This document shows positions 1 to 64,000 of a stretch of 64,000 bases of DNA, piece after piece. Both the position numbers and the translations under genes were made by a program. The notes beneath the pieces are model-generated. The model had not been told where the DNA came from. It ran no database searches and worked only from the letters and a program-made list of their open reading frames with translations. The stretch comes from an uncultured bacterium. Its GTDB lineage: Bacteria > Omnitrophota > Omnitrophia > Omnitrophales > Aquincolibacteriaceae. The stretch spans positions 18,734 through 82,733 of the forward strand of contig CAYSSX010000007.1 of the NCBI GenBank assembly GCA_964434115.1, in the 5' to 3' direction. How positions within the stretch are numbered: position 1 is the first letter of the stretch; each line of letters starts with the position of its first letter.

Positions 1-2
1 TT

Positions 3-3000
3 GAGGCCAATGGAGATGAACTCCTGGTAACGGTTAACGGGATCAACCGGATTCGTTTCCTTGATGACACGCTGACCTCTGGAAAAATCGCTGTGTACAG
101 TAAAGATTCTTTTGTCCGCTTTTCGAGTGTCCGTCTTAAGGCGGACGCCGACCTTGAGTATATCCATGATTTTCAGGTCCTGGATCGCGATCTTGACGGT
201 AATAAGGTCGTTGACGCGGAAGACTACAAGCTTCTGCTGGCCTTGCACAACCTTGGGTCTCAGGAAGATTTGAACGGCGACAATACGATTGATCCAGCGG
301 ACCGCGAAATGCTCAGGATTTTGAGCTTTATCGACTTCAACAGAAATGGCGTCATTGAGACGGAAGACATTTCCAGCCTGCGAAATATGATCTGGGATGT
401 CAACGGTAACGGGGTCATTGAACAGACGGACTTGGCAAAGATTCAAAGCTGGACGCACCTTGGTGACCTTGTTCAGCGTGAGGTGTTTAGCATTATTGAT
501 AAGGCAGACGTGGATGACTCAGGCAAAGTCAGCTGGACAGACCTTGACCTTTCCAAATTGATGCTGTGGCGCTATTACGACTTTAATAATGATGGTGTTG
601 TCAATGATGATGACCGCGTACGCCTGCAGACGGTCATCAACGCCCGGCGCTTGTTCCCGAAAAACATTGACCTTCAAAGCTTGATTGCGAAAATCGATTT
701 CAATAAAGACGGCAAGATCGATGATGAGGACAAGGCCCGCCTCCGTCAGAACATTGATGAGTTCAATCTTGTCGATGTGAACAAAGACGGAAAAATCGAT
801 GACCGCGATATCAACCGTGTTGAGGCGATTCTTGAGCTTGTTTATATGATCCAGGAAATCAACCCCTCGGCCATCATCTCGCGCGACTTGACGGGGGATA
901 ACATTATCGACGAACGCGATGTCAAGGAAGCCCTTAAGTTTATCAATAACCTTGTGGACCGTAATAACGACGGCATCATCGATGGAACGGCGCTTGACGA
1001 TCTCCTTAGCGATATCCAGACGATCCGCCTATTCAGCGTGCCCCCAACCACCTACGAGCCAGCCGATTTGAACAGTGATGGCAAGATTGATATTCACGAT
1101 GTTCAGAAGTTCCTGGAACCTGCGAGTATCACCAAATATATCTTCAGGGATCTGAATAAGGACAGCGTGAAGGATGCAAAGGACCTCGAGATTGCCAAAG
1201 GGATCATCAATTACGTCCAGCAGTCGATTCAGGACTGGATCCAAGATGGAACGATTGATGCCAAGGATCTTCGTGCCTTGGCGCTTGCCGATCTCAACAC
1301 GGATGGTAAAGTCACGACAGACGATCTTAATATTGCGACTGGCTATCGGGACATTGACGGAGACGGTGTGATTAATTCCCGCGATCTGGCAGTGGCCCAA
1401 TACCTGCTCTACCGCGATCTGATTGACATTGATCATGATGGTCTTGTGTCTCAGACGGACGAGGCCCTGGTCCGCTTTATGCTTGGTGCGAAGACGATTC
1501 GCCAGGACGCCAACACCGCGGTTGAGTCCAGCGCCACGGATCATGTGGGAACCAATTTAATTTCGCGGGCCGTCAATGCATCTTTCAAATACCGGATGGA
1601 CATGCAGGAATCCGGCATCTACTCCGTCGGACTTACCCTTAAGAGCTACGACAAGGTTCTTCCCGTTAACTATGAATATCCATTTGATGTTTATGTGGAT
1701 GGCGAATTTGCGGGATCCGTAAAAATTGACGGGTCACATCTGGATTTCCAGAGTAATGGTCTGGAGCTTTATTTTGTTAAAGGAGTCCATTTTGTTGAGT
1801 TCAAGAGCAATGTCCCTGCCGGCGATGATCACCGTATCCAGGTCAAGGATGCTTTTGCCGAAGCCGCGGGAGACCTCAATAAAGACGGCCTTGTGGACAA
1901 CACGGATGTCAGCCTGATCCAGGCTGTCCAGCAGCGCTTCAACTGGCTGTCCCGCACGGACGTCAACGCGGATGGACAGATCAATGCAAGTGATGAAACA
2001 ATTGTCAATAACCGGGCAAGCGACCTCTTGAGCCTTGCCCTTAGCACGACCTATAACTATCAAGGCAGCCATGATCTATCCGAATCCGACATTGTTTCCA
2101 AACTTGCCAAGCTCGGAAAGCTTTCTGTCGACGGCAGCTTCCTTGCCGCTCAGCAGATTATTCTGGAAAACTTCAATTCGGGACTTCTCACGGGACTTCT
2201 AGAACTTCCTGCAGGCTGGCAGATCGATAATGGTGAACTCCGCAAAATTACACAGCCGGCTGGTACCGAAATCCTGCCCATGGGCGCATCAAATTGGAAA
2301 GATGGCGTCCTTGAGAGCGATATCCGGGTACGAGGTCTGAGTCTTGATCCGCGCCAGGCGGGACTCGTGTTCCGCATGGTAGACAGCAATAATTATTATT
2401 TTGCCGCTATCCGGCGTCTTGATAACCAAAAGGACTATCTTGTCATCGGTAAAGTGGTTAATGGTTCGGTGACTTATTTGACAACGGATTATCTTATTAA
2501 TGACACGGTTCTCAATGACCCCTTCTACAGCCTTCGCATTACGCTCAAGGGAAACAGCATTAAGGTGGATCTTTCGCTTGACGGGGTACCCGTCACCTCC
2601 AAGAGTGTTACAGATTCTACTTTTGCGGCCGGGAAAATGGGGCTGCTTGCTCAGGACACAGTTCCTTCCTTTGATAATTTATACGTGAAAACGGACATCC
2701 GGCTTGCGGACATGAGCAGCTTGAATCTTCTTGTTAACGATTTGACTGGAAATGGGCGCGTAGATGCTGAGGATTATGCGATCCTGGCCGCTTTGGAAGC
2801 CTATTCCCATACCGATGTGAACAATACGGGCGGCATCAATTCCGATCTTGCTCTTCTCCGCGACCTTGGGAATGCTGATATGGACACCAATGGCTTGCTG
2901 AATGCGGAGGATGTTGCATTAATCCGCGAGGTTCGCGACGAAGCGGTTATCCGTACGCGGCTTGACGTCACCGCGGATGGCAAAGCCGATATTGCGGACG

Positions 3001-6000
3001 CCAAGGCGATTGAAAACGCTGTCCGCTTGATGCAGGACATTAATGATGACGGCCAGATCAATGAAGCGGATATCAATATGATCCGTGACATGGCCAGCAT
3101 TTCACTTTTCCGCACGATTCCTCCGGGCGACTTAAACCGTGACGGCCTTACCGGAGATGTGGACGCTGAAATTGTACGTAACTTTCTGGACACCCTTTAC
3201 CGCGGCCTGAATGTGAGCGCTCAGGAACAAGCGCTTGCCGACATCAACCAGGATGGAGTCGTCAATTATGTTGACATCAACCTTCTCCTGAAAGCGAACG
3301 GATATTACCTGAAGAGCGAATTGACGGGGGACGGTTTTGTGAATCTTTTTGACCGCCTCAAGCTGGAAGGCTTCCTCCAGGCGCTTTACTCGGATGAGCT
3401 GATCACGCAGGAAGTCCTGAACCGGGCGGACCTTACGGGGCCTGATCAGAACGCGGATGGCGTGGGTGATAAAGACGGTAAGGTCCTTCAGGCGGACGAA
3501 GACCTCTTCATGAAGACCCTGCTTTATTACAAAGATGTCACCGATGACGGCAAGGTGGATGAAAAAGACCTGGCCATGATCAAAACCGCGCAAGAGCTCC
3601 TTGCTAAAGCCGACGGGATTCTTCCGAATCTGACTCAGATGAGCGGTATGGAAGTCTACCGCGCGCTCAAAGCGCTGGGCGATTTGGCTTACCGCGATCG
3701 CACCAAGCGCCTTGTCATTCAGTCCGTTCACGAGCAGAACTTTGACCAGAACACGAACGGGTGGGTACCTGACAATGTCGGCGCATGGAGCCGGGTGGCC
3801 GGTGAAATGGCGCAGACGGAATTCCGTGAGCAGCGCAGCACCACTTATTTTGAGGACGTCATTGAAGACGTTCAGATCAATGTGAAATTCAAATTCGATG
3901 GCCTTTACTGGAACGGCCAGCAGGGTGAAGGTATCGGCGGTTTGACCCTTCGCGAGGACGTCCAGACGGGAGATGCATACGAACTTCTTCTGGATGCCGC
4001 GCATTCTGCGATTTATCTCCGCAAGCGTGTCAACGGTATTTACAGCATCCTGGCCACGTCGGCAGTCAATTTCAGCGCTACCGACATGGATCAGATTACG
4101 GTCCGTTTGGTCAATGACCAGATCAGCGTCATTTTTAACGGCAACAAGCCTTTATTTACCGTTAAGGACGGCAGTTTTGAACGCGGCAATTTCGGGCTCT
4201 TTACGGAACCCGACAGTAAAGCGCGTTTTGACGACCTGAAAATTGAAACAGTCAATCTTGTGGAGTTGGAACCCGCCCTTGGGGTTCTGGAGCCTCTCAG
4301 CGTGAATGATTTCTCATCCGGCAATGCTTCGGAATGGATCCGTTCTCAGGATGGCGGTCAGTGGCTCGTGGAAGATGGAGCGCTGAAGCAGAAAAATTAC
4401 AGCGGCAATGAATATGAAATCTGGCATCAGCAGAATAATATTCAGGATTTTGTCTTTACCGCGGACCTTGCAATCCAGGGTCCCCCGAAAGCGCCCGAAG
4501 AAGAGACCTATGGCTTTGGCGGCGAGGGGGGGATGGGGTATGGAGGCGGATTGGGCGGTGGTATGGGCGGTGGAGGTTATGGAGGCGGCATGGGAGGAGG
4601 CGGTTATGGAGGCGGTGAAGGCGGTATGGGCGGTGGAGAAACGCCGACTCGCCGCGCCGGCATTATCTTCGCCAAAGAGAATGACAATAACTACTATCAG
4701 TTGGCCATTAATCCTGACGGCGGAAAAATGGAACTCTTCCTTGTCCGCGACGGCCAGACGACCCGCTTGGGGTATGGGATTATTCCTGTCCAGACAGATG
4801 AGCTGCCTTACCGGGTTGAAATCCGGCGCACAGGCGGACTTATCCGGATCCTTATCAACAGTGTAGAGCTGATCCGTACCCAGGATTTTAACCTCAGCCA
4901 GGGCAGTTTCGGTATTTACACCGAACCCAAGAGCCTGATGTCGATCGACAATATGAATTTCAGGAAAATGACGGCCATTCCCGACATCCAGCGCGATCTT
5001 ACGCTTACGAAAGATTTGAACGCCGATGGTCTTGTGAATGGTTCGGATTATGGGATTCTTGCTGATCTTAACAGCGTGACGTCAGCCGACTACAACAAAG
5101 ACAACATCCTTGATGATAAAGATGCCCAGCTTTTTGTGATTCTGGCCAACGGCCAGGCGGATGTTAACAAAGACGGGCTCGTGAATCAGATGGATAGGAC
5201 AGACCTGGCGGATGCTTATAACGGGCATGTGGACATTGACCAGGACGGGCTGGTTAACCAGAAGGATCTTGACCGTCTTAAGCTGATTCGGGCCCGCGTT
5301 TCGGATTGGGGCGGCAATCAACTGACCCTTGCGCTTTTTAGAAAGGCCAATATCAACAACGACGCCACGGGGGCCGTCAATCAGGAAGACATCTTCTCCT
5401 TGAAACTTGCGATCAGCCAGTACACCGAACTGGCCACCCTGGGCTTCCGGTGGACGGAATACCGCGCCATGACCCCGGCACAGAAAACAGAAGAAGTCAG
5501 AGTCTTTAATGAAGCTCATAAGAAGAGCTACTTTGTGGCACAGATTGACCTTATCGATTACATCTACGGCCGCGGCGATATGGACAGCAACGGCATTTCA
5601 AACGACCTCGACATCGCGATTATCCAGCAGGTCATTGATAAAACGCATACGGCTATCGACATTGAAAAGCTTGCGAATGCGGATCTGAACCGTGATGGCA
5701 AGTTCAGCCTCGAGGATTTGACTCTTTACTTCGACATCCTTCCTTATTATGTCGATGTCAACGGAGACAGTGTTGTCAATCACCTGGATTTTGTGGCTGT
5801 CCGGGAATCCCTGTTCCGTAAATACACGGCGGACCTGAATGGTGACGGTGCCGTCAATGAATTGGATATCGATTACCTCCACCAGCATATCCTTGGTCTT
5901 CAATCGATTGAAATGAATGGCAGCAAGGTTAAGGACCGCAGCAGTAATGTTACGCTCTCGGGCAATGAAGCCGTTGCCACGACGGATGCCTGGGTGGAGT

Positions 6001-9000
6001 ATCAGGTCGGCATCACAACGACAGGTAATTACGATGTGGGGCTGGAAGTAATCAATCATGAGAAGCTGGAACTGCCGCCGAATTATACGTATCAGTTCAA
6101 GGTCTTTGTGGATGGGACCGAAGTGGGCATCTTCAATGTTCTAGCTTCCGCGCAGGACGCGAAAAGAGGGGCGCTCAATCTTAACCTGAATCCTGGTAAT
6201 CATGTGATCCGTTTTGAGTGGATCAATGACAAAGTCAATGGACAGGACCGCTTTGAGACGGGCATCAGAATCCGTAAAATGTTCGTCAATACGGTCTATG
6301 ACCGCAACCAAAACGGTCAGGTCGACGCCGAAGATGTCAACTCGATTGAAAATACGATTCAGCTTGAAGTCGCGATTAAAGCTGCAGATCTAAACCATGA
6401 CGGCCTTGTCAATGATCTGGACCTTGCGAAATTCGACCAGACCCCCGTGGATCTTCAAGGCAATGCGCTTCTTAACATCCCGAACGACCGGAATCTCCTG
6501 CTGGAGTTTATCCGCCTTGAGAATGTCTGGCGCGCATCGGATGTTGACAAAAACGGCAAGCTTAATTCTAAAGATGCCAACCTCATTGATAATGCGTTGA
6601 GCATCATGAAAGATATTTCTGTGGAGACGTTCAAGGAAATTCTCCGCTACAAAGAACAGCAGAACAATTTCTATATCAATGATGTCTTCCGGCCTCAGCG
6701 CTACAATGAACCCAGCGACCGCGTGATCAATTTCGGGCTCGATTTTAACAATGTGAAAATCAAGATCGGGGATAAGTGGAGCGAAGCTGACCAGAATGAT
6801 GCGGAAAATAAAAAAGAAGACGCAACGGTTGTTCATATCGACGAACTCAAAAACCTGGGTGACGTGACGGTTATTATTGCGGCCCGGGCCCTAGACCTCG
6901 ATGCCGATCAAATCATCAAAGGGCAGGCGGAGAGAAAAATCGGCGCGCAGGGTTTTGGGTTTGATGATTACAAAGCTGTATCCAAGGTCATCGAACAGAC
7001 TCAAAACCGCGATTTCTATCTTCTGACTACGGCAGCTGACCTTGAAATGACGCCTGAGCTTCTGAAGCTTTTAGATACGAACAAGGACGGCATTTTTGAT
7101 ATTCGTGATCTTCCGGAAGGCATTGATCATAGAACCTTTGAACTTTTTGATGTGGATCGCAGCGGTAATCTCAGCATGGTGGACCGCGATCTTCTCGGAC
7201 GTTATGATGACAAAACAGGCGAATACATCGGCGTTCTCGGCGATGATAAAGTCACCGGCGCTTATTTCTTCCTGAACCGTATCCCTGAAGCCATCCGCCG
7301 TTTGTCGGATGTCAATGATGACGGACTCATTGACACGACCGATGTCGATATGCTGACGCGCGCGATGGGGCTTTTCCTCGGCGATAAGGACGGCGACGGC
7401 CTTACGGATGCGGACGAACTGGCCATGGGTCTTGACGTGGACGTCGACGGTGACGGCCTCAAAGGTGCTTTGGATCCAGACTCCGATAATGACGGGTTTT
7501 CGGACGGCGAAGAAATTGCCCGCGGTTTCAAAGCCAACGACGCCACAAGCAAGCCTCTCGCGGTCCTGGCGGACAGCGATGGCGACGGTATTCCGGATCT
7601 CAGCGATCCAAGCGCCTTTAAAGCGGACACCGACAGCGACGGTTTCTCAGACGGATGGGAAAAGGATCACGGCACCAACCCACTGGATAAAAACAGCAAA
7701 CCTGTCAACATTGTGACGCAACCGGATTCCGACGGTGACGGAATTCTTGACAGCGCGGAAACGGCACTTGGAACCAGCTCTGATAATCCGGATACCGACG
7801 GCGATGGATTTTCCGACAAGTGGGAAAAAGATCATAACACCAACCCGAAAGACGCCGAGTCTCATTCCGCACCCACGGCAACGGATAAGGACGGCGACGG
7901 GATCCTGGATGATGAAGAAGCGGCCCTGAAAACGGATCCTGAAAAAGCGGATTCAGACACCGACGGTTTCAGCGATAAAGAAGAACAGACAGCCGGGACT
8001 AACCCCTTGAGCGCAGTTTCCCGTCCTCAGCCGAAGGCTCTTGATACGGACGGTGATTCGGTTCCGGATGCCCTTGAAAGCGAATGGGGAACGGACAAGA
8101 CAAAAGTAGATACTGACGGCGATGGTTTTTCCGATGCGGAAGAAATTGCCCGCGGATCCAGCCCGCTCTCCAATCTTTCCTTCCCGAAAAAGACTTATGC
8201 GGATACGGATGGCGACGGCATTGAAGATCTGATTGAAATGTCTTATCGTGCCGATTTTGTGGCGGACAACGCGATTGATCAGAAAGACGTGGATCTTCTT
8301 AGGCAGAAAATCGCTGTTGCCGCGACCCTTACGCCGGCACAGATTGCTCCCTATGATCTTAATGGCGACCATGCCCTTAACGCGGTGGATCTGGACATTT
8401 TGAATGACACGATTACGGTTATGGCCGGTAACCCGCTTTCTAAAGTCATGAACACAGATCCCGCCAAGGCCGATTCCGACGGGGATGGGTTCAGCGATTG
8501 GGAAGAATTGAGCCGTTTCACGGATCCGGTTAACCAGCAGTCTTTCCCGGAAGTTTACAAAGCCGACCTTGACCACAACGATATCGTCGATGCCACCGAC
8601 CTTCAGATTTTGGACCGTGTGACGCGCATGCTGATGGGCGGGGACATCACAGGGGACGGCAAGCAGGATCAGAAAGATCTTGATGCCCTTGAAGCCTTGG
8701 GCGGATCCCAGATTGTTGAACTGGATGCGGCGCAGCGCGTGGATTCCAAAAATTACACGGTGACCGGGAGCACGCTTTACGCGACGCGCTCCAAAGATGA
8801 CGGCAATTTCGAAAATTTTATGCAGTACCGCGTGCAGACCTACGGCGGAAAATACACGATCGGTCTGGATGTCCGCAGCATGGATGCGATTTCACTCCCG
8901 GAAAACGGCTTTTATGAATTCGATGTCGTGGTCGACGGCCAGATGCGCGGACGCCTGCAGATCCGGGCCAGCAATATGCAGTACAACATGGAAACCATCC

Positions 9001-12000
9001 TTCTTGATCTTCAGGCGGGCGCTCATGACATTGTCTTCAAGTGGGTCAACAGCACACCGTACAAACGTGATTACGGCCGCCGCGACTGGAAGTATGACGA
9101 GAATAACAGCCGGGATATTTTCCCGTCCGTGCAGGTCAAGGGCATGGTGCTTCAGCGTGACGACTACAACGAAGCCTACGATTTTAACCACGATAACGTC
9201 ATCAATGACCAGGACGTACAGATCCTCCGCTCAACGATGCGCGATTCGGGTTACTACAAGCTTTCGGATGTGAACCAGGACGGTAAAGTCGACCAAACGG
9301 ACTATGACCTTTTCATGGCTTCTCCGGAAAGAAGCAATCTTGTCGCAACTCAGAAAATCAATCTTACGGGCAAGGATTACCTGATTCACTACAGCTCCTT
9401 CAACGGGCTTTATACCTTTGAAGACACGGCGGGCAACCTGATCCGCAGTGAACAGATCGCCCTTTATGGAAAAAGAAATTTCATTACCCTGGAAAATCAG
9501 CGCTATTTGATTCTTGATCCCAACCCGGCAACGGGTGTGGTCCGGGTCACGAAAGACTTGGATGCGGATCTTAATAAAGACGGGGCTATTGATGTCCTGG
9601 ACGTCGCGATCATGCAGAACGCGGCGTATTTGCCGCGCGAAAAGAAGGAAGGCGCTGATTTTATTTCCCGCACAGGTTCCTGGACCTTGGACGGAACCGA
9701 TGTTGTCAGTACATCGGGCGGCTCGCTGGATTACCGGTTCAATGTTCATACTGATGGAAACTATCAAGTGGGTATCCGCGCTACAAACGCGGCGGGCGTC
9801 AGCGAGGGCTATGAATTTGTCATCAACGAGTATGTGGATGGAGAGTTCCGTCAGACGATCCGCATGGACGGCGGCGCTGTGGGTAAGGATTACGGAGATT
9901 ACAAAAACCTGTCCATGGAACAGCAGCGCCCGGTGGAGACAGGGACCGGAGACACGGTACTCAATGATCCTGACACGGGACGCCCCTACCTTGGCCTTCT
10001 GCTCGACAAAGATGGAAAAGTCCGCGGTCTGAAACGCATTTACACGGACGTTGACGGCAAGATTACCCGCGTGGATGAGTTCAGCCTAGCACTTCCGCGG
10101 GATGCCAGCTCGAGTATTCATGATTTCTGGAAGACAGACTCGGATGTTCCTTATATGACAGGAGCGTCCATCAGCAAGCGTACTTATTATGAGAACGGCA
10201 AACCTCAGGTCGTCGCGATGATGAATCCTCAGGGCAGCGTGGGCCGGCTTGCCGTTATGACCTACGATGCCGGTGGTAACGTCACGCGTCAGGATCAGTA
10301 CAACTTCGCTGAAGGCAAGGTTCTTTATGAGGATTATGCGACGTATTGGGACAAAGAGCGCCAGCGTATTGTTCCCCGTGACGCGAGTTTCTCCGGCCGT
10401 TTCTTCTATCAAGCCGGCAAGCCTTTTGTGGCGGTTGAGCTGAATGCTGAAGGCAAAGTCAGCGGCATTATTTCCTTTGCAACGGATGCGGCCGGCAAAG
10501 TTCAGTCCTTGGACCGTTACACCTACGCGAGCGGTAAAGACCTCTTTGATAACCTTGATGCCTACTGGCAGGCTGGCCAGCCGAAGTATGATGCCGTGCT
10601 TTCGAGCCGTGTCTTTTTTGACGGCGTAAACCCGCTGGGTTCGGTGGAGCTGAACAGCGCGGGCAAAGTGACCCGTCTTTACGCTTACAAAATGGATGCC
10701 AATGGCGCGATCCAGTATCAGGACCGTTTCCTTTTCAATGCCGGTAAGGAACCCGCCTTGACCGCGTCCTTTGCCACCTATTGGGATGCGGCGGCCGGCA
10801 AACCGGTTTCAACCGAGCAGAAGCAGACAGGCCGCACATTCTTCCAGGGCGGTAAGCCTCTTGTGGATGTCCGCGTTGACGCGGACAAGAAGGCCATTGG
10901 ATTTACCGTTCTTGCCATGGATGCCAGCGGCACGATCTATTCCAGCGACCGCTACAGCCTTTATGCACCTTCAACCTTGACGGGTGAACTGAAAGATTTC
11001 TGGGATGATGTTCGCCACGTTCCGGCGCAGGCTTCGACCCAGCGTACGGGCCGGTCGTTTTACCAAAACGGTGTTCCGTGGATTGATCTGTCGATTGACC
11101 CGCAAGGATATGTTCAATCCATGAACCGTTACCGGACGGATGCCTCCGGGCACATGATGGATTCTTACCGCTACGGCTTCTGGAACCCGCAGGATCTGAC
11201 TGAGAATTACTATGACTACTGGAATGGAGAATTCGGCCAGCCCGTTTCTCCAGATGCTTTTACGGGCGGCCGCGTGATCTATGACGCGGATGGAAAAGTG
11301 ATTTCCCAGGAAGTTTATTCCAATCTGGACCTCCTTTCAGGAACACGGAACGTCACTTTTGAATGGGTGAATCCCGAGTATGGACGCGGAAAGCTCAAGG
11401 TTGAGGAAGCCTTCTACCGCTCCACCGACCTTCGCGCAGACTTTAATAAAGACGGATTTGTCACGGATGAAGACGCGGCCATATTCCGGAAGCAGAGCGC
11501 GATGTCCGGACACATTGACCCGATCACGCTTCAGGGCCAGAACTTTTACATTGTTCACAACTACGATGGCACCTTTGTGGTGACGGATGGCGCGCGTACC
11601 TTTAAGAGTGATGCGTCAGGCCGTTTTGTGGAAGTGGAAATCAACAGCGTTAAAATCAAGTACCTTGTTCAACTGGACCCGGAAGACACGGAAAAGAAAC
11701 GCCGGCAGCTGGTGCAGAACATTGTTTCCGATGTGGACAAGGACGGTTACATCAGCCGTAAGGACCTTGAGCTGATGCGTACGATTATTGCCGATCCGTA
11801 CCTCCAGATTGATTCGGTTCCGAAGGAATCCTGGGAAATGGGCAAGGCCTATCACTTTGATATCCAGCCGCAGGATGAACTCGGGCTTGGCGGGGATTAC
11901 ACGGTTGCTCTCAGTTATGTCTATCCGCAGAACCCGGGCGTCGGCTACAAATCCGAGTACCAGGTTTATGTGGACGGCTCGCTTGTTCAGCTTGTGACCT

Positions 12001-15000
12001 TTGACCACACCGCGGGCGTGGAGCAGCGCAAAGGCATTGACCTTAAACTCGAAGCGGGCCGCCACCGGATTGTGATCGCAGGCCCTGACGGCGACCTAAA
12101 GAGCGTTTACGCGTACTACTCCTGGGGCGACCTGAATAAAGATTTCAAGATTGATTCCCAGGACTTTGATCAATTCATCACGGGTTTCAGCAGCACGGCG
12201 ATTGTATTCCCGATGGCTTCCTATCAGTTCCCGGGAGAACCTCAGCCCAAGCGCCTCTTTGCGATCGATAACTTTGATGGATCCTTCACGATTTCTGACG
12301 GTGCGCGTTTCTGGCGCTCAAACGTTGAAGGTAATCTGGTTTTCATTGAAGATGCCAACGGCAAAAAGCAGGACTTTATCCTTTCGATCAACCCGGCAAC
12401 CCGTGAAGGCCGCTTGATTGAGCGCTTGCCGGAAGATTTGACTTACGACGGTATTACGGACGCCGCGGACATTGCCAAGATGAATTCCTATCTTGACCGC
12501 TATGACGTCAACCGGCTTGGAACGGATTTCACTTCGAAAACAGACAAAGTTTTTTATGCCGCTGACAAAACGTCGCTCAGGACTAAAGAAAATGGAAGCG
12601 TATCTTATACGTTCAAAGTCGACCAGCAGGGGATTTACAACTTCGGAGCTGTCCTTAAAGACATTGGTCTGTCAGGAATACCTGCGGACTACAAATACAA
12701 ATTCAATGTGAAAGTGAACGGCCAGGATAAAGGCGTATTCGAACTTCCCACAAGCCTGAACAACCGTCTTTCCGCCCAGATGCAACTGACGCTCGAAGCG
12801 GGAACTTATGAAATTCAACTGGAATGGAACAACGCGGCGGCCTCCCTGACCAAGGGTGCCCTGGAGTTCCAGCAGTTCTTCCTCCGTGACGCCAAGATCC
12901 CGGATGTTGCGGACATGAACAAGGATGCCGTCGTCGATATCCGAGACCTGGCATCCCTGATTCAGGAATCGCCGGTTTCCCAGCAGCGTACGCTCCGGGT
13001 GAACGGCCATGATTACCATGTAATGACCACGCAGCGGGAACCAAAAATTTATTCCTTCTTCGACCCGGCCATTAAAACCTGGGTCACAACAGTCCCTGGT
13101 GATAAAGAAGTCAGCCTTGAAGGGAAGAAATATGTGATCAATGACACCGCCAGCGGCCTTGAGCTTCTCGAGTGGAGCCCGACGGATGCTACGCGTGACG
13201 GCTTAACGAATTTTGCGGACCGCGAGGCTTACCGTAATGAAATTGCAAAGTATTCGAGTGTTAAGAAGGCCACTCAGTATGACACCAAAGAAGCCGAATT
13301 TTGGGGGACCGATCCCTGGACAACTCCATCTGGCGATACCATGGTGACGCAGAAAGAGCGCGCCATTACCTATCTTTTTGATGCTCCGCAGGCTGGCCTT
13401 TACGACCTTGGACTTTCTTTCCGTTCCCAGATTGCGCTTCCCACGGGTTACCGCTATCACTTTGATGTTCTCGTGGATGGCGTGAAAAAAGGACAGATCC
13501 GTGTGGAGGGCAGCCAAACCTATGTTCTCGGGGATATTGAAGCCCAGTTGACTCAGGGAAGCCACAAAATCACTTTTGACTGGGTCAATCTCAAGGATTG
13601 GGTTGACGCCAATGGCGTTCAGCTTGCGGGAAGCCTGGAAATTCAGAGCGCCTACATCCGGGCCGCGGATCAAAATCAGAAAATGGACCAGAACGCGGAC
13701 GGCATTGTGAATGCCGCTGATTTTATGGCCTGGCAGGACCTTCGCCCGAATCCGACCAATACGCAGACCTTCGTGGTGAAGACAAAGACTTATCGCGTGC
13801 TGGATTACGCGGAAACAGGCGTCCCAATGTCCTTCCGCGATGATGCCAACAAGATCACGCTGAGCGATGCCGCGAACACTTTTGTCCGCTTGGACGGGAA
13901 CGATTACCGCATTGACCGTCAGGTCAATGGAACCATTGTCCTGACCGAAATCCGCCCGGGTGATCTGGACAAAAATGGAATCGTTGATGATGCTGACTTT
14001 GCTCTTCTTGCTACGGAGGGCCAAAAGTATTCACAGGCCTTGCGCGGCATCGACTATGCGGATAAGTCTTCCTACCTGCGCCTGGATACGGATGGACGTT
14101 CCTTGGTGACCGCTGAAAATGCGAATGTGACTTACAATTTTGATATTCCTGCCGACGGCTGGTATGAGTTCGGTGTCGATGCCCTTGCCGCGGGAGGTAC
14201 TTTTGATGCCCAGCATTTCTTTAACTTAGAAATCGCTGCGGGCGGCAGCCGGGTAGGGGATATCCGCCTTCCGACGAGCGCTTTTCCGCAGGGGCAAAAA
14301 ACCATCAAGGTCTATCTCACAAAGGGAACGCGCTCCATCAATGTGAAATGGAATAATGACCAGCAGGCTCCGTCCGGCAACCTTAAGCTGAAAAGTGTTT
14401 TTCTCCGCGCCGTGAGTCAAGATATCCGGGCAGATCTTAATAATGACGGTTCCGTTAATATAGATGATACGACTGAATGGCTGAGGCAGAATCCGACGGA
14501 AAAAATCATGAACCGCATTGTGGTCGGAAGCAAAGTCTATCAGACGGTCCGTGAAGCTTCCGGAAAGCTTTTGTTCACGTCTGACTTTTCAACTTGGTAC
14601 ACGAGCAATCCAGCCGGAACAATGGTCACTCTCGAACAGGGCCTCCCAGGAGAAAAGAATTACCTTATCTTTAAAGACCCCGACACCGGACTCCTCCAGC
14701 TGCGCGAAATGATGAGCGGTGATTACAATTTAGACGGACAGGTCAGCAAGACCGATCTGGATGGCCTTCGTGAAGCGGCCGAATTGCAGTCGCAGCGCTT
14801 TATGGCCCGTGATTACTATGAGAAGAACGACGGGTGGGTGATTTCTGATGCCGGAACCAAACTTAAAACGGATAAAGATGCAAGCCACTCGGTGATCGAT
14901 TACCAGTTTGATGTGCAGACCGACGGCACTTATGACATCGGGCTTTTGATGCGCAACGCGGCCGGTGACATGCCCTGGTACCGCTTCTTCATGGACATCA

Positions 15001-18000
15001 GCATTTCTAACGGCGGGGGCAGCTATTCGATCCGTGTTCCGTCTTCCGATAAATTCCAGGAAGCCTCAATCAAGGCGAACCTTAAAGCCGGACGCTACCA
15101 TGTCACCTTCACTTGGAAAAACGATGGCGATTCTAACACAGCACTTTCGGGAGATTTTACACAAGGTCCTGCGACTCTTGAAATTGACGGCATGGTGATT
15201 CGGAACAGTTCGATGGGGAAAAGCGGTGACCTGACTAAAGACGGGGTGACCGACGTGAAAGATGTTGTCCGCTGGATGACGGACAACCCTGACTCTGCCA
15301 ATGAGCAGACCCTGACTTACAACGGGTCTACCTATTATGTGGAGAAACTCGCGGATGGATCTTATTCCGTATTTGAACAAGCCAGCAAGCAGTTCTTTCA
15401 GAGTGTCCCCGGTAAAAATCTCGTCGATGTCTGGAACGTCAACAAGAATGGGAACGTAAAGCTTGTGATTCTGGAGGATGCGGATGGCAAACGCACTCTG
15501 GTCAACTATGTTCCTGAAGATGTGAATCTTGACGGCGCTGTTAACCAAGATGACTGGAATTATGAACTGGAGCAGCTTTCCTATTACGCTAAAACTTATG
15601 ACGGCCGCGACTACTTCAGCCGAGGGAGCGATAAATGGATTCAGAAGCAGGATGGGACCGTGGTAAACACGGCCTCTCCCGGCGACCCCATAACATACCG
15701 CTTTGATATTGAAAAAACGGGCTATTATGATTTGAACCTGCTGGCGCGTAATCTGTCCGCTGGAAGCGCGAATCAGTATTCTCGCATGTATCTTGAAATT
15801 GCGGGGTATGGGCAGATCCGGCTTGACGCCCGTGATGTTAATTACTCCAACGGGACGCTTAAGATTTTCCTCGAAAAGGGAACCCGGGACATTACGATCC
15901 GCTGGAAAGAAATTACGGAAGTCGGAGCGGCAGGGTTTGATCTCAAAAAAGTTTCTCTCACGGAAAGCCGGATTGATTACCAGGCTGATCTTGATGCCAA
16001 CGGCTTCCTGGATTCCCGTGATCTAGTCGCGCTTCAGGCCTTGATGCCTGAAACCACGAATTACGGCGCCGTGAATGTCAGCGGCACCAAGTACCTGGTC
16101 AACAAGCTTGCGGACGGCCGTTACCGTTTCGCGAGCGCGGGGGCTGGAATCACGAGCGCGGTTTGGGTGGACAGTGACGCCCAGGGCAAACTCATTAAAA
16201 TCAGCGGCACGGATTACATCATCAATAAATCCGCCGAAGGTTTGGTTTTCCTTGTGGAACGTCTGCCGCAGGACATGAACCTTGACGGCCTCGTGAATGA
16301 TCAGGATTTTGCGTTTCTGATCGATCAGAGCCAGCTCTCCCAGCAGACTTACCGCGCGATTGACTATTCCACACGCGATGAAAGTGTGACCTGGAAACTT
16401 GGCGCGGATTACAAGACGTTTGTTTCCACCGCCGATGACGCGAGCCTCGGTTTCTCATTCAATGCCAAGGAAGAAGGCTGGTATGACCTTGGTCTTATGC
16501 TGAAGGACGCCAGTGGAACTTCTCTTTCCGCGGATTACCGCTTTAACCTCCGCGTGATCGTGGATGGCGTGCATGTGTCCAATATCCGGGAAGTGCTGAG
16601 CAGTGTGACCTGGAAAGACGGCCGCGCTTCGGTTTACCTCAAGAAGGGGACGCACACCCTCGCGTTTATGTGGGACAACGATGAGGAAGTTGGCGACGCG
16701 GCAGGCATTGAAATCGGCGCGCTCAGCGTCCGGAACCGTCAGGTCAACAGTTATTCGGACGTGAACGGAGACGGCACGCTCAATCAGCTCGATTTTGACA
16801 AGCTGGCTGAAACCCTTCCGGATTCACGCGATATTCAAAAATTCGCCCTGAAGGGCCAGAATTTCATGGTCGTCGCAAATCATGCGGACGGCACCTACAC
16901 CTTTATCCGCGGCGTTGAAACGATCCGTTCCGCTCCGGACAAAACGGTGGTGATCGACAACCTTCTTTATGACGTCATTGTGAACCAGGAAGGCCGCGTT
17001 ATTTTGGCCGAGCAGCTCCGCGGGGACGTGAACGGCGACACCAACACCAATTCCGCGGACACGAGCATTATCAAATCCGCCTGGGGAACGACCCCGGACC
17101 AGGTCAAGACCGGCGACCAGTACTACACGGCCAAGAATTTCACGGCCGGCTGGGGGACGGTTCAGGTCGGGCAGTATGACCAGTCCAAAAAGTACTACGT
17201 GGATTATCTTTTCCAGACCGCCCGTGAAGACAATTACGAACTGAATTTTGAATTGAAGACTTCCAATGACGCGGGCCAGCCGAAAACGACCTGGGCTGTT
17301 TACATTGATGACATGGGTAAAATCTTCAAGACCATTGAAGTGCCGACGAATAAAACCCAGTATGAAATCGCGCAGCTTTTCGCATCGCTTGATGATGGTT
17401 TCCACCGCATCCGTCTTGAACTCCTCAGTCATCGTGACAACCTGACCGCCGAGATCGGTAAAGTTTCTCTGGGATTCCCGGAGTTCGATTCCCGCGCGGA
17501 CCAGAACCGTGACAACGTGGTGGATGTGAGCGATCTTGTGCCGGTCCTTGAAGACGCCTCGGATTCCTCTTTTGTGGAAGTGCTGAAGCTCAGCTCCGTG
17601 CAGTATTACTTCTATGAAAATCAAAACGGCAAATTGTTCCTGACCCGGGATGGTCAAACCGGCTTTGAGAGCAACGCCGCCCAGTCCGTGATTAACATCA
17701 GCGGAACGGATTACTGGATCAATAAGGACGCGCAGGGCAATCATGAACTGGTGAAGATTATTGCCGGGGACCTGAATAAGGATGCCGTGGTCGATGCCGC
17801 GGACCGCACCCTCATTCAAGACCAGGCTGGGGCCGGACGCCGTGAACCTGTGGCCACCGACCCGACAACCTTTACGGAAAAGAACCGCTTCGCCAAGAAC
17901 GGGGCGATTATGGAAGCCTTCCATACGACCAGCGACGGGACAGACCCGATCTACCTTGAATACCAGATGACCTTGGGCGGCAGCATTTATGAAATCAGTC

Positions 18001-21000
18001 TGAATGCCAAGGCTCCCACGGCGCTGGACCTTCCCCGTGCCGATTACGTTTATATGTTTGACCTGTTTGTGGATGACATGACCACGCCGGTGGGAACGAT
18101 CGCCATCCCCGCAAACAAGACAGCCGCACAGACGGACAAACTCCGGGTGGATTTGACGGCCCTTGCCTCGCAGGCCGGCCGCAAGCTTCGGATCCGCTGG
18201 ACAAACCCGGAAGCCAATTGGTCTCAGGCCCAGCAGAAGACCGGCCTGGAAATCAGCGGTTTGATGGTCAAAGACCTGGCTTATGACAGCCGCATGGATA
18301 TCAACGGCGACAAGATTGTGAACAACGCTGATCTGACGGCTTTTGACGCCATCTCGATCCGCACCGCTGTCAAGAGCCAGAAAGTGCCTTCGGATTGGGC
18401 GGACGCCAATGCTCACCGCGGCCTGATGGTTTCAACGCCTCTTCTTCCCGTGGCGCGCGATTCCCTGATGGATGCCGGGGATCTTCTTGCTTCGAACGGG
18501 TGGGCGATGCAGAACGGCCGTTATGCTCAGTCTTCAGGGGCCGCGGTCAAGGCCATTTCCCTGATTAAGGACGGCATTACGGTTCCGGAGAATTTTGATC
18601 TGACGGGCACTCTGCAGTTTGACGGCAACTCCAACCAGGGCCGCGCGGCGGGTATCCTGCTTCGTTATCGTGATGATCAAAACTACGCCTGGATTTCGAT
18701 CGATGGCCCGAACCGCACCATGACTGTCTATGAAGTTGTGGCCGGACAGCAGAAAGCCGTGGCTTCCCAGCAGCTCTCAAGCGATGTCCTGTTCGGTCAT
18801 GATTATGCCTGGAAGGTCGAAGCCCGTGAAAACTTCTACCACATCACGTTCAACGGACAGAAAGTGTTTGAATACCTCAAGCTGACCAAGACGCCGAATA
18901 CCGGAAAAGTCGGCATTTTGAGCGACCGTTCACTGGCCAACTTCTCAAGCCTGGAACTCAAGACCTACACGAACCGCCGCGTTGAGGTTTATGACGTCGC
19001 GAAATCCGGCAATACCTTCAACTTTACGCATTTCACCGACGGCAGCAAGAACGCGTCCAGCGACCCTGTTAAGAATACCGTGGTTCTGAACGGCGTGACT
19101 TATAAACTTCAGGACAACGCCCCGGGCGTGAACCAGCTTTCCCTGATCCGCCAGCCGGTGACGAGCCTTATGGATACTGCGGTCTATCTCCGCGCGGAAA
19201 ATGACTTCTACACCGTGACCAAGGACGGAACGGGTGTTTACCACTTTACGTCTTCTGTGGAAGCCGAAAGAACCAGCACCCTGGTTGATAACAAACCTCA
19301 GGTGACTCTGCATGTCGGCGGCGGCGCCAAACAAAAGACTTATCGTATTGTGGATGCGGGCAACGGACAAGTTCAGCTTGTGGAAATCCCGAAAGCGGCC
19401 GCGGCCGTGTCGTCCGATATCTGGATTGGGGCGGGGGACAAGATGTACATGGTGGAAAACCGCGGCGGAAATGTCTACCGTTTCACTTTGATGGGAACGG
19501 GAACCTTCGTGGACAGCAATGGCACCACAGGCCTTGTGAACCTCAACAGCACGGCTTACCAGGTCAAGGTTACGGGCACCGGCGCGGTGCAGCTGGTCCA
19601 GCCGCGCACGGCCGGCGTTTTACAGGCCAAACAGACGCTTACCCATAACGGTAAAGTGTATGAAGTCACCTACGATAACCTGACCGGAAAATACAGCTTC
19701 CGTGATGTTGTGCTGGGCACCATCCTTCAGAGTAATGCCTTTGAAGGCACGGTCACCCTGAACTCCCAGGTTTATGACATCGTGGTTATGGACCCGGCGC
19801 GCAACATCCGCCTTCTGCAGAAAGAGACTCAGGGCCATGAGGTTTACAGCCACACGGTGCGCTTCGGAAATGATTTTTATGACGTTGTGAAGGAAGGCAA
19901 TGAATATCGCTTTAAGGACGTCCGCCATATTCTCGCGGACCTTGTGACCGTGGGACAGAAAGTCCTGGTGGGTGCCGTCCGCTACAGCATTTATGAAGAA
20001 GCCGCGACCGGTAAGGTCCGCGCGGTCCAGGTCAGCGATGTTTCGGCCGGCAACACGGAACAGCTCGTGTTTGTCGAAGGCACGGGCTACTACTACACCG
20101 TGGTCAGCAACAAAGTGAATATGAAGAAGTACGGCACTTCGACCACCTACGTGGAAGACGTGAATGGCGTGATCAATCTCGGCGGCATTTCCAACTTTAA
20201 AGTGCTCCGTGATGTCCCGGCCGCGGGGGAAGTCGAATTTGCGAAAATCCTGCTGGCCAGCCAAAGCGTGGACCTTGGCTACATGATCCGCGTGGACGGC
20301 ATTGCTTTTAAAGTGACTGCGAACGACGGACCCAAGCAGGTTGTGTTCCAGGCGCTTGAAGGCCCCGTGGACTCGGTGACCGCTTCTTACACCGACCTGG
20401 AAGTCACGATCAAGGGCAACAAATACAAACTGGAATTCCCCGATGCGTCCAATCACGCCAAAGTAAAACTGACGGAAGTGCCGCGCGCCGTGGCACCCGC
20501 GAACGCGGACGTGAAAACCATGTGGGTGGACAATAAATTTTATGACGTAACCGCCGTGGAGCCGGCGAACCCTAACACGGAATACCGCTTTACCAATGTC
20601 ATCAACCCGGTGGAGACCTTTGTCACGGTCAACCGCCAGCTTGTAGGCCAGATCGGCGGCACGACCTTTATTGTCGAAAAGGATCCTTCCAGCGGTGCGA
20701 TTTCGATTCTACGCCCGAGAGTGAAGAGTGATTTCCGCTCCACCGCGCATTCAATAGCGATTTATGATGAAGTGCTGAAGGCCAACCGTATTTGGGAATT
20801 CACCCGATCTGGAAGCCAGTTCACGTTTACCTCATCGGGTGTAGGGAATGTAACGAGCGATGCGGCGGGCAAGCGCGTGACCTTCGGCAGCCAGACGTAT
20901 GACATTCAGGTCATCAATGACGGCCAGCTCCAGATCCTTCTGTCCGCGGTGATTGACGAAGCCCAGAACCTTTATGACCAGATGATTGAAATTGCAGGCA

Positions 21001-24000
21001 CGACCTATGGCGTGAAAGCCGAATTGGTCAACACCGTGCCGACCGGCTATTACCTTCTGTTTAACGCGGCGGGCCAGCAGGTCAATAAATCCATTCGTGA
21101 TCCGGAACAGGAATTCGGTATTGTCTTCGACATCGGCGGCCAGATTTATGACGTACGCATCGACGAGCGCCGTGACCTTGTGGTTTCCCGGCGGCTTGGG
21201 CGCAGTGCGGTCGTTGACACCCATACTGTCTATCTGTACGACGGACTGGCCGCCTCCAGCCTGATCGAAGGAACGGACGCTATCATCAAGGTTGATGATT
21301 TGAATTACCGTGCGGTTTTCGACAACGTTAACAAAAAGGTGACCCTGCAGGGACTTGCCGGGGCCACGACCCAGGGACCGTTTAATTTCGGCGATGTGGA
21401 AATCACGGTTGCCGGAAAGCGTTACTTCCTCGAACTGGGCGCCAGTGTCTCAAGCGTGGTCGCAGACGGCCTCTCCACGGTTCTTATCGGCAGCCGTACT
21501 TACCGCGTGATTGCCGATGACACGGCCCAGCAGCTGAAGCTTCAGACGATGGATGGCGCTGTTACCTTTGGTCCTTTTGCCTATGGAGACTCAGAAATCG
21601 CCTTAGGCGGAGAGCGTTATTTCATTAAGTATGGAGCGGCCCATAATCAGATCACGCTAACTCAGAAAAAAGTAACCCTTCGTTCCGGAAAGAAATACAC
21701 GGTTACGGATCTGGGTTCGGGCAATCTTAAGTTTACGGAAGAAACCACCAACGCCGTGTTTACGAGCATTCCGAGCAAGCGCATGGTGGTGATCTACAAC
21801 CGCGTTTACCGCATGGATTTCACAAAGATCCCCGTCCGGCTTACGGAAGCAGAAAAGATCGATGTGACTGGCGACGGATTTGTGAACAAGGAAGACGCGG
21901 ATGTGATTCAGGACATGATGGCGGAACAGACCTACGTGGACCGCTCTGACTTGAACAAAGACGGAAAGGTCGACCGGGCGGATTACCGGCTTTACGCCGA
22001 AAACAAAGACGCCCTCCGGGACGTTAACGATGACAATACGATCAATTACCTGGACCGCCAGGAACTGGTCAATGCCGCCCAGTATGCGCGTAACACGTAT
22101 TACCAAAACAAGGCTATTGAGTACGATTCGATCGCAAATCCGTTCTACACCACAGGTCAGCAGCCGGCGTATCTTCAGAAGTGGCTGAGTGAACATCTTC
22201 CGTCCTATCAGACAGGAGATTTCCAGAATCGCCTTTTGAATGGAACCATCGAAGTCGAAGATGTGGCGGACTTTGAAATCGCCTACAAGATGCTCGATTA
22301 CCTGACGGATGTGAACGATGACGGCAAGGTGGACAGCAATGATTTGAATTACATGAAACGCCTTCTGGATCTTTTCAAGCTTCTTGAAAAGTACAAGGAC
22401 AATACCGGATCCCTTCTCCCGCAGGCACTGGTTGAAGACTTTGACACGAACCACGCAGATGTCAACGGTGACGGCTTTGTGGATGCCAAAGACAAGCAGA
22501 TCCTGGTCGATAGCTACAACAACTACCTGAAATATGATTTTGTCGGAAACGATAAACTCGTCAATAGCGCGGACGTCAAGTATGTGGAAGATATCTATGA
22601 GCTGATTTTCCCGGTGAGCGGTGTTGTGGAAGGCTGGCGTGCCGGCAATGGGTATGACAAGGCCCAGGGTTTTACGGGCCAGCAGTCCAGCAGCGACGGT
22701 ATTACGACGGCGAGCACGGCCAATTCCTGGGTCGAATACAACTACACGGTGGACCCGAGCGGTAATGTTTTTGCCGGGATTTCCGTCCGCTCGGTCCATG
22801 ACCGCGTGATTCCCGACGGCTTTCAGTATGACATTGATGTCTATCTGGATGGCGTCTACAAAGGCAACATTAAGATTGATGCGCTGGATGCCCTTCGTTT
22901 TGAAGAAAAACGTCTCCAAATTGAAGATGTGGAGAAGGGGCAGCATGCCATCAAGTTTGTTTTCAAGAACATCTCATCCGATGTCCCTGTGGAAGTGGGC
23001 CGCGCTTTCCTGAATCGCAATGGCATCAATTTGTCGGCGATGGATACCAATGCAGACGGCAAGATCTGGGTGGATGACATGGACGAGCTGAAGAATTTGA
23101 TCCAGCAGTATGCCAACGGCGACGGCAACATCACTATGGAAGATCACGACCTGATTCCTTTGGATCAGACGGCCAAACGCAAGCAGGTCATGTACATCCT
23201 TCAGCACTTTAACTTTTCCGATGACGGCGGCACGATCAAGATCAATCAGCAGGATGTGGACGTGATCGCGGACGCGGCGTACTGGTTCATCAATGAAAAG
23301 ATGCTGACACCGTCCTCTGACCCTCGCCAGGCATACCGCTACACCTCCTGGTCCGGGGCCCAAAGCCCTTACGGCAGCGTGGAGAGTTTTGCCTGGGACT
23401 ACAACGGTGATAAACGCGTGGATATTGACGACCGCAAGCTGGTGCTGGACGCGGCCCGGGTTAAGGACATCACCGGCGACGGACATGTGAATGCCCAGGA
23501 TCTTGCTTACCTCCGCCGGCTGCGAGATTTTCTTGCCGCGAACATACATCCGGACGAAATCCGCCGTTCAAACATTACCAAGGACAACACCTTTACTTTC
23601 TGGAGCGGAAGCGGCAAGGAGCAGGTGGCCGGTGATTTTGAAGGCCTTAACCTGAACGGCCTGGACTTTGAAGGAGCGATTGACCAGGTTAAGGGCGAAG
23701 TTACACTGGAAGAAAGCCACGAAGAAAGCCAGACCGCACTTGGCGACACGATCCGTTTCAACGGTAAATTCTATTCCGTCCGGCAGGATGCGGCCACCGG
23801 CCAGTACGTGCTTTGGGATGGGGCCGAGACCTTTATTACCGATGGCCCCAACCACGTCACAACAATAGATCTCAAGGATTACCGAGTTTCCCAGGATCCT
23901 TACACAGGTTCCTACACATTGATCCGCGACGATGTCGCCGTGAGCGCGCCTGTTGCTGATTTTTCTGTGATCCTCGACGGTGATACTTATCAAGTAACGC

Positions 24001-27000
24001 TGAATGAGCTTAATGGGGCTTATAGCTTCCGGAGCGGTCAGAAAGTTTATGAAAGCAATCCGTTTACCAATCAGGTTCGCATCCGTGACGCTGTTTACAA
24101 CCTCGCCATCAGTGATCCCATTACTAAACAGATCAGCCTTACCCGCGACCGGATTGTGGCCACCGCGGGTGCCGGAAATGCGGTAACGGTCGGCCAGGAA
24201 TCCTATAGCTGGACCTTTGGAGGCGGCATTTATGAATTGACGGCGCCCGGAGTCACGCTCCGCAGCGATCCGGCAAGCAGCACGATTGAGATCCAGGGGC
24301 GTCTTTTTGAAGTCACCTCAGCGGGCGGCATTACTCTTAAGGAAATGGTCCGCAGTCGTCATATTGCCGACCAAACCCTCATGGTCGAAGGCGTGGAATT
24401 TGTTTTCAAGAAGCTTGAGGATGGACGCTATTACGCAAGCAGCGGCAGTGAGACGTATCTTTCCAACTCTCTGGGCAGCGAAATCGTGATCGGTAAATAC
24501 ACCTACGATATTAATGTGGTGGATCCCGTGAAACAGAAAATGACCCTGGCCCCGAAGGCCGAAACAAGCGTTCATGCGGGGGATCAAGTTATTGAACTGG
24601 TTTCGGAATATCCGCCGGGCAAGGTTTATTCGGGTAAGCGTTATTGGGTCAAGAAAGACGGCGCGGTCCATCAGTTTTTTGACGGTGTGAACACCCTGAT
24701 ATCCCAGATTGTTGGTTCTGATGAAATTCTGGAAACCCCGGACAACCGCTTTAAGGTTACAACTAATGCCGCCACCGGGGATGTGACCCTGAATATTCTT
24801 CAGCGTACTGATGTGATTCTGGAAAGAGAAATCAACTGGTACAGCGTTTCCGTGGCGGACGGGGTCTTCACCCTTGACGGCGGAGATTATCAGTGGAAAA
24901 AGAACGCGGATAATTCTTACACGCTGACCCGCGGAACCTACACCGCAAATATTGACGCGGCGGCTACTGAAATTACGATTCAGGGAAGACGTTATGCCAA
25001 GCAGCTTGACGGAAACGGGAACCTTCAGCTGTCCTTGATTCTTCCCGCGACAAGCTTTGCCGCGGACCAGGTGATCGAGCTTGACCGTGAACGCTACTAT
25101 GTCACGGAATCCGGAGCGAATTATCAGTTCCGCAAAGAAGGATGGGGACCGCAGACAAGCTCAGGCGGCACCATTACACTGGCGGACGGAAAAAGTTACA
25201 AGATCCAGCAGATCAATTCCCAAGGCGACATTGCCGTGATCCGGGTTCCTGCGGAAACGCAGCTTGTTGTGAAATCTAGCTCAGACCAGCTCGTGAAGCT
25301 TGGAACCCAATTCTATGAAGTCCGCCGTGACGCGTCCGGAAACCTGCTGATATACCGCGACCAGGTCCTTGCCGCGAAAATGCCTTCGGGTCAAACCACC
25401 GTCACCGTGGACGGCGTTCAATACCGTGTTCTTCCGGCCCATGAAAGCCGCAAGCTTGTCCGTTTTGAAGCCCAGCCCGAGCAGATAGAAGCCATGGGTA
25501 GGGACGCCCTGGTCGCGGGGGAACACTACTATGTCGTGACTTACGATGCAGCCAACGATCTTTTTACTTTTGACGATGGCACAGACCGTTTCCAGAGTGT
25601 TGCTAAGCGCAGCCTTGAAGGCCAGAAACTTGTAACCTTGAATGGGGTTACCTATGAAATCAACCGCTCGGAATATGGGCAGAAGACAACGCTTTCCCGC
25701 CTTTACGGAAAGAGTACCAGTGAAATTTTTGACTCATCGATCATCATCGGCGGTGAGCGTTATACCTACACCTATGATTATCGTGAGGATGTTTTTGTTT
25801 TCGACAACGGTATTAATGCGGCCCAGAGTGATGCCTATACGGATACGGTTGTTCTCCGGGGGATTTCTTATAAAGTGGGCCGCGATCCCTTTACCAATGA
25901 AGTCACTCTGAATCAGGTCGTTGATTTCGATACCGTGGATCAGAAAGTCGTGCTCCGGGGCATCACCTACACCATTGAAAAACGCGGTCTCAACCTTTAC
26001 CGGTTCAAGGATGGAGCCAATAACCAGTTTGATAGCGCGGAAGATAAAACGATTGTGATCGCCGGTGTGGATTACAAAATCGAGGTGGTTGACCGCGATC
26101 GCCTCATTCTTAAGCTGCACGAAGCTGACGATCTGAAAATCTATGATGATGCGGGCGTGAAAAAGGTCAAGATCGCAGGCCTTGAATGGACCGTGACAAC
26201 AAACGCCGGCGGCGGTTATACCTTCACGAAAGGACCCAAGTCCTACCGCAGCATCCGTGATCAGGCGGTTTATATTGAAGGGGTTCGTTATGATCTTGTC
26301 ACAGACCCGGTTGACAGCACGCTGCATCTCAAAAAAGATTTTACTCAACAGAACACGCCGCTCCCGGTTCAGATCGGCGGGAGAATTTATCTTGTTTCTC
26401 TTGACGTAGAACGCGGCAAACTTATTTTCCGGGACGGCTTCAGCCGTTATGAGAGCGATGATTATATGACCAGCGTTCAGCTTAAGGACGTCCGCGGCAA
26501 CACCATCACCTATGCTGTGGACATTAATCCCGCGACTCATGAAGTGGTTTTGACGGAACCCCACGGAGCCGTTGAGCAGACCACTGGTCTTTTGGGCAAT
26601 ACCGTGAGCTTGAACGGTACCACTTACACCATCGGAAAGACCGCCGGAGGCGAATGGACGTTCGCCCGCAATGACGGCCAGTTCAAGCTCAGCCGCGACG
26701 GACTCCTTTATCTCGAGGAAGCAAAATTCAAGGTCACCGTCAACGAGGCAGATCCGAATCAGCTGATTTTTGTGCGCCAGTATGACAGCACGGCTGTGGA
26801 AGGGCAGGTGGTTCGCCTGTTCAACCGTCTTTATGCCATTGAGGACAACCATGATGGCGTTGTAGACATGGCGGACCGTGAGGCCCTTGAACTTGAGTTT
26901 ACGGAACTCGACAAGCTGGATCTGAACGATGACGGCGTCTTGGATGACCGTGATCTTGACGTCAAGAGAGGCTTGATCGCCCAGCTGACCCGCGGTGTGC

Positions 27001-30000
27001 AGACCTTACGTGAAAAACAGCGCAAGGTGGAGAGTTTTATCAATGATCTTTACAGCCAGGAGAAATTTGCCAAGGATATGATGCGCTATGCGGATGCGAC
27101 CAAGGACCATCAGGTCACGCAAGCCGACGTGGACGCTTATGCGGCAAGCCAGAAAATTTACGATCAATTGGATGTGGAAGGCTTGCAGAAAGTTTCCCAG
27201 AAGTCAACGGCGCAGAAGATCCTGATTGACGGCACTGAGTATGAAATCCGTAAAGGAAACGGCACCAAGATTGTGTTTGCGGCGGGGAACCTTGAATGGC
27301 CGTCCAATGACGCCCAGACACTGGTTCAAATCGGCCAGATTACCTATGAACTTGTACGTGATAGCGTGAGCCAGCAATGGAAAGTCACGGCCCGTGAAAA
27401 CATCAATGCGGATACGCCCCAAACGGGAGCCCCCACAGTGGTTCTGGGCGGCCGCCGTTATGAAATCCGTTCTTATGATTCCGAACGATGGGAACTGGTC
27501 CGGGGTCCTGATCACTTTGTCCAGAACGGCGAAGGGCGCCTTGAAGTTGCCGGCGCTACTTATGAATTGACTTACAATTCAGTTACCAAAATCTGGACCT
27601 TTAGCCGTGTTGAAGAATTCCTTTCTTCTGTACCCGAGATTACGTTGGACGGGGTTACTTATAAAATCACGACACCGCCCGGAAAAGTCGTGCTCCTGGC
27701 TCCGGACAGCACGACCCATGAAATCGTCAACAATACCGTCGAAATCGACCATCTTATTTATGACGTGACAGATGAAGCCGCTACCGGCCTTAAAGTCTTC
27801 AACCGCCGAAGCGTTTATTTGGGCACCGGGACAACGACGATCCGGGTCTTAAACAAGAATTTCAACGTCACGGTGAACGGTGATGGGACCTATAAACTCA
27901 CGAATGCGGCGGACGCAAGCGAAACCTACACCAGCGTCAAGCTGCCCCAGCACCGCATCCGTATTGGCACATGGTTCACTTATGACGTGTCCCTGACGAA
28001 TGGCAACTTGACCTTGAAGGAACGCCGCTTTCCGGATCAGGATTACCCGATTCCGCCGGACCTTTATCAGGACCTGGCTAAACAGGTAGTCTGGGAAACG
28101 CTGGCTGACGTCAACAAAGACGGCCTTATCAATGCCACTGACCGCAGCGTGCTTTATGATCCGGGTTATATCGGCGATGTGGCCAAGACAGACATCAACC
28201 GTGACGGGCGTCCGGCTAACCAGGATCCGGCAGACGAAGCCGTGGTGGCCGCCATGGTCGAGAGGATGAAGACTTTCCGCCGCGCGGATGTGAACAGCGA
28301 CGGCCTTCTGGACTCCTTTGACGTTGCCAAGTATGAGCGTTATCTCGCCGATGGCATTAACTGGGACATCGACGGTGACGGCACGGCCACCCAGCTGGAT
28401 CTTGATTTCCTTAAGCGCTTCGTGATTCAGGAAAACGTGAAAAACCGCCTGCGTGAACGCCTTGATACGAATGATGACGGGAAAGTTTCAAACGCTGAAA
28501 TCGATGTGTTTCGTAGTCACTTCGAACGGATGTATGACTTTAACGGGGATGGCATTCAGACGGCGGCAGACCTCCAGACCGTCCGTGACATCAAAGCGCT
28601 TGTTGATTCGATGGGCGTTTCAGCGGAAACGGTCGGCAAAGCAGACATCAACGGTGACTACCATGTGGATTACAAGGATATTTTCCTTCTCACCGACGCC
28701 CTCAAATATAACAAGGACGTGGATGGCAATGGTACGGTCGAACAGGCCGATGTGGATGCGATCAAAGATCTGCTGGTGCACGGTCCTAAGGCCCCTTACC
28801 GCGTCCCGCAATTTTTTGTTTCTTACGATGTGGTTTCCAAGGCGGATGTGAACAAGGACGGCCTCATGGACCAGCGTGATCTGGACGCCCTGGATCAGGC
28901 CGATATTACGATCGACCGCATGAAAGCCGGTTCCGCCGATGCCATTACTCAGTTCACGAAAAACGGCGACAAGCTTCAGACCAGCCAGCCGGGCGGATCG
29001 TTCACTTTTGACAAATACAACGCCCCGAAAGACGGAACCTACATGTTGGGCGTAGAACTCCAGGGTTCTGAAGTGGATACGATTATTTTTGATGTTTTTG
29101 TGGACGGCATGAAGCAGGGTACGATTAGCGTAGACACGGCCAAGGGACAGAAAGTCCGTGGAAGAATGGCCCTTGAACTTGCGGCGGGCCAACATCAGAT
29201 TCAATTCGTCCGGACAGATTTTCCCAAGAAGAATCTTGACCTAGAAGTCACGGAAGTTTTTGTGGTCAATCCTCCGAAACCGGAATACGACATTAATTCC
29301 GACGGTGTTTATGACGAGCAGGACCGGGCCATGATCGGTAACTTGATTCAGGGGAAGAAGGTTATTAATCAGGCGGACGTGAACCGTGACCGTGTATTTG
29401 ACGAGTTGGATCTCATCGCCTATGACAATGAAAACCTAGTGCTTGTCCGCGACGTCAACCGTGACGGTAAAACCGATGCTGATGACCGCAAGATGATCGT
29501 GGATCTCCTCAAGCAAAGAGCCATCGGTGCTCATGCAGACATTAACGGCGACGGGCTTGTGAACATCGCGGATGCCGTGTCGCTCCAAAAAGCCGTCAGC
29601 TACCGTATTGACGTGAATGGGGACACCAAGGTTGACCAGCTCGACATAGAATTGATCCAGACGATTTCCGGTAAGCTGATGAACATTCAGCTTTCAGACC
29701 TTGATCTGTCGGATTTCAACAACGATGAAATTGTCGACGCGCGTGACTTGGAAATCATGAAAAGCCAGCTCCGGGACAACAGCCTCCAGAACGCGATCAA
29801 TTTTCTCATCAATCCGGCCGCGGGATTTCCGATCCGGGTCGGCGCGCGTGATTATTCAGCGCAGGATACCGCGCGTTTCCTGAATCAGCTCGACGGCGTC
29901 CGGGTTTTGGACCAGGAACTTTGGGTGGCCCGCCAGGACCTTGAGGCTTTTGAAAAGGCATCGACTCCCAACTGGGATACAAAGACAGGTACTTGGCAGG

Positions 30001-33000
30001 TTCAAAGCGGGCTTTATCGGCAGAATGACGTCAGCGAACAGCCGGCCTTGAATTTATTCAAGAGTGAAGACCTCAAAGACTTTGTTTTAAGCACCGATCT
30101 AGCCTTTACCGGAGTGACGGCTGGACCGACCGTCAAGGACCAGTCGGCGGGTCTTGTGTTCCGGAGTGAAGATGACGGCAATTACTATGACATTGTGATT
30201 AACCGCTACGACCGCACGGTGAAATTCCGCCGCATCACGAACGGCGAGGATCCTGTGGTTCTCGCGTCGCAGTCTTTATCCACAGGGGAACGCTCCTTTG
30301 AAGATCCGGGAATTTTCCAGATGCCGGGCATGGGCGGGATGTATCCTGGTTATGAAGGCTCCGGAGGCGGTTATCAATCGTCTCTGAGCGACCGTACATT
30401 CTATAACCTGACGGTGGAAAGCTCCGGGACGTCCTTCCGGGTTTTCGTCAACGGCGAATTCGTGTTCGAAGTGGCGCATTCGATGTATGATTCGGGCCGC
30501 GTCGGTTTGACCAGCCAGGGCGTTCAGGTTCTGTTTGATAATTTCAGCCTCAGCACTTACCGCCGCGCCGAAGACCTGATCAAGAATGAAGCGCTGACCA
30601 ATGACCTTGATCAAAATGGCACCATCGATGCCTTCGACTATGCCATCCTCAGCCAGCTCAAGAATCTGGCGAAGGTGAATCTGACCGGGGGAGCAGAGGT
30701 TAACCTTGAAGACTCCCAGCTTTTGGAAGCCATTTCCCATGCGGATGTTGATCACGATGGTTTTGTGAATGCCAGCGATCTCAACAGAATGGATCTCGAC
30801 AAGAACGGTCTTCTTAATGATAACGACCTCAAGAAGCTGGAAACACTTGTTTACCTCAGCCAGACCATTGTTCAGTTCCCGTATGCGGATGTAAACAAGG
30901 ACAACCGCGTTGACGATCTGGATATGGCGATCATGCGTTCCGCGGTCCAGGGGCAGTACGATGTCAATGGTGACGGCTTCTTCACCCGCCTCGACCGCAG
31001 CCGTATTCAGGACGTGATTGATTGGCAGAGGATCAATTACGGTAACACCATTTGGGACCCTGTCCAGAAAACCGGACTTGCGGATGTTAACGGGGATCAC
31101 CTTATCAACTTCGTGGATACCCAGAACTTTGAATGGGCCCTTGAATTCCATGACCGGAAACAGGGACAGGATTACGTCCTGGATCTAGACCAGAACGGAC
31201 GCGTAAACCGTTCCGACCTTATTCCGCTTGAAGAAATTCTCGATCTGATTGCCCGCGACGAAGTCGCGCTTCCGGCGATGGTTGAGCACGCAGACATCAA
31301 CCGTGATGGGACGACCAACCAAAAGGATGCCGATGACCTGGCCGCGCTTCTTGACCGCATCGCCAATGATCCGACAGGGCTCGTTCTGGCGAGTATCGAT
31401 ATTTCCCGCTATGATCAGAATGGGGACAACAAACTGACTGCCGCGGACCTTACCCGCATGAACAAGATTGTGACGCTGATCCGCAGCAATAAGGTGATCA
31501 CGCAGGCGGATGTCAACCGCTATGATGTCAACGATGACCAGAAACTCGATGCGGAAGACCTGAACATCGCCAAAAAAGTGTTTGATTACTATGTGGATAT
31601 CAACGAAAACGGCACCGTGAATAACAAGGACGCGGACGTGATTCGCGATCTGATCCGTAAACAGGACCTGCAAGTCGACAGCTTCCTTCTCAATCGCGTT
31701 GATTTGAACAAGGACGGAGCCGTGACCTTCCTGGATACCGAACTCTTCGACGTGGCTTGGGGCATGCTTCCGATGGTGGACAAAGACGGGAACGGCTGGA
31801 TGGATCAGGATGAAACCAAGTTTTACTTTAACCTTATTCAAAACTACATTGACCGGGGCATTCGCACGCTCAGCACGTTTACGGGCTTTGACCTCAATAA
31901 CGATCTGTACATTAACATGAAAGATTCCGAGGTTCTGGAAAGCCAGGTGGTAGATAAGCTGAACCAGATCCGCCTTAACCAGAACTACCTTGAGTATGAT
32001 TCGACCAAGTTCATGAGTATTCTCGAGAAGGCCGTGGACGTCGACGGGGATGGAAAACGCACGGAGGCCGACCTCGACCGCATTGCCACGGTTTATGATT
32101 ACCGTGACCTGCTCTCCGGCGGCGTTGATCGCGGGCTTTTTGCCAAGGCGGATATTGACGAGAACTTCAATATTGATGACACGGATATTCAGCTTATGCA
32201 GAAGCGCCTTTCAGAAACCGCCAAATACGACATCACTTTTGACGGTGAAGTGGATGAAAAGGACGTTCAGATTTTCACCGACATAATCAATGCCCAGAAG
32301 AAGGGCGAGACGGTTCACATCCGGGACTATGTGCTTCGTGACCTGAATAAGGACGGACGCGTGACCCAGGCCGACGTTGACCTTGTCTGGGACGCCATCC
32401 GCGGCCACCGCGACTTGTCTATTCCGCGCGACGGTGTTGTGGATTACAGCGGCAGCGGCGATGACATGAGGACACTCAATGACCTCATTATGCTGGATGA
32501 GCGCCTCGGAGAATTCGGCTTCGGCCGTACGGTGGATGAACGGATGCTCGACATCCTTAAACTGGTGGACCTCAATAAGAAAGCCGACCCCACGAATCTT
32601 TTCAGTTTTCTGGACCAGGAAGACATCGATATGCTGGAATTCGCCATCGCCGTCCGGGATAACGAGTTCTACGATATCAACCGCGATGGGGAGTTCACGA
32701 ATTATGACGTGTTTATGGCAAACCAGCTGCTTCGGGAAGTGAATGATCCGCTGAAGCGGATTCTTCAACCGCTTGATTTCGATATGTATGACGTGGACAA
32801 CAACATGCAGATTGACGGCTATGACCGGAAAGCCGTGGAGGACGCGCGCATGAAATTGAAATCCACGAACATTTCAAATCTTATCCGCGAGCGTGACGCC
32901 CTAAACATTGCGAAGCTGCGTGAATACGGATTCTCCTATGACATGGAAACCTTTGAACGCCTGGATATTAACGGTGACGGCAAAATTTCCGGCATGCTGT

Positions 33001-36000
33001 ACGGTTCCGCGGAAGCCCCTGTGCCAACCGACAAGGCGAACATCGGCGTGACCGCCCGCCTGATTGATCCGGAAGAAGAGAAACTCAAGAAATACCGCGA
33101 CGAAAAGAGCGCCGACTACGGCGACTACACCAAACTGAGCGATATCAACGCGTACTACTACCACTGGCTTGAAAATGTGAAGGATCATATCGGCCGCGCG
33201 GATGTTAATGACGATGGCCTGGTCAACCAAACGGATATCGATTATGTCACCAATACGGTTCATGAAATCTCCGGCGGTGAAGAGGTCAGCTTCTTTGACC
33301 GGGCGATTTCCGATATCAATTCGGATGGCGACGCCAACATTCTGGACCGGGACTTGATGGACTTTGTCCTTCAGTGGGCTAGGGACATCAACGGCGACAA
33401 GCTCATCAACCAGAATGATACCGCTATGGCTGAAGACGTCCGTAACCGCGTGCTTCAGGCCAAACGTCTCCGCCAGGACATGGAGAAAATTTACGAGTGT
33501 TCAAACGGTGCCATGACCTGTGGCAGCGAGCTCAAGCAGGGTGGGCTGGACTTCTATAATAATGCACACACTCCGATAGTCAGCACCTGGATTTCCGACC
33601 AGGTGATCCGTGTGACGGCTGAAGACCGTATGTATGTCGTGAAAAAGGTCGGCAGTGTCTATAAATTTGATAACGGCAAAGAAGTCGTGGACAGCAATGG
33701 CAGCGGCACCAGCGTGGTCTTAAACAGCGTCACCTATGACATTGCAGATTCCGGACCAAACCGGATTGTGCTTAAAGTCGGGGCTGATGAAAAATCTGCG
33801 ACCGTTGCGCCGAAAACAGTCCTTGAACTGAACGATATCCTTTTCGAGATCCTTCCCATCGGCAACGGCGCTTACCGTTTCAGGGGCTATGAAAAAGTGG
33901 CGAATACCTGGACGCTTCGCGAATATCCGAGCCTTGCCTCGACAAAAAGCGTGGATATAGATATCAATGGAACCAAAACCGTTTTCGGTGTCGAATTTAT
34001 TCCGGCAACAGAAGAAGTTCGGCTGACCCAGCGTTTCTCTCTGACTGGTGATGACTCCAAGAAGCTGATGAGCCTCATTAATGATTATCTTGGCGGGGGC
34101 ATTACGGTTTCCGGCTACGACGAAGAAGCGATTGTCCGCGCCTTGGAGTATCAGCTCGATTCTAACGGGAATGATGCAGCGGATCCTCAGGACCTCGCGG
34201 CCCTTGAAGGCCTTGTGGATGGTTTCGGTGTGAAGGTGGACCGCCCGGCGCCGTCACAGCCGTCCACCAAGCTGACCCAGGATCCGGAACTCATTGCTAA
34301 AATGAAAGAGGCGTTCTCCTTCACGGACTTCGATGTGAATAGTGATGGATCCCTCAGTCCGCAGGAAGAGGCCGACGCCAAGGCCATGCTGAAAAAGATC
34401 CTCGATTTCTCGCTCGTTCCTCAGGCGGATATGCAGCGCGCGGACATCAACCGGGACGGTATCGTGAACGGTATCGACCTCCGCCTCCTTGAAGAATCCC
34501 GCTCCCGGTATTTTGATGTGAACGGCGATTCCGTCGTGGATGAGACTGACCTTGATTACTTCAAAAAACTCGAGACCTTCCTTTCTTCTGGCATTCGCGA
34601 TGAAGAGCTTGCGCACGCAGACCAGAACAAGGACGGCGATTTCAACGAGGCGGACTTGACCACCTTTGCCAAGCTTCTGAGCGAAATCAACAAGGGTGAC
34701 TATGACGGTGACGGAAAACTGAGCCAGAATGATGTCAATGAAACGGAAGCGGCCATCCGCGCCATCCTTACCGGCTATGCCGAAGACGCGCGTAAAAAAT
34801 CCGGTGCCTATGACCTGAACAAAGACGGCAATGTGAACATGGACGATCATGCGCTGCTTGAAACAGCTCTTAAACAGCATGTGGACATTGACGGTGACGG
34901 GTTTGTGTCTCCGGAGGATATTGAAAGAATCCATGAGATTATTCAGGCCGCCGAGCTCAAGGTGGAAGATCCAGAGCTTGCCAACCAGCTTGCGGACATT
35001 GACCAGAACGGAAAGGTTAACTTCTCTGATATTGATAAACTTCGCCAGGCCCTTACTAACGCAAAAGATATCAATGGCGATAAAATCAAAGATGCCAAAG
35101 ACGTTAAGGCTATTGAGGATTTGATCGGCCTCATCAATTACTTTACCGTCATGATTCAGAAAGATCCGATCCGCAGCCGCCCGGTTTACGACGGGGTGGT
35201 CGAAGTTCAGGGACGCATCGTGTTTGTTAAGAAGAACGATGACGGCACTTACACCCTTTATGATGATCAAGGACTGTTTGCGATTACGGATAATCAGCGG
35301 CTGGCCCGCCTTGGCGGCGTTCTGTACCGTGTGGATTACGAAGAGCTTAACGATGAGTTCAAGCTCACAAAGCTTTCCGCGAGCAGCGTCAAGATTTTTG
35401 ACAGCGTCATCAAGCTGAACGGCATGGACTACAATATCCGCGAAAATTCGGATGACACCTTCCTTCTTGAACGTGAGGACGGAGCGACGTTCCGTTCACA
35501 GCCTTATCTGGATGTTGTTCTGATTGACGGCGAACCTTATCGCGTGTTCCGCAACACGGATACGAAGGAAATCGAAGTCGAAAGGATCAATCTTAAAACC
35601 ATTACGGCTTACGGCCCCGCCCAGCAGTACCTTCTTCTCAACGGGCGTGTCTGGACCGCGAGCCGCCAGGTGGTCAGCGAAAGCCATCCTGTAAATGACC
35701 CGGGATACACCGCGTATTTTGTTTTCTTCGATGGCACCAACAATTACCACAATGTCATTGGGCAGGATACGGTTGAGATTGAAGGAAAGACGTACCTTAT
35801 TGAAGTGGACAAAGTTACGGGTTTTGTCAGCCTCGTGGAAAAACTCACAGGAGACTTCAATAATGACGGTGTTGTGAATACGCAGGACCTGGATTACCTT
35901 GTGACGGCGCAGGCCCAGAACGAGTTCACCAATAAGCTCAAGGCCGCGGATAACGCCCAGCACTATGTCGAAATTGACGGCGTGCGTTACAACGTCAGCG

Positions 36001-39000
36001 TTGGCGCGGACGGCATCATTAAACTCGAAGAACGCAAGGACCGTTCCATCGCGGCGCAGGTCATTGAAGTGAATGGCGCCTTGTACCGTGTGGATTATGA
36101 ATTGATCAAGCCGGAGAATCCGGCTGACGGCTTTGAACGTTACGGATACACCTTCACGCCTTTGATCGTCGGCAAGGACGGCGTGCTTCAGGCGCTGCGT
36201 GAATCCCATGACCAGGCGGCCTCCGGCCTCCGGGTGCATTATGATGAGGCCTCTCTCAAAGGGCAGTCTTATGTCATCATGCCCGATGGCTTGAGTTATC
36301 AGCCGAAATTCGATAACACCGGAAAACTGGAACGTTTTGTCCGCGTGCCTCTCGTCAGTAAGGCCTTCAGCCCCGCGAGCATTCAGCTTGGATGGGAATT
36401 CTATACGATCAACGATACGGCCGGGCAGCCGCTTCACTTTGCCGGGGAGTCCGGCACTTATGACAGTGATGCGGGCCGTACCAAGGTCACGATCAAAGAC
36501 AAAATTTTCACGATTACCAAAGACGGCAGTAACTTTGTGCTGACGGAAGAAATTCACCCGGCCCTTTCCGAAAACTCGAAGGGCCGCATGGTGTGGCTGC
36601 AGGGCAAACTCTTTAACCTCAAGCAGGATTACACCCTCGATGGAAAACGGATCGTCACCGTATCGGATGGCACCCAGAGCTATGCTTCCGCCCCGGGCGC
36701 TGCCACGATCACTGTCAACGGCACAGTCTATCGCATCATTGATGACCCGGCGCCAAGGAACATCGGCGACCCCGTCCGTGATGTCGTGCTGGTCGAAGAT
36801 TCCGGAGATCTTGTAGTCAGCTCCCAGATTTTCCAGACCACTTCTTCGGAAGGATATATCACCTTGAGTGATGACTACAACCCTGCTCGCCAGTATGAAA
36901 TTTTCAAAAACGGTGACGGTACCTATCACTTTGTTTCTACGGATGCTTCACATGGCTTTGTGTTCGACAGCGTCAATGTCACGAAAAACAGCTATGGGTA
37001 CGGCTCCAACAGCCAGGACGCGCCTGAAGGACAGTTTGTTTTCTTTCCGATTCCCAATAGCCAGGAGCAATGGCAGGTTCGTTATAAGATCACTGCGGAT
37101 AGTCTGACCGGAAACCTCACCTTTACCCGGATGACACGGGCGAAAGTGTATCAGGGCTACGGCGGCATGGAAGGCATGGGCGGCGGTGAAGGCGGTGTGA
37201 ATATCCAGACGGATCCTAACCTGACATTCCCGAATAATGACACGATGGCACGGCGAGTCGAGGTCAATGGCCGGGTTTATACGTTTGAACCGACGTATGA
37301 ATGCGGCGGCGGTGAAGAGGGGATGGGCGGCGGGATGTGCGGAAGCAGCGCGCCCTGGTCCGGTTATGACTTCAAAGATGAGCAAGGCACGAAATATCAT
37401 GCCTCTCTCAGCACGGGCAAGGTAACCCTCGCGGACGGGATCTCTTACCGGTTTATTTCTCAGCCTCCCGCGAAAGGCGGCGGTGACAACGTGCTTTTGT
37501 TCACGGACCGGCTGGGTAAAGATGTTGCGAATCCTTTTGCGGTCAGCGACTGGCTCGCCGTGACAGTCGACGGCCAGGCTTATCTTGTGGAACTCCAGCT
37601 GGATTCCGATACTGGCAGCTCTTATCCGAGCGCCCTTGTCAGGAACGGTGTGAGCTATCCGATTGAGCGCGGCACGGGTAAGGTTTCGATCGGCCCCCGT
37701 AATTTTGTGGCCGTCAGCGTTGAAGTCAAGGACGCACCTAGACAATTGACCTTGATTGAGGACAAGGACGGGCTCGCTCTTTACACCCGCCCGCGTCCGC
37801 AAAGCTCTTACAACGCAGACACTACAGACCTTAAGATTGACGGGACGACTTACCGGATCACAAAGAAGAACTTCCTTGGTAAAGAAGTTGTGGCGTTTAC
37901 CAAAATGACGGAAGGCGGCCAGCTGACGAACCTTATATATTATGTTTCACCCGGCTCGAACCAGTTTGTTCTGGCGGGGAAGCTTTATCAGTTCCTTGGG
38001 GATTTGACTGGCGAAGCCAGGGGCGCGGTCATTTTTGAAGTCGCGAAAGCGGGTTCTTTGAGCTCAACGGCTTTGGGTGCGGCCATCAATATGGCAGACC
38101 GCAAACCCGGCTATTATTACCGGGATGAAGCGGCTCAGGCGAGTGTTGTGACGCTGGGCAATCAGAACTACACCTTGATTCCTGCCGACAGTCAGGGAAC
38201 TTTCTATCTGACCGACGGCCAGAATATTTTTGTCAGTGACTTGAGCGGACGGATTGTGGTCGGAAGCTCGGCCTACAGAATCATGAGTTACAAGGTTTCT
38301 GGCGCCGCCCTTAACAATCCGAACCTCCGGCCCGCCTATGACTATACAGCCTTTTATCTGGTTGAAGATTCGACACGGCCAGTCAATTTTGATTTCACCC
38401 TTGTCAAGAACGGCATCCGCCAGATTGATGTTCAGCCAGTCCGTGAATCCCGCGCCCAATTCATGCAGGAAGAGGGCTCTGACAAAGTCCGGCTTTTTGA
38501 CGGCCGCGAATACACGATTGTTTTTGATGAACATACCGGCGCCGTGTCTCTTACCGAGGTTGTTACCGGACAGGTCTCTTCGCCGATTCACAGCGCGGTG
38601 CCATCGTTCCAAATGGTTGAACTTGAAACGGATCTTGTCAATGGTCAGCTCCGCCAGAACCAGCTGATTTCGAGCCTGAAAACGGCGGCGGGAACTTCAG
38701 ATGCCAAGGGCCGCCATTCCTACATCCGCATTTTGGGCGTGAACTATGAAGTGATTGAGACCCCGGATGGTTCTTTTGAATTCCACCTGGACCAGGCGCT
38801 TAACATTGACGCGATTCTTGAGGCCTCAAATATTATTAATCCGGGCGATAAAGAACTGTGGAGAAAAACAGTTCAGACCATGTTGGAGGCCGGCCAGGTC
38901 GTCAAAGTTACGGGCGATGCCGGAGCTGTGCTTCTGGGCGGCATTACCTACCGCATTTCCAAACACCCTGTGACCGGTGATGTGGAACTGATGGGCCGTG

Positions 39001-42000
39001 ACACCCGTCCTCGCGAGGACGAGACCACCCAGAACCAGGGAAGCCAGGGTCTTGGCGACATCATGATGGGCATGCATGGCGATGACGAGATGGGCGGCGG
39101 TCAGGCGCCCGAAGTGGAACGTACGGGCGATCCGCTTCTGAAAGAAACTCGGCTTCTGACGATCCGCAAACGTCCTGACGGGGCCTTTGATATTTATTCC
39201 CCGGCAGACAATCAGGTTTATACCAGTGACAAGACCAACAAAACGGTGGTTCTCGGCAATTACATTAAGTATGACGTTATTGAGGACCCTGTGACCGGCC
39301 GGGTCCACCTTGAAGAGACAACCCGGACCATTTCCGCTCCGCGTATGGATCAGGTCATGGAAGTTTACGGTTCCAACTACGGGGTCGTGAAATCAACGGA
39401 CGGCCAAGGCCGTACGATTTACACGTTCTATGACGGCCTTCACACCTACGTGAGTGATCCGGTCACGAATACCGTCCGGCTCGGGGAGTTTATTAAGGCC
39501 TCCTATGACGATTATATGAAACGTGTGGAGGAGGGAACTCTGGATGAAGTGAAGGGACTCATTTATGACGTCCATGTCGACGCGAATACGGGCCGCATTT
39601 ATCTTACGGATCATAAAGAGACCACGGTCAAGACCCAAATCATTGAAATTGCTGGTTACTATTTCACAGTCAATCGTGACCAGGACAACAATGTCACGCT
39701 CAGCGATTTCGAAACCGCCGAGATGCTGATGACGCTGCCCCCGGATAAAACCAGCTTCCAGTTTGAAGGGGAGACCTACAACATAACCTATGACAGTACC
39801 ACCCAGTGGATTCGTCTTAACGGTCAGTCCGGCAACCGCTCACGCGATGTCCAGATCCTTAAGATCAATGGAAACTACTACCGTGTCACCCCGATGGGGA
39901 CCGATGAGTTCAAGTTCTTCTCCAATAATGAAACTTTCACTTCAAGCGCTCTGACCAAACAGGTCGTGCTTCAGGACGGCAAGACCTACAATGTGACTTC
40001 TGATCCTGTTTCCGGCGCGGTGCGGGCCGAGGAAGTTTATATCGACTCGGTCTCTTATGACGAGCTGTCCCTGATTCTCGGAAACAAACAGTACAACGTT
40101 GAAAAGATTGCGGACCATAAATACCGCTTCACGGATAAATCCGGGGCTGTTGTGGAAAGTGATCCCGTCACTCTCAAAGTCACGCTGAACAGCAAGGAAT
40201 ACGGAGTCATTGAACATCAGGACGGCACGGTGACGGTTGCTGCTCAGGACGATATCAGCAGCGCGACGTACCACAAAGTGATCCAAATTGGCGAAGATGT
40301 TTATGTGGTCCGTCAGACGGTAGACAAACGCTGGACTTTCACGAAGGACGATAAAGTTTATGTTTCCGACAAATCAGGAGAGATGGACCTGCAGGGTATT
40401 TTCTTCCGCGTCACCTACAATGAAACGACGCAGCAGGTGCGCGTGGCGGAGCGTGACCACCGCATTAGCTCCGCGGTGTCCATGCTTGAGATCCAGGAGC
40501 CTCAGGCGAAGCGTCGTATCAGCTTTGCCGGGAAGACTTATGAAATTAATTTTGACGTCGTGGACATTGTCGACAAGGAAACCTTAAGTGAAACCGTCCA
40601 CCGCCAGCGGCCCTTGTTTACGTTTGAAAACACGATCGACGGCACAAGCTATGAAAACCGCACCTATAAGTTCGGAGGCTCGGTCACGGCCTGTTATGAA
40701 AAACCGCCGAATTGCGACCGTTATGACATTGTCAGCACAGACCGCAATCAGTACACCATTGATCTTCCGGAAGTCACGCTGAAGCTTGAAAACTATCCTC
40801 GTGTATTCGCTTACGGCGTTCAGATTGATAACCGCCTGTTTTACGTGAAGGAATTCGGCACTCTGAGCCATCAGTTTTATTCCGAGAATGAAACTTATGA
40901 CTCCTACACCGTCACGACGCCGGGTGAAAACCCTGAAGATCCGCCCATTATTGAAGAGTTTGTCGAACTTCCCGACGGCCACGGCGGCATTGTAAAGTTC
41001 AAGATCGATTACGACAGATACTATAACCACGATGCAGCGCCCGCGGACTACTTCGGCGACCACCTGACCATGAATGTCATGGAAAAGGGAATGGCGGACA
41101 ACGTCCAGGTCAAGCCGAAGATTGAAGTCAACGTCGAAACCTTCCAGACATCGCGCTATTACTTCGCCGAGAAAGACGAAGTTTCCGGTGATTGGGCCGT
41201 GCGTGACCGGGACACGGGGAACGTTTACGATGTGTTTCAACAGGTCGAAGTTGATGATGAAACGTACCGCGTTTCACGCGACCCCTTCACGGGAGAGGTT
41301 TCCCTGACGGAGCAGCATGTGGTCAGCACGCGGGTTCCGGGGCGTTTGTCGGTTCGGGTGGGAGCCGACGCTGCCGGTTACAGCTACGATCTCCGTGCCG
41401 ACGGCCGCTTTGAGTTCAATGACGGCATCCAGACATTCTACAGCACCCGCGAAAACGGGAAGGTCAGCGTTAAGCTCGCCGATGGAAAGAATTATTTCAT
41501 CACCTATAACTCGGAAACCAAAGAACTGATTCTCAGCGAACAGTTTTCATTATCTTCCCCGGCCGGGACAGCCAAACTTAACCTGAAAGGAAAAGTTTAC
41601 AACTATACGTTAAATGCGGACGGAACCGTGACGTTGACCCGCGATCTTTTGACTTATCGCAGCCAGGGCACTATGGAATTGATTACGTCGCTCAAACACC
41701 CGGTTCAACGTCCTCTGACCCAGGAAGAAATTGACGAAAGCATGGGCGGAACAGGCGGCACAGGCGGTACGGTGGGCGGCGGCTCCGGCGAAATTGGCGG
41801 AGGCGGTACCTTGGGCGGCGGTCATGGCGGCGAAGGTGAAGGCGGTGAGGGCGGCATGGGAGGCCTCGGTGGTCTCGGCGGAACCGGCGGTACGGGCGGT
41901 ACGGGCGGAACAGGCGGTTCGATGGGCGGAGGCGGCACTTTGGGTGGTCATATGGGCGAAGGGGGAATGGTGGTCGGTGCCCTTGGACCCGTGAAGTGGG

Positions 42001-45000
42001 AATACTCGGGTGCTGTTGTTACAAAGCCGTATGATGTGTCTTTCAATCCATTGACCGGTGAAATCAGCGTTCAGGAGCGTCAGGTTCCCGTGTCTCCGAT
42101 TGACTATACGCGGATCATGGGCATTTCCCAGAAACTGGCCCCGCTTTCAGCGGACTTTAAAACGTATCTCGACAGCCAGAACCTTTATCAGACAGAGGAC
42201 TTAACCGCGGATTCTCCTCAGCGCCGCCTTTATTCGGAATATATCCACAATCCGGCGAACGGATATTCCTCGCAGTTTATCAAAGATTTTGACACGTTTG
42301 TTTTCACGTACACCCAGTACCCATATCCTTGGGAATCCTCACTGGAAACGTCCTACAACTATACGAGCGGAATTCCCGGGTCGATTTCAGGCGGCGCCGG
42401 TGGATCTACTCCGAACGGTCTCCTTTCCGGCAATACCAGCATGGAAGGCGCCTACGATATTCTCTTTGACAGCCCGAACGGCAATATGTCGACCCGCGGC
42501 AATCTGCAGTATATGGCCATGCAGCAGCTTCAGCTTTATCAGGATGAACGCCAGATTTTCCATCCTTGGGTTCTTGGCGTGCACCGCGTTCTGGAACCGA
42601 AATACAACAATGACGCTGCCGTGACTCTGGACAGCGGTCCTTTTATTCTTTTTGCCGGAGACGCCAACAATAACTACCGTAACCAGGGCGTAACGGTAAA
42701 TGGTTTTGCTTACAACATCACCTTTGACGCGGCGACCAAAACCCCGACGCTCACGGAAGTGAACGAGTATATGCTGGCACGCGAAGACCAGGCCCTGATT
42801 CTTGAATATCATATGAAAGACGCCGGCAATAGCGAGACCGGAGTGGAGTACAACCTTTTTGACGGAACCTTTACGAACATGGGGCTCTTCAAGGGTTCTA
42901 TCCAGCAGCGTAAGGCCCTCGGTACCCAGCACGATTACGCGAATCCCGCGAACGAGTGGAAAACGGTCACGCTGAAGCAGATCCGTGAAGACGGTCTCTT
43001 TAATTACAGCCCAGCCAACAAGACTTTTGTGGTTCAGGGCAAGACCTACCGGATTTTTGAGAATCCGCTGACCCATGAATTTCTGATTGCGGCGCAAGAA
43101 ACGCCGCCGGCGATTGAAATTCTGCAGACTGTGGAGATCAACGATCATTTGTATCAGATCAAAAAAGGAACCGGCGACCGGGTCATTTTTGTGGATGAAG
43201 CAGGTGAAGAGACCATGAGCGACCTGGACGGCAAGACCGTTCAATTTGAAGACAGCGGTTTGACCTTTGATATTTCCCGTAACATCCTGACCGGCCAGTG
43301 GACGATCAGTGAAACCATACAGCAAAGCCATTTTGGAATCGGCGCTGTGGTGGACGGCTGGACCGATTTTATTCAGGCCGGGCACCGGACAAGCCGCATT
43401 AGTTTCCATCCCGTGAATAACCTCGGGGATACACGCACTTTTGACATTCCTGATTATGTCGGCGGCGTGACCTTCATTAATAGTGCTGTTGTCGAAGGGG
43501 CCCTTGGAAATATCTATGATCTGTTTGTCTTTAAGACCGCCTTTGACCAGCTTTGGTTTACCGACGGCCGCGGCGGAGTCACGGTCAAGCCCGATCAGAT
43601 GAACCAGATCGTCTTGGACGGCCAGCGCTATAACGTTCTTTACAACAAAGTCGACAACACGGTCATGCTTGAAAAATACCGTATGGAAATGCCGTCCTTC
43701 TCAAGCATCAAGAGCCAGGGGCATTTCTACACGGTCAACGATAAGGCTGGAAGCTATACCGAAGTCATTGGCGCCGGAAACCGTAAGATCACATGGGTTC
43801 AGATTTCCTGCAATGAAGAACGCTGCACGGATGTGGACACAACGCCGTCCTATCTTCCGATTGAAACCTTGAGCAATCCTTTCCGTAACAGTGTTGTTCT
43901 GGATGACGGCATTGACCGCGATTTGATTATTGACCCCAGAAACCCGAAGAATGTGGACTTGGCGCCGGACAACATTCAAAGTTTTGATCTTCCGGATCTC
44001 AAGCTCAAGGATCGCTATTTCCAGGTCCTCAAGAATGCCGACGGTAGCTATACCTTCCGTGAAACCTATGTGCCGAAGTCTGAGCGCTATACCAGCGACA
44101 AAACCACCGGCGAGGTCAACATCGACAACGTCGTCTATAAGTTGACCGTCGATGCAGTGAGCGGGAAGGTCACGCTTGACCGCAAAGACCCGGTGGTCAG
44201 CACTCACGTCAACGGCCAGTTCCTGGTCGTTCAGGATGCCGTCTATGAAGTCGTGGACAACGGCGACAGCACTTACACTTTTGCCAACATGCAGGTGATC
44301 GGCCTGACCTTCCGCAGCGAGCCGCTGACTCAGGTCCCGACAGTCAAAATCAATGAACGCATCTATACGATTCTCAAGGACGCAGCGGGGAAGATTTCCC
44401 TGCAGGAACAATTTATCGAGCATTCTGTCGAGAATGATTCCCTTATCATGGATGATGTTTTCTACCGGGTCTATGCCATCAAGGATAAGCAGGGAAAAAT
44501 CCGCGCCTGGTTCTCTGATGGGCGTGACGCGTATCTTTCAGAGCCCTTGATTCCTCTCGACTCCGTGAGCGGCCAGCAGAAATTTTACCGCGCCCGCGTC
44601 ACAATCAAGGGTGAAGCGTTCTTTGTGGACATTGACATTGAAGATATGAATGCCACGACCGAAGTCACAGAATACCTCGCGGCCAAAACCAAGGACGATG
44701 CCGGAGAAGAATTTGTGGACCCCATTTTTGGAGGAGGGATTTTTGACTGGGGATTCCTGGGAGGCCTTGGCAGCGGCGGGGGCTTGGGCGGCGATGGTGA
44801 AGATGGCGGTGACTATGGGGACCTTGGCGGTTTGGGAGGCCTTGGCGGTGACGGGGGCCTCGGCGGTATGGGCGGCCTTGGCGGTTCTGGCGGTGAAGGC
44901 GGTCTCGGAGGTATGGGAGGCATGGGCGGTCTTGGCGGCATGGGAGGCGGCGATTTGGGCGGTCTCTTTGGCGGCAGCGGCGGCGATTTCGGCGGCCTTG

Positions 45001-48000
45001 GAGACCTTTCAGGATTCTGTGAGAATGCGGACTTCTGCTATGGCATGGGCGGTTACAATCCTGCGCCCCAGCCCAAGAATGTCAAGGTGACCTTGAACAA
45101 GATCAAAGGAAAAGTAACGCGTATCCGGACCGTTTATGAAGACTCCGGGGAAGCTCAGAAGATCCGTGTTGAAGATCAGGATGTTTATGTGGTCAAGGAA
45201 AACAAGGACTTCCTGAACTATGGCGGCCGCATTGAAGACCAGAACTCAAAGTATGAACTCAATCCGAACGCGGGAAGCTACCGCTTCACAACGCGCGGTG
45301 AAACGTACTGGTCCGACCCTTCCGACAAAACCGTTAAGATCGGAACGAAATTAACCTACCGCGTTGATGTCGACAAGGTGACCGGAGCCGTGACTCTGCG
45401 TGAGAATGACACCAAGAGTCTCGGTGTTCAGGTGCTTGAAATTGACGGCCGCTACTACACGGGTGTTTATGATCCGGAGAATTCCAGCCGCCAGTTCACC
45501 TTCAATGATGGTTTCGGCCAGTACATCAGCACCATGGATACGTTCGGGTTCTATGAGGAAGACGGCACGCTATTCTCTTCGCCATCCCTGTACGGCAACA
45601 ACCGTCAGAATTACGCCCGCATTGAGTCCAAAGATGTTCTGACCACCAAAGGCCCGCGTGAGTTAGGTTCCAAATACACGACCAACGAGCTCAATTATCA
45701 GCTGGACATTACAGACCAGGGTTTCTACCGGGTCGGCTTATCCGCGAAAGTACTCTCGGATCTTGAGGATGCGATTTACAAAGACAATGCCAAGGGACCG
45801 AGCCTTGCTCTGGATCATGCCTTCAGTGTTTATCTGGATGGAAAATTTTATGGGACTTTCTACCTTCAGCCGAATGACAAGGAATTTCAGAACGCGGGCC
45901 TGAAAGTCCTGATTGATAAAGGCATTCATGACCTTAAGTTTGTCTGGAATGTTCCGGAACTTATGGATAAGACCAAGGAGATTTTTGGCGACATCAACAT
46001 TCAGATCCGCGATGTGTTCGCGGTCAAGGAAGAGGTCTTCCAGGCGGACTTGAACGGTGACTTGGTGGTCGATGCTGCGGACCGAGCGATCTTGGAAGGT
46101 CTTATCACTGAAAACCGTACTCCTGAAAAGGGCGAAGCGCTGGATGCTTCCAAACAATACATAGATATGTTCGGCGTCCGGTATGAGGCTGTCCGCAACG
46201 AAGAAGGAAAATGGTCTTTTGTGAACGGCGGTACGGTTTACACTGAAGACAGCAATGGTCAGATTACGGTCAATGGCGTCCTGTTCAACGTGAAGACCGA
46301 TGCCTTGTCACGGTCGATGGCCTGGGATTTTGCGGAAAAGCTTGAAAACGGAGACACTCTTTATCCGTCCAATACCGGAAATGCCGGCCAGAGTTTTGAA
46401 TTCCTGGGTAAACATTTCACCGTTTGGGCCATTAAAACAGGTGCTGACAACAAGCTTCGTTTCCATCTCTTTGACGGCGAAACGGAATACATTTCCGAGC
46501 CTGGCGACATGTGGGGGAATTGGGGCGGCGGCGATGACGATTATCCGGGCATGGGAATGGGCGGGATGGGGATGGGCGGCTATGGCAGTTCGTTCAATTT
46601 CCCTGACCCCAAGGTTGCCATTAACGGGAAAGTTTATAAGGTTTCTGAAGTCATGGGCAAGAAAGCCACTGTCCGGCTTGAAGAGCAGATGAAGCGCAGC
46701 GAGCTTCTCGCGGAAGAAGTGATCGAAGCCAATGGCTTCCGCTACCGGATCACTCAGGATGCGGACCACTTCTACCTTAACAACGGCACCAAAATTTATA
46801 CCGTAGACAAGACCGCGTCCCGGGTGAACCTTGACGGTTACATTTACGATATCGAATTTATTTATCCTGAAAACAACAATCAGGGAGGCTACTACGGCGG
46901 TGATGAAGGCGATGATCCTTTTGGAATGGGCGGATACTTCGGCCCCGGCGGCTCCATGGGCGGCGGCTACGGCGGCACCCAGCAGCAGCCGAAGCCGATT
47001 GGCCTGACACTGAAGGAAGTACTGCCGGACGTCCGGCCGGTTTTCCTGCAGACGATCGAAATCGCGGACCATGTTTTGAGCGTGGATGTCTCTGAGGATG
47101 ATCCAAACTCCTTCCTTTTCAGTGATGGGACTAATCTCTTCCTCAGTGATCCCGTGACGATGAAAGTTGTGATTTACGGTGCTTCCTACGACATTACTGT
47201 GGATGGCGGCGGTGTTTCCTTGACGGAAACGTCCTACTCGATTGTGAAGTCCGGAGAGCATGAAGTAACGATTAATGGGACAACGTACCTGGTCCAGTCT
47301 ATTGGTAACGGCCAGTATGTTCTTTCCACGCCGCCGGTCACTTTCACCAGTGATGTGGATGAGACCGTTGTGATTGACGGCACCACCTACCACGTGATGA
47401 AGGATCCTGCCGGGCGTGTGTTCCTTTTGAAAACGCGGCCTGTTGAAAGCGTCATTGTCAATGTCCGGGTGATCTTTGCCGGCGGCCGTCCGTATCAGGT
47501 GACGGCCAACAATGCCGTGCCCGGAACGTGGGTCTTTAAAGACGGCAATAAAACTTACACGAGCCAGGCTTCCGGACGCCTTGATATTGACGGCGTCCTC
47601 TATGATGTTTCTTATGATGCGGTCAAAGACGTTCTGACCGTCGGAAAAAAGCAAGGCATTACGGCCGATCTGAATGTCGACGGCGTGCTGAATGAGACGG
47701 ATCTTAACCTGATCAAGGATCACTGGGGCGCCCGTGACATTCCGGTCCAGAACGGGTCCGCTTTTGTCGCTAAAGGCGCAGACGTCACGGTTTCAGGGCA
47801 ATCGGCTCAGGCCCGGGGCGGCACGTCGCGCGGCGAGTACTGGGCGGATTATGAATTCAGCATCGATGCTTCGGGCAGCTATGAAATAGGCCTGGAAGTT
47901 CTGAAGGGCAACGATGTTCATATGGAAACCTTCCGCTTCGACGTCTTCGTCGATGATATGGAAACGCCCGCGGCCCAGCTTGAAATGACGGCATCAACGA

Positions 48001-51000
48001 CAACGGCCCAACTCGCAGCACTGGCGCGCACCTTTAGTGCGGGGAATCACCGCATCCGCTTTACTTGGCTGAATCCTGTCACGAATGCCGCGATGAACAT
48101 TGTGAGGGTGTCGGTCCGGGACACGCGCTATTGGGATCTTGCGGATCTTGATAAGGACGGCGTGATCGGCCTTGGTGATGTTTCCACCTATCTTAATCAG
48201 GCCTCCCGGAGCGATTACGCGAAGCAGATTTCCTTGAACAATAAGCGCTATTACATGGATGGCCGTCCGGAAGGCCGCATCCGCATCACCGATGGCACTA
48301 AGAACTATGATAGCGATGAAGCCGGGCACGAGATAACGGTGGACGGGAAGAAATATTACATCGTTCATGAGGGCCAGGAACCGGTTGCCCTGCGTCTGGT
48401 TGAAGCACTTCGGATTGACCTGAATCAGGACGGCCTTTTCAATGAAGCGGATGACAAGATTTTTGCCGCGGCTTTTGCTAGCCATCAGCATGATATTCTC
48501 CCTGCGGAATCCAGCAATACCCAGTATTTCAAAGGCACGGAAGCTAATGTCGATGCCGCCTACATCGTTTCCCGCGGAGCCACAGGGTCCGGCAGCATGG
48601 GCTACGGCGGTTTTGGAAGCGGAGATCCGACGATCAGCATTACGGAGACCGTCGCGCAGGCCGGGACTTACCGCATCGGACTTGCGGCCCGCAATTACAG
48701 CGGCCAGGATAACAAGCCGAATTGGGACGGCTGGAAATTCTCCAACAACATGACGAATGCGCGCTTTACGGCAGAAGGCGGATTTGCGGCCTCGATCAAC
48801 GGACAAGGATTCGCGTTGTCGAAGGATGGCCTTAGCATTGACGCCAGCCAAAGTAATTACCTGACTCTGGACTATCTGCTCACCAGCGGCTTCAATGGCA
48901 AGATTTATTGGAAACGTGACGGTGATACGGATTTCAATGAAGCCCGCAGCCTTGACTTCTCTCTTTGGGCTAATGGTGAAAGCAAGGAATACTCCCTCTA
49001 CATGAAGGACAATGCCCTTTGGAACGGCATCATCCGTGAAATCAAGCTTGTCCCGACGGATGAAGCGACTTCAAATTTCAATATCCGGGGTATCTCGTTC
49101 CGTAAAACTTCAGATGGTCCGAGCTTAACGGGCTGGGGTGTTTACGGCCCGCAGGAAGAAGGTTACTTTAAATACCGTGTGGTAGTGGATGGCCAGAGTA
49201 AGGGGACGTTTGAGGTTGCGTGGGATAAAACAGGGCACAATGAAAATTACCTGAATGTCGAACTTTCGGCCGGCCAGCACGACATCAAGATTATCGAAAT
49301 GAACAAGTACGGCTACGACTACACCTTCCAGGCTGTTTTCCAGGCTGAGGTTTCGAAATCCTTTATCCGGAAAATTGACACACGTGCTGATTTTAACGGA
49401 GACGGCCTTGTGAACCAGGCCGATCAGGCGGTCTTTGGATCTGAGCATGCCGGTTTCATCGATGAAAATGTTCTCAGCCTTGGCGGTCGTTACCTCTCCG
49501 TAACCGAGAACGGCGACGGCACGGTTACATTTCTCCGGGGCGCTCAGGATGGACAGGTGTATGTGACCGATGCGGCAACAGGACAAATCATGATCGGCGA
49601 CGTCCGCTTTGATGTCTGGAAAGACCCCAGCACAGGGGATGGCGTGGTCAGTATGCCGTTCCGCGACAGCTCTCACGTCTGGGACCAGGTTATCCAACTG
49701 GAAGGCCGGAACCTCGCGGTTCTTCACGAAACCGATGGAGCCTTCCGTTTTATGGAATATGAAAAAGCAAACGGGAAAAGCTACCGGTCCAACATGGAAG
49801 GAAGCCTGGTCGAAATCGAAGGGGTTCTTTACAACATTGAATACAATGAATCCCTGCGTCAGCTCCGTCTTGTGGAAATCACCCATGATATCAAGGCCAG
49901 CGGCTGGGAGTACGCGAAAGTGGGCCAGGACACGATCTGGTACAAAGCGGCTCCGGATGGCACCCCCATTTTCAAATTTGAGAGCGAATACCTGCGCGCC
50001 GACCAAGAAACCGGGTATCTAATTTTTAAGGGCGCCCGTTACAAAATCATGAAAGATCGTCTGGACCGCCTCAGCCTTATGGAGATTCAGACGGGGGACT
50101 TGAATGAAGACGGTACTCTTGATTTCGCGGATCAGGAATTGATGCTTGAATCTTTGCCTTCACAGGTTCCGTATCATCTGGATGCGACCACGGCTTCGAA
50201 ATTCAACCGTTTTGTCGAAGGCCAAAACGGAGACATGATGTACTCGACCTATCAGGGCTATCCGAACTATGCCAGTTATTACCTTGATTATGAAGTGACG
50301 CTGGACACGCCGAAATCCCAGGACATCGCGGCTTATGATGTCGGCCTTAGCCTGAAAAGCTATGACGGCATGACGATCCCTGAAAATTATGAATATAAAT
50401 TTGAAATCCTCGTGGATGGTATCAAGGCTGGTGTTTTGACCATTCTGGGCGATGAACAGAAATACCAAAGAGAATCGCTCCGCCTTAATCTTCCGGACGG
50501 CTTCCACACAGTCCGTTTCCGCTGGATGAACCCTGTTTCCGATGTGAGCGTCGAAATCAACGAGGCTTTTATTGATGAAGTGGACTCCCATCTTGGAGCC
50601 AATCTTGTGCAGTCGGATGAAACCCTTCCCGAGATTCCTGTGAAGGTCGGCACGCTCAATGAAAAAGACCGCTCAATCGTCGAAATGAAGATCGGTGACC
50701 AAACTTACCGAATCGCTCGTGATGAAGCCGGTTTTGGCTATAGCGGCACCCAGCCGGTCATTGTTTATGCCGTGGTGGATGAGCACACGGGCAAAGTGAT
50801 CAAAACCGGCTACACGGGAACCTGGGATGCCCCGGCCTCTGATTTCCAGGACATGGTCACAGCCATGCCGGAAGGCCGCATGGTGGTGGCCGCAACCTTT
50901 GGAGGCGCGCCTTACAGCTACTCCGGAACCAATGAACTTTTCCGTGCTTTTGAAGCTCTCGGTGCTTCAGATTTCCGCAACATCAGCCAGGGCGACAGCT

Positions 51001-54000
51001 GGGTATTCGTGGGCCGCAAGGGCGCCCGATCAAGCAGCGTGACGGAATCTCTAGCCCGTGAACAGGACAGTAAATCAAGGACTGCGGTCAGCATTGTGAC
51101 CCGCGCGGGTTCGGACAAAGACCGCATTCAGGTCAATGACCGCGACTATGAATTGTTTCAGGAAAAATTTAACAGCTCGAAGGAATATCAGAAGATCAAG
51201 CTGGACGCCGTGGACTATTACCTCAGCCGCACGGGGACGGAGGCCTATACCCTGACTGATGGAACCACGGTCTGGGACAGTGTTATGGTCGACGGGGTAG
51301 CCGAGCTGACGGTGAACGGTAAATCCTATCATGTAGAGCAGGATGCCATCGGCCGCTTTGAAATGGTGGAAGCCATCCCCGGAGATCTTAACCAGGACGG
51401 AATTATTGATAACCAGGACGCCGCGCTTTTGACCGGCTATCTGGGTTCCGCCAATTTTACTCAGTCCGGCCGTAATGTGATAGCGACCAGCGGAGTTTTC
51501 CAGTACGGTGACGAGCCCGATAACTTCTATATCAGCGCTTGGGGCGGTTACGGCGGTTATGGCGGCGGTATGGGGATGGGCATGGGAATGGGCGGCGAAG
51601 AGGGCGGGTCCGGCGGCCGCGGGAATTATGACACACTTGCCGGCTTTAAGACCGAAGACTCCCTTGTGACGCTAGGCAAGAGAATGCCCATGGCCTTTGA
51701 TGTCGAAGTTTCCGAAGACGGCTACTACGCAGCGGGACTTGAGGCCCGGAATTATTTCCAGGCACTCGCTGACTGGAAGATTGAAGTGGATGTCTATGTG
51801 GATGATGAATATGTCCGTCAGGCCGAATTCAATTTTGACGCCACGCGCGCGGATTACGAAATCCAGAAAACCAATCTCTTCCTTAAAAAAGGCAAGCACC
51901 GGATCTATTTTGTGGTCACTGATGAATTCGGTGACGGTAATCGTGAAGTCCTCGGCCAGGCGCCTGACCTCACCGGCAAACCGCTTTCGGTCGGTTCGTC
52001 TCTGGAAGTGAAACAGTTTGTCTTTACTGACTCCTCCTACAATCGCCAAGCGGACATTAACCGTGACGGTAAAATTGACGGGGGCGACCAGCAAATGCTT
52101 GCGGATATTATCGGCGTCAGCGGTCGCATTGTCAGCCGTCTGAAGGCTGAAGCCGCGCTTGTGATCCAGATTGAGAACCGTTTCTTTAGCGTGGAAATCG
52201 CGGGTGAGCAGGTCACTTTCCGTAATGGTGCTGAGGTCATTACGCCCGATGCTGAAGGCCGTTTCGCGATAGAAGGCCGTAAGTATCAGGTGAGTCGTAA
52301 TGCCGCGGGCGATGTTGGAATTTCTGGGGTCAGCGAAGTTTATGCCTTGATTGATCCTTCCGCCTCGGCCGAAACGAGCCAGGTTCAGGCCGATTCCTTT
52401 GTGATGATCGGCGACCATTACTGGAACATTCAGAAGCTTGGCGACGGGCATTTCCGTTTCTTTGACGATGCGGGCCAGGAAGCGACTTCTGCTGCCGGAA
52501 CAGGCGCGGATGAAGTGACCCTCCTTGGCGTGAAGTACAAAGTTTTTGGCACGGATCCGAAAGCCCTCACGCTTGAAGAGTTCCACATTGAAAGCGTTAA
52601 GACCGGTGACCTTTTGATCCGTCTCGGCGGTGTGGATTACCGCGTATTGGCGGAGAACGGCAACTGGCGCTTTACGAACCTGGCCAATGCCAATCAGACC
52701 TACCTTTCCGCGAGCGGCAACATCACGCTCCCAAGCGGTACTTACAGCGTGGTCTGGAGTGAAACGCTTAAGGAACTCGTGATCGGCAATCACCCGATTA
52801 TTTCCCAGGGCCTTGCCAAACAGGGTGTGGAACTCGGCGATAAGCTGTATGAAATCACGGTCAACGGCAATACGTCACTCACCCTCTCGGGTGTTGACGG
52901 GCCGTGGACTTCAACGGTGTTTGCGCCGGATGCAACGGTTACGGTCAACGGCCAGCTCTACGTGATTCAGCAAAACGCGGAAGGCCGTTACGTCTTCACA
53001 GGCCGCATTCACAGTTCGCCGGTGGTGGGACCGGTTCTTCTTTTCAACGGCGACCTGTTTATGGTCGAGCAGGTGGGCAATCAGTTTATTCTCCGCGATC
53101 ACGGCCGTCTCTATAAGAGCGGCGCGTATGTGAATGACGCAGTGGTCACCGATTCGTCTCCCGCGGGCGACATTCAGGGAGGTCAGGACACGACCCCGCG
53201 CGACACGATTACCAACACCTCGAACAATGCCCCGATCACCGTGAACCCGGCAGGGACGACCGTGACCGGTTCTCCGATCACCAGTGACAGCGGCAATACA
53301 AACTACACAGGCACGGGGATCGATGCCGCTCATCCGGACATCCCCAGCCAGGGCGCGAGCGCGGCGGATATTCCTTCCGCGGGAACCGCGGCCGCTTACC
53401 CGCAGGTTGCGGATCAAGGGTCCGTGCTCGACACCATTATTTCCGACAAGGTTTTGGGGTCCGGAGTTTCAATTGACGGAGTGACGTCGAATGTTGTGGT
53501 TTCCAAGACTGCCGCTGACGCTCAGCACTTGGCTGTGCTCAGTCAGAATGGAACTTTCGAGGCCGCAAACGGTGAAAGTTACACCTGGGCTTGCGACTAC
53601 CAGGGCGCAGGGGATACCTGCTACCTTCAGATCCGTAACTCTTTGAACGCCTTGGTCTATAGCGAAAGCAAGGCGGGCGTCACCACCAATTCTCTTTTCG
53701 CGAAACCTTTCCTGGCAGGAAGCATTCCGTACGCGGTCCGCTATACGCCGTCCAACAATACGCTTTCGCTTTCGGCGCTGGGCAAGACAGGCACCTTCAC
53801 GATCGCGGGGCAGGGTGACTTCCGCTTTGGTTATGTGGAGTACACGGAAGCGTCACAGAATAAATTCATCTTTAAAATTGAGAAGACCGACGGTACCCAA
53901 CTTTACACGCAGGAAGGCCTTGTGCCGCCGGCGCCGAGCTTTGTGCAGGTTTACAACGCGGGAACGGAAAGCTTCACGGTCAATTTCAACAAGGATTCTT

Positions 54001-57000
54001 CCGAGCTTAAACTCAAGCCCATGATTGACCGCGGGACGTTTATTGGCACGGACAACAAACCTTACAGCTGGATCTATGAACGCAAGAGCGGTAATCAGTG
54101 GGAATACAAAATCATGGACGGCCAGACGGTGGTCTACCAGCAGACAGGCTCGGGTATTGATACGCCGGCCATGGCCGAACCGTTCTTCCTCCGCGCGAAG
54201 GCGTACCGCATTCAGTATGACGCGGTCACCCGCAAGCTGAACCTGGTTCCGGCAGCGATCAGCCGCCAGTTCACAGGAACAGACAATCAGGTTTATGAAT
54301 GGGTTTTCGCGGCCTGGACAACCACGCAGGGCAATCGCTGGAAAATCGCGATCCATAAAGTCTCGGATGGTTCCCAGGCTTACATGCAGGAAGGGACCGG
54401 AACCGCGCCCGCGCGTTTTGAAGGTACGCTCCGCCTCGCGAATGTGACTTACAAAGTTGCCTACAACCAGGCCTTCGACCGCCTGAGCCTTGTTCCTCCG
54501 GCGGTTTACGGGGAGTTCACTTCGGACAGCAAGACGTATGTCTGGGGCCTGGACGGAAGCCTGGATCCTCTGGATCCGCTTCCCACACCGCAGGTCACGC
54601 CCATCACCAATGCCGGTCAGACTGATAACGGCGCGGCTTTCCAGATTTCTGTGACGCAGCAGGGCTCCGGGTTTACGGAATTCCGTGTTGACGGCGGGCC
54701 CGCGAACAATTGGAACTGGGAGAGAACGGCCATTTTCATCAATGGCGTGAAGGTTGCGGATGTGGCTAGAAACAGCGCGTTCCGCATTAACTATTCAGGC
54801 CCGCTGGGGGATTTAAAAATCAAGGCCCAGTTTATGGATGATTATGGCGGCCTCTTTGGTACGGCCACGCCGGAAGTCACGGTTTCCACCGGTCCGCTCT
54901 GGGCCATGACGATCGGCATCCCGGGTGAAACGCCGGCGTATCAGGTTTCCGGAATGAACCGTCCGCCGGTTCCGTCCGAACCTGTCTTTATTGGCGCCAA
55001 GGCCTATACGCTCGTTTACAACGCTGGAACCAAGACCCTCACCCTGACCGCGGCCGGAACCACCGGAACCCTGACGGGCCCGGACACAAAATCCTACACC
55101 TGGAGTCTTGTGACCTGGGCCGAAGGCCAGACGAACAAATGGAAGATCGTCATGATGCAGGCCGATGGGTCCAACCGTTATGAGCAGACGGGCACAGGTG
55201 CGGTGCCCGCAGTTTTTGACGCGCACATGCTGTTTGGAAATGCCCCTTACTCGCTGAATTACACAACTCAGGACTCCAAGCTGACCTTTAAATCCGCGGC
55301 TGTGGCCGGAACCTTTACCCTGGACGGCCGTGTGTATCAGTGGGCGTATGAAAACCGCACGGGCAATAACTGGACCCTGAAGATCACGCGTCAATCGGAT
55401 TCCGCGGTGGTCTACGACTTCGGCGGCACGGGAAAAACTCCGGACTTCAAAGTGCCCTTTGCGGAAGACGCGAGATTCTTCAGCCTCGCTTTGGATCTTG
55501 GCACCAAGGGCTTGACCCTGACGCAGGCCGCGAATGTCAAAAAAGGAAACTTTGCGGGACCCGACGGTAATTACCTCTGGGCTTTTGTCCGTTACGAAGA
55601 CAACGGCAGCCAGTGGCGTTTTGTTCTCCAGAAGGAAGGCTCTCTTTCAAGCACTCAGCTCACGGGCACGGGCACGGTTCCGGAAGTGTTTGCCGGTGTG
55701 GTGAACCTTGGCGGTGTGAATTACGGAATCCGCTACGAAGAAGGCACCTCGACGATCCGGGCTTTTGAGGCGCAGCAGACGGGCACCTTCACCGTCGGTC
55801 CCACGAATTATGTCTGGACCTACAATTATCTCGGAACAAGCTGGAACATGGATGTCCGTGAACAGGGCGGCGCGAATGTTTACACGGCGTCAGGCCCGGG
55901 CGCGGTTCCGGCCTTCACCCAGCCTTACCATATTGGCAGCAAGGATTACGCTTTGACGTATACAGTCAGCAATCATGTTTTGACCCTTGTGCCCACGGGT
56001 ACGCCGCTTCAGAGCACGGATACAAGCGCGGATTACAACAACACGGGCGCGAACCCAGTTTATTCCACGGTCACCAGCCAGGGCGCCAGCGGCGCGGACC
56101 TTAATTATACGGGTGCTGCCCCGGGTGACAGCGTGATCAATGGCGGCGGTGTGGCCCGTGAACAGATTACCCAGGACGCGGTTCCTGCCACGGGTTCAAG
56201 CCAGACTAGCAGCAATCTCAACGCGCCCAAGACCGCCACCGGAGCCGATGCGACACACGGCAACTTGGTAAGCGATTCTTCGAATGCCCCGATCGGTTCC
56301 AACGGTCAGGACTGGAGCCAGGGAGGCGTCGGTCCTTCCAATCTCGTGAGTAATGGAACCGGGTGTGTGGGTACGGGCATGATGCAGCCGCGCAACTGCT
56401 CCGGCTCCTTCACGGCCGCGGACGGCAGGCTTTATACCTGGACTTCCCAGACCATGATGGGTTCGACGAACTACACCATTCTTGATGATGACGCGATGCA
56501 GGTGGTCAGCGGCAGCGGCGTTCAAAGCTGGAATGTTGCGAATTATCCGTACTCCTACAGCATTAGCTTTGCAAGCGACAACATGACGCTGGATCCCGTT
56601 GGAATTCACGGCACGTACCAGGCCGGAAATCCGCTTGCGGACTACGACTGGATCTACAGCGAAAGCGGCATGATGATGTTCAAAAACTTTACGTTCAAAA
56701 TGAGCAAACGCGACGGCACCAATTATAAACAAGCGACCGGGTCCTATGAGCCTGACATGGATGAACTTCCCGCTTTAGGAACTTATACGATCGGAAGCAC
56801 GACTTATGACCTGGCCTATAACCCCTCCACCAAGCAGCTGGCGCTGGCCCAGGCCGGACCTGTCACTGGAACCTTTACGGGCGCTGACGGCCTTGAGTAC
56901 ACCTGGACCTACAGCTTCAACGGCATGACCAGCAGTTTCGATGTCAAACAGGGAGGCACCACGGTTTATCCGCTGGTGTCCACGAGCGGCACGGTTCCGA

Positions 57001-60000
57001 ACCTGGGCGTCCCGCTGGTTCTTCAGAGCCAGTATGCCTATCAAATGACTTATGACCCGGTACTTGGGAGGCTCACGGTTAATAAAGCCCCGAGCAAGAA
57101 GGGTACGATCAATGTCGATGGAGACGACTACCGCTGGGTTTACGCGGAATACACGGAAAACAGCGTGAACAAATACATTTTCAAGATGGAAAAGAATGAC
57201 GGCACAAATGTTTACAAGGTGTCGGGCAACAGGCCCGCTCCTGCCTCTTTTGGTACAACGTACACGATCGGTAGTGTGACGTATACCGTTGCCTATGATG
57301 TGAATCTGGCCAAAGTGTCTCTCAGTTCGCCGGATGCCTGGGGCGACATCACGGGCCCTGACAGCAAAGTTTACCGCTGGACCTACAGCTTCAACAGCCA
57401 GGCCTCGACATGGACCTTCAATATTAAGAACGATCAGCAGCAGACCATTTACTCGGACAACGGTACAGGCAGCGGGAATCTGACTCTGCAGGAACATTTC
57501 ATTGTCGGCAACAAGGCCTTTGACATCAGCTTTGATACAACCACCCGCAATGTGACCTACACGCCTACGGGCAAAACAAAAACTTTCATGATCAACGGCA
57601 AGAATGTTGAGTACACCTATGTGACCTGGACCAAGAGCAGTACTAATTACTGGGCTTTTGTGATGAGCGAAACGGACGGGACGAATGTTTATCTGAAGCA
57701 GACGGGAACAGGCAACCCGCCGGCCAAGTTCTCGCCGCTTTATGTGGTGGGCGGAAAAGCCTACAAGGTGGGATTTGATCCTTTGACTGGAGCCAACGGC
57801 CGCATGCTCTTTGATTCGCTGAATGCGGACGGCACGATTTTGATCAACAGCCAGAACTACAACTGGTCCTACGACAACGTGGATGGCGGCAATGCCGGAA
57901 CGTTTACCCTGAAGATCGGACCGACGGTGATGTACACGTTGAGCGGGCTCTCTCATCCGCCGGTTCTGAACGTGCCTTTCTTTACGAATGGGGATGGCTA
58001 TGCGCTGACGTTCAATGCCGCGACCAACACGCTGCAGGCCCAGCGCACCGGTACGGTCGGAACCTTTACCCAGCAGAGCCAGAACTTTAAATGGAGCGTG
58101 AACACCTGGACTGTGAACAGCACGAATTACTGGAGACTGATGATCCAGAAAATAGACGGCTCGAATGTTTATGATCAGCAGGGGACAGGAACTCTTCCGA
58201 CCAATTTCAGCGGTCTTTATACGATCGGCACTTCGTATTACGAAATTCTTTACAACGCGGGCCAGAAAAAACTCACGCTGCATCCGACCGCTTTGACCGG
58301 CAGCTACACCGTGGACAGCAAACAGTATGACTGGAGATACGATACGCCCGGCGGCAACAGCTGGCTGCTCGAAATCAAAGATCATACAACGCTCGCCGTG
58401 GTTTACACCAAGACCGGAGCGGGAACCACGCCCAGCTTCACGGACCCGGTCATTCACGGAGTGAAGAGCTACACGCTGAACATCCAGGACCGCATTCCGG
58501 GCCAGCCGATGAAGGACCTTGTGCTCACGTCCGCAGGCAAAACTGGTACCTTTACCGGGCCTGCGTCTCAAAATTATGAATGGACTTTTGTCACCTTCCA
58601 GACCGGCACAAAATGGCGCCTGGTGCTCCGCCGGACGGACGGCTCGAATGTGTATGACAAGACAGGCGATATGCCGCTCAGCGCGACATTGAACGGGCTT
58701 TACAACATGAACAGCATTTTTTACGCGGTGGATTACGACACGGCCTTGAACAAAATCCGTCTTTCAGAAGCCACCCAGTCCGGCAGCCTGACCGGACCGG
58801 ATGCCAAGACCTACAATTGGAATTACGCCTATGACGGCGCGAATTACACGTTCAGCCTCGCGGAGCAGGGCGGCGCCAATCCTTACAGCCGTTCCGGCGC
58901 GGGATCAGTCCCCGTGTTGTCAGGCACTTACACGATGGGCGACACCCTTTACACCCTGGGCTTTGACCGCAAGCTCCAGAAACTTACGATGACAGTCACG
59001 GGCGACCCGATTCAGGGCGCGACCACCCGCACGCTGACCCAGTCCGCGGGAACAACGCCGACTTACACGGGAACCACGGCCACGGGCACCAGTGCGGCCG
59101 ATTTCTCCAGCACCGGTGCAGCGGCGCAGCACGCGGGTGTGACCTCTGAAGGACAAAAACTGCCGGTTCTTGTTTCCCAAACCAACATTGAGAGCCTGAA
59201 CCAGAACATCCCGTATGACTCCACGGGTGCGGATACATCGGCGCCTGTTATTAACAGTGATATTGTCCCGCCGTTCATTTCTTCCACCGGCGCCAAACTC
59301 CGCGACAATAACACGACGGTCGACGGCACCGCTCTTGGCGGAAATAAATATGAAGCGCATTTCACGGCACAGGACGGAAAAGATTACATCTGGACTTATC
59401 AAGAAGGTGTTTTCAACCCCATGACTGAGGAGTCCACGCCCACGACGCTGGACATTATCTCCGTCACGACCGGCTTGTCGGTTTACAGCGCGTCGGTGGA
59501 CGGTTACATGGCGAGCAACATGCCGACCTGGTTTTTGAAGGACGCGGCGGATCATCCTTACTATGCCTACGACTTCCAGTACGCAACGGGCGGCCACTTG
59601 ACCTTCAAGCCTGTGGAACGCGTGCTTGGCAGTTTCCAGGCAGGCGAGCCGCTGGAAACCTTCCAAACCATTTACTTCACTTATGAAGTGCCCGGCCAGT
59701 ACGGCTATAGCACCACGCATTGGGCGTACACGATCCGCAAGGCGGACGGCTCCACGGCTTTCTTTGATACGGGGACGGTCGATGGCGGCATGCATGGTGA
59801 CGAGGGCGGGGATACGGACAATATTTTGATGGCAGGGGTTTTCACGGCCAGCAGCAAAACCTACAAGGTCAATTACAACAAAGTGAATTTCAAGAGCCTC
59901 CTGAAACCTGAAACTCTTGCCGGAGCGTTTGCCGGTGAAGACGGTGCGAATTACACCTGGACGCTGGCGGAAGTCCATCAGCAGTATCAGACCACGACCT

Positions 60001-63000
60001 GGACACTGGTCATTAAGGACAGCTCGAACAACGAAGTTTACCGCTATGAATCCCAGGCTGAGACGCCTGATTTCCAGAAGCCGCTTGTACTGAAAGACGG
60101 CCGCTTGTACCGCTTGACCTATGACGCGGCGCTGGGCCGTTTGACCCTGACACCCGCGGGACAGACAGGCACCATCACGACCGCTTCGGAGGGCTCCTAC
60201 CGCTGGTCGTTCCTGAAGTACACAATCCAGGGTATGTACGGCCTGCAGACAAAATACATTTTCACGGTGCGCAAGACGGACGGCACCAATGTCTACACGC
60301 AGACCGATGAAGACAATTGGATGGAAGGTTCGGAAGTTCCGGAATTCTTCACCCCGGCCTACACGATTGGTTCCGTGATTTACAAGGTGGGTTATAACGA
60401 GACGGATAAGAAATTGAATCTCGTACCGTCCTCGCACGCCGGAACGTTCACGGATCCTTTTGGAACTGTTTACCAATGGGAATTCTCAAAGGTCAATCTT
60501 TACCGCGGCTGGCCGCAGAACCGTTACGAAGATCAATGGACGCTGAAATTCAAGACGGGCGGCACGGAAGTTTATAACAAATCGGGCTGGGTCACGGACG
60601 GCCTCCCGAATCCCGCGGAACCGTTTATGGTGCGTACCCGCGCGTTCTCGGTTTCTTACAATGAAGCGGATGGAACGCTGACGCTGGCCCCGGCCGGACC
60701 CACCAAGACCTTCAAGGGCTCTGACAATGCCGACTATGAATGGTTCTTTGTCTCCTGGCTGGATAGCGGGACAACAAAATGGAAATTCATGATGAGCCGC
60801 ACCGACGGCTCCAATGCCTACACCAAGAACGGCGACGGTACGCCTCCGGCCCGTTTCGATGACCTGTTCCGCATGGGCGCAAACCCGTATGTGGTGCTGT
60901 ATGACAAGAATCTGAACCGCCTGACTTTGACGCCTCCCGGAACCGTGGGGGATTTTGAAGGCCCTGACGGAAAGAAGTACCGCTGGACCTTTGACAACCC
61001 GACGGGCAATGCCTGGTCGTTCCGTCTTGAGCGCGAAGACGGCCAGAATGTCTACACCAAGACCGGCACTGGAATTGTCCCGTCGTTTGTGACGCCTTAC
61101 TTCATGGGCGCGCGCGCTTACTCGATTACCTATAACCCGAACACCTATGACCTTCGTTTCAACACGATGGGAACCGCGGGCACGTTCCGCGGTCCGTTCA
61201 CGCTTACAGGCCCGGATGACTATGAGTGGACCTACGCGAGCTGGACTGAAAATTCCCAGACCAAGTGGCAGTTTGTGATTGAGAAGAAAGACGGCACCGG
61301 CAACTACGTGCAGTCCGGCACCGGCACAACGCTTCCGGATCCGTTCACAACCCGTTACGCGTTTAACGGCAGCACCTACACCGTAAGCTTCAATAAAACC
61401 ACCGGGGCGCTTGTTCTCAAAGCCACGGCCATCAGCGGTTCTTACACCTCTCAGGGCAATATGTACAACTGGGTGTATGACAACCCCACGGGCAACAAGT
61501 GGTCCATCAAGATTGACCGTCCGAATACGGAAACCGCCCTTGATCCCGCGGGCCGCATCGGTCTTGGCTCTGCGGTGAATCCCACGGCCGGGAATGAAAT
61601 CGGCAATGACCAGCCGTTCGAAATTTATGTCGTGGAACAAGGCTATGACACGGTCACCCGCAAATGGTTTGTCCGTTATGGATTCCGCGGGGGCCCGAGC
61701 TATTCAAGCGGTGAAGGCGGCCAGTCCTGGTACTACAACAACGTGTACATCAATGGCCAGCTGATCGGAAAAATGTACCGCTACAACGGCTTCCGTCTTG
61801 AATTCACTGAGCCTGTGGGCGATGTGCAGGTCACCGCGCAGCCCGTGAACTGGAACGGCGACACGGTTGGCAATCAGGGCAGCTACCGTTCAGCGCCGAA
61901 CACGGTCCGCTTGTGGCCGCCGGTTTACTACGCGGAAGGTTATGGCGCAACCCCGAACCTTGACAGCCTGATCGCTCATGGCTTTGACCTTTACTTGCCG
62001 GTGTTTAACGTCGGTCTCAAAAAACTCACGCTCGACAGCACGGGCCAGACAGGAACCTTCACAGGTCCTGACGGCAATTACCAGTGGGCCTACTCGCGCT
62101 ACATGGAAAGCGGATCCTGGCAGTGGCGTTTCATGATCAAGAAATCTGACGGCACGGTGGTTCATCAGGTCCGCGGCACCAACACACCGCCCGCGACGCT
62201 GGCCACGATCTATAAAATCCAGGGTGTTGATTACGCGATTGATTTTAACCCCACGACCAAACAGATCATGATGGCCAAGGCCCTGCAGAGCGGTACCTTC
62301 ACGGAAGGCTCAAAGACCTTTACCTGGAATTACTCGTTTGACGGAAATGCCTGGACGTTCAAGATTCTGAATGACGCGAGCGCCGTGGTTTACACCCGCA
62401 GCGGCACGGGCACAGCCCAGCCTGACCTGAGCGAACCGGTGGTTTTTGGAGCGCGCGCCTACACGCTTGGCTTGAACCGCGCCACTAACCGTTTGACTTT
62501 GACACCGGCCGGAACCGGCAACACCTTCACAGGTCCGGACAGCAAGTCTTATCAATGGGTGTATATCTCTTATATGGATGGCGGCTGGACGCGCTGGAAG
62601 TTCGCGATGATCGGAACCGACGGACAGAACGCGTATCTTGAAACCGGCAATTATTCAGTGCCCGCGCATTTCACCAAGACGTTCACCATGGGCGGTATTG
62701 AGTATGTGGTTTCCTACAATGACACCACCAAGAAAATCACCTTTGAACATTACGCGATTGTGGGAACTTTCACGGGGCCCGGCGGCAAGACCTACAGCTG
62801 GAGCTACTCCAACCCGAGCGGTTCTTCCTGGACCTACGACATTCTGGATTCCGACGCGAAACGCATTTACCGCGCCACGGGTTATGGCGCTTCCCCGGCA
62901 TTCTCAACGCCGGTTTACCTCGGCGACGTTTTCCCGTACACCATTGCCTATGACGCGGGCCTCCGGAAAACAACCCTGACACCTGCCGGCATTCTGGGAC

Positions 63001-63998
63001 ATTACACGGCCGATAGCGCGACCTACGACTGGGCCTATTATGAAAACGCCGGCCAGTGGACTTTCCGAATGAAGAAAGCGGGCGGTACTGATTTCTTTGA
63101 GCAGGCAGGCTGGGGCGAATTGCCTTCGACCTTTGGCACCACTTTCAAAATCGGCCCTGTGGTTTATCTTGTCAGCTACGACAAGGTCCAGAAGAAAGCC
63201 ATCCTGAAGCCGAAGAAAGTCACGGGCGACTTTACCGTGTCGCTGGACGGCATCACTACGGAAACCTTCAACTGGAGCTACGAGATCGACGTTCAGAATT
63301 ACGGCTGGGGCGAGGGAACACAGACCTGGACCTTCACGCTTGAAAAGAGCGACGGCACGAATAAATACACGCAGACAGGCAATGGTACGCCCCCGGCGAG
63401 CTTTACCAAGAAATACACCATCAGCGATCTTGTCCGCTACAACGTAGGTTTCAATCCCGCGAACTTCACCCTGACGCTGACCCCGGACAAGGTTTTGATC
63501 TACCGCGGGGATGATGTGATCAAGGTGGGAACGCAGTGGTTCGCGGTGCGCGGCACGAGTATCGCCACCCTTGAAATCCGGTCCCTTGACTGGGTGGGCA
63601 GAAATGCCACGCAGCTTTTCCTTGGAGATGAAACAAATACTTGGCGCGTGGTCGACCGCGACCTCGAGAATGAAGAAGGCGGCTGGGGCTACGGCACGGA
63701 GAAAATTCTTGAGGTCACGGACAACAAGGGCAATGTGAATGAAAGCTATACGGTGACGGTGAACGGCCAGCAGGAAAAACGTATCCGCATCAAGAACATG
63801 GAATACAAGATTGTTGGAACTTTAGGCGGCGAATGGGACTGGATGACTGGTCAGCCGAAGCCGCCTGATTTCACGCTGCAGCCCATTTCGGGAAGTGTCC
63901 ATTCCAGCCTTACCGCGAATCCGGTCATTGATTCGGAAGGGGATTTCTATACGGTCCGTCTGAAGCCGGGCACATCGAACGTTTATGAAATTTCCAGC
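3..63998 (+). CDS. Internal fragment of an ultra-giant multi-domain extracellular adhesin or scaffold-like protein, partial at both the 5' and 3' ends (start and stop lie outside the window)
   Basis: Codon phase beginning at nt 3 translates through all 21,332 codons with no stop. The ORF track lists no + strand ORF in this phase; any in-frame stop after the first in-frame ATG at about nt 318 would have produced a huge Met-to-stop ORF in the track. The translation contains recognisable domain families (dockerin-like loops, TSP3, DUF1080/LamG-like, ILEI-like) and internally consistent repeat families. All 60+ listed + strand ORFs lie in the two other phases. Strong codon periodicity. Confidence 0.93.
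168..1500 (+). repeat. Array of about 14 dockerin-type or EF-hand-like Ca2+-binding loops, each followed by a short helix segment
   Basis: Translation shows DLDGNKVVDAEDY, DLNGDNTIDPADREML, DFNRNGVIETEDISSL, DVNGNGVIEQTDLAKI, DFNNDGVVNDDDRVRL, DFNKDGKIDDEDKARL, DVNKDGKIDDRDINRV, DRNNDGIIDGTALDDL, DLNSDGKIDIHDVQKF, DLNTDGKVTTDDLNIA, DIDGDGVINSRDLAVA, DIDHDGLVSQTDEALV. These match the 12-residue D-x-[ND]-x-D-G-x-[VI]-[DN]-x-x-D loop of type I dockerin (Pfam PF00404). Confidence 0.6.
1560..1868 (+). other. Module A copy 1: unclassified beta-sandwich or CBM-like module
   Basis: KYRMDMQESGIYSVGLTLKSYDKVLPVNYEYPFDVYVDGEFAGSVKIDG...LELYFVKGVHFVEFKSN. Signature shared by at least 20 copies: G-x-Y-x-[VIL]-G-L...[LI]P-x-x-Y-x-[YF]-x-F-x-V-x-V-D-G...L-x-L-x-x-G-x-H-x-I-x-F-x-W-x-N. 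Confidence 0.5.
1869..2010 (+). repeat. Canonical two-loop dockerin module
   Basis: GDLNKDGLVDNTDVSLIQAVQQRFNWLSRTDVNADGQINASDETIVNN: two 12-residue Ca-binding loops each followed by a helix. This is a close match to the type I dockerin duplicated segment. Confidence 0.65.
2160..2700 (+). other. DUF1080/LamG-like (concanavalin-A-like lectin/glucanase fold) domain 1
   Basis: PAGWQIDNGELRK...WKDGVLESDIRVRG...AGLVFRMVDSNNYYFAAIRR...AAGKMGLLAQDTVPSFDNLYVK. This matches the DUF1080 (PF06439, 3-keto-disaccharide hydrolase-like) pattern W-x-v-x-d-G-x-l ... DF-x-L ... sG-[IV]-x-FR ... G-x-[IV]-G-L-Q. Confidence 0.55.
2700..3600 (+). repeat. Dockerin-like Ca-binding loop array (about 10 loops)
   Basis: DLTGNGRVDAEDYAIL, DVNNTGGINSDLALL, DMDTNGLLNAEDVALI, DVTADGKADIADAKAI, DINDDGQINEADINMI, DLNRDGLTGDVDAEIV, DINQDGVVNYVDINLL, DVTDDGKVDEKDLAMI. 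Confidence 0.55.
3620..4260 (+). other. DUF1080/LamG-like domain 2
   Basis: NGWVPDNVGAWSRVAGE...FEDVIEDVQINVKFKF...EGIGGLTLRED...RGNFGLFTEPDSKARFDDLKIE. Same fold signature as domain 1. Confidence 0.45.
4290..4970 (+). other. DUF1080/LamG-like domain 3 carrying a Gly/Met/Tyr-rich loop insertion
   Basis: EWIRSQDGGQWLVEDGALKQ ... QDFVFTADLAIQG [Gly-rich insert] AGIIFAKENDNNYYQLAINPDG ... QGSFGIYTEPKSLMSIDNMNF. Confidence 0.55.
4509..4640 (+). repeat. Gly/Met/Tyr-rich low-complexity segment (GGMGG/GGYGG), in frame
   Basis: YGFGGEGGMGYGGGLGGGMGGGGYGGGMGGGGYGGGEGGMGGGE encoded by ggc/gga/ggt/atg codon runs; it sits inside a loop of LamG-like domain 3. Confidence 0.8.
4990..5900 (+). repeat. Dockerin-like loop arrays (about 4990-5300 and 5575-5900) flanking a short non-repeat spacer
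   Basis: DLNADGLVNGSDYGIL, DVNKDGLVNQMDRTDL, DIDQDGLVNQKDLDRL, DMDSNGISNDLDIAII, DLNRDGKFSLEDLTLY, DVNGDSVVNHLDFVAV, DLNGDGAVNELDIDYL. Confidence 0.55.
5990..6290 (+). other. Module A copy 2
   Basis: WVEYQVGITTTGNYDVGLEVINHEKLELPPNYTYQFKVFVDGTEVGIF...LNLNPGNHVIRFEWINDK. Confidence 0.5.
6290..6620 (+). repeat. Dockerin-like loops
   Basis: DRNQNGQVDAEDVNSI, DLNHDGLVNDLDLAKF, DVDKNGKLNSKDANLI. Confidence 0.5.
6620..7270 (+). other. Non-repetitive segment of unknown fold
   Basis: KDISVETFKEILRYKEQQNNFYINDVF...ATVVHIDELKNLGDVTVIIAARALDLDADQIIKGQAERKIGAQGFGFDDYKAVSKVIEQTQNRDFYLL... No recognisable family by eye. Confidence 0.3.
7383..8560 (+). repeat. Bacterial thrombospondin type-3 (TSP3) repeat block of about 10 repeats, with an embedded dockerin-like pair around 8230-8420
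   Basis: DKDGDGLTDADELAMGLDVDVDGDGLKGALDPDSDNDGFSDGEEIARG...DSDGDGIPDLSDPSAFKADTDSDGFSDGWEKDHGTNPLDKNSKP...DSDGDGILDSAETALGTSSDNPDTDGDGFSDKWEKDHNTNP...DKDGDGILDDEEAALKTDPEKADSDTDGFSDKEEQTAGTNP...DTDGDGFSDAEEIARGSSP...DSDGDGFSDWEELSRFTDP. Classic D-x-D-x-D-G-x-x-D-x-x-E...G-T-[ND]-P motif (Pfam PF02412). Confidence 0.7.
8800..9080 (+). other. Module A copy 3
   Basis: FMQYRVQTYGGKYTIGLDVRSMDAISLPENGFYEFDVVVDGQMRGRLQI...LDLQAGAHDIVFKWVNSTPY. Confidence 0.5.
9720..9910 (+). other. Module A copy 4 (shortened variant)
   Basis: SLDYRFNVHTDGNYQVGIRATNAAGVSEGYEFVINEYVDGEFRQTIRMDG. Confidence 0.4.
10120..11330 (+). repeat. Six tandem copies of a ~65 aa MORN-like (MORN_2/YwqK-type) repeat
   Basis: Units: ISKRTYYENGKPQVVAMMNPQGSVGRLAVMTYDAGGNVTRQDQYNF...YWD / SGRFFYQAGKPFVAVELNAEGKVSGIISFATDAAGKVQSLDRYTY...YWQ / SRVFFDGVNPLGSVELNSAGKVTRLYAYKMDANGAIQYQDRFLF...YWD / TGRTFFQGGKPLVDVRVDADKKAIGFTVLAMDASGTIYSSDRYSLY...FWD / TGRSFYQNGVPWIDLSIDPQGYVQSMNRYRTDASGHMMDSYRYGF...YWN / GGRVIYDADGKVISQEVYSN. 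Consensus [YF]-[YF]-x-x-G-K-P...G-K-V...D-A-x-G...D-R-Y-x-Y...Y-W-[DQ]. Confidence 0.45.
11330..18300 (+). repeat. Tandem array of about 9 supermodules with a ~760 nt (~253 aa) period, containing module A copies 5-13. Each supermodule is [module A] - [dockerin-like loop(s)] - [two beta-hairpin-like repeats] - [dockerin-like loop]
   Basis: Module A cores recur near nt 11890, 12630, 13400, 14160, 14925, 15720, 16480, 17235, 17985, with spacings of 740-795 nt. One unit: GDYTVALSYVYPQNPGVGYKSEYQVYVDGSLV...LKLEAGRHRIVIAG. Linker pattern: DLNKDGxVD ... YxFxDGxxxFxSD ... IxLxGxxYxIxxDPxTGxVxL ... DLNxDGxVD. Copies are diverged at both protein and codon level. Confidence 0.7.
18400..18970 (+). other. 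DUF1080/LamG-like domain 4
   Basis: NGWAMQNGRYAQSSGAAVKAISLIKDGITVPENFDLTGTLQFDG...AAGILLRYRDDQNYAWISIDGP...TGKVGILSDRSLANFSSLELK. Confidence 0.55.
18975..21840 (+). repeat. Beta-hairpin-like repeat array I, units of about 40-60 aa
   Basis: Recurring pairs: [YW]-x-F-x-D/N-G-x-x-x-[FY]-x-S followed by [VI]-x-[VIL]-x-G-x-x-Y-x-[VI]-x-x-D-x-x-T-G-x-[VI]-x-L. Examples: NTVVLNGVTYKLQDNAPGVNQLSLIRQ; YRFTLMGTGTFVDSNGTT..LNSTAYQVKVTGTGAVQLVQ; QTLTHNGKVYEVTYDNLTGKYSFRDV; IEIAGTTYGVKAELVNTVPTGYYLLFNAAGQQV; VEITVAGKRYFLELGAS / SEIALGGERYFIKYGAAHNQITLTQ. Confidence 0.6.
21860..22620 (+). repeat. Dockerin-like loop array
   Basis: DVTGDGFVNKEDADVI, DLNKDGKVDRADYRLY, DVNDDNTINYLDRQEL, DVNDDGKVDSNDLNYM, DVNGDGFVDAKDKQIL. 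Confidence 0.55.
22700..22990 (+). other. Module A copy 14
   Basis: WVEYNYTVDPSGNVFAGISVRSVHDRVIPDGFQYDIDVYLDGVYKGNIKI...LQIEDVEKGQHAIKFVFKNISS. Confidence 0.5.
23020..23540 (+). repeat. Dockerin-like loops
   Basis: DTNADGKIWVDDMDEL, NGDGNITMEDHDLI, DYNGDKRVDIDDRKLV, DITGDGHVNAQDLAYL. Confidence 0.5.
23560..27950 (+). repeat. Beta-hairpin-like repeat array II, with a short dockerin-like insert near 26830-26960
   Basis: Same motif family as array I. Examples: IRFNGKFYSVRQDAATGQYVLWDGAETFITDG; VILDGDTYQVTLNELNGAYSFRSGQKVYESN; IVIGKYTYDINVVDPVKQKMTL; VVLRGISYKVGRDPFTNEVTLNQ; VVLRGITYTIEKRGLNLYRFKDGANNQFDS; VVLGGRRYEIRSYDSERWELVRG. Confidence 0.6.
28090..28930 (+). repeat. Dockerin-like loop array
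   Basis: DVNKDGLINATDRSVL, DINRDGRPANQDPADE, DVNSDGLLDSFDVAKY, DIDGDGTATQLDLDFL, DTNDDGKVSNAEIDVF, DFNGDGIQTAADLQTV, DINGDYHVDYKDIFLL, DVDGNGTVEQADVDAI, DVNKDGLMDQRDLDAL. Confidence 0.55.
28960..29260 (+). other. Module A copy 15
   Basis: SFTFDKYNAPKDGTYMLGVELQGSEVDTIIFDVFVDGMKQGTISV...LELAAGQHQIQFVRTD. Confidence 0.5.
29280..29780 (+). repeat. Dockerin-like loops
   Basis: DINSDGVYDEQDRAMI, DVNRDRVFDELDLIAY, DVNRDGKTDADDRKMI, DINGDGLVNIADAVSL, DVNGDTKVDQLDIELI, DFNNDEIVDARDLEIM. Confidence 0.55.
29800..30570 (+). other. DUF1080/LamG-like domain 5 with a short Gly/Met-rich insertion near 30300-30380
   Basis: NWDTKTGTWQVQSGLYRQ...LKDFVLSTDLAFTG...SAGLVFRSEDDGNYYDIVINRYD...[FQMPGMGGMYPGYEGSGGGYQSS]...FYNLTVESSGTSFRVFVNGEFVFEV...SGRVGLTSQGVQVLFDNFSL. 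Confidence 0.55.
30580..33470 (+). repeat. Longest dockerin or EF-hand-like Ca-binding loop array, roughly 30 loops over ~960 aa
   Basis: DLDQNGTIDAFDYAIL, DVDHDGFVNASDLNRM, DLDKNGLLNDNDLKKL, DVNKDNRVDDLDMAIM, DVNGDGFFTRLDRSRI, DVNGDHLINFVDTQNF, DLDQNGRVNRSDLIPL, DINRDGTTNQKDADDL, DQNGDNKLTAADLTRM, DVNDDQKLDAEDLNIA, DINENGTVNNKDADVI, DLNKDGAVTFLDTELF, DKDGNGWMDQDETKFY, DVDGDGKRTEADLDRI, DIDENFNIDDTDIQLM, DLNKDGRVTQADVDLV, DINRDGEFTNYDVFMA, DINGDGKISGML, DVNDDGLVNQTDIDYV, DINSDGDANILDRDLM, DINGDKLINQNDTAMA. Confidence 0.6.
34080..35140 (+). repeat. Dockerin or EF-hand-like loop array
   Basis: DSNGNDAADPQDLAAL, DVNSDGSLSPQEEADA, DINRDGIVNGIDLRLL, DVNGDSVVDETDLDYF, DQNKDGDFNEADLTTF, DYDGDGKLSQNDVNET, DLNKDGNVNMDDHALL, DIDGDGFVSPEDIERI, DIDQNGKVNFSDIDKL, DINGDKIKDAKDVKAI. 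Confidence 0.55.
41740..41990 (+). repeat. Gly/Thr/Met-rich low-complexity linker
   Basis: MGGTGGTGGTVGGGSGEIGGGGTLGGGHGGEGEGGEGGMGGLGGLGGTGGTGGTGGTGGSMGGGGTLGGHMGEGGM, in frame with the flanking repeats. Confidence 0.8.
42000..43450 (+). other. Largely non-repetitive island inside hairpin array III; candidate globular domain of unknown function
   Basis: PVKWEYSGAVVTKPYDVSFNPLTGEISVQERQV...YIHNPANGYSSQFIKDFDTFVFTYTQYPYPWESSLETSYNYTSGIPGSISGGAGGSTPNGLLSGNTSMEGAYDILFDSPNGNMSTRGNLQYMAMQQLQLYQDERQIFHPWVLGVHRVLEPKYNNDAAV...WTDFIQAGHRTSRISFHPVNNLGDTRTFDIPDYVGGVTFINSAVVEGALGNIYDLFVFKTAFDQLWFTDG. It lacks the hairpin periodicity of its surroundings and is aromatic-rich. Confidence 0.3.
44730..45060 (+). 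repeat. Longest Gly/Leu/Met-rich low-complexity linker, ending in a Cys pair
   Basis: GGGIFDWGFLGGLGSGGGLGGDGEDGGDYGDLGGLGGLGGDGGLGGMGGLGGSGGEGGLGGMGGMGGLGGMGGGDLGGLFGGSGGDFGGLGDLSGFCENADFCYGMGGYNP. Confidence 0.8.
45690..45990 (+). other. Module A copy 16
   Basis: NYQLDITDQGFYRVGLSAKVLSDLEDAIYKDNAKGPSLALDHAFSVYLDGKFYGTFYL...VLIDKGIHDLKFVWNVPE. Confidence 0.5.
46110..47620 (+). repeat. Hairpin-like repeats with two Gly/Met-rich linkers (near 46510-46580 and 46870-46990)
   Basis: VRYEAVRNEEGKWSFVNGGTVYTEDSNGQITVNGVLFNVKTD; linkers WGNWGGGDDDYPGMGMGGMGMGGYGSS and GGYYGGDEGDDPFGMGGYFGPGGSMGGGYGGTQQQPKP; VVIDGTTYHVMKDPAGRVFLLKT. Confidence 0.55.
47830..48110 (+). other. Module A copy 17
   Basis: YWADYEFSIDASGSYEIGLEVLKGNDVHMETFRFDVFVDDMETPAAQL...LARTFSAGNHRIRFTWLNPV. 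Confidence 0.5.
48520..49110 (+). other. Distinct beta-sandwich or CBM-like domain, different from module A
   Basis: YFKGTEANVDAAYIVSRGATGSGSMGYGGFGSGDPTISITETVAQAGTYRIGLAARNYSGQDNKPNWDGWKFSNNMTNARF...GKIYWKRDGDTDFNEARSLDFSLWANGESKEYSLYMKDNALWNGIIREIKLVPTDEATSNFNIRGISF. Confidence 0.3.
49130..49370 (+). other. Module A copy 18 (short)
   Basis: GWGVYGPQEEGYFKYRVVVDGQSKGTFEVAWDKTGHNENYLNVELSAGQHDIKIIEMN. Confidence 0.45.
50270..50570 (+). other. Module A copy 19
   Basis: YASYYLDYEVTLDTPKSQDIAAYDVGLSLKSYDGMTIPENYEYKFEILVDGIKAGVLTI...LRLNLPDGFHTVRFRWMNPV. Confidence 0.5.
50690..51110 (+). other. ILEI/FAM3 (PANDER)-like domain
   Basis: GTQPVIVYAVVDEHTGKVIKTGYTGTWDAPASDFQDMVTAMPEGRMVVAATFGGAPYSYSGTNELFRAFEALGASDFRNISQGDSWVFVGRKGARSSS. 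This aligns by eye with the conserved core of vertebrate FAM3 proteins (pattern G-I-N-V-A-L-x-N-G-K-T-G-E-V-L-D-T ... I-V-L-M-G-T-Y-D-D-G-A ... A-R-R-L-I-A-D-L-G-S ... G-F-R-D-N-W-V-F-C-G-G-K-G), i.e. Pfam PF15711 ILEI. Confidence 0.5.
51540..51640 (+). repeat. Gly/Met-rich low-complexity linker
   Basis: AWGGYGGYGGGMGMGMGMGGEEGGSGGRGNY. Confidence 0.8.
51700..51950 (+). other. Module A copy 20
   Basis: MAFDVEVSEDGYYAAGLEARNYFQALADWKIEVDVYVDDEYVRQAEF...LFLKKGKHRIYFVVTDE. Confidence 0.45.
52120..53120 (+). repeat. Hairpin-like repeats (last block before the C-terminal repeat class)
   Basis: VIQIENRFFSVEIAGEQVTFRNGAEVITPDAEGRFAIEGRKYQVSRNAAGDVGISG; VTLLGVKYKVFGTDPKALTLEE; VTVNGQLYVIQQNAEGRYVFTG. 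Confidence 0.5.
53120..53500 (+). repeat. Ser/Thr/Ala/Gly-rich low-complexity linker. Similar linkers occur near 55990-56420 and 59010-59330
   Basis: SSPAGDIQGGQDTTPRDTITNTSNNAPITVNPAGTTVTGSPITSDSGNTNYTGTGIDAAHPDIPSQGASAADIPSAGTAAAYPQVADQG. Later: TSADYNNTGANPVYSTVTSQGASGADLNYTGAAPGDS... and TQSAGTTPTYTGTTATGTSAADFSSTGAAAQHAGVTSEG... Confidence 0.7.
53540..63998 (+). repeat. C-terminal array (continuing beyond the window) of at least 35 copies of a ~80 aa (~240 nt) Trp/Tyr-rich repeat of unknown family
   Basis: Consensus G-[TS]-F-T-G-P-D-x-x-x-Y-x-W-x-[YF]-x-x-x-x-x-G-x-x-W-x-[FW]-x-[IM]-x-[KR]-x-D-G-[ST]-x-x-Y-x-x-x-G-T-G-x-x-P-x-x-F-x-x-x-[YF]-x-[IM]-G-x-x-x-Y-x-[VL]-x-[YF]-[ND]-x-x-x-x-x-L-x-L-x-P. 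Examples: QTGTFTGPDGNYQWAYSRYMESGSWQWRFMIKKSDGTVVHQVRGTNTPPATLATIYKIQGVDYAIDFNPTTKQIMMAKA; TVGDFEGPDGKKYRWTFDNPTGNAWSFRLEREDGQNVYTKTGTGIVPSFVTPYFMGARAYSITYNPNTYDLRFNT. No dockerin-like loops occur in this part. Confidence 0.65.
54600..54960 (+). other. ~110 aa domain inserted into the C-terminal repeat array (copy 1; copy 2 at about 61540-61960)
   Basis: FQISVTQQGSGFTEFRVDGGPANNWNWERTAIFINGVKVADVARNSAFRINYSGPLGDLKIKAQFMDDYGG versus FEIYVVEQGYDTVTRKWFVRYGFRGGPSYSSGEGGQSWYYNNVYINGQLIGKMYRYNGFRLEFTEPVGDVQVTAQPVNWNGD. Shared F-[QE]-I-x-V ... W ... [IV]-[FY]-I-N-G ... F-R-[IL]-x-[YF] ... P-[LV]-G-D-[LV]-x-[IV] ... A-Q. Confidence 0.35.
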
Positions 63999-64000
63999 GG

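Follow-up and report, generated by a model that had tools for sequence, protein, structure and literature searches.

A 64-kb window of Omnitrophota DNA is a stop-free part of a giant gene, probably of the dockerin type

In our reading, the DNA analysed here, a stretch of 64,000 nucleotides (hereafter the window), is an internal piece of 21,332 codons of a real Omnitrophota gene for a 'Dockerin-type giant protein', and its product is presumably an extracellular, calcium-stiffened and multivalent glycan-binding tether; we give this reading as a whole a probability of about 0.7. The original prediction had described a single stop-free frame across the whole window, and this was confirmed. Frame 3 of the + strand contained 0 stops where about 937 would be expected by chance, and the probability of so long an open frame arising by chance is ~1e-416. 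That the window is entirely coding and free of regulatory DNA is also true, as a trivial consequence of its position inside one ORF. The GC content by codon position was uniform along the window, and a search of it for embedded RNA genes found none.

Giant repetitive genes are notoriously prone to mis-assembly, the fragmentation of dockerin-type genes was considered unresolvable by West-Roberts et al. (2023; bioRxiv 10.1101/2023.11.21.568195), and relatives in MAGs are known solely as contig-limited fragments or N-gapped scaffolds. The open frame might thus be an assembly or annotation artefact, chimeric or repeat-expanded, or a dead gene that happens to be open. However, the longest exact DNA repeat in the window measured 18–19 nt, there was no repeated DNA and no non-self DNA similarity, and the internal repeats of the protein were at most 41% identical to each other. 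Because the window lacks DNA repeats, a collapse or expansion of repeat regions, for which the original prediction had proposed a check, is ruled out at the sequence level. The chance probability given above likewise speaks against an artefact, as does the presence of the same frame, collinear, on an independent metagenome contig. An artefact or a dead gene is therefore largely refuted already and extremely improbable.

This second copy, an ortholog (L001) on the 212-kb JGI metagenome contig Ga0209573_1000118, is 74% identical to the window in amino acids and 70% in nucleotides. Over aa 4–3753 of the window, the alignment spanned 3,741 codons with 23 gap columns, and pS was 0.75 and pN 0.17, with synonymous sites saturated and dN/dS below about 0.1. 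Conservation was even over the module types (62–83%), and the dockerin arrays were 71–82% identical. Upstream of the equivalent of the window start, the frame of the ortholog stays open for at least 3,874 more codons (11.6 kb). These 3,874 aa carry 28 dockerin stretches and 12 TSP3 stretches, and a simple hydropathy scan of them revealed no TM segment (maximum Kyte-Doolittle 19-residue mean 1.10). If both genes are collinear, window and extension together amount to at least ~25.2 kaa. The original claim of an internal fragment, taken from a single real gene of more than 64 kb, is borne out by the collinear ortholog, the strong purifying selection and the frame that remains open further upstream; the giant gene is real and is kept by selection as a protein. 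The pair constitutes direct evolutionary evidence that a dockerin-type giant frame is maintained in this way. It also gives a practicable way towards the full-length architecture. The JGI contig continues for ~129 kb past the window-equivalent region and for 7.9 kb past the upstream stretch shown to be open.

Table 1. Features of the window (nt and aa positions counted within the window).
Feature	nt	aa	Strand	Remarks
Single stop-free frame	3–63998		+	21,332 codons, no terminus inside the window; internal fragment of giant gene
N-proximal Ca-loop region	3–7379	1–2459	+	DxDxDG loop-helix pair arrays amid LamG/DUF1080-like and CBM-like modules; Dockerin_1 E 1e-56, 8 stretches; EF-hand_7 also matched
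LamG/DUF1080-like lectin-fold cluster	2190–4982	730–1660	+	Pfam, partial copies, motifs
DUF1080 copy	3741–4244	1247–1414		Pfam-supported, PF06439 3keto-disac_hyd, E 1e-11, 45.7 bits (cutoff 26.8)
Gly-rich insert	4512–4637	1504–1545	+	Inside LamG/DUF1080-like cluster
Bacterial TSP3 Ca-binding repeats	7380–8582	about 2460–2860	+	PF18884 TSP3_bac, E 4e-35, 6 stretches
Six ~72-aa hairpin repeats	9867–11261	3289–3753	+	MORN-variant/YD-like in motif only
9-period ladder	11799–18671	3933–6223	+	Regular, period ~250 aa
~150-aa all-beta hairpin runs	18672–28043	6224–9347	+	Iterated HMM; one CBM-like module at aa 7557–7665
Second dockerin/EF-hand Ca-loop array	28200–34982	about 9400–11660	+	Dockerin_1 E 6e-60, 11 stretches
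Hairpin-unit runs	34983–53114	11661–17704	+	Amid five CBM-like modules, three Gly-rich inserts and one ILEI
ILEI domain	50769–51026	16923–17008	+	PF15711, E 1e-13, 51.9 bits (cutoff 27)
C-terminal hairpin array	53469–63497	17823–21165	+	~20 units of ~170 aa

Pfam profiles and motif counts recovered the domain content as originally stated, namely dockerin-like loops, TSP3, LamG/DUF1080, CBM-like modules and repeats (Table 1). The window encodes 81 DxDxDG-type Ca loops of the dockerin/EF-hand kind, of which 30 fall in aa 0–3000 and 25 in aa 9000–12000, and Dockerin_1 (PF00404) was found in 23 above-threshold stretches (E 1e-56, 8e-24, 6e-60 and 4e-10 in four chunks). The second Ca-loop array resembles aa 0–2100, and the TSP3 region contains DxDxDGxxD motifs at aa 2492–2823. 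Putative glycan-binding modules comprise 20 CBM6/35-type beta-sandwiches and about three LamG/DUF1080 lectin-fold domains, besides a single ILEI domain. Next to the Pfam-supported DUF1080 copy, the lectin-fold cluster holds further partial LamG/DUF1080-like copies at aa 1559–1659, and the copy at aa 730–895 was assigned by eye from sequence motifs.

Each period of the ladder consists, in this order, of a CBM6/35-type beta-sandwich, a Ca loop-helix, a beta-hairpin insert and a second Ca loop-helix. Additional CBM-like modules were located in the first hairpin runs (Table 1) and at five positions starting at aa 15207, 15923, 16363, 16737 and 17214. The CBM-like modules show the beta-jelly-roll fold of CBM6, CBM35 and CBM36. 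Comparison of their profile with the PDB gave E values of 0.004–0.8, nearly all matches being CBM35 or CBM6, and Pfam CBM_35 reached 19.6 bits, under its cutoff of 28.

With so many dockerin stretches in the window and upstream in L001, the protein might instead be a cellulosome-like docking scaffold or cargo, whose dockerins would bind cohesins, either to gather many partner proteins or enzymes or to fix the protein itself to a cohesin-bearing scaffold, and which would mainly serve polymer degradation outside the cell rather than cell–cell tethering. Modules of the CBM6/35 type commonly occur in cellulosomal proteins and in those of glycoside hydrolases, and polymer processing at the cell surface was also proposed by West-Roberts et al. 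(2023). However, Pfam detected neither a cohesin nor a glycoside hydrolase or any other catalytic domain over the 21,332 aa. Canonical dockerin proteins bear one dockerin each, whereas the window has dozens of copies in one polypeptide, and its ladder differs from the contiguous canonical dockerins in that the two loop-helix halves are parted by the hairpin insert. Compared with cellulosomal type I dockerin and CBM35 modules (PDB 2wz8, 2w46, 2vzp), the window protein also differs in its CBM sequence signal, which stays below the Pfam cutoff. A cellulosome-like function is, on this evidence, improbable.

More than half of the window protein (52.7%) is made up of an all-beta hairpin unit of ~150 aa, detected in 81 copies with an iterated HMM. 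In the runs at aa 6224–9347 the unit had no sequence match in Pfam, NCBIfam or the PDB, and the dark regions in general matched nothing in NCBIfam or the PDB by sequence. A model of a single unit predicted a confident all-beta meander, and a search for a solved structural analogue found none. The C-terminal array is rich in T, W and Y, poor in D and devoid of Ca loops, and is predicted to fold as a 16-strand beta meander. For the shorter ~72-aa repeats, neither MORN_2 (17 bits) nor RHS_repeat (9 bits) reached its cutoff, and a MORN_2 identity was rejected as sub-threshold.

A YD-like motif (Y.V.YD..TG.L.L) is present in the hairpin units, and in many phyla adhesins with Ca-binding repeats attain sizes of several kaa. 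Both observations would suit a giant adhesin of a different type or from a different phylum with convergent Ca-binding repeats, for instance a T1SS-secreted RTX/Bap-type protein or an RHS/YD-shell toxin carrier. Membership of the hairpin units in the RHS/YD repeats was rejected, as there was no significant match to RHS_repeat (PF05593, 9 bits), and over the 21,332 aa no RTX nonapeptide (HemolysinCabind), Big, cadherin or VCBS-type domain reached E 0.01. We consider an adhesin of this other origin quite improbable.

Under the preferred reading, a dockerin-type tether, the protein should leave the cytoplasm. A simple hydropathy scan (not DeepTMHMM) revealed no TM-like segment in the window protein, the maximum Kyte-Doolittle 19-residue mean being 1.46, while a hydrophobic segment would require more than 1.6. 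Cysteine makes up 0.07% of the residues, and five of the seven CX4-11C pairs lie in aa 11661–17704. Since TM-like segments are lacking, Cys is nearly absent and Ca-binding and lectin/CBM modules are abundant, the predicted protein is soluble and fits a secreted or surface protein, in agreement with the adhesin or scaffold proposed at the outset. Its localisation is presumably extracellular, and binding of Ca and glycans, a role in tethering and the possession of an anchor are likewise presumed.

Omnitrophota are bacteria of ultra-small size that live as episymbionts or predators, and a tether might work in them as follows. After export, Ca2+ binding would fold and stiffen the loop-helix arrays, while the hairpin units might, as a conjecture, assemble into long rod-like or tubular stretches of beta structure and thereby extend the reach of the molecule. 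The many CBM and lectin modules would then bind glycans of a host or prey envelope with high avidity, so that the small cell becomes tethered to its partner. By analogy with published members, the C-terminus beyond the window would bear a membrane anchor together with SecA-like and C39-like domains for export or processing. Biochemical tests of tethering to a host or prey could draw on a defined set of modules, namely the CBM6/35 ladder, LamG domains, Ca-loop arrays and hairpin unit.

Apart from the JGI contig (74%), no close sequence relative was detected, and the next best match was 36% identical. A chimeric N400+C400 query had no match in GTDB representatives and retrieved from JGI metagenomes only the N-terminal ortholog L001; a profile scan had no match in GTDB representatives or viral contigs. 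In an exhaustive search of representative proteins, no match exceeded 5,283 aa in length or 57% in identity. When two segments of 1,000–1,200 aa were compared with protein libraries, no homologues were returned, and the known ortholog L001 was missed as well. We conclude that giant ORFs are missing from these libraries, so that the lack of matches does not indicate that such genes are rare. Further relatives occur in the assemblies GCA_016196565, GCA_016196555, GCA_041667225 and GCA_049642145, and every MAG relative examined was a fragment filling its contig. Dockerin repeats are also present in large proteins of Clostridia.

A more far-reaching interpretation, which we put forward tentatively and regard as rather unlikely, is that the gene is far larger than 64 kb, that the hairpin unit represents a previously unseen fibre or tubule fold, and that the lineage possibly stands outside the currently sampled Omnitrophota. 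With such a size, this would be the first complete, uninterrupted dockerin-type giant, possibly exceeding 60 kaa, because the examples published so far are all considered incomplete.

The original prediction had ranked the gene among the largest of prokaryotes and held that very few proteins above 20 kaa had been described. The second statement is outdated, and the first is not supported, given the sizes already catalogued. West-Roberts et al. (2023) reported 46 Omnitrophota genes longer than 90 kb, encoding up to 85,804 aa, and a 2026 catalogue (Nielsen and Lui; bioRxiv 10.64898/2026.06.07.730766) lists 3,650 proteins of at least 10 kaa and 348 of at least 30 kaa, with a maximum of 147,155 aa. 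West-Roberts et al. (2023) also named the present architecture 'Dockerin-type giant proteins' (e.g., CAILPI010000004_73). Of the two giant-protein classes in Omnitrophota, it is the less frequent and the less completely known, with three examples of at least 30 kaa in 2023, all thought to be truncated by assembly. The window is most probably a further member of this already described class and opens no new category; the class threshold was set at 30,000 aa, compared with at least 21,332 codons in the window, or at least ~25.2 kaa if the ortholog is collinear throughout.

A distant relative resides on contig JADGBR010000015.1 (69.9 kb) of 'Candidatus Omnitrophica bacterium nW3_bin14' (GCA_015231405.1). 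Like the window, this contig is coding over its entire length, all on one strand, and contains dockerin, TSP3, DUF1080 and LamG modules, whose order is collinear with aa 2–3165 of the window, although the identity is only 25–30%. Where the window has a single frame, the annotation divides the relative into five genes. As three of the four borders between these fall on N-gaps of the scaffold, we rejected this multi-gene organisation as biology. The window and L001 contain no marker genes, and among the sequence comparisons it is this relative that provides the link to Omnitrophota.

In the 2026 catalogue, PF00404 and PF18884 define a cluster of 17 proteins, and 21 proteins carry dockerin; no dockerin-type member is found among the giants of at least 80 kaa. 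The catalogued proteins have at most 15 dockerin copies each, compared with the 23 stretches of the window and the 28 upstream in L001, a contrast that is only indicative as the counting methods differ.

With regard to the class of West-Roberts et al. (2023), Discoidin (F5_F8_type_C) and GNAT domains, both known from its members, did not reach E 0.01 anywhere in the 21,332 aa of the window and could lie outside it. Neither the internal window nor L001 shows a start, a stop, a signal peptide or the C-terminal TM anchor, SecA-like domain and occasional C39 domain of the class, all of which would fall outside both. A T2SS-like locus has been reported upstream of giant genes in Omnitrophota. For the RHS-like antiparallel beta-helix tubules of published members, the window offers its 81 hairpin units as candidate segments, with a predicted beta meander for the single unit and the sub-cutoff RHS_repeat score given above. 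Shared with the class are a long uninterrupted ORF of at least 21,332 codons, the many dockerin/EF-hand and bacterial TSP3 repeats, DUF1080 and ILEI domains both above cutoff, long beta-hairpin arrays and a long N-terminal part free of TM helices. The ladder also matches the ~200-aa subunit described for the class, a CBM35-like beta-barrel flanked by dockerin-like helices.

Analysis of the coding potential of the window revealed 0 stop codons across the 21,332 codons of one reading frame (+ strand, frame 3, nt 3-63998), exactly as stated in the original prediction, which had described the whole window as a single stop-free frame. Given the base composition of the window, such a frame should by chance contain ~937 stops (log10 P(no stop) ~ -416), and in shuffled sequences the open run never exceeded 231 codons. 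The five remaining frames contained 141-1,482 stops each, and their longest open stretches comprised 118-662 codons. The 662-codon stretch (- strand, nt 56778-58763; 141 stops per 64 kb in its frame) is antisense to the T/W/Y-rich C-terminal array and is most likely a by-product of sense-strand codon bias. Codon-position GC was ~0.58/0.37/0.62 in every 2,000-codon block except for the last 3.3 kaa, where it moved to 0.50/0.47/0.69 together with the amino-acid composition. This composition change is sharp; within nt ~53,469-63,998 (aa 17823-21332) Asp decreased from ~10% to ~5.5%, Thr, Trp and Tyr increased, GC at codon position 2 rose from 0.37 to 0.47, and no Ca loops were present. The final 167 aa (21166-21332) did not match any repeat family of the window.

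An open reading frame of this kind might be an artefact or a pseudogene, and repeat collapse or expansion had been named as a concern. Self-blastn of the window gave the self-alignment only, and exact DNA repeats did not exceed 18-19 nt; with no repeated DNA present, an assembler would have had no sequence to collapse or expand. The internal protein-level repeats were all <=41% identical and are all judged to be old. Scanning of JGI metagenome contigs identified an ortholog on Ga0209573_1000118 (212,387 bp, locus L001), with one frame stop-free through all 7,616 codons. L001 aa 3875-7616 are collinear with window aa 4-3753 (73.8% amino acid and 70% nucleotide identity, only 23 gap columns), and identity was even over all module types (62-83%). 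Synonymous sites were saturated (pS 0.75), pN was 0.17, and dN/dS was ~0.08 wherever dS can be estimated. The divergence pattern of this alignment is characteristic of a frame that is translated and kept under strong purifying selection. An artefact or pseudogene is disfavoured both by the lack of repeated DNA and by the selection on the ortholog's frame, and these two independent lines indicate that the window frame is a real gene.

Upstream of the position matching the first base of the window, the ortholog frame continues without a stop for another 3,874 codons (11.6 kb), in agreement with the expectation that the gene exceeds 64 kb; if both genes are collinear, its length would be at least ~75.6 kb. 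In this upstream part (L001 nt 2-11623, 3,874 aa) we observed 28 dockerin stretches, 12 TSP3 stretches and 55 DxDxDG loops, and saw no Cys, TM-like segment or start codon context. Towards its N-terminus the gene is even denser in Ca loops than within the window.

Word-indexed protein searches gave zero matches, scans of GTDB species representatives and IMG/VR did not find the window, and no marker genes were present in it, so its assignment to Omnitrophota is inferred. When 1.84 billion representatives were searched exhaustively with HMMER, only 216 matches reached E <=0.001; the best was 36% identical, and no matched protein exceeded 5,283 aa in length. The 74% identical ortholog was missing from the results, and the protein libraries therefore evidently lack giant ORFs. 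The two large protein collections appear to omit such ORFs systematically, and a search there that finds no homologs of a giant gene is uninformative on rarity. The best-match relatives each span their own contig end to end and are therefore all fragments of larger genes. Most informative was a relative (P0002) from 'Candidatus Omnitrophica bacterium nW3_bin14' (GCA_015231405.1), whose contig JADGBR010000015.1 (69,855 bp) is entirely coding on one strand. The contig's proteins (3,026, 3,985, 942, 1,013, and 14,271 aa) contain dockerin, TSP3, DUF1080, and LamG, and aa 2-3165 of the window align with its modules in unchanged order, with 25-30% identity. Of the four 'gene boundaries', three consist of Ns (21047-21056, 23886-23895, and ~26951-27041) and are thus scaffold gaps. 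With the giant gene of an Omnitrophica MAG annotated as five genes, public annotations therefore under-report such giants.

The window protein contains 9.3% D, 9.0% G, 7.7% T and 14 Cys in 21,332 aa, and no TM-like segment (maximum Kyte-Doolittle 19-residue mean 1.46, threshold 1.6). Pfam and HMM searches recovered the predicted domain content of dockerin-like Ca loops, TSP3, LamG/DUF1080 and CBM-like modules, with CBM_35 itself sub-threshold in Pfam; a regex search counted 81 DxDxDG-type loops. All Cys residues (nt ~33,498-56,399) occur as seven tight CX4-11C pairs, each in the hairpin-unit half, and may represent metal sites or small loops closed by disulfides. Four low-complexity, glycine-rich inserts (GGxGGMGG type) may act as flexible hinges; the JGI ortholog keeps the first of them (64% identity), which is therefore not junk.

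Features of the window protein (aa, frame 3 translation). Pfam entries are matches above curated cutoffs, CBM_35 excepted.
Feature	nt	aa	Remark
Dockerin_1		mostly 0-2400 and 9400-11800	Pfam, 23 stretches
TSP3_bac		~2460-2860	Pfam
3keto-disac_hyd (DUF1080)		1247-1414	Pfam
ILEI		16923-17008	Pfam
CBM_35			Pfam, sub-threshold match only
CBM-like array (ladder)	11799-18671	3933-6223	9 of 20 modules, period ~250 aa
Hairpin units, long runs		6224-9347, 11661-17704	
Hairpin units, C-terminal array		17823-21165	
Gly-rich insert 1	4512-4637	1504-1545	within LamG-like domain
Gly-rich insert 2	41745-41951	13915-13983	
Gly-rich insert 3	44751-44951	14917-14983	
Gly-rich insert 4	51543-51629	17181-17209	
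CX4-11C pairs		11166/11173, 12434/12446, 13564/13571, 14603/14608, 15006/15012, 17864/17873, 18788/18799	

Module families were defined by iterative HMM searches of the window protein against itself. The CBM-like module (~105 aa) is present in 20 copies, nine of them in a regular array. An all-beta hairpin unit of ~150-165 aa, with 81 significant copies covering 52.7% of the window, forms the ladder spacers, long runs and a C-terminal array; its consensus consists of hairpin sub-repeats following the pattern '(V/I)T(I/L)xGxxYxVxYDPxTGxLTLTE'. Sequence searches of Pfam, NCBIfam and PDB gave no match to the regions dominated by this unit, and the unit is without a solved structural analogue. In a ladder period (e.g., nt 13302-14060, aa 4434-4686) a ~60-aa beta-hairpin insert splits two dockerin-type Ca loop-helix halves, a layout also found in the eight other periods. 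The insert fits the same HMM as the 81-copy unit, and a common origin of the long arrays and the ladder spacers is suggested.

The window encodes a soluble, Cys-poor and selectively maintained polypeptide, built of Ca-binding loop-helix arrays, TSP3, lectin-fold (LamG/DUF1080, ILEI) and CBM6/35-type modules, and long beta-hairpin arrays. The polypeptide would be extracellular, its dockerin and TSP3 arrays folded and stiffened by Ca2+ and its hairpin runs forming extended rod or tubule segments. With its ~25 lectin and CBM modules, the protein could attach multivalently to glycans on the envelope of a partner cell and so tether a very small cell to a host or prey, and a C-terminal TM and SecA-like region, as in published members, might provide anchoring and export. 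The main rival, in which the dockerins have a cellulosome-like docking role, is a less likely alternative, weakened by the split dockerin geometry and because neither cohesin nor catalytic domains were found across the 21 kaa of the window. A reading as RTX/T1SS adhesin or RHS toxin is disfavoured by the above tests.

The rarity claimed by the original prediction is outdated: the survey of West-Roberts et al. (2023) contains 46 non-redundant genes >90 kb from Omnitrophota, the largest encoding 85,804 aa, and the catalogue of Nielsen and Lui (2026) lists 3,650 proteins >=10 kaa and 348 >=30 kaa, with a maximum of 147,155 aa. The former separates the giants into two groups, 'Archaeovorins' and the less common 'Dockerin-type giant proteins'. 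The latter possess numerous EF-hand/dockerin and bacterial TSP3 repeats, discoidin, DUF1080, ILEI and GNAT domains, a ladder of ~200-aa beta-barrels closest to CBM35 with flanking dockerin-like helices, RHS-like antiparallel beta-helix tubules, an N-terminal part mostly without TM helices, and a C-terminal TM anchor with SecA-like, sometimes C39, domains. Only three examples >=30 kaa were known, all thought incomplete (West-Roberts et al., 2023). In the later catalogue the dockerin+TSP3 cluster comprised 17 proteins with at most 15 dockerins each, and no dockerin-type member was among the giants >=80 kaa (Nielsen and Lui, 2026). Interest here lies in the unusually clean (repeat-free DNA) and conserved pair of window and ortholog, in the abundant hairpin unit, and in the 212-kb ortholog contig, which extends another 7.9 kb upstream of L001 and ~129 kb past the window-equivalent region and may yield the first dockerin-type giant in full length. 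Like the published proteins, the window has dockerin, TSP3, DUF1080, ILEI and the CBM35-plus-dockerin-helix ladder, and is without TM segments; unlike them, it gave no discoidin or GNAT match within its 21,332 aa. It thus shows each class feature testable inside it except these two, and it is a new example of a published architecture, not a separate class.

Follow-up and report, generated by a model that had tools for sequence, protein, structure and literature searches.

The window, meaning the whole 64-kb stretch of DNA that was analysed, is filled by a single host gene. Its plus-strand frame 3 (nt 3 to 63998) is free of stop codons across the entire window and holds 21,332 codons, with both ends open. 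By sequence, the gene encodes part of a giant dockerin-type surface protein of Omnitrophota. The Pfam matches in the host protein are Dockerin_1, TSP3_bac, EF-hand, DUF1080, and ILEI, and all of its collinear orthologs come from Omnitrophota MAGs, with 31 to 48% identity. The architecture matches one described by West-Roberts et al. in 2023 (bioRxiv 10.1101/2023.11.21.568195). Like the dockerin-type giants of Omnitrophota, the host protein combines many Dockerin_1, EF-hand, and bacterial TSP3 repeats with DUF1080 and ILEI, and it has CBM35-like sandwiches beside dockerin helices as well as long unannotated β-rich stretches. However, this likeness concerns the host protein and not its Gly/Met-rich segments, and glycine, methionine, linkers, and disorder go unmentioned both in that preprint and in a 2026 preprint on Omnitrophota.

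Eleven Gly-rich segments in one reading frame

All 11 Gly-rich places cited in the first-pass annotation lie in the host frame, on the plus strand. Two of them are inside lectin-like sandwiches, and the others are in β-hairpin repeat regions or at junctions between a dockerin-like module and a β-sandwich. Segment 1 (aa 1501 to 1549, nt 4503 to 4649) is a 49-residue (GGGX/GGGGX)n run, with X being M, Y, L, or E, in a loop of the DUF1080-like copy B. Segment 2 (aa 10100 to 10126, nt 30300 to 30380; EDPGIFQMPGMGGMYPGYEGSGGGYQS) sits in the DUF1080-like copy C, in another loop than that of segment 1. Segment 3 (aa 12383 to 12402, nt 37149 to 37208; YQGYGGMEGMGGGEGGVN) is in a loop of a β-hairpin repeat region, and segment 4 (aa 12432 to 12448, nt 37296 to 37346; YECGGGEEGMGGGMCGS) is a Gly/Met loop between Cys12434 and Cys12446. 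Segment 5 (aa 13013 to 13036, nt 39039 to 39110; GSQGLGDIMMGMHGDDEMGGGQAP) is Met-rich, with five Met, and is the weakest of the 11 in Gly (about one-third). The longest two are segment 6 (aa 13911 to 13992, nt 41733 to 41978), whose 82 residues are rich in Gly, Thr, Met, and Glu and contain (GGX)9, and segment 7 (aa 14910 to 15004, nt 44730 to 45014), whose 95 residues contain (GGX)13, with X being L, M, D, S, or E, and four GG[L/M]GGMGG motifs. The residues between Gly in these two are mostly Leu, Thr, Asp, or Glu. Segment 8 (aa 15514 to 15531, nt 46542 to 46595; YPGMGMGGMGMGGYGSSF) lies within a β-hairpin repeat unit and is followed by segment 9 (aa 15639 to 15661, nt 46917 to 46985; PFGMGGYFGPGGSMGGGYGGTQQ). 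Segment 10 (aa 16192 to 16208, nt 48576 to 48626; GATGSGSMGYGGFGSGD) separates a dockerin-like module from the β-sandwich that comes next, and segment 11 (aa 17177 to 17209, nt 51531 to 51629; WGGYGGYGGGMGMGMGMGGEEGGSGGRGNY) is at a similar dockerin-to-sandwich junction.

Directly after segment 7 there is a Cys15006-x5-Cys15012 pair (nt 45018 to 45038, plus strand). It has no counterpart in the orthologs L001 and L002 and, as judged from the aligned sequences, is specific to this lineage. In all, two segments have a lineage-specific Cys pair located precisely at their base.

In the pooled segments (391 aa), Gly makes up 53.7% and Met 8.4%; the Met background of the host protein is 1.65%. The segments contain no Lys, one Arg, and three His. 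Windows with at least 6 Gly per 12 residues numbered 11, compared with a mean of 2.5 and a maximum of 7 in 200 shuffles. G-M-G triplets (22 observed versus 2.8 expected) were the top enrichment among residues in the GxG context, and triple-Met clusters were also in excess (5 versus 0.4 expected). Clusters of the MxM, MxxM, or triple-Met type are found in segments 2, 5, 8, and 11 (MPGMGGM, MMGMHGDDEM, MGMGGMGM, and MGMGMGM). The whole protein has 13 low-entropy regions, of which nine correspond to these segments and none is Pro-rich. The first-pass observation is confirmed: the segments exist, are in frame, and are unusually rich in Gly and Met.

At the DNA level, the motif GGCGGTATGGGCGG (up to two mismatches) occurs 16 times against 0.45 expected, always on the plus strand and always within the segments. 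Segment DNA is a degenerate 9-nt quasi-repeat rather than a perfect array. Its 9-nt-phased copies, which are found in segment 7 as well, are 60 to 87% identical, perfect direct repeats reach 12 nt at most, and all repeat spacings are multiples of 3. All four Gly codons are used, with similar usage inside and outside the segments, and the DNA is not homopolymeric. The nucleotide quasi-repeats reported in the first-pass annotation are thus present, but given the divergence of their copies, they would be moderate slippage hot spots at best today.

Interrupted lectin-like domains and predicted disorder

Segment 1 is hosted by copy B, a DUF1080-like/CBM66-like β-sandwich (aa 1429 to 1656, nt 4287 to 4970, plus strand) recognized by profile match, AF2, and Foldseek. 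Segment 2 is hosted by copy C, a DUF1080-like β-sandwich (aa 9983 to 10185, nt 29949 to 30557, plus strand) recognized by paralog alignment and profile match. The PF06439 (Pfam) match reached 45.4 bits, with the cut-off at 26.8. Paralog alignment A1 shows segment 1 as an insertion that three paralogs lack. AF2 modelled copy B with a pLDDT of 81 and a pTM of 0.76; within this model, segment 1 had a pLDDT of 44 to 54 and no secondary structure, and it was flanked by two confident strands. The best Foldseek matches of copy B were the CBM66 structures 4b1m and 4azz (E values of 4.5e-10 to 1.3e-9; target TM scores of 0.77 to 0.83), followed by the DUF1080 structures 3imm, 4jqt, and 8v31. The interrupted domains therefore share the concanavalin-like sandwich fold of CBM66 and DUF1080 (PF06439) proteins. 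However, at the positions where copies B and C bear Gly-rich inserts of 49 and about 27 aa, loops in the known structures are short. The claim that two segments interrupt DUF1080 domains is borne out by the paralog and ortholog alignments, the AF2 model, and the fold matches.

In an AF2 model of aa 14770 to 15140, segment 7 had a pLDDT of 25 to 34 and no secondary structure, and the flanking hairpins were at about 80. This is weak evidence of disorder because the alignment consisted of two sequences only. A search for sequence relatives in the PDB found none. In both models, the inserts are predicted to be disordered.

Ortholog comparison site by site

Each site was covered by one to three independent relatives. 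At matching sites across the collinear orthologs, the insert length ranged from 0 to 95 aa. Four of the 11 segments were absent from every covering ortholog, and at the other seven sites at least one relative had a shorter or different Gly/Met/Tyr/Ala-rich insert (carriers L002, L004, P0021, P0044, and P0089). Segment 1 was missing in P0001, segment 8 in L001/P0151, segment 9 in L001 and L002, and segment 11 in P0048 and L002. Segments 6 to 9 are all lacking in P0151/L001, which is 41.5% identical over 2,486 aligned positions. In seven homologs, the loop of segment 2 had 0 to about 30 extra residues: GMPYGYSMGGYDQPGMMGETY in P0044, GDYYGDGFGSSDYDGEYDGSGY in P0021, GAAGAGSGAGAAGMPYQG in L002, and no insert in P0052, P0109, and P0055. 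At the segment 3 site, L002 has YSGEPGMAGMGGGPSYY and L004 has GGAMPGEEGE. At the segment 4 site, the same two have different Gly/Ala-rich loops without the Cys pair. The segment 5 site is deleted in L002 and carries a Met/Gly/Tyr/Glu-rich stretch of similar length in L004. The segment 6 site has about 14 aa in L002 and a Gly/Thr/Ala/Met-rich insert of about 85 aa in L004 (Omnitrophica GWA2_52_8), and the segment 7 site has a Gly/Glu/Asp/Met-rich insert of about 40 aa in L002. At the segment 10 site, L002 has GEGAMGFMMGFGGGEEG and P0089 has EMPGMMGDMNF.

The pooled ortholog inserts (357 aa) contain 26% Gly, 7.8% Met, no Lys, and 0.6% Arg. Because they too are rich in Gly and Met and poor in Lys and Arg, against 1.1 to 1.6% Met in their host proteins, the compositional bias recurs independently. 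At aa 12383 and aa 16192, a G-M-x-G-M/F-G-G-G-like motif is kept in an ortholog of about 33 to 43% identity, and the role there could be more specific than generic flexibility.

The term linkers, used in the first-pass annotation, fits a few segments at most, such as the two at dockerin-to-sandwich junctions (aa 16192 and 17177). Most are insertions that vary between lineages and sit at conserved hot spots; orthologs of 31 to 48% identity lack them or have other low-complexity sequence in their place.

Origin and possible role of the segments

The closest analogues by composition are the GGM tails of GroEL and abductin. Flexibility with a bias toward polyproline II (PPII) characterizes the Gly/Met-rich tails of both GroEL and mHsp60 and likewise abductin (PMC12571646), and GroEL-type tails consist almost only of Gly and Met and are weakly hydrophobic (PMC12571646; PMC11978752). 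Strings of this kind (GGMGGM, MGGMGMGG, and GGLGGMGGMGGLGGMGGG) are present in the window. However, GroEL tails are short, conserved, C-terminal, and inside the cytosolic chaperonin cage, whereas the segments lie within the protein chain, reach 95 aa, are extracellular and not conserved, also contain Leu, Tyr, Thr, Asp, and Glu, and have no homology to the tails. Abductin, the Gly/Met/Phe-rich elastomer of the bivalve hinge ligament cited as PPII-forming and resembling Gly/Met tails (PMC12571646), and GGX elastomers (spider-silk GGX and lamprin GGLGY) share very high Gly and regularly spaced Met, Leu, Phe, or Tyr with the segments. But abductin is an animal matrix protein of tandem decapeptides, and the segments are short acidic inserts in a bacterial multidomain protein. 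The likeness is compositional only, and elasticity of the segments is putative.

We lean, with modest confidence, toward reading the segments as disordered Gly-rich expansions that arose by in-frame unit duplication and whose role would at most be that of hinges or springs that are flexible and weakly sticky. A possible but rather doubtful alternative is that runs of Gly codons gave rise to them by replication slippage or unequal recombination and that they are functionless by-products, tolerated in surface loops and junctions under weak per-loop selection in a huge protein. In line with this, orthologs at every site lack the segment or have a very different one, and the DNA is a 9-nt quasi-repeat. 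Across 35 other dockerin-type fragments totalling about 59,000 aa, not one Gly-rich window occurs, compared with 11 in the window's protein, and the segments are therefore dispensable for the family. That orthologs lack most of the segments is equally compatible with a lack of any function. However, the same composition rules operate at sites and in lineages that are independent of each other, with Met at about 7.8 to 8.4% over a background of 1.1 to 1.65% (4- to 7-fold) and Lys/Arg excluded, and Met occurs in many distinct local contexts rather than in one expanded unit. The two Cys pairs at segment bases also argue against mere by-products. The copies have diverged, synonymous Gly codons included, and thus the segments have persisted. 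That they are a sequencing or assembly artefact is hardly credible, even though GC-rich low-complexity DNA is error-prone. The frame is unbroken across 64 kb and through all 11 segments, the Gly codons are mixed, all ortholog length differences are in-frame gaps in protein alignments, and Gly/Met-rich inserts occur at matching positions in independent assemblies from three other Omnitrophota lineages. These findings largely refute the artefactual or frame-breaking origin raised in the first-pass annotation.

That annotation had also suggested Cu/Ag binding or redox sensing, which our results neither support nor disprove. Binding of Cu(I)/Ag(I) through thioethers, as in the Ctr1 'Mets' motifs and the CueO loop, for metal sequestering or sensing at the cell surface, appears improbable. 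The protein is extracellular, multicopper oxidases are known to have Met-rich loops, and some segments share with CueO and Ctr1 the MxM and MxxM clusters and the setting of a partly disordered Met/Gly-rich insertion in a β-sandwich loop of an exported bacterial protein. But such clusters are confined to three or four of the 11 segments, His is nearly absent, Met density is 8% compared with about 30% in the CueO loop, the domain search found no copper-handling domain in the 21,332 aa, no feature of the gene suggests metal handling, and orthologs lack the segments. Folding of the long runs into polyglycine-II (PGII)/PPII helix bundles, like those of the snow-flea antifreeze protein and the PGII sandwich of phage gp38 adhesins, to make a small receptor-binding or spacer domain, is quite improbable. 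(GGX)9 and (GGX)13 place Gly at two of three positions, sterically compatible with PGII packing, and Gly-rich PPII bundles form a fold class that is still emerging, with PPII populated by Gly/Met tails (PMC12571646). However, AF2 gave no compact prediction for segments 1 and 7, no regular helix-turn-helix segmentation is visible by eye, the PDB holds no sequence relative that we found, and matching ortholog sites have 0 to 85 aa of unrelated sequence. It is very unlikely that the Gly-Gly-rich stretches are cleavage sites, for example for C39 'double-glycine' peptidase domains, at which a giant precursor is cut up. C39 peptidase-like domains have been reported in dockerin-type and Archaeovorin giant proteins, with propeptide cleavage proposed (10.1101/2023.11.21.568195), and the segments are predicted to be exposed and flexible. 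But the domain search found no C39 domain within the window, two segments are inside a folded sandwich that cleavage would split, and orthologs lack the segments. C39 recognition requires a leader helix upstream of GG, and none is evident at the segments.

In the favoured expansion model, short GGN-GGN-NNN codon units would have been duplicated and lost in frame and then diverged, as the DNA suggests. The insertion sites would be permissive surface loops and module junctions of the giant Ca-binding extracellular dockerin-type Omnitrophota protein. Selection may have kept out Lys and Arg and enriched Met, Leu, Tyr, and Phe between Gly spacers, giving a composition of the 'sticker and spacer' type of elastomeric, weakly cohesive disordered proteins. 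Because orthologs do without most of the segments, these are unlikely to serve as a dedicated site of catalysis or binding. Their function is probably generic, providing flexibility, reach, or entropic-spring elasticity to a rigid β-rich, Ca-stiffened rod, and probably floppy, weakly hydrophobic loops on the lectin-like domains. Related species differ in insert length, which spans 0 to 95 residues, and therefore the segments look tolerated and possibly flexible or springy, rather than a new machine.

Gly/Met-rich segments in a giant reading frame

The plus strand of the window is read in frame 3 from nt 3 to nt 63998 without a stop codon, giving 21,332 codons that are open at both ends. The ORF listing also contains many minus-strand ORFs, all within this giant frame. 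Twenty-one antisense stop-free stretches of 300 to 662 codons (such as 56778-58763, 16827-18431, and 58923-60485 on the minus strand) are probably shadow ORFs, a by-product of sense-strand codon composition. A Pfam search of the window protein found numerous Dockerin_1 repeats (PF00404, E down to 4e-71 per 5,000-aa chunk), bacterial TSP3 repeats (PF18884, E 7e-35), EF-hand_7 as EF-hand pairs, a DUF1080 domain (PF06439, 45.4 bits), and an ILEI domain (PF15711, E 1.5e-14), and it left long stretches without annotation. The same architecture was named "dockerin-type giant proteins" of Omnitrophota by West-Roberts et al. (bioRxiv 10.1101/2023.11.21.568195). The host gene agrees with that class in its dockerin/EF-hand and TSP3 repeats, its accessory DUF1080 and ILEI domains, and its inferred Omnitrophota origin; class members have at least 30,000 aa, and the host protein extends past both ends of the window, which by itself encodes 21,332 aa. 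The homologous fragment P0002 reaches at least 2,327 aa further upstream than the window start. Glycine, methionine, linkers, and disorder go unmentioned both in 10.1101/2023.11.21.568195 and in a preprint from 2026 on complete Omnitrophota genomes. We also observed that a β-hairpin unit of about 50 to 60 aa (F.DG...Y.S.P....V...G..Y.V..D..TG.V.L.E; examples at nt 36300-38100 and 39000-39600) recurs between aa ~3000 and 17500 and accounts for much of the unannotated sequence. These units may be the antiparallel β-helix/ladder structures predicted by West-Roberts et al.

The first-pass annotation, made from sequence alone, had listed 11 Gly-rich places, and we found a Gly-rich stretch in the coding frame at every one, no more than a few bases from where it had been placed. 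They are segments 1 to 5 (aa 1501-1549, 10100-10126, 12383-12402, 12432-12448, and 13013-13036) and segments 6 to 11 (aa 13911-13992, 14910-15004, 15514-15531, 15639-15661, 16192-16208, and 17177-17209). The longest are segment 7 (95 aa), segment 6 (82 aa), and segment 1 (49 aa); the weakest is segment 5, in which Gly makes up only about one-third of the residues, yet there are five Met. Gly accounts for 53.7% of the 391 pooled segment residues and Met for 8.4% (background, 1.65%); Lys does not occur, Arg occurs once, and Ala, Pro, Asn, Gln, Val, and Ile are depleted. Windows with at least 6 Gly in 12 residues number 11, versus a shuffle mean of 2.5, and G-M-G, the top enrichment among residues between glycines, occurs 22 times versus 2.8 expected. 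Nine of the 13 low-entropy regions of the window protein are Gly/Met segments. Of the remaining four, two are dockerin Ca-loop stretches and two belong to another, Thr/Ala/Gly-rich type (aa 18339-18364, nt 55017-55094; aa 19672-19709, nt 59016-59129), and no Pro-rich linker is among the 13. The Gly/Met segments are therefore confirmed as real and far beyond chance. Pfam searches with pieces of about 850 aa around each segment assigned the Gly-rich parts to no family and yielded little for the flanks, and when segments 1 and 7 were compared with PDB sequences, only chance-level matches emerged (collagen IX and an ADRM1 linker).

In the DNA, the long segments consist of quasi-repeats (NNN-GGN-GGN) in a 9-nt phase, with copy identities of 60 to 87%. 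Repeats are always spaced by multiples of three, and direct repeats are perfect over 12 nt at most. The motif quoted in the first-pass annotation, GGCGGTATGGGCGG, occurs 16 times with at most two mismatches versus 0.45 expected, always on the coding strand and always inside the segments. Gly codon usage is similar inside and outside the segments (GGC 54 and 49%, GGT 20 and 19%, GGA 17 and 19%, and GGG 8 and 13%, respectively). This pattern fits growth by in-frame duplication of units followed by divergence. The earlier proposal that the tracts are slippage hotspots is borne out insofar as the DNA is quasi-repetitive; however, with copies this diverged and perfect repeats this short, they are just moderate slippage substrates now. 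Expansion of one hexanucleotide as the source of the Met residues was rejected, because Met occurs in many contexts and lineages.

Placement in folded domains

A profile search found five DUF1080/CBM66-like sandwich copies in the window, at aa 717-898 (nt 2151-2696), aa 1247-1416 (nt 3741-4250), aa 1429-1656 (copy B; nt 4287-4970), aa 6164-6321 (nt 18492-18965), and aa 9983-10185 (copy C; nt 29949-30557). Their mutual identity is 16 to 27%. Pfam detects these copies weakly in long chunks and not at all in an 849-aa piece. Self-BLAST of the whole protein was uninformative, as its paralogs share only 20 to 33% identity. In an alignment of four copies, segment 1 is an insertion in a loop of copy B, and segment 2 is an insertion in another loop of copy C. 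The conserved W...G, FR..D..NYY, and G..G cores of the concanavalin-like β-sandwich are present in the alignments. The AlphaFold2 model of copy B, based on a 26-sequence alignment, is a β-sandwich (pLDDT 81, pTM 0.76) in which segment 1 is coil with a pLDDT of 44 to 54, flanked by two well-modeled strands. Its best PDB matches in Foldseek are levan-binding CBM66 structures (E 4.5e-10 to 1.3e-9, target TM 0.77 to 0.83), along with other concanavalin-like domains and DUF1080 structures. The first-pass annotation was thus correct that two segments lie inside lectin-like domains.

The segments other than 1 and 2 lie in the region of short β-hairpin units. Segments 10 and 11 each separate a dockerin-like module from the opening strand of the next sandwich. 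The term "linker" used earlier finds only partial support; most segments are lineage-variable insertions, and at most a few join modules. In an AlphaFold2 model of aa 14770-15140, the hairpin flanks have a pLDDT of about 80, and segment 7 has a pLDDT of 25 to 34 and lacks secondary structure. This model was built from a two-sequence alignment, so that the flanks are moderately confident and the model is weak evidence of disorder on its own.

The window protein has only 14 Cys in its 21,332 residues, all in seven close pairs (C-x4 to C-x11-C) at aa 11166/11173, 12434/12446, 13564/13571, 14603/14608, 15006/15012, 17864/17873, and 18788/18799. Their spacing suggests small disulfide-stapled loops. 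Two of the seven pairs are conserved in P0151, a homologous fragment from a relative. Cys12434/12446 (nt 37302-37340) bracket GGGEEGMGGGM, and Cys15006/15012 (nt 45018-45038) come just after the 95-aa segment 7. These two pairs are lineage specific, being missing from the orthologs, as are the adjoining inserts. We infer that the two pairs may clamp the new loops at their base.

Conserved insertion sites in related genomes

A HMMER search over 1.84 billion representatives returned 226 homologs, some of them fragments that run collinear with stretches of the window. Among these, P0002 and P0001 span aa 1-1711 (42 to 48% identity), P0009 covers aa 4115-6606 (33.5%), P0021 covers aa 7864-11985 (47%), P0052 and P0044 cover parts of aa 9860-10831 (46% and 36.5%), and P0048 covers aa 16544-17710 (31%). 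A word-index search added P0151 (aa 13243-16025, 41.5%), an NCBI "partial hypothetical protein" from a Candidatus Omnitrophica MAG. A scan of GTDB genomes with the window/P0151 alignment found four Omnitrophota MAG loci: L001, from the same relative as P0151; L002, collinear with aa 9836-17663; L003, collinear with aa 12223-17663; and L004 (MHFC01000017.1, Omnitrophica GWA2_52_8), collinear with aa 11645-14631. All collinear orthologs, at 31 to 48% identity, come from Candidatus Omnitrophota/Omnitrophica MAGs. With the nearest relatives this distant, the lineage of the window is missing from the searched collections. A single-protein query with aa 15050-15499 found no close relatives in genome or metagenome contigs. 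A metagenome scan with an alignment around segment 1 gave no matches, and segment 1 can therefore be compared with one ortholog only. The word-indexed protein search returned nothing for aa 15005-16000 or for the insert-less aa 1240-1860, although HMMER homologs exist; its negatives on such proteins are unreliable.

Segment 1 is missing from P0001. Segments 6, 7, 8, and 9 are missing from P0151/L001, where the flanks align well; segment 9 is also missing from L002, and segment 11 is missing from both P0048 and L002. At seven sites at least one relative has a low-complexity insert of its own. Site 10100 carries 0 to ~30 extra residues across seven homologs, including GMPYGYSMGGYDQPGMMGETY and GDYYGDGFGSSDYDGEYDGSGY. 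L002 has YSGEPGMAGMGGGPSYY at site 12383, and L002 and L004 have differing Gly/Ala-rich loops at site 12432. L004 has a Met/Gly/Tyr/Glu stretch at site 13013 and, at site 13911 (segment 6), a Gly/Thr/Ala/Met-rich insert of ~85 aa (aa ~2300-2400 of the locus translation). The latter suggests expansion of the segment 6 site in two or more lineages or else in an ancestor that they share. At site 14910, L002 has an insert of ~40 aa rich in Gly, Glu, Asp, and Met, and at site 16192 L002 has GEGAMGFMMGFGGGEEG and the fragment P0089 has EMPGMMGDMNF. Pooled, the relatives' inserts contain 26% Gly, 7.8% Met (host proteins, 1.1 to 1.6%), 0% Lys, and 0.6% Arg. These positions thus qualify as conserved hot spots. 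Length and sequence at the hot spots are free, and the compositional rule is recurrent in independent lineages. Over the stretch shared with L002, there are 10 Gly-rich windows here versus 2 in L002, making this genome the extreme. No Gly-rich windows were found in 35 other dockerin-type fragments (~59,000 aa); short-read assemblies may, however, break at Gly-rich sequence of this kind.

Possible roles of the segments

Among known sequences, those closest to the segments in composition are the Gly/Met tails of GroEL/mHsp60 and abductin, both flexible and PPII biased (PMC12571646; PMC11978752); the segments are homologous to neither. The GroEL tail is a C-terminal (GGM)n extension of a chaperonin, whereas the segments lie in the interior of a multidomain extracellular protein, where GGMGGM occurs once. 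Tandem Gly/Met/Phe decapeptides make up most of abductin, but the abductin-like units here are four GG[L/M]GGMGG, all in the 95-aa insert, and the rest of the protein consists of ordinary folded domains. The RTX Ca-binding nonapeptide (GGxGxDx[hydrophobic]x) was excluded, with no match in the whole window protein.

The best-supported reading is that the segments are disordered expansion segments, located where a giant extracellular protein has permissive loops and junctions. Their composition would be under selection, with a Gly spacer and a Met/Leu/Tyr/Phe sticker, acidic and without basic residues, and their possible roles are those of a flexible hinge, an entropic spring, or a weakly sticky loop. 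The main rival is pure neutrality, to which the absence of most segments from orthologs lends weight. The unbroken 64-kb frame, together with inserts at matching sites in independent assemblies, contradicts assembly or frame-breaking artefacts, a concern raised in the first-pass annotation. Neither AlphaFold2, nor the PDB sequence search, nor the ortholog pattern supports a folded polyglycine-II bundle. Such bundles are compact and consist of turn-joined PPII helices of ~9 to 12 residues with Gly at every third position; AlphaFold2 predicted none in segments 1 and 7, the alignment for segment 7 being shallow. Metal binding could apply only to the three or four segments that have Met clusters. 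Mets motifs and the CueO loop are MxM/MxxM clusters, usually with His, in a copper-handling protein. Here, triple-Met clusters occur only in segments 2, 8, and 11 (5 versus 0.4 expected), but His accounts for 3 of the 391 segment residues, and Pfam found no copper domain in the window protein. The functional ideas put forward earlier find only partial support.

A more specific version of the expansion-segment reading, which we regard as unlikely, is that the long (GGX)n/(GGGX)n inserts would be bacterial entropic springs of the abductin/titin-PEVK type, composed of Gly/Met/Leu/Tyr elements that are PPII biased and weakly self-associating. They would give reversible extensibility to a rod-like surface tether, whose gene is longer than the 64-kb window, and would furnish its lectin domains with floppy, sticky loops. 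Insert length would be adjusted in each lineage by in-frame gain and loss of units at fixed hot spots.

The feature is an unusual variant of familiar low-complexity disordered inserts, and the giant gene class has already been described. The advance is modest and descriptive, and this is not a new system. Few known genes are as long as the giant Omnitrophota genes, whose sequence is mostly without annotation. Among the low-complexity stretches here, one unusual class predominates, acidic and Gly-rich, with Met, Leu, or Tyr and no basic residues. The stretches sit at conserved insertion hot spots, including some inside lectin-like domains, and vary in length among related lineages, from 0 to ~95 residues. 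Should they be neutral, they are a gauge of how much loop expansion is tolerated and a warning for assembly and gene calling at such loci. If they are springs or sticky loops, they matter for understanding how so long an extracellular tether gets to a host or prey cell and keeps hold of it, and the spring reading, if true, would amount to a novel design principle in giant prokaryotic adhesins.

Follow-up and report, generated by a model that had tools for sequence, protein, structure and literature searches.

Nine diverged tandem copies of a composite calcium-loop and CBM-like module form a putative ladder in a giant Omnitrophota-type protein

The closest described counterpart of the repeat array analysed here is the "dockerin/CBM35 ladder" of CAILPI010000004_73, a Dockerin-type giant protein (West-Roberts et al. 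2023, bioRxiv 10.1101/2023.11.21.568195). In a 2,500-aa subregion of that protein, CBM35-like barrels are flanked by dockerin-like helices and give rise to a ladder-like macrostructure (10.1101/2023.11.21.568195, sections 9-10, Fig. 6), and in the published models these helices pack within the molecule around the sandwich. Members of the class reach 30,000 aa or more in total and have a C-terminal transmembrane anchor and SecA-like domains, with DUF1080, ILEI and TSP3 as accessory domains and the discoidin domain F5_F8_type_C also mentioned; attachment and glycan processing have been proposed as their functions (10.1101/2023.11.21.568195).

The window, i.e. the whole 64,000-nt stretch of DNA that was analysed, consists of one reading frame of 21,332 codons that is open at both window ends, as seen in a six-frame stop scan. 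That a single giant ORF fills the window had been missed by the initial annotation. The encoded protein is Cys-poor and rich in D, G and T, and no transmembrane-like hydrophobic segment was found over its 21,332 codons in a Kyte-Doolittle scan (maximum 1.46, no scan window above 1.6). Pfam families in the ORF include Dockerin_1 (E 3e-53, 1.9e-61 and 9e-20 in successive ORF chunks), TSP3_bac (E 2.6e-36), 3keto-disac_hyd (DUF1080; PF06439, E 3e-12) and ILEI (PF15711, E 7e-14). F5_F8_type_C was absent from the window ORF at E<=1e-3, and no SecA domain was found within the window, which spans neither terminus of the protein. With its many repeats of the Dockerin/EF-hand and bacterial TSP3 types in a single, very long ORF, the protein is, judged by its domain content, a member of the already described Dockerin-type giant protein class of Omnitrophota. 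Its likeness to CAILPI010000004_73, as that protein is described in the preprint, comprises a subregion, roughly 2,300-2,500 aa long, that is built from repeating units, CBM35-like barrels, dockerin-like Ca-binding helices that are split around beta domains, the presence of Dockerin, TSP3, DUF1080 and ILEI, a long stretch without transmembrane segments, and a probable origin in Omnitrophota. The window protein may be CAILPI010000004_73 itself, its orthologue or its paralogue. The preprint does not mention the double hairpin of ~66 aa that is inserted between loop 1 and loop 2 of every unit, the nine-unit count, the 23% identity between units, or the unit-by-unit orthology between lineages.

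Our preferred reading, which we consider probable, is that the array represents nine ancient and diverged tandem copies of a composite module of ~255 aa in an Omnitrophota-type giant protein, acting as a Ca2+-paired ladder or stalk. The nine units are arranged head-to-tail at residues 3808-6093 of the window ORF (nt 11424-18281), close to the 11330-18300 assigned by the initial annotation, and measure 690-798 nt each (Table 1). Every unit follows the same part order, beginning with an F-hand/dockerin-like, Ca-binding loop and its helix, which are followed by a double beta-hairpin of ~66 aa, a second Ca loop and helix, and a beta-sandwich of the CBM6/35/36 fold; the succession of sandwich ("module A"), Ca loop, two hairpins and Ca loop had thus been read correctly from the outset. 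In Unit 1, the Ca loops are located at aa 3813 and 3910 and the sandwich is shortened. The ~760-nt period originally claimed was confirmed by self-BLASTP, in which the offsets within the array gather at 1x to 8x of ~255 aa, and by leave-one-out profiles, where each unit, scored with a profile of the remaining eight, reached 70-170 bits vs at most 10 bits for 200 shuffles. A search with the unit profile also detected partial copies elsewhere in the same protein, including a detached tenth copy ~520 aa upstream of the array.

Table 1. Positions of the array units and related features in the window (nt, forward numbering) and in the window ORF (aa).
Feature	Position (nt)	Strand	Residues (aa)	Basis and remarks
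Single stop-free ORF, fragment of giant protein	3..63998	+		Six-frame stop scan
Detached partial tenth unit copy	9255..9878	+	3085-3292	hmmsearch with unit profile, 103.6 bits; profile positions 2-204
Unit 1	11424..12113	+	3808-4037 (230 aa)	Unit alignment; leave-one-out 70.5 bits
Unit 2	12114..12896	+	4038-4298 (261 aa)	Leave-one-out 115.8 bits; orthologous to O1 of P0001
Unit 3	12897..13670	+	4299-4556 (258 aa)	Leave-one-out 140.6 bits; orthologous to O2 (164 bits)
Unit 4	13671..14417	+	4557-4805 (249 aa)	Leave-one-out 161.6 bits; single-unit AlphaFold2 model
Unit 5	14418..15212	+	4806-5070 (265 aa)	Leave-one-out 145.7 bits; orthologous to O4 (164 bits)
Unit 6	15213..15971	+	5071-5323 (253 aa)	Leave-one-out 148.4 bits; orthologous to O5 (174 bits)
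Unit 7	15972..16742	+	5324-5580 (257 aa)	Leave-one-out 170.1 bits; orthologous to O6 (137 bits)
Unit 8	16743..17483	+	5581-5827 (247 aa)	Leave-one-out 87.4 bits; orthologous to O7 (143 bits); Dockerin_1 34.2 bits
Unit 9	17484..18281	+	5828-6093 (266 aa)	Leave-one-out 108.1 bits; orthologous to O8 (119 bits)
Terminal 19th Ca loop and helix, DINGDKIVNNAD	18282..18371	+	6099	Loop table; closes the array after the ninth sandwich
Two adjacent partial unit copies, far downstream in the same protein	47460..48710	+	15820-16041, 16046-16236	hmmsearch, 87.4 and 60.0 bits
Further partial unit copy	50025..50579	+	16675-16859	hmmsearch, 78.1 bits; profile positions 72-248

The units are heavily diverged, as had been proposed, with a mean pairwise amino-acid identity of 23.5% (range 18.6-30.4) and a mean codon-aligned nucleotide identity of 40% (range 35-45). 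No tandem repeats were found in the array DNA by TRF, and the only direct nucleotide repeats were motif-level matches of 18-48 nt, mostly over the Ca loops. At identical residues of two copies the same codon was used in 43.9% of cases vs 41.1% expected from codon usage, and the synonymous sites are therefore saturated. A recent tandem-repeat expansion was rejected, since the high nucleotide identity between copies that it implies is absent from the alignments, from the TRF result and from the codon comparison. The initial annotation had illustrated the divergence by different codings of the DLNKD motif. Different codons are indeed used inside the array, e.g. GACCTGAATAAAGAT (nt 12129) and GACCTGAATAAGGAT (nt 17769), but one of the three strings quoted does not occur in the window and the other two (nt 1149 and 1872) lie elsewhere in the window.

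P0001, an orthologue of groundwater-metagenome origin, exhibits 33-41% identity to the window protein and is collinear with it along a stretch exceeding 9,000 aa. In this comparison, conservation is lowest in the array (33.5% identity vs 40-41% in the flanks), and the units of P0001 match Units 2-9 one to one, with 105-174 bits and 31-38% identity on the diagonal vs at most 90 bits off the diagonal. Moreover, aa 1988 of P0001 marks a Ca loop at a place equivalent to the terminal loop of our array. Since the units correspond one to one, the nine-unit array predates the split of the two lineages. Together with the saturated synonymous sites and the lack of nucleotide repeats, this supports ancient duplications, rather than slippage or misassembly, as the origin of the copies, as had been suggested at the start. 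By the same evidence, we give next to no credence to the notion that the array is an artefact, be it through recent expansion of a repeat, faulty assembly or periodicity in non-coding DNA. Nothing was found in favour of this notion; it is refuted by 64 kb without stops in one frame, by the ~40% nucleotide identity between units with nothing reported by TRF, and by the collinear orthologue encoded on an independent metagenome scaffold.

The homologues comprise 1,047 representative proteins at E<=1e-3, 36 of them at E<=1e-30. An exact 50-mer of the window does not occur in the collections searched. At least one full unit is carried by 19 of the best 150 homologues, in which unit spacing is 254 +/- 5.5 aa; those other than the orthologue hold just 1-3 full units each, and most of them are fragments. 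All homologues with an organism name (13/13) are Candidatus Omnitrophota/Omnitrophica MAG proteins, and as far as sequence searches go the unit is shown to be restricted to Omnitrophota among the named matches.

A regular period in a giant protein brings to mind the A-band super-repeats of titin, composed of 7 and 11 Ig/Fn3 domains, which are the classic molecular-ruler proposal and whose period fits the 43-nm thick-filament repeat of a known partner lattice. Like titin, the array has a multi-domain super-repeat with a fixed domain order and diverged sequence in a giant protein, but the folds and the domain of life are not the same. It had been suggested initially that the array is under selection for length and periodicity, so that unit number and the ~255-aa period would themselves fix a stand-off distance or match a periodic partner. 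Such a ruler is favoured by the retention of unit count and order in an orthologue at ~34% identity, by the tight spacing in the homologues, and by the fact that conservation is highest in the Ca-loop elements, through which a rod would be stiffened. However, the period is fixed because all units are built from one set of folded parts (a double hairpin, a CBM-fold sandwich and a pair of loop-helices), and the unit lengths span 230-266 aa, a difference of 36 aa. Nor is the conserved count peculiar to the array, since the orthologue is collinear over its whole architecture of more than 9,000 aa. Units with a nucleotide identity of ~40% are unlikely to recombine unequally, so that selection is not required to keep their number stable. 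Fewer full units occur in other homologues, though the fragmentary nature of most of them should be kept in mind, and, unlike for titin, we know of no periodic partner. We thus did not retain the selection claim and regard a ruler of this kind as unlikely.

Once a one-residue offset in the printed row for loop 2 of U8 is taken into account, all 19 loops of the array keep D1, N/D/T3, D/N5, D/N/S/T9 and D12 of the EF-hand/dockerin Ca loop, and D6, D17, D98 and D109 are invariant across the units. In the comparison with P0001, the loop-and-helix parts are the best conserved (identity 0.42-0.44), followed by the sandwich (0.35) and the hairpins (0.30). Pfam matches in the units include Dockerin_1 and EF-hand, and Dockerin_1 is the top family for most of them; its gathering cut-off of 22.9 bits is passed by two of the nine units (U1 with 23.9 and U8 with 34.2 bits), the others having 15-18 bits or no match. 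The residue pattern and the Pfam matches bear out the dockerin-like character first noticed and support dockerin/EF-hand-type Ca loops with predicted Ca2+ binding.

Type I dockerins (PF00404) share with the array a Ca loop of 12 residues (D-x-N-x-D-G-x-V-D/N-x-x-D) and the helix after it, with ligand positions 1, 3, 5, 9 and 12 kept. The canonical dockerin, on the other hand, is one contiguous cohesin-binding module of ~60-70 aa in which two 22-aa segments lie few residues apart, whereas in the array the two halves are parted by an inserted hairpin domain or CBM-like sandwich and are not adjacent. The loops might recruit cohesin-bearing partners to a cellulosome-like scaffold, which would be in line with the prominence of Dockerin_1 in the units, above cut-off in two of them, and its abundance elsewhere in the protein. 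Successive loops are, however, 91-102 aa (hairpin insert) or 133-176 aa (sandwich insert) apart, so there is no canonical ~60-aa dockerin in the array, and no cohesin domain was found by Pfam across the 21,332 aa of the window ORF. As the models in the preprint furthermore show the helices packing intramolecularly around the sandwich (10.1101/2023.11.21.568195), we find a scaffold function very improbable.

The fold of the unit was modelled with AlphaFold2 for Unit 4 alone and for a two-sandwich construct with the sandwiches of Units 5 and 6, in both cases from shallow alignments of 7-9 rows. The Unit 4 model (pLDDT 82.3, pTM 0.52) has a helix at residues 15-24, seven beta strands in two hairpins at 31-93, a second helix at 107-121 and a beta-sandwich at 124-247, and its Foldseek matches are CBM6/CBM35 structures (E ~1e-6, target TM ~0.7). 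The array sandwiches are thus predicted to have the beta-jelly-roll fold of the CBM6/35/36 group, and the matches of a profile search against the PDB were 5x7o (E 8e-6) and 2vzp (E 0.012). At the sequence level they fall outside the Pfam family, the best CBM_35 score being 18.6 bits, in U1 only, at a cut-off of 28. They differ from CBM6, CBM35 and CBM36 modules in showing 12-16% sequence identity, below the Pfam gathering score, and in being flanked by F-hand helices instead of attached to an enzyme, and carbohydrate binding by them is putative.

The clear CBM6/35/36 fold and weak sequence relation to CBM35 could also mean that the array is a multivalent lectin, in which nine CBM35-like modules bind host or prey surface polysaccharide by avidity and the loops and hairpins are merely linkers. 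A W-x-N motif ahead of the last sandwich strand, present in six of the nine units, points in this direction, as do the attachment and glycan processing proposed for the protein class (10.1101/2023.11.21.568195). Against this, sandwich conservation between orthologues is no better than average, the sandwiches stay under the CBM_35 threshold, and the CBM fold is common in non-binding structural roles as well. High orthologue conservation went together with low paralogue conservation in just two columns, 95 and 99, both of which belong to the second Ca loop and not to the sandwich, and with no unit-specific conserved column there is no sign of conserved ligand sites in the sandwich. A purely lectin-like array is therefore a possible but doubtful explanation.

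Returning to the ladder, we infer that the array segment is extracellular and that its most likely role is that of a Ca2+-stiffened stalk or adhesion segment, a spacer or stalk role being plausible. Each dockerin-like EF-hand pair consists of two halves parted by an inserted beta domain. Binding of Ca2+ would let the halves pair, in the manner of the helices described in the preprint, and clamp the neighbouring beta domains together, and the array would thereby become an elongated, semi-rigid ladder. Such a stalk may display its nine CBM-like sandwiches to surface polymers of a host or prey, possibly with glycan binding, and would keep the regions of the giant protein on either side of it at a distance from each other. 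The pTM of the two-sandwich model, a moderate 0.63 vs 0.52 for one unit, is consistent with some defined packing between domains.

A similar principle is known from giant RTX adhesins, whose extenders, e.g. the ~120 BIg repeats of Marinomonas primoryensis MpIBP, are rigidified by Ca2+ and thought to project functional domains off the cell. Repeats of the MpIBP type are single Ig-like domains of ~100 aa that are nearly identical at the DNA level. Like the MpIBP extender, the array would be a long tandem series of beta domains in a giant bacterial surface protein with Ca2+ sites at the domain junctions, but the unit of the array is a composite of different folds, ~255 aa long, and its copies share 23% identity.

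Finally, the ladder might be a true Ca2+-dependent ruler, a rigid rod whose nine units are kept across deeply diverged Omnitrophota lineages for a defined stand-off between a tiny predator or epibiont and the envelope of its host, or else a Ca2+-switchable extensible element. We judge this unlikely. In line with it, the count is conserved in the one available orthologue, and no element of the array is better conserved than the Ca loops.

The array consists of nine units (U1-U9) arranged head-to-tail over aa 3808-6093 (nt 11424-18281), with lengths, in order, of 230, 261, 258, 249, 265, 253, 257, 247 and 266 aa (690-798 nt), in agreement with the initial annotation, in which a supermodule recurring about 9 times every 740-795 nt had been noted. 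The periodicity exceeds chance. When tiles of the region were compared with each other by BLASTP, offsets were observed solely at multiples of ~255 aa (1x-8x), bearing out the proposed period at the protein level. A leave-one-out test gave the same picture: when the profile was built from the remaining eight, every unit scored 70-170 bits, and shuffled sequences at most 10 bits.

The order of parts within a unit was obtained from the unit alignment and an AlphaFold2 model of U4 (pLDDT 82.3). Each unit begins with a Ca loop, D-x-N-x-D-G-x-V-D/N-x-x-D, and its helix, continues with ~66 aa in which beta strands build two G-x-x-Y-x-[VI] hairpins and with a second Ca loop and helix, and ends with a beta-sandwich of ~130 aa. 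This order had been described accurately beforehand, and the core called module A at that time is the CBM-like sandwich. The EF-hand/dockerin ligand positions 1, 3, 5, 9 and 12 are kept in all loops (19/19), and four Asp residues are invariant across the units. Dockerin_1 is the top Pfam family for most units, albeit only U1 and U8 pass its cut-off. The sandwich adopts the CBM6/35/36 fold (Foldseek E 1e-6 to 1e-8; target TM ~0.7, against isolated CBM35 and CBM6 modules), and a profile of the nine sandwiches matches 5x7o in its CBM35 region (E 8e-6) and the CBM35 2vzp (E 0.012), with the units scoring beneath the Pfam CBM_35 cut-off. For the hairpin mini-domain, a profile found no significant match among PDB sequences.

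Over the entire ORF, Pfam detected numerous Dockerin_1 repeats, and neither cohesin nor enzyme domains. That the array is a scaffold onto which cohesins dock is unlikely, since the dockerin halves are nowhere adjacent in it and cohesin is absent from the ORF; a canonical cellulosome scaffoldin was rejected on the same Pfam result.

This architecture has already been described. The Dockerin-type giant proteins of Omnitrophota were defined by Dockerin/EF-hand and TSP3 repeats, DUF1080 and ILEI, and by a long N-terminal portion that lacks transmembrane segments (West-Roberts et al. 2023, 10.1101/2023.11.21.568195). In one of them, CAILPI010000004_73, CBM35-like barrels are reported to repeat over a 2,500-aa subregion, the helices that flank them coming together as a dockerin-like pair, and the result is a "ladder-like macrostructure" (10.1101/2023.11.21.568195). 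Our array matches that ladder, description against description, and is a feature of known kind that opens no new class. The details that are new are the double-hairpin insert, the exact map of nine units, the orthology at unit level and the pattern of conservation. Slightly beyond the preprint go the observations that each of the nine units has its own orthologue between lineages at ~34% identity, that conservation within the unit is highest at the Ca loops, and that the sandwiches lack conserved unit-specific sites. In predicted length the giant proteins of Omnitrophota rank with the longest in biology, and they are almost wholly uncharacterised; few stretches of them fold confidently in silico, the array being one.

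The units are strongly diverged from each other, with a mean pairwise identity of 23.5% in protein and 40% in codon-aligned DNA. TRF reported no tandem nucleotide array, and a direct-repeat search returned just motif-level matches of 18-48 nt, chiefly at the Ca loops. Where two units share an identical residue they use the same codon in 43.9% of cases, vs 41.1% expected from the codon usage of the gene, and synonymous sites between units are saturated. The high nucleotide identity that recent slippage or an assembly artefact would predict was thus not found, and both are excluded by the empty TRF result, the 40% DNA identity and the saturation. The initial annotation had argued correctly from differing codons for conserved residues, but of its quoted examples two fall outside the region and the third is missing from the window.

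A word-indexed protein search with units 4-5 as query gave zero matches at E<=1e-3. Relatives emerged only when 1.84 billion representatives were scanned exhaustively with a profile, which yielded 1,047 proteins at E<=1e-3, of which 36 reached E<=1e-30. Among the best 150 of the 1,047 matches, 19 contain at least one complete unit, and tandem units are spaced by 254 +/- 5.5 aa. The multi-unit alignment was built from non-overlapping segments. All matches with a named organism (13/13) are partial proteins from MAGs of Candidatus Omnitrophota. Pattern-based searches for related loci, in GTDB genomes and in JGI metagenomes, yielded none that tblastn confirmed. An exact 50-mer of the window had no match in the genome and metagenome contig collections.

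The best match, P0001, is an orthologue located on a 55-kb groundwater-metagenome scaffold, L001 (ENA ERZ28564302, scaffold_1434), of which positions 1-27521 are collinear with aa 813-10036 of the window at 33-41% identity. Gene callers cut the orthologue into three "genes", and the breaks are runs of N only. Eight units are visible on the scaffold, and each has one partner among U2-U9, with 31-38% identity and diagonal scores of 105-174 bits (at most 90 bits off the diagonal); the position of U1 falls in the upstream collinear block. This pairing makes the nine duplications older than the split of the two lineages, with no concerted evolution of the units since then. Ancient and maintained duplications, as proposed initially, are supported by both the unit-level orthology at ~34% identity and the saturated synonymous sites. 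It had also been proposed that length and periodicity were kept under selection, the array being a "molecular ruler" or spacer-like architecture. The conserved count fits a ruler, but copies with only 40% DNA identity can keep a stable count without selection, and the period is explained as a by-product of the unit's domain content. Moreover, collinearity extends over the whole protein and identity is lowest in the array (33.5% vs 40-41% in the flanks), and we consider a ruler improbable.

Between orthologous units, the Ca-loop helices exhibit the highest identity (0.42-0.44), followed by the sandwich (0.35, average) and the hairpins (0.30). When orthologue and paralogue conservation were compared over the whole unit, only two columns were conserved between orthologues but variable between paralogues, both in the second Ca loop, and no conserved unit-specific sites were found in the sandwich. 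A lectin array, in which the CBM-like sandwiches are multivalent binders, is compatible with the CBM6/35/36 fold, but no conserved binding sites are evident. A model with two sandwiches reached a pTM of 0.63 vs 0.52 for a single unit, compatible with a defined inter-domain packing once each helix gains its neighbour. We propose that the split F-hand pairs would bind Ca2+ extracellularly and, when bound, clamp successive beta domains together, giving an elongated, rather stiff stalk with CBM-like surfaces on display; we infer the localisation, the Ca2+ dependence, the pattern of pairing and any binding of sugar. The canonical two-segment dockerin split would here be reused as an intramolecular clamp around inserted beta domains. 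Giant RTX adhesins have Ca2+-stiffened extender regions, and the same principle is proposed here with different folds. The unit orthology, the Ca-loop conservation and the lack of conserved unit-specific sites in the sandwiches together point to Ca2+-dependent mechanics, rather than sugar specificity, as the experimental focus.

Since the whole window is a single open frame (frame 3, + strand, stop-free over nt 3-63998, 21,332 codons, both ends open), the array belongs to a giant protein that the window covers in part, and ordinary genes are absent. The array is a minor portion of this gene, which is itself remarkable. Asp, Gly and Thr abound in its product, which contains only 14 Cys in the 64-kb window and has no hydrophobic stretch of membrane-helix type over the 21,332 codons. 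Apart from the weak DUF6593 match, the last ~3,600 aa of the window's frame are without annotation. Outside the array, aa 1-12000 contain ~80 more dockerin/EF-hand Ca loops, many of which form canonical, close pairs at a distance of 20-40 aa, whereas the pairs in the array are split. The minus strand exhibits many long ORFs (up to 662 stop-free codons, e.g. 16824-18416, 56775-58571 and 58920-60476), all sharing codon register with the sense frame. They arise because TTA, CTA and TCA sense codons are rare (141 in 21,332), and were rejected as genes, being shadow ORFs.

Domains and unit-related copies in the giant ORF
Feature	aa	nt	Strand	Basis
DUF1080 (PF06439) / 3-keto-disaccharide hydrolase-like		3741-4244	+	Pfam E 3e-12
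Bacterial TSP3 repeat cluster (TSP3_bac)		~7300-7950	+	Pfam E 2.6e-36
Partial unit copy, detached	3085-3292	9255-9878	+	unit-profile match
19th Ca loop + helix, array end	6099		+	loop table
Partial unit copies	15820-16236	47460-48710	+	unit-profile match
Partial unit copy	16675-16859	50025-50579	+	unit-profile match
ILEI		50769-51026	+	Pfam E 7e-14
Partial or detached copy		51117-51476	+	unit-profile match
DUF6593, weak match		59865-60071	+	Pfam E 7e-7
Stand-alone CBM-like sandwiches (n=5)	475-603, 1936-2096, 2876-3018, 7517-7659, 9613-9754		+	unit-profile match

The giant protein is a mosaic in which three building blocks recur. The ~66-aa double-hairpin mini-domain occurs by itself at 57 sites over aa 3116-20206 (nt ~9348-60620), frequently as series of copies ~60-80 aa from one another (for example at aa 7915-8791), and it may be the counterpart of the "antiparallel beta-helix with external paired beta sheets" shown in the preprint for a Dockerin-type protein.

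Follow-up and report, generated by a model that had tools for sequence, protein, structure and literature searches.

Examples of extender regions in giant bacterial adhesins are the RII repeats, Ig-like and ~104 aa long, of the ice-binding adhesin from Marinomonas primoryensis (PDB 4p99) and the BIg arrays of SiiE. The Dockerin-type giant proteins found in Candidatus Omnitrophota, described by West-Roberts et al. (2023, bioRxiv 10.1101/2023.11.21.568195) and forming class 3 in Nielsen & Lui (2026, bioRxiv 10.64898/2026.06.07.730766), have been read as extracellular attachment proteins (West-Roberts et al. 2023), and attachment to glycans is proposed for them in the literature. In one of them, CAILPI010000004_73, AF2 gives a hollow "antiparallel beta helix" of ~1500 aa with "external paired antiparallel beta sheets", and the authors compare this tubule with Rhs shells (Fig. 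5B in West-Roberts et al. 2023).

The window, by which we mean the whole 64-kb stretch of DNA analysed here, is a single reading frame, an observation that had escaped the first-pass annotation. Frame 3 is stop-free over 21,332 codons and open at both window ends, the other two plus-strand frames hold 752 and 1482 stop codons, and the GC content of frame 3 by codon position is 0.57/0.39/0.63. Pfam matches within the frame comprise Dockerin_1 in four 5000-aa segments (E 2e-57, 2.6e-37, 2.4e-48, and 5e-10), TSP3_bac (E 6.8e-35), EF-hand_7, 3keto-disac_hyd (DUF1080; aa 1247–1414, E 1.2e-11), an ILEI domain (aa 16923–17008, E 1.2e-13), and a weak CBM_35 match (aa 3963–4026, E 0.0014). A search for TM-like segments over the 21,332 aa returned none, the maximum 19-aa Kyte-Doolittle mean being 1.46.

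Dockerin/EF-hand, bacterial TSP3, DUF1080, and ILEI domains are common to this frame and the Dockerin-type giants, as are the giant ORF itself and its long TM-free stretches. A ~250-aa super-repeat, present nine times, consists of one unit of the repeat described below, a half-dockerin loop, a ~110-aa CBM-like sandwich, and another half-dockerin loop, and it matches the "ladder" of CBM35-like barrels between split dockerin helices in Fig. 6 of West-Roberts et al. (2023). The closest named relatives are Omnitrophota MAG proteins. Judged by these sequence features, the gene probably belongs to the Dockerin-type giants, the traits of which include a length of at least 30,000 aa, a C-terminal TM anchor, and SecA-like domains, whereas the window frame is open at both ends and amounts to at least 21,332 aa. 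The ~71-aa unit is not defined as a repeat family in either giant-protein paper, where such stretches are "unannotated". What is new here is the repeat-domain family, and what is already known is the giant-protein class that carries it; since that class was published in 2023, the advance is incremental and opens no new category.

Tandem arrays of a 71-residue module

The first-pass annotation had flagged nt 18975–47620 as arrays of beta-hairpin-like repeats of ~40–60 aa, concentrated in three large blocks. These blocks are indeed tandem arrays, built from an as yet uncatalogued all-beta module of ~71 residues. With iterative self-search, 113 units of one repeat were located in the reading frame, with a median tandem period of 71 aa (IQR 69–74) in place of the shorter length first given; in relatives the period is 72 aa (333 tandem pairs). 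The blocks are covered to 78%, 81%, and 55% by 11, 18, and 29 units, which confirms arrays at that location, but their true extent is larger than the flagged range and runs from nt 9357 to 63515. The units total 7,903 aa, or ~23.7 kb and 37% of the window, so that the earlier figure of more than 15 kb of repeat coding sequence is correct when the entire window is counted. An HMM made from the 34 units at aa <10000 recovered 44 units at aa >10000, and the same HMM found none in 20 block-shuffled copies and none in the reversed sequence. BLAST self-comparison of the window gives almost no signal in the repeat blocks because paralogous units are only ~20% identical to each other.

Table 1. Repeat arrays and associated features of the giant reading frame.
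Feature	Position (nt)	Strand	Position (aa)	Basis
Giant reading-frame fragment, carries all repeats	3..63998	+		0 stops, GC by codon position
Isolated single units (one, then nine copies)	9357..17792	+	3119-3196; 3841-5930	self-search
Array 1, 11 units with two short gaps	18978..21884	+	6326-7294	self-search
Array 2, 18 units, mostly 2-14 aa apart	23748..28046	+	7916-9348	self-search
Dockerin/EF-hand-rich stretch between arrays (not repeat)	28047..33611	+	9349-11203	Pfam Dockerin_1, EF-hand_7, Ca-loop motif counts
Two-unit array	33612..34058	+	11204-11352	self-search
Composite array region, 33 units in runs of 1-6	35196..47690	+	11732-15896	self-search
Reference unit, ~71-aa seven-strand beta module	39855..40070	+	13285-13356	AF2
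Scattered units and short arrays	48228..53021	+	16076-17673	self-search
Diverged 79-aa subfamily, 28 units	53829..63515	+	17943-21171	self-search, hhalign

As Table 1 shows, the units occur both alone and in arrays. Arrays 1 and 2 correspond to the first two flagged blocks, and the composite region takes in the third and extends past it. The isolated units recur every ~250 aa, one per super-repeat. Array 2 is 1,433 aa long; the composite region is broken up by Gly-rich linkers, degenerate units, and CBM-like modules, and the scattered units beyond it are interspersed with CBM-like sandwiches, dockerin loops, and the ILEI domain. The 79-aa subfamily aligns with the core family in hhalign over 68 columns (96.2% probability, E 2.7e-9), and within it two subtypes alternate, with 31% identity at offset 2 versus 24% at offset 1.

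No Pfam or NCBIfam family matched the arrays or 72 single units, in agreement with the first-pass annotation, which had recognised no named repeat family. The YD/RHS, VCBS, Big, cadherin, and PQQ models of these libraries had no match on any part of the arrays, and at a cutoff as loose as E ≤ 10 the PQQ and propeller models still had no match on the arrays or the 72 single units.

Consensus and predicted fold of the unit

Two alternating motifs had been described in the blocks. Both are present as a loose consensus, but the strict patterns match only once each, and together they make up a single unit, each being one half of it: Y19.F21.D23G24...[YF]28.S30D31 corresponds to strands 3–4 and V37.L39..G42..Y45.[IV]47..D50..T53G54.V56.L58.E60 to strands 5–7. 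The best-conserved columns are Y45 (84%), Y9 (67%), S30 (62%), and F21 (61%). Conservation falls into two classes, namely alternating hydrophobic or aromatic positions within strands (9/11, 19/21, 28, 37/39, 45/47, and 56/58) and Gly, Asp, or Ser between the DSSP strands (positions 6, 17, 23–24, 30–31, 42, 50, and 53–54). The conserved columns contain no polar cluster that would hint at catalysis. Since they consist of strand hydrophobics and inter-strand Gly/Asp/Ser, the fold alone explains the conservation.

The AF2 model of the single reference unit, calculated from an alignment of 72 paralogous units, has a pLDDT of 94.8 and a pTM of 0.77. DSSP assigns seven short strands to it (residues 2–4, 7–13, 19–23, 26–29, 36–38, 44–49, and 56–60) with almost no helix, in keeping with the beta-hairpin-like nature first suspected. 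Foldseek found no match for this model, the best E being 0.37 in the PDB and 0.049 in BFVD, and no solved CBM in the PDB was matched.

The four-unit model (aa 13213–13490) is similarly well predicted within units, with block means of ~83–94, which fall to 53–68 in the three linkers. Its alignment is shallow, with 20 rows and only ~5 over the first unit, and its pTM of 0.42 is somewhat above our own, uncomputed expectation for four fully independent beads. Coevolution between units, underpowered at 182 pairs, reveals no coherent interface. The confident fold of a lone unit, together with the occurrence of single units in the ladder super-repeat, argues for the unit being a domain in its own right instead of one coil of a solenoid. 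A continuous beta-solenoid of stacked strand pairs, as first suggested, is thus unproven by these models, in view of the confident single unit, the poorly predicted linkers, and the low pTM, while an extended fibre of arrays is still plausible.

We compared the unit with PQQ-type propellers, namely the natural 3hxj and the designer Cake and Scone proteins (PDB 6tjc–6tji, 7awy, and 7awz). Its pattern, G..Y.[VI]..dG..[YW].F....S......[VI].[VIL].G..Y.[VI]..D..tG, is collinear with ~1.4 PQQ/BamB-type blades, and by sequence one unit looks like ~1.75 of them. Summed HMMER E values for the unit profile reach 1.6e-20 with Scone-E, 3.2e-20 with Cake10, and 4.2e-12 with 3hxj, but these sums add over perfectly repeated designer blades, with no stretch individually significant; hhalign to the Cake blades gives 78.7% probability. 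The blades of a propeller are four-stranded and arranged radially into a closed ring; the unit has seven strands in 71 aa and not eight in ~80. BamB propellers rank first in the Foldseek list of the four-unit model (probability ~0.9), yet the TM-score to propellers and Rhs shells is only 0.12–0.19, with an rmsd of 17–25 Å. For BamB itself the TM-score is 0.15–0.19 and the rmsd ~19 Å, and the model shows no ring closure. The similarity of the unit to these blades is weak, although it recurs, and the relationship would be remote or convergent at most.

RHS/YD proteins are likewise built of hairpin repeats with a G..Y...D..G-like signature, but as ~20-aa hairpins in one continuous sheet, whereas the units in the window are separate domains. 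Rhs and teneurin structures stand far down the Foldseek list of the four-unit model (TM 0.12–0.15). An RHS/YD identity was rejected, as there was no match to Pfam RHS_repeat and the units are discrete ~71-aa domains.

Relatives and stability of the arrays

Relatives are rare, amounting to 235 of 1.84 billion cluster representatives. The first-pass annotation had proposed looking for the same repeat in other giant ORFs of related genomes; among the 22 best profile matches, all 17 named proteins are Candidatus Omnitrophota (Omnitrophica) MAG proteins, partial and filling their contigs. Among the named matches looked up, the repeat thus occurs in Omnitrophota alone. The DNA of the window itself was absent from the genome and metagenome collections searched. 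The closest ortholog fragment (P0002/L002), on a JGI metagenome contig, is 47% identical. All 18 units of array 2 are kept in it almost without gaps, at 27–57% identity per unit. Orthologous units are 45% identical versus 20% for paralogous ones, and linkers are less conserved (35%). This difference, with no unit gained or lost over 18, indicates that the arrays are old and that their length is stable and maintained.

Superstructure and role of the arrays

Taken together, we consider it probable that the units are autonomous seven-strand modules that serve as structural extender or stalk elements of an exported Ca-binding giant protein. We infer that the protein lies outside the cell and that the modules act as spacers, and likewise how the arrays are built up; location and function rest on analogy. 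Like the extenders of giant adhesins, the arrays consist of many tandem small all-beta modules in a very large Ca2+-binding protein, here a probably extracellular one, with a long TM-free stretch, their module number is conserved, and they presumably project binding domains. There is no relationship to the RII and BIg extenders in sequence or fold, the unit being shorter, at 71 aa, and different in strand count. The structure 4p99 gives a summed E of 2.5e-8 with the unit profile and no significant stretch, and an identity with Big, cadherin-like, VCBS, or other named adhesin repeats was rejected, as no Pfam or NCBIfam model matched the arrays. With short linkers between them, as many as 18 modules in a row would make a long rod of segments, and such rods may pack further into a regular helical fibre. 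The rods would provide spacing for, and project, the dockerin/EF-hand and TSP3 Ca2+ loops, the CBM-like sandwiches, and the DUF1080 and ILEI domains, and the target of these interaction modules may be the cell surface of a host or of prey.

It is possible, but rather unlikely, that the units instead pack face to face like the blades of an unclosed propeller and form a hollow tubule of ~1500 aa of the West-Roberts type, which is essentially the fibre or solenoid of the first-pass annotation assembled from blades in place of single hairpins. The published model from a Dockerin-type protein argues for such a tubule, as do the similar size of array 2, the collinearity with PQQ-type blades, the leading place of BamB in the Foldseek list, and the strictly kept unit number in the ortholog, which is expected if assembly length matters. 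Against it stand the low-confidence linkers and pTM of the four-unit model, its poor superposition on propellers and Rhs shells, the units found in isolation, and the incoherent, if underpowered, coevolution signal. A more speculative form, which we hold to be unlikely, would have the unit descend from PQQ/BamB blades without making a ring, the arrays of fixed length coiling, blade on blade, into a helix that is open and hollow and identical with the published tubule.

We think it improbable that the units are ligand-binding modules, for example for cell-wall glycans, with the arrays acting multivalently by analogy to choline- or glucan-binding hairpin repeats. Aromatics do top the conservation (Y45, Y9, F21, Y19, and Y/F28), the units adjoin CBM-like sandwiches, DUF1080, and ILEI, glycan attachment is proposed in the literature for the Dockerin-type giants, and highly divergent paralog surfaces with conserved orthologs would also fit many distinct specificities. 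However, the conserved aromatics alternate within strands and are paired with aliphatics, as residues of a hydrophobic core would be and those of an exposed platform would not; moreover, the carbohydrate- and cell-wall-binding repeats of Pfam and NCBIfam were unmatched, as were the solved CBMs in Foldseek. It is very improbable that about four units at a time close into conventional 7–8-bladed beta-propellers of ordinary PQQ/BamB-like blades along the protein since, for all the summed profile matches, the hhalign probability, and the BamB rank, no single stretch is significant, the Pfam PQQ and propeller models are unmatched, the strand count and length differ, the four-unit model makes no ring, and runs of 1, 2, 3, 4, 5, 6, and 14 units misfit a fixed blade number.

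A single module without a counterpart in any curated library accounts for ~37% of this 21,000-residue fragment, and the same holds for sizeable portions of dozens of giant-gene fragments from Omnitrophota. Defining it makes an annotatable domain out of "dark" sequence in the largest bacterial proteins known, for which the ~71-aa period, the seven strands, and the clear consensus are handles, and constructs of one to four units are tractable for work on structure and binding. If the blade-on-blade helix were true, it would be a new type of fibrous architecture with its origin in a propeller repeat, and a micron-scale, single-polypeptide surface appendage of bacteria that are ultra-small and predatory or episymbiotic. 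Should the arrays build stalks or tubules, they would have a direct bearing on how the ultra-small Omnitrophota reach and attach to their hosts or prey.

A giant reading frame and its repeat unit

The first-pass annotation had placed the repeat blocks in separate large ORFs, yet direct translation shows the whole window to be a single stop-free frame: plus-strand frame 3 (nt 3–63998) contains 0 stops over 21,332 codons and runs past both window ends, so what holds the blocks is part of a giant gene. The other two plus frames contain 752 and 1482 stops, and GC at codon positions 1/2/3 of the giant frame is 0.57/0.39/0.63. Stop-free stretches of 400–660 codons also occur on the minus strand, antisense to the giant ORF (e.g., 56778–58763, 58923–60485 and 16827–18431), and are interpreted as shadow ORFs produced by its codon usage rather than as genes. 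Asp, Gly, Thr and Val are abundant in the giant protein, with Asp (9.3%) and Gly (9.0%) the commonest residues; Cys is nearly absent (0.1%), and nothing in the window protein resembles a TM segment (19-aa hydropathy peaks at 1.46).

BLAST self-comparison of the window protein is almost blank across the three flagged blocks. Iterative profile self-searches of the protein recovered 79 units in an earlier iteration and 113 in a later one, which total 7,903 aa and make up 37% of the window. The units tile the flagged blocks with gaps mostly of <10 aa and cover 78%, 81% and 55% of them, confirming that these blocks hold repeats. A profile built from units at aa <10000 recognized 44 units at aa >10000, and found 0 in 20 locally shuffled copies and 0 in the reversed sequence. 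Tandem units recur with a median period of 71 aa (IQR 69–74), which replaces the ~40–60 aa proposed earlier. The two motifs thought to alternate are indeed seen alternating on reading aa 6325–7280, and together they make up one unit, with one motif in each half; as strict regular expressions, however, they match only once each, and are therefore a loose consensus. Conserved columns include Y45 (84%), Y9 (67%), S30, F21, L58 and G42.

Single units also occur from nt 9357 to 17792, one per ~250-aa super-repeat. In each super-repeat one hairpin unit is followed by a half-dockerin Ca loop, then by a CBM-like sandwich of ~110 aa (Y.F.v...G.Y...v.vDG...L..G.H.i...W.N) and another half-dockerin loop. 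Glycine-rich low-complexity segments break up the arrays and may be flexible hinges. In a diverged 79-aa subfamily, two subtypes alternate, with identity of 31% at offset 2 versus 24% at offset 1. This implies that a two-unit block (~157 aa) was duplicated, later than in the core arrays.

Coordinates (nt) of features in the window, and of the ORFs on the contig carrying the ortholog fragment
Feature	Sequence	Position	Strand	Remarks
DUF1080/3-keto-disaccharide hydrolase domain	window	3741–4244	+	E 1.2e-11
Bacterial TSP3 repeats	window	~7791–7856	+	E 6.8e-35, 6 stretches
Nine ~250-aa super-repeats	window	11523–18330 (aa 3841–6110)	+	
ILEI domain	window	50769–51026	+	E 1.2e-13
79-aa variant units	window	53829–63515 (aa 17943–21171)	+	homology to core family from hhalign (96% probability, E 2.7e-9)
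Gly-rich low-complexity segments, GG[LMT]GG type	window	4473–4685, 41715–42014, 44703–45035, 46497–47012, 51507–51656	+	30–110 aa, >=40% Gly
Three ORFs	L002	3–5213, 5164–17622, 17591–18484	one strand	

Known families and the predicted fold

Pfam searches over the entire window protein returned Dockerin_1, EF-hand_7, TSP3_bac, 3keto-disac_hyd (DUF1080), ILEI and a weak CBM_35, with no match on the arrays, and NCBIfam gave no match on three array regions. When 72 units were scanned singly at E <= 10, no family recurred; the most frequent appeared in 3/72 units, which is noise level. Membership in the YD/RHS, VCBS, Big, cadherin, choline-binding and PQQ families was rejected in each case because no profile matched. 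A confident match to YD, VCBS, Big or cadherin repeats had been set beforehand as the refutation of the view that this is not a named repeat family; no such match occurred, and the view stands.

The repeats had also been expected to have beta-strand character, and the predicted structures bear this out. An AF2 model of a single unit (alignment of 72 paralogs) reaches pLDDT 94.8 and pTM 0.77, and a model of four units (aa 13213–13490; alignment of 19 disjoint paralogous chunks) has a mean pLDDT of 82.4 and a pTM of 0.42. Both contain the same seven short strands per unit; in the four-unit model, block means are ~83–94 and the three linkers fall to 53–68. Conservation falls on two types of column, hydrophobic or aromatic positions that alternate within the DSSP strands and Gly, Asp or Ser between the strands, a pattern for which the predicted fold accounts. 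Mean-field DCA on 567 units (window plus 150 relatives) yields ladders that fit hairpins 2–3, 4–5 and 6–7; its top scores are not above column-shuffled controls, so strand topology is not read from it. Between units, no coherent interface emerged from DCA on only 182 tandem pairs, with top scores barely over partner-shuffled controls.

Foldseek with the single unit found no match in either PDB or BFVD (best E 0.37 and 0.049, respectively); the unit, taken as a domain family, is uncatalogued, having neither a Pfam/NCBIfam model nor a structural match in these two databases. With the four-unit model, BamB and other propellers are the best PDB matches (E ~4e-4, probability ~0.9), but these represent local likeness of the model only, since TM is 0.15–0.19 and rmsd ~19 Å. 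Searched against PDB sequences, the unit profile matches the designer PQQ-type propellers Scone-E (1.6e-20) and Cake10 (3.2e-20) and the natural PQQ-like propeller 3hxj (4.2e-12), values that are summed over repeated blades and include no individually significant stretch. In hhalign, the unit profile matches three Cake blades with 78.7% probability, and unit positions 5–58 align collinearly with about 1.4 blades. The PQQ "W-motif", A.D..TG...W, forms the C-D hairpin of a blade. Read against this motif, a unit would putatively correspond to roughly B-C-D plus A-B-C-D, about 1.75 blades.

Relatives and conservation of the arrays

A word-prefiltered homologue search with a 662-aa piece of array 2, the 18-unit array of the second block, returned no match because the prefilter fails on such divergent units; with profiles, an exhaustive search over 1.84 billion cluster representatives succeeded, with 235 proteins at E <= 1e-3 and 31 at E <= 1e-30. 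The same repeat is present in other giant-gene fragments, a check that the first-pass annotation had proposed; the relatives are 1,000–7,800 aa long, with up to 42 units each. Of the 22 best matches, 17 are named proteins; each of these is a Candidatus Omnitrophota/Omnitrophica MAG protein marked "partial", on a contig that barely exceeds its ORF. At least two near-full units occur in 85 of the best 150 of the 235 matches, at a tandem period of 72 aa and usually accompanied by dockerin-type Ca loops. None of the non-Omnitrophota matches checked contains a full-length unit; the half-unit matches to Halomonas "Ig-like" and Reichenbachiella "beta strand repeat" proteins were judged compositional.

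One relative, P0005, lies on a 55-kb contig, flanked on the same strand by ORFs of 7,601 aa and >4,868 aa. Another, P0002, lies on an 18.5-kb JGI contig (L002) covered throughout by three overlapping ORFs. L002 (1–18486) and a related contig, L001 (1–27521), are both coding end to end on one strand, with 3 overlapping or adjacent ORFs, and the splits may be assembly-error frameshifts or real breaks in a giant gene.

P0002 is an ortholog, collinear with window aa 7864–11985 at 47% identity. Mean unit identity is 45% between these orthologs versus 20% between paralogs, and the 18-unit array shows neither gain nor loss of a unit; the sequence comparison argues that the arrays are ancient and each unit individually maintained. 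The linkers average 35% identity between the two.

Protein class and probable role of the arrays

In domain content, ladder and lack of TM-like stretches, the window matches, feature for feature, the "Dockerin-type giant proteins" of Omnitrophota defined by West-Roberts et al. 2023 (bioRxiv 10.1101/2023.11.21.568195), which carry dockerin/EF-hand and TSP3 repeats, DUF1080, ILEI and CBM35-like barrels between dockerin helices that form a ladder, lack TM helices over most of the N-terminal part, and are read by those authors as extracellular attachment proteins. Our nine super-repeats appear to be the "dockerin/CBM35 ladder" of their Figure 6. The ~71-aa unit is not defined in their main text. 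Dockerin-bearing giants are also one architectural class in Nielsen & Lui 2026 (bioRxiv 10.64898/2026.06.07.730766), who urge that structures be predicted for the dark-matter fraction. Both the gene class and its general architecture have already been published, and tandem arrays of beta modules are a kind of feature known from giant bacterial surface proteins.

We favor, as a reasonably probable reading, an autonomous ~71-aa beta module in long, length-conserved arrays that would act as extender or stalk segments of a Ca2+-binding giant surface protein, probably extracellular by analogy with this class. The modules might instead pack into a regular helical tubule rather than beads, which we consider a lesser possibility. 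It carries weight because the published AF2-predicted model of a Dockerin-type protein shows hollow "antiparallel beta-helix" tubules of ~1500 aa bearing "external paired antiparallel beta sheets" (bioRxiv 10.1101/2023.11.21.568195), and because open stacking of blade on blade would fit the blade-like sequence pattern; that the arrays are specifically a propeller-derived open helical tubule seems slightly more doubtful still. A multivalent ligand-binding role, which partly overlaps the other readings, is unlikely, as the conserved aromatics resemble core residues. Closure of the units into closed propellers is very improbable.

Follow-up and report, generated by a model that had tools for sequence, protein, structure and literature searches.

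Profile searches and a predicted structure confirm that one complete ILEI/PANDER (GG-type lectin) domain is encoded within a giant bacterial protein gene in the window, by which we mean the whole stretch of 64,000 nucleotides analysed here. The best overall explanation, which we hold with a little more confidence than doubt, is that this domain forms a single GG-lectin-fold island in a Dockerin-type giant scaffold and that its ligand, if there is any, would be bound in a non-canonical way. Most likely, it serves as a non-canonical module for recognition or connection on a scaffold that mediates adhesion outside the cell.

The initial annotation had proposed that a bacterial giant protein here contains an ILEI/FAM3 (PANDER)-like domain, and PF15711, phmmer, a leave-out profile and the AF2/Foldseek comparison all agree with this proposal. 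The Pfam profile PF15711 (ILEI) gave a significant match over profile positions 6-90 of 90 (E=6e-15), the score of 56 bits comparing with a curated gathering cutoff of 27 bits. When PDB sequences were searched with phmmer, we obtained direct matches to FAM3C (E=4.3e-7), FAM3A (8.5e-6) and FAM3B (7.9e-5). Homologs were collected by an exhaustive representative search; word-indexed homolog searches with the domain and with alignment A1 as queries returned no matches. The leave-out profile, which was made from relatives with the window sequence excluded and has 154 positions, scored the window with 83 bits over positions 3-147 (145 covered). According to this profile the domain is full-length (about 150 residues) and includes the N-terminal strands beyond the Pfam core (Table 1). 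The family profile matched FAM3, POMGnT1 and TMEM2 at E-values of 1e-25 to 2e-27 (POMGnT1 stem, E=7e-27). The peptide quoted in the initial annotation was found exactly in frame 3 of the plus strand, and the conserved FAM3 blocks cited there are common to this domain and FAM3. The location given for the domain (50690-51110) was correct, but its limits were not: since the leave-out profile covers 50634-51092, the real start lies about 57 nt upstream and the end about 18 nt earlier.

Table 1. Positions of the domain, of its putative sugar-site equivalents and of neighbouring features in the window
Feature	Nucleotides	Strand	Residues	Basis and remarks
Host open reading frame	3..63998	+	at least 21,332 aa	stop-free, open at both window ends; Dockerin/TSP3/EF-hand-rich
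Block colinear with P0034	49632..53132	+	16544-17710 (~1,170 aa)	blastp
End of beta-rich module directly upstream	50400..50633	+	16800-16877	conserved with P0034 (alignment A2)
Complete GG-type lectin/ILEI-PANDER fold domain (predicted)	50634..51092	+	16878-17030	leave-out profile, AF2, Foldseek
Pfam PF15711 core match	50769..51026	+	16923-17008	56 bits
F16911, at POMGnT1 Arg129 position	50733..50735	+		HMM alignment; F also in L001 and P0034
G16967, at POMGnT1 Asp179 position	50901..50903	+		HMM alignment; R in L001, D in P0034
G16997, at POMGnT1 Arg207 position	50991..50993	+		HMM alignment; G in L001, E in P0034
Dockerin/EF-hand-type Ca-binding loop downstream, PGDLNQDGIIDNQDAALLTGYLGSA	51378..51452	+		PF00404 Dockerin_1, E=3.8e-7

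Structure prediction with AF2 from the single sequence (340 aa) yielded a model that was too poor (pLDDT 48); prediction from an MSA gave one with a pLDDT of 81 and a pTM of 0.80, which was used instead. This predicted model displays the beta-beta-alpha layered fold of the solved FAM3 and POMGnT1-stem structures. When it was compared with the PDB by Foldseek, the best 21 matches were all FAM3A/B/C, the POMGnT1 stem or TMEM2, and after these matches the E-value dropped sharply from 1e-3 to 0.12. TM-scores ranged from 0.62 to 0.77 for full-domain FAM3 and the POMGnT1 stem and were about 0.5 for FAM3C dimer chains and TMEM2, and the identity to FAM3 in the structure matches was about 20%. The domain is under purifying selection (pN 0.21 vs pS 0.82). 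The probability that the resemblance is a chance or compositional artefact, with no real domain behind it, is practically nil. It can be said for such an artefact that beta-hairpin repeat proteins (P0054 and P0097, i.e. SprB and MBG, as well as P0015) produce spurious matches to the N-terminal strands (query residues 66-128), and these proteins, which are without PF15711, were rejected as relatives. However, the independent significant sequence scores, the full-length coverage, the confident model, the clean fold match and the purifying selection rule out chance similarity.

The reading frame that carries the domain crosses the entire window. Neither Pfam nor self-similarity analysis revealed a second ILEI domain across its 21,332 residues, and in the self-similarity analysis the domain stands as a unique island between repeated modules. 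The beta-rich module directly upstream belongs to a module that, judged by self-similarity depth, is repeated about four times in the protein; its residues 16800-16877 gave no significant Pfam match, and the conserved unique region at residues 17400-17800 gave no significant match in Pfam or the PDB. Elsewhere in the frame, Pfam detected Dockerin_1 (E=2e-57, 2.6e-37 and 2.4e-48), TSP3_bac (E=6.8e-35), EF-hand_7, PF06439 at residues 1247-1414 (E=1.2e-11; the former DUF1080) and, weakly, CBM_35, and we counted 70 Ca-loop motifs. There is no cysteine between residues 15012 and 17864, so that the ILEI domain is Cys-free. A crude hydropathy scan, which is not a TM predictor, found no TM-like segment in the 21,332 residues (maximal 19-residue Kyte-Doolittle mean 1.46, none above 1.6). 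From the domain types and this absence of TM segments only, we infer that the Ca-binding repeat scaffold is extracellular.

The window contains numerous repeats of the Dockerin/EF-hand and bacterial TSP3 types, the accessory domains DUF1080 (PF06439) and ILEI, and a long stretch free of TM segments. In this it resembles the Dockerin-type giant proteins of Omnitrophota and, by its sequence, appears to match their published architecture (West-Roberts et al., 2023; bioRxiv 10.1101/2023.11.21.568195). The likeness to the three such proteins in the accessible text of that paper is one of domain inventory, the termini of the window protein lying beyond both ends of the window. In the same text ILEI is listed among the domains of the class, so its occurrence in such giant proteins is already known; it is named there without residue-level analysis. 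The accessible text also describes a TM anchor at the C-terminus, together with SecA-related and C39-like domains, proposes attachment to host or prey surfaces and suggests glycan binding (bioRxiv 10.1101/2023.11.21.568195).

Two homologous giant proteins were compared with the window. An ortholog on a JGI contig (L001) shows 61% identity across 5,541 aa, and the nearest named homolog is a giant-protein fragment from a Candidatus Omnitrophica MAG (P0034, MBI3306332.1), which aligned in blastp with 31% identity over 1,185 columns (E=4e-157). This one named homolog and the domain architecture suggest an Omnitrophota origin of the window, which neither a peptide-pattern scan nor an exact 48-mer scan detected in the GTDB representative genomes. 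The ILEI domain is colinear in both, and these alignments show that its position is conserved in the two homologs. The ILEI core is 80% identical to L001, as compared with 62% overall and for the repeat scaffold, and it is conserved more than its flanks. In pairwise alignment, the clade-conserved residues are mostly core fold elements, namely core strands and a helix.

The GlcNAc-binding residues of POMGnT1 are R129, D179 and R207, and this triad is reported as kept in FAM3 (PMC9802357). In an HMM alignment with the POMGnT1 stem, the equivalents of these residues in the window domain are F16911, G16967 and G16997. Thus, the triad of functional GG-type lectins (POMGnT1 stem, FAM3C, Fam3L2) is absent from this domain. 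Of the three columns, that of F16911 is aligned with the least certainty because a 6-residue insertion follows, and the alternative register places Q there, which is likewise not Arg. An aromatic F is common to the window, L001 and P0034 at the R129 position; the other two triad positions vary among the three proteins (Table 1). The absence of the triad and this variation argue against a conserved canonical pocket and would fit a purely structural function just as well.

The initial annotation had suggested that the domain is a ligand-binding head, perhaps one for glycans. This reading is weakened by F/G/G at the triad positions, and canonical glycan binding is not supported. Binding of beta-linked GlcNAc or mannose as in the POMGnT1 stem would agree with the shared fold and family, with the carbohydrate-related modules in the neighbourhood (PF06439 and the weak CBM_35 match) and with the glycan binding suggested for the protein class in the accessible text of bioRxiv 10.1101/2023.11.21.568195. 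Nevertheless, we regard such a canonical lectin as quite unlikely, since R-D-R is retained in 167 of the 405 related domains and not here, and since the Fam3L1 domain of C. elegans, from which D179 and R207 are missing, bound neither GlcNAc nor mannose in vitro (PMC9802357).

The loss of all three sugar-binding residues, the variation at two of their positions and the behaviour of Fam3L1 (PMC9802357) are also what one would expect of a structural or protein-protein connector that binds no sugar and that might serve as a joint or spacer in a fibre-like scaffold, by analogy with T4-like gp35, which forms the hinge connector in long tail fibres. The clade-conserved residues, which map to core strands and a helix, point in the same direction, as do the gp35 hinge connectors among the structural matches (ranks 16, 17 and 19 of a BFVD fold search that returned phage matches). 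This reading is a real possibility, if one that we would sooner doubt than adopt. Its single copy and a core better conserved than the scaffold point to a specific functional site more than to a spacer, and the aromatic F that all three homologs retain where POMGnT1 has R129 speaks against a connector as well. In the explanation we favour, the domain is a complete GG-type lectin fold of the kind found in FAM3/ILEI/PANDER, in the stem of POMGnT1 and in the GG domains of TMEM2/CEMIP. Since the R-D-R GlcNAc pocket is replaced by F-G-G, any ligand would have to be bound via a remodelled site or another surface and not by the POMGnT1 mechanism. A more specific version, to which we assign a rather low probability, is that the GG-lectin fold was re-purposed in this clade: a site around the conserved F16911 would replace R-D-R and bind something else on the envelope of a host or prey cell, such as a surface protein or a cell-wall polymer of archaea or bacteria, and the single-copy domain would be a determinant of attachment specificity.

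The claim of an unusual lineage distribution did not hold, for the fold is known from phage tail fibres, from annotated bacterial proteins and from the Omnitrophota giant proteins. Its description in phage tail fibres is credited in the accessible text of PMC10276149 to Guo et al. (2006), and it is described for phage receptor-binding proteins and tail fibres in PMC9437275. These phage proteins provide a precedent for the same fold in adhesion. Among bacteria, PF15711 is present in C25 cysteine peptidases (the P0038 and P0052 cluster), one of which lies in a polysaccharide-biosynthesis locus, and a cyanobacterial protein is already named "ILEI/PANDER domain-containing". The top sequence matches with tandem arrays of 5-6 ILEI domains were discarded as bacterial evidence: P0050 comes from EukProt, and P0003, the one among them whose context was examined, looks eukaryotic, since its 682-kb contig is sparse in genes and carries a CUB fragment. 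A recent horizontal transfer with a FAM3 or POMGnT1 gene of an animal as the donor would fit with the best PDB sequence matches being animal proteins, although solved structures exist only for animal members. We reject this scenario as highly improbable: just some 20% of the residues are identical to FAM3, the FAM3 cysteines are missing, the domain also occurs in giant-protein homologs that are now as little as 31% identical, and many relatives are found in bacteria and phages.

Routine annotation with Pfam is correct for this part of the giant gene, and the window fits a published class; little is added beyond that. What goes beyond the accessible text of the West-Roberts paper is that the sugar triad is missing here and, at least partly, in both giant-protein homologs. 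As a caution, the label "ILEI domain" alone is not evidence for glycan binding in giant proteins of uncultivated bacteria. The domain is small, single-copy and predicted to be well folded, so that work on expression and binding could conveniently begin with it.

The closest known systems share some features with the window domain and differ from it in others. The stem domain of POMGnT1 (PDB 5GGF/5GGJ), which was reportedly described by Kuwabara et al. in 2016, shares its predicted fold and matches its family profile, but F/G/G stands in place of R129/D179/R207 in the window domain, to which no glycosyltransferase is attached. FAM3C (ILEI), FAM3B (PANDER) and FAM3A are the top matches in both sequence and structure and have the conserved blocks in common with it. 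However, FAM3 proteins are small, stand-alone and secreted, whereas the window domain is one module in more than 21,000 aa. The FAM3B and FAM3C structures contain the conserved FAM3 cysteines and disulfides, and in contrast to FAM3A-D the window domain is free of Cys. It also lacks the triad that FAM3 is reported to keep (PMC9802357). The GG domains of phages (T4-like gp35 hinge connector, streptococcal phage Tal CBM_1) have the same fold and belong to adhesion fibres that target prokaryotes, but CBM_1 keeps the equivalents of Arg129 and Asp179 (PMC9437275), which the window domain does not, and the host protein of the window domain is cellular and not viral. The C25 peptidases are likewise bacterial multi-domain proteins with PF15711; they are secreted and, unlike the giant protein, carry two ILEI copies that flank the peptidase in about 1,900 aa, with an identity of approximately 30-37% in the domain.

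The peptide quoted in the initial annotation was found as an exact match in the frame of the giant protein (aa 16897-17036), and the PF15711 scan suggested there as a check was significant (E=6e-15). Here, Pfam-A placed ILEI ("Interleukin-like EMT inducer") at aa 16923-17008 with 56 bits, covering profile positions 6-90 of 90 (curated cutoff 27 bits). When all PDB chain sequences were searched with phmmer, FAM3C (E=4.3e-7), FAM3A (8.5e-6) and FAM3B (7.9e-5) were retrieved, and the alignments show the same conserved blocks that had been listed by eye. Taken together, these data confirm, far beyond chance, that the giant protein carries an ILEI/FAM3-like domain. No second ILEI domain was detected across its 21,332 aa.

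With aa 16860-17060 as query, HMMER was run exhaustively against 1.84 billion representative proteins; this gave 147 matches with E<=1e-3, of which 53 reached E<=1e-10. From these matches the domains, each about 150 aa long, were cut out, and 38 diverse ones were aligned with the window domain (alignment A1). A profile of the 38 relatives, from which the window was left out, scored the window with 83 bits over positions 3-147 of 154, and this indicates that the domain also has its N-terminal strands, which the 90-residue Pfam core does not cover. Searched against PDB, the A1 profile recovered FAM3C, the POMGnT1 stem, FAM3A, FAM3B and TMEM2 at E=2e-27 to 2.5e-25.

AlphaFold2, run without templates on the A1 alignment, gave a model with pLDDT 81 and pTM 0.80; the single-sequence model was unusable (pLDDT 48). 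When the predicted model was compared with PDB by Foldseek, the 21 best matches were all FAM3C, FAM3B, FAM3A, POMGnT1 or TMEM2, and TM was 0.62-0.77 where the full domain was matched; FAM3C dimer chains and TMEM2 had values of about 0.5. After the 21st match the E-value jumped from 1e-3 to 0.12. Thus, the predicted fold best resembles that of FAM3 and the POMGnT1 stem, as the initial annotation had expected, but since the model was built on the family alignment, fold and sequence are not wholly separate lines of evidence.

The host frame is stop-free over 21,332 codons (window 3-63998, plus strand) and overruns both window ends, so that the protein must be longer than 21,332 aa. Dockerin_1 was matched many times, in successive 5,000-aa pieces (E=2e-57, 2.6e-37, 2.4e-48), bacterial TSP3 repeats at E=6.8e-35, and EF-hand pairs were also found. 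A simple motif scan counted 70 Ca-loop motifs of dockerin/EF-hand type. A 19-residue hydropathy scan of the whole 21,332 aa detected no transmembrane-like segment (maximum 1.46). The single PF06439 domain is of the 3-keto-disaccharide hydrolase type, formerly DUF1080. The protein has only 14 cysteines, and all come in close pairs with a spacing of 5-12 residues, suggesting small loops, closed by disulfides, at intervals along the scaffold. Antisense to the giant ORF, the minus strand has over 20 stretches of 300-660 codons without a stop (e.g. 56778-58763, 16827-18431, 58923-60485); these probably arise from the codon composition of that ORF and are not genes.

Coordinates of features in the giant protein
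Feature	Residues (aa)	Window (nt)	Strand	Remark
PF06439, single	1247-1414	3741-4244	+ (giant ORF)	E=1.2e-11
Cysteine pairs	11166/11173, 12434/12446, 13564/13571, 14603/14608, 15006/15012, 17864/17873, 18788/18799	33498-56399		
Module repeated ~4 times	~16650-16850			just upstream of ILEI; self-comparison
Complete ILEI domain	16878-17030	50634-51092	+	profile of 38 relatives without window
Dockerin-type Ca loop	17126-17150			~95 residues downstream of ILEI
Largely unique stretch	~17150-17800			downstream of ILEI; self-comparison
Gly/Met-rich linker	17184-17198	51552-51596		downstream of ILEI and Dockerin loop
Conserved non-repeated stretch	17504-17700	52512-53102		
Highly repeated modules	from ~17850 onward			self-comparison

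From self-comparison of the protein it can be seen that the ILEI domain forms a non-repeated island. The domain and its surroundings recur in two homologous giant proteins. P0034 (MBI3306332.1), a 5,283-aa partial protein of a Candidatus Omnitrophica MAG (GCA_016196555.1), is colinear over residues 2-1143 with window aa 16544-17710 (31% identity, E=4e-157; 36% across the ILEI query). L001, an ortholog fragment on the 212-kb JGI contig Ga0209573_1000118 retrieved by metagenome scan, reads as a single open frame from end to end (21.7 kb). It aligns colinearly with window aa 15004-20510 (61% identity, 5,541 columns) and carries its ILEI domain in the same place. Compared with L001, identity is 80% in the ILEI Pfam core (62% overall), a level equalled only by aa 17504-17700, and the domain has a pN of 0.21 at a saturated pS of 0.82. 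The colinear position, the high core identity and the low pN indicate that this protein family keeps the domain as a stable component under selection.

Upstream of P0034, a 524-aa ORF (JACPXL010000010.1, 1-1575) overlaps its start by 4 nt and overruns the contig end. The giant gene may extend into this ORF, either because of a frameshift or because one gene was called as two. The low-complexity linker GGYGGGMGMGMGMGG has no counterpart in P0034. The stretch aa 17504-17700 is the best-conserved part of the region relative to L001 (identity 77-82%, overall 62%; pN 0.14). Short motifs resembling beta-hairpins, among them 'VDYRV', 'LYEITVNG' and 'LYVIQQNAEGRYVF', make up this stretch, which gave no significant Pfam or PDB match and may be another functional module.

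The POMGnT1 stem binds beta-linked GlcNAc via Arg129, Asp179 and Arg207; this triad is kept in the sugar-binding FAM3 proteins and C. elegans Fam3L2, and sugar binding is lacking in Fam3L1, where D179 and R207 are missing (PMC9802357). Arg129 and Asp179 are also kept in phage CBM_1 (PMC9437275). R-D-R is retained in 167 of the 405 related domains. In the profile alignment, the window has F16911, G16967 and G16997 at these positions, P0034 (F or G)/D/E and L001 F/R/G. A 6-residue insertion follows the R129 column in the window and the other register gives Q, so that neither register supplies the Arg and the canonical pocket is absent. The residues conserved in the giant-protein clade (IVYA, DExTG, PEGRM, LFRAFEALG, VFVGxKG) are core fold elements, and two of the three triad positions vary. 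Judged by sequence, the "glycan-binding head" proposed initially is thus improbable in its literal sense. We lean toward a module specialised for recognition or connection, borne by a presumably extracellular adhesion scaffold that Ca would stiffen; the module would act through a surface other than the canonical sugar pocket. The main rival, a purely structural or protein-protein joint, is suggested by analogy with the phage gp35 hinge and appears possible but less probable than such a module.

The "unusual lineage distribution" was not borne out. Guo et al. (2006), as cited in PMC10276149 and PMC3742443, assigned the GG domain to phage gp35, FAM3, POMGnT1 and TMEM2, and the fold has been known outside animals since; in streptococcal phage tail proteins it was described as a carbohydrate-binding module (PMC9437275). 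The matches of our BFVD search were phage tail fibres, receptor-binding proteins and gp35 hinge connectors; the name ILEI/PANDER is already attached to several of them. About 30 proteins of ~1,900 aa among the sequence matches have two ILEI matches each, and in the one scanned, P0038, a C25 peptidase is combined with two copies of ILEI and with CARDB and FlgD_ig domains. Its gene (JGI Ga0137716_10004650; locus L004, 8001-13859; 1,952 aa, FlgD_ig-type C-terminus) lies amid a polysaccharide-biosynthesis cluster typical of bacteria (glycosyltransferases, Wzy, flippases). Members of another matched cluster (P0052) are named "C25 family cysteine peptidase [bacterium]" by NCBI, and a protein of the cyanobacterium Laspinema is an "ILEI/PANDER domain-containing protein" in UniRef. 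With the giant proteins, these occurrences in phages and bacteria do not support an unusual distribution.

The best-scoring sequence matches were proteins of 5-6 tandem ILEI domains. In the one context examined (ENA ERZ25069412, 682-kb contig; locus L002, 6001-8274), the sparseness of the gene calls, together with fragments of Peptidase_S8 and CUB, suggests a eukaryotic contig; as their origin may be eukaryotic, these proteins were left out of the bacterial count.

The ILEI feature was correctly recognised and is real, but it is already described for this protein class, and in bacteria and phages the fold is a familiar one. The sole addition to the known picture is the missing sugar-binding triad: the window domain shares the fold of the POMGnT1 stem but has F/G/G in place of R129/D179/R207. 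According to West-Roberts et al. 2023 (bioRxiv 10.1101/2023.11.21.568195), the Omnitrophota "Dockerin-type giant proteins" carry Dockerin, EF-hand and TSP3 repeats in large numbers and are free of transmembrane segments over most of their length; the same Dockerin and TSP3 architecture cluster was recovered in a 2026 preprint. PF06439, which with ILEI belongs to the small set of Pfam domains in the window that are not repeats, is likewise listed for this class, and with the class as described there the window protein agrees in each feature testable within the window.
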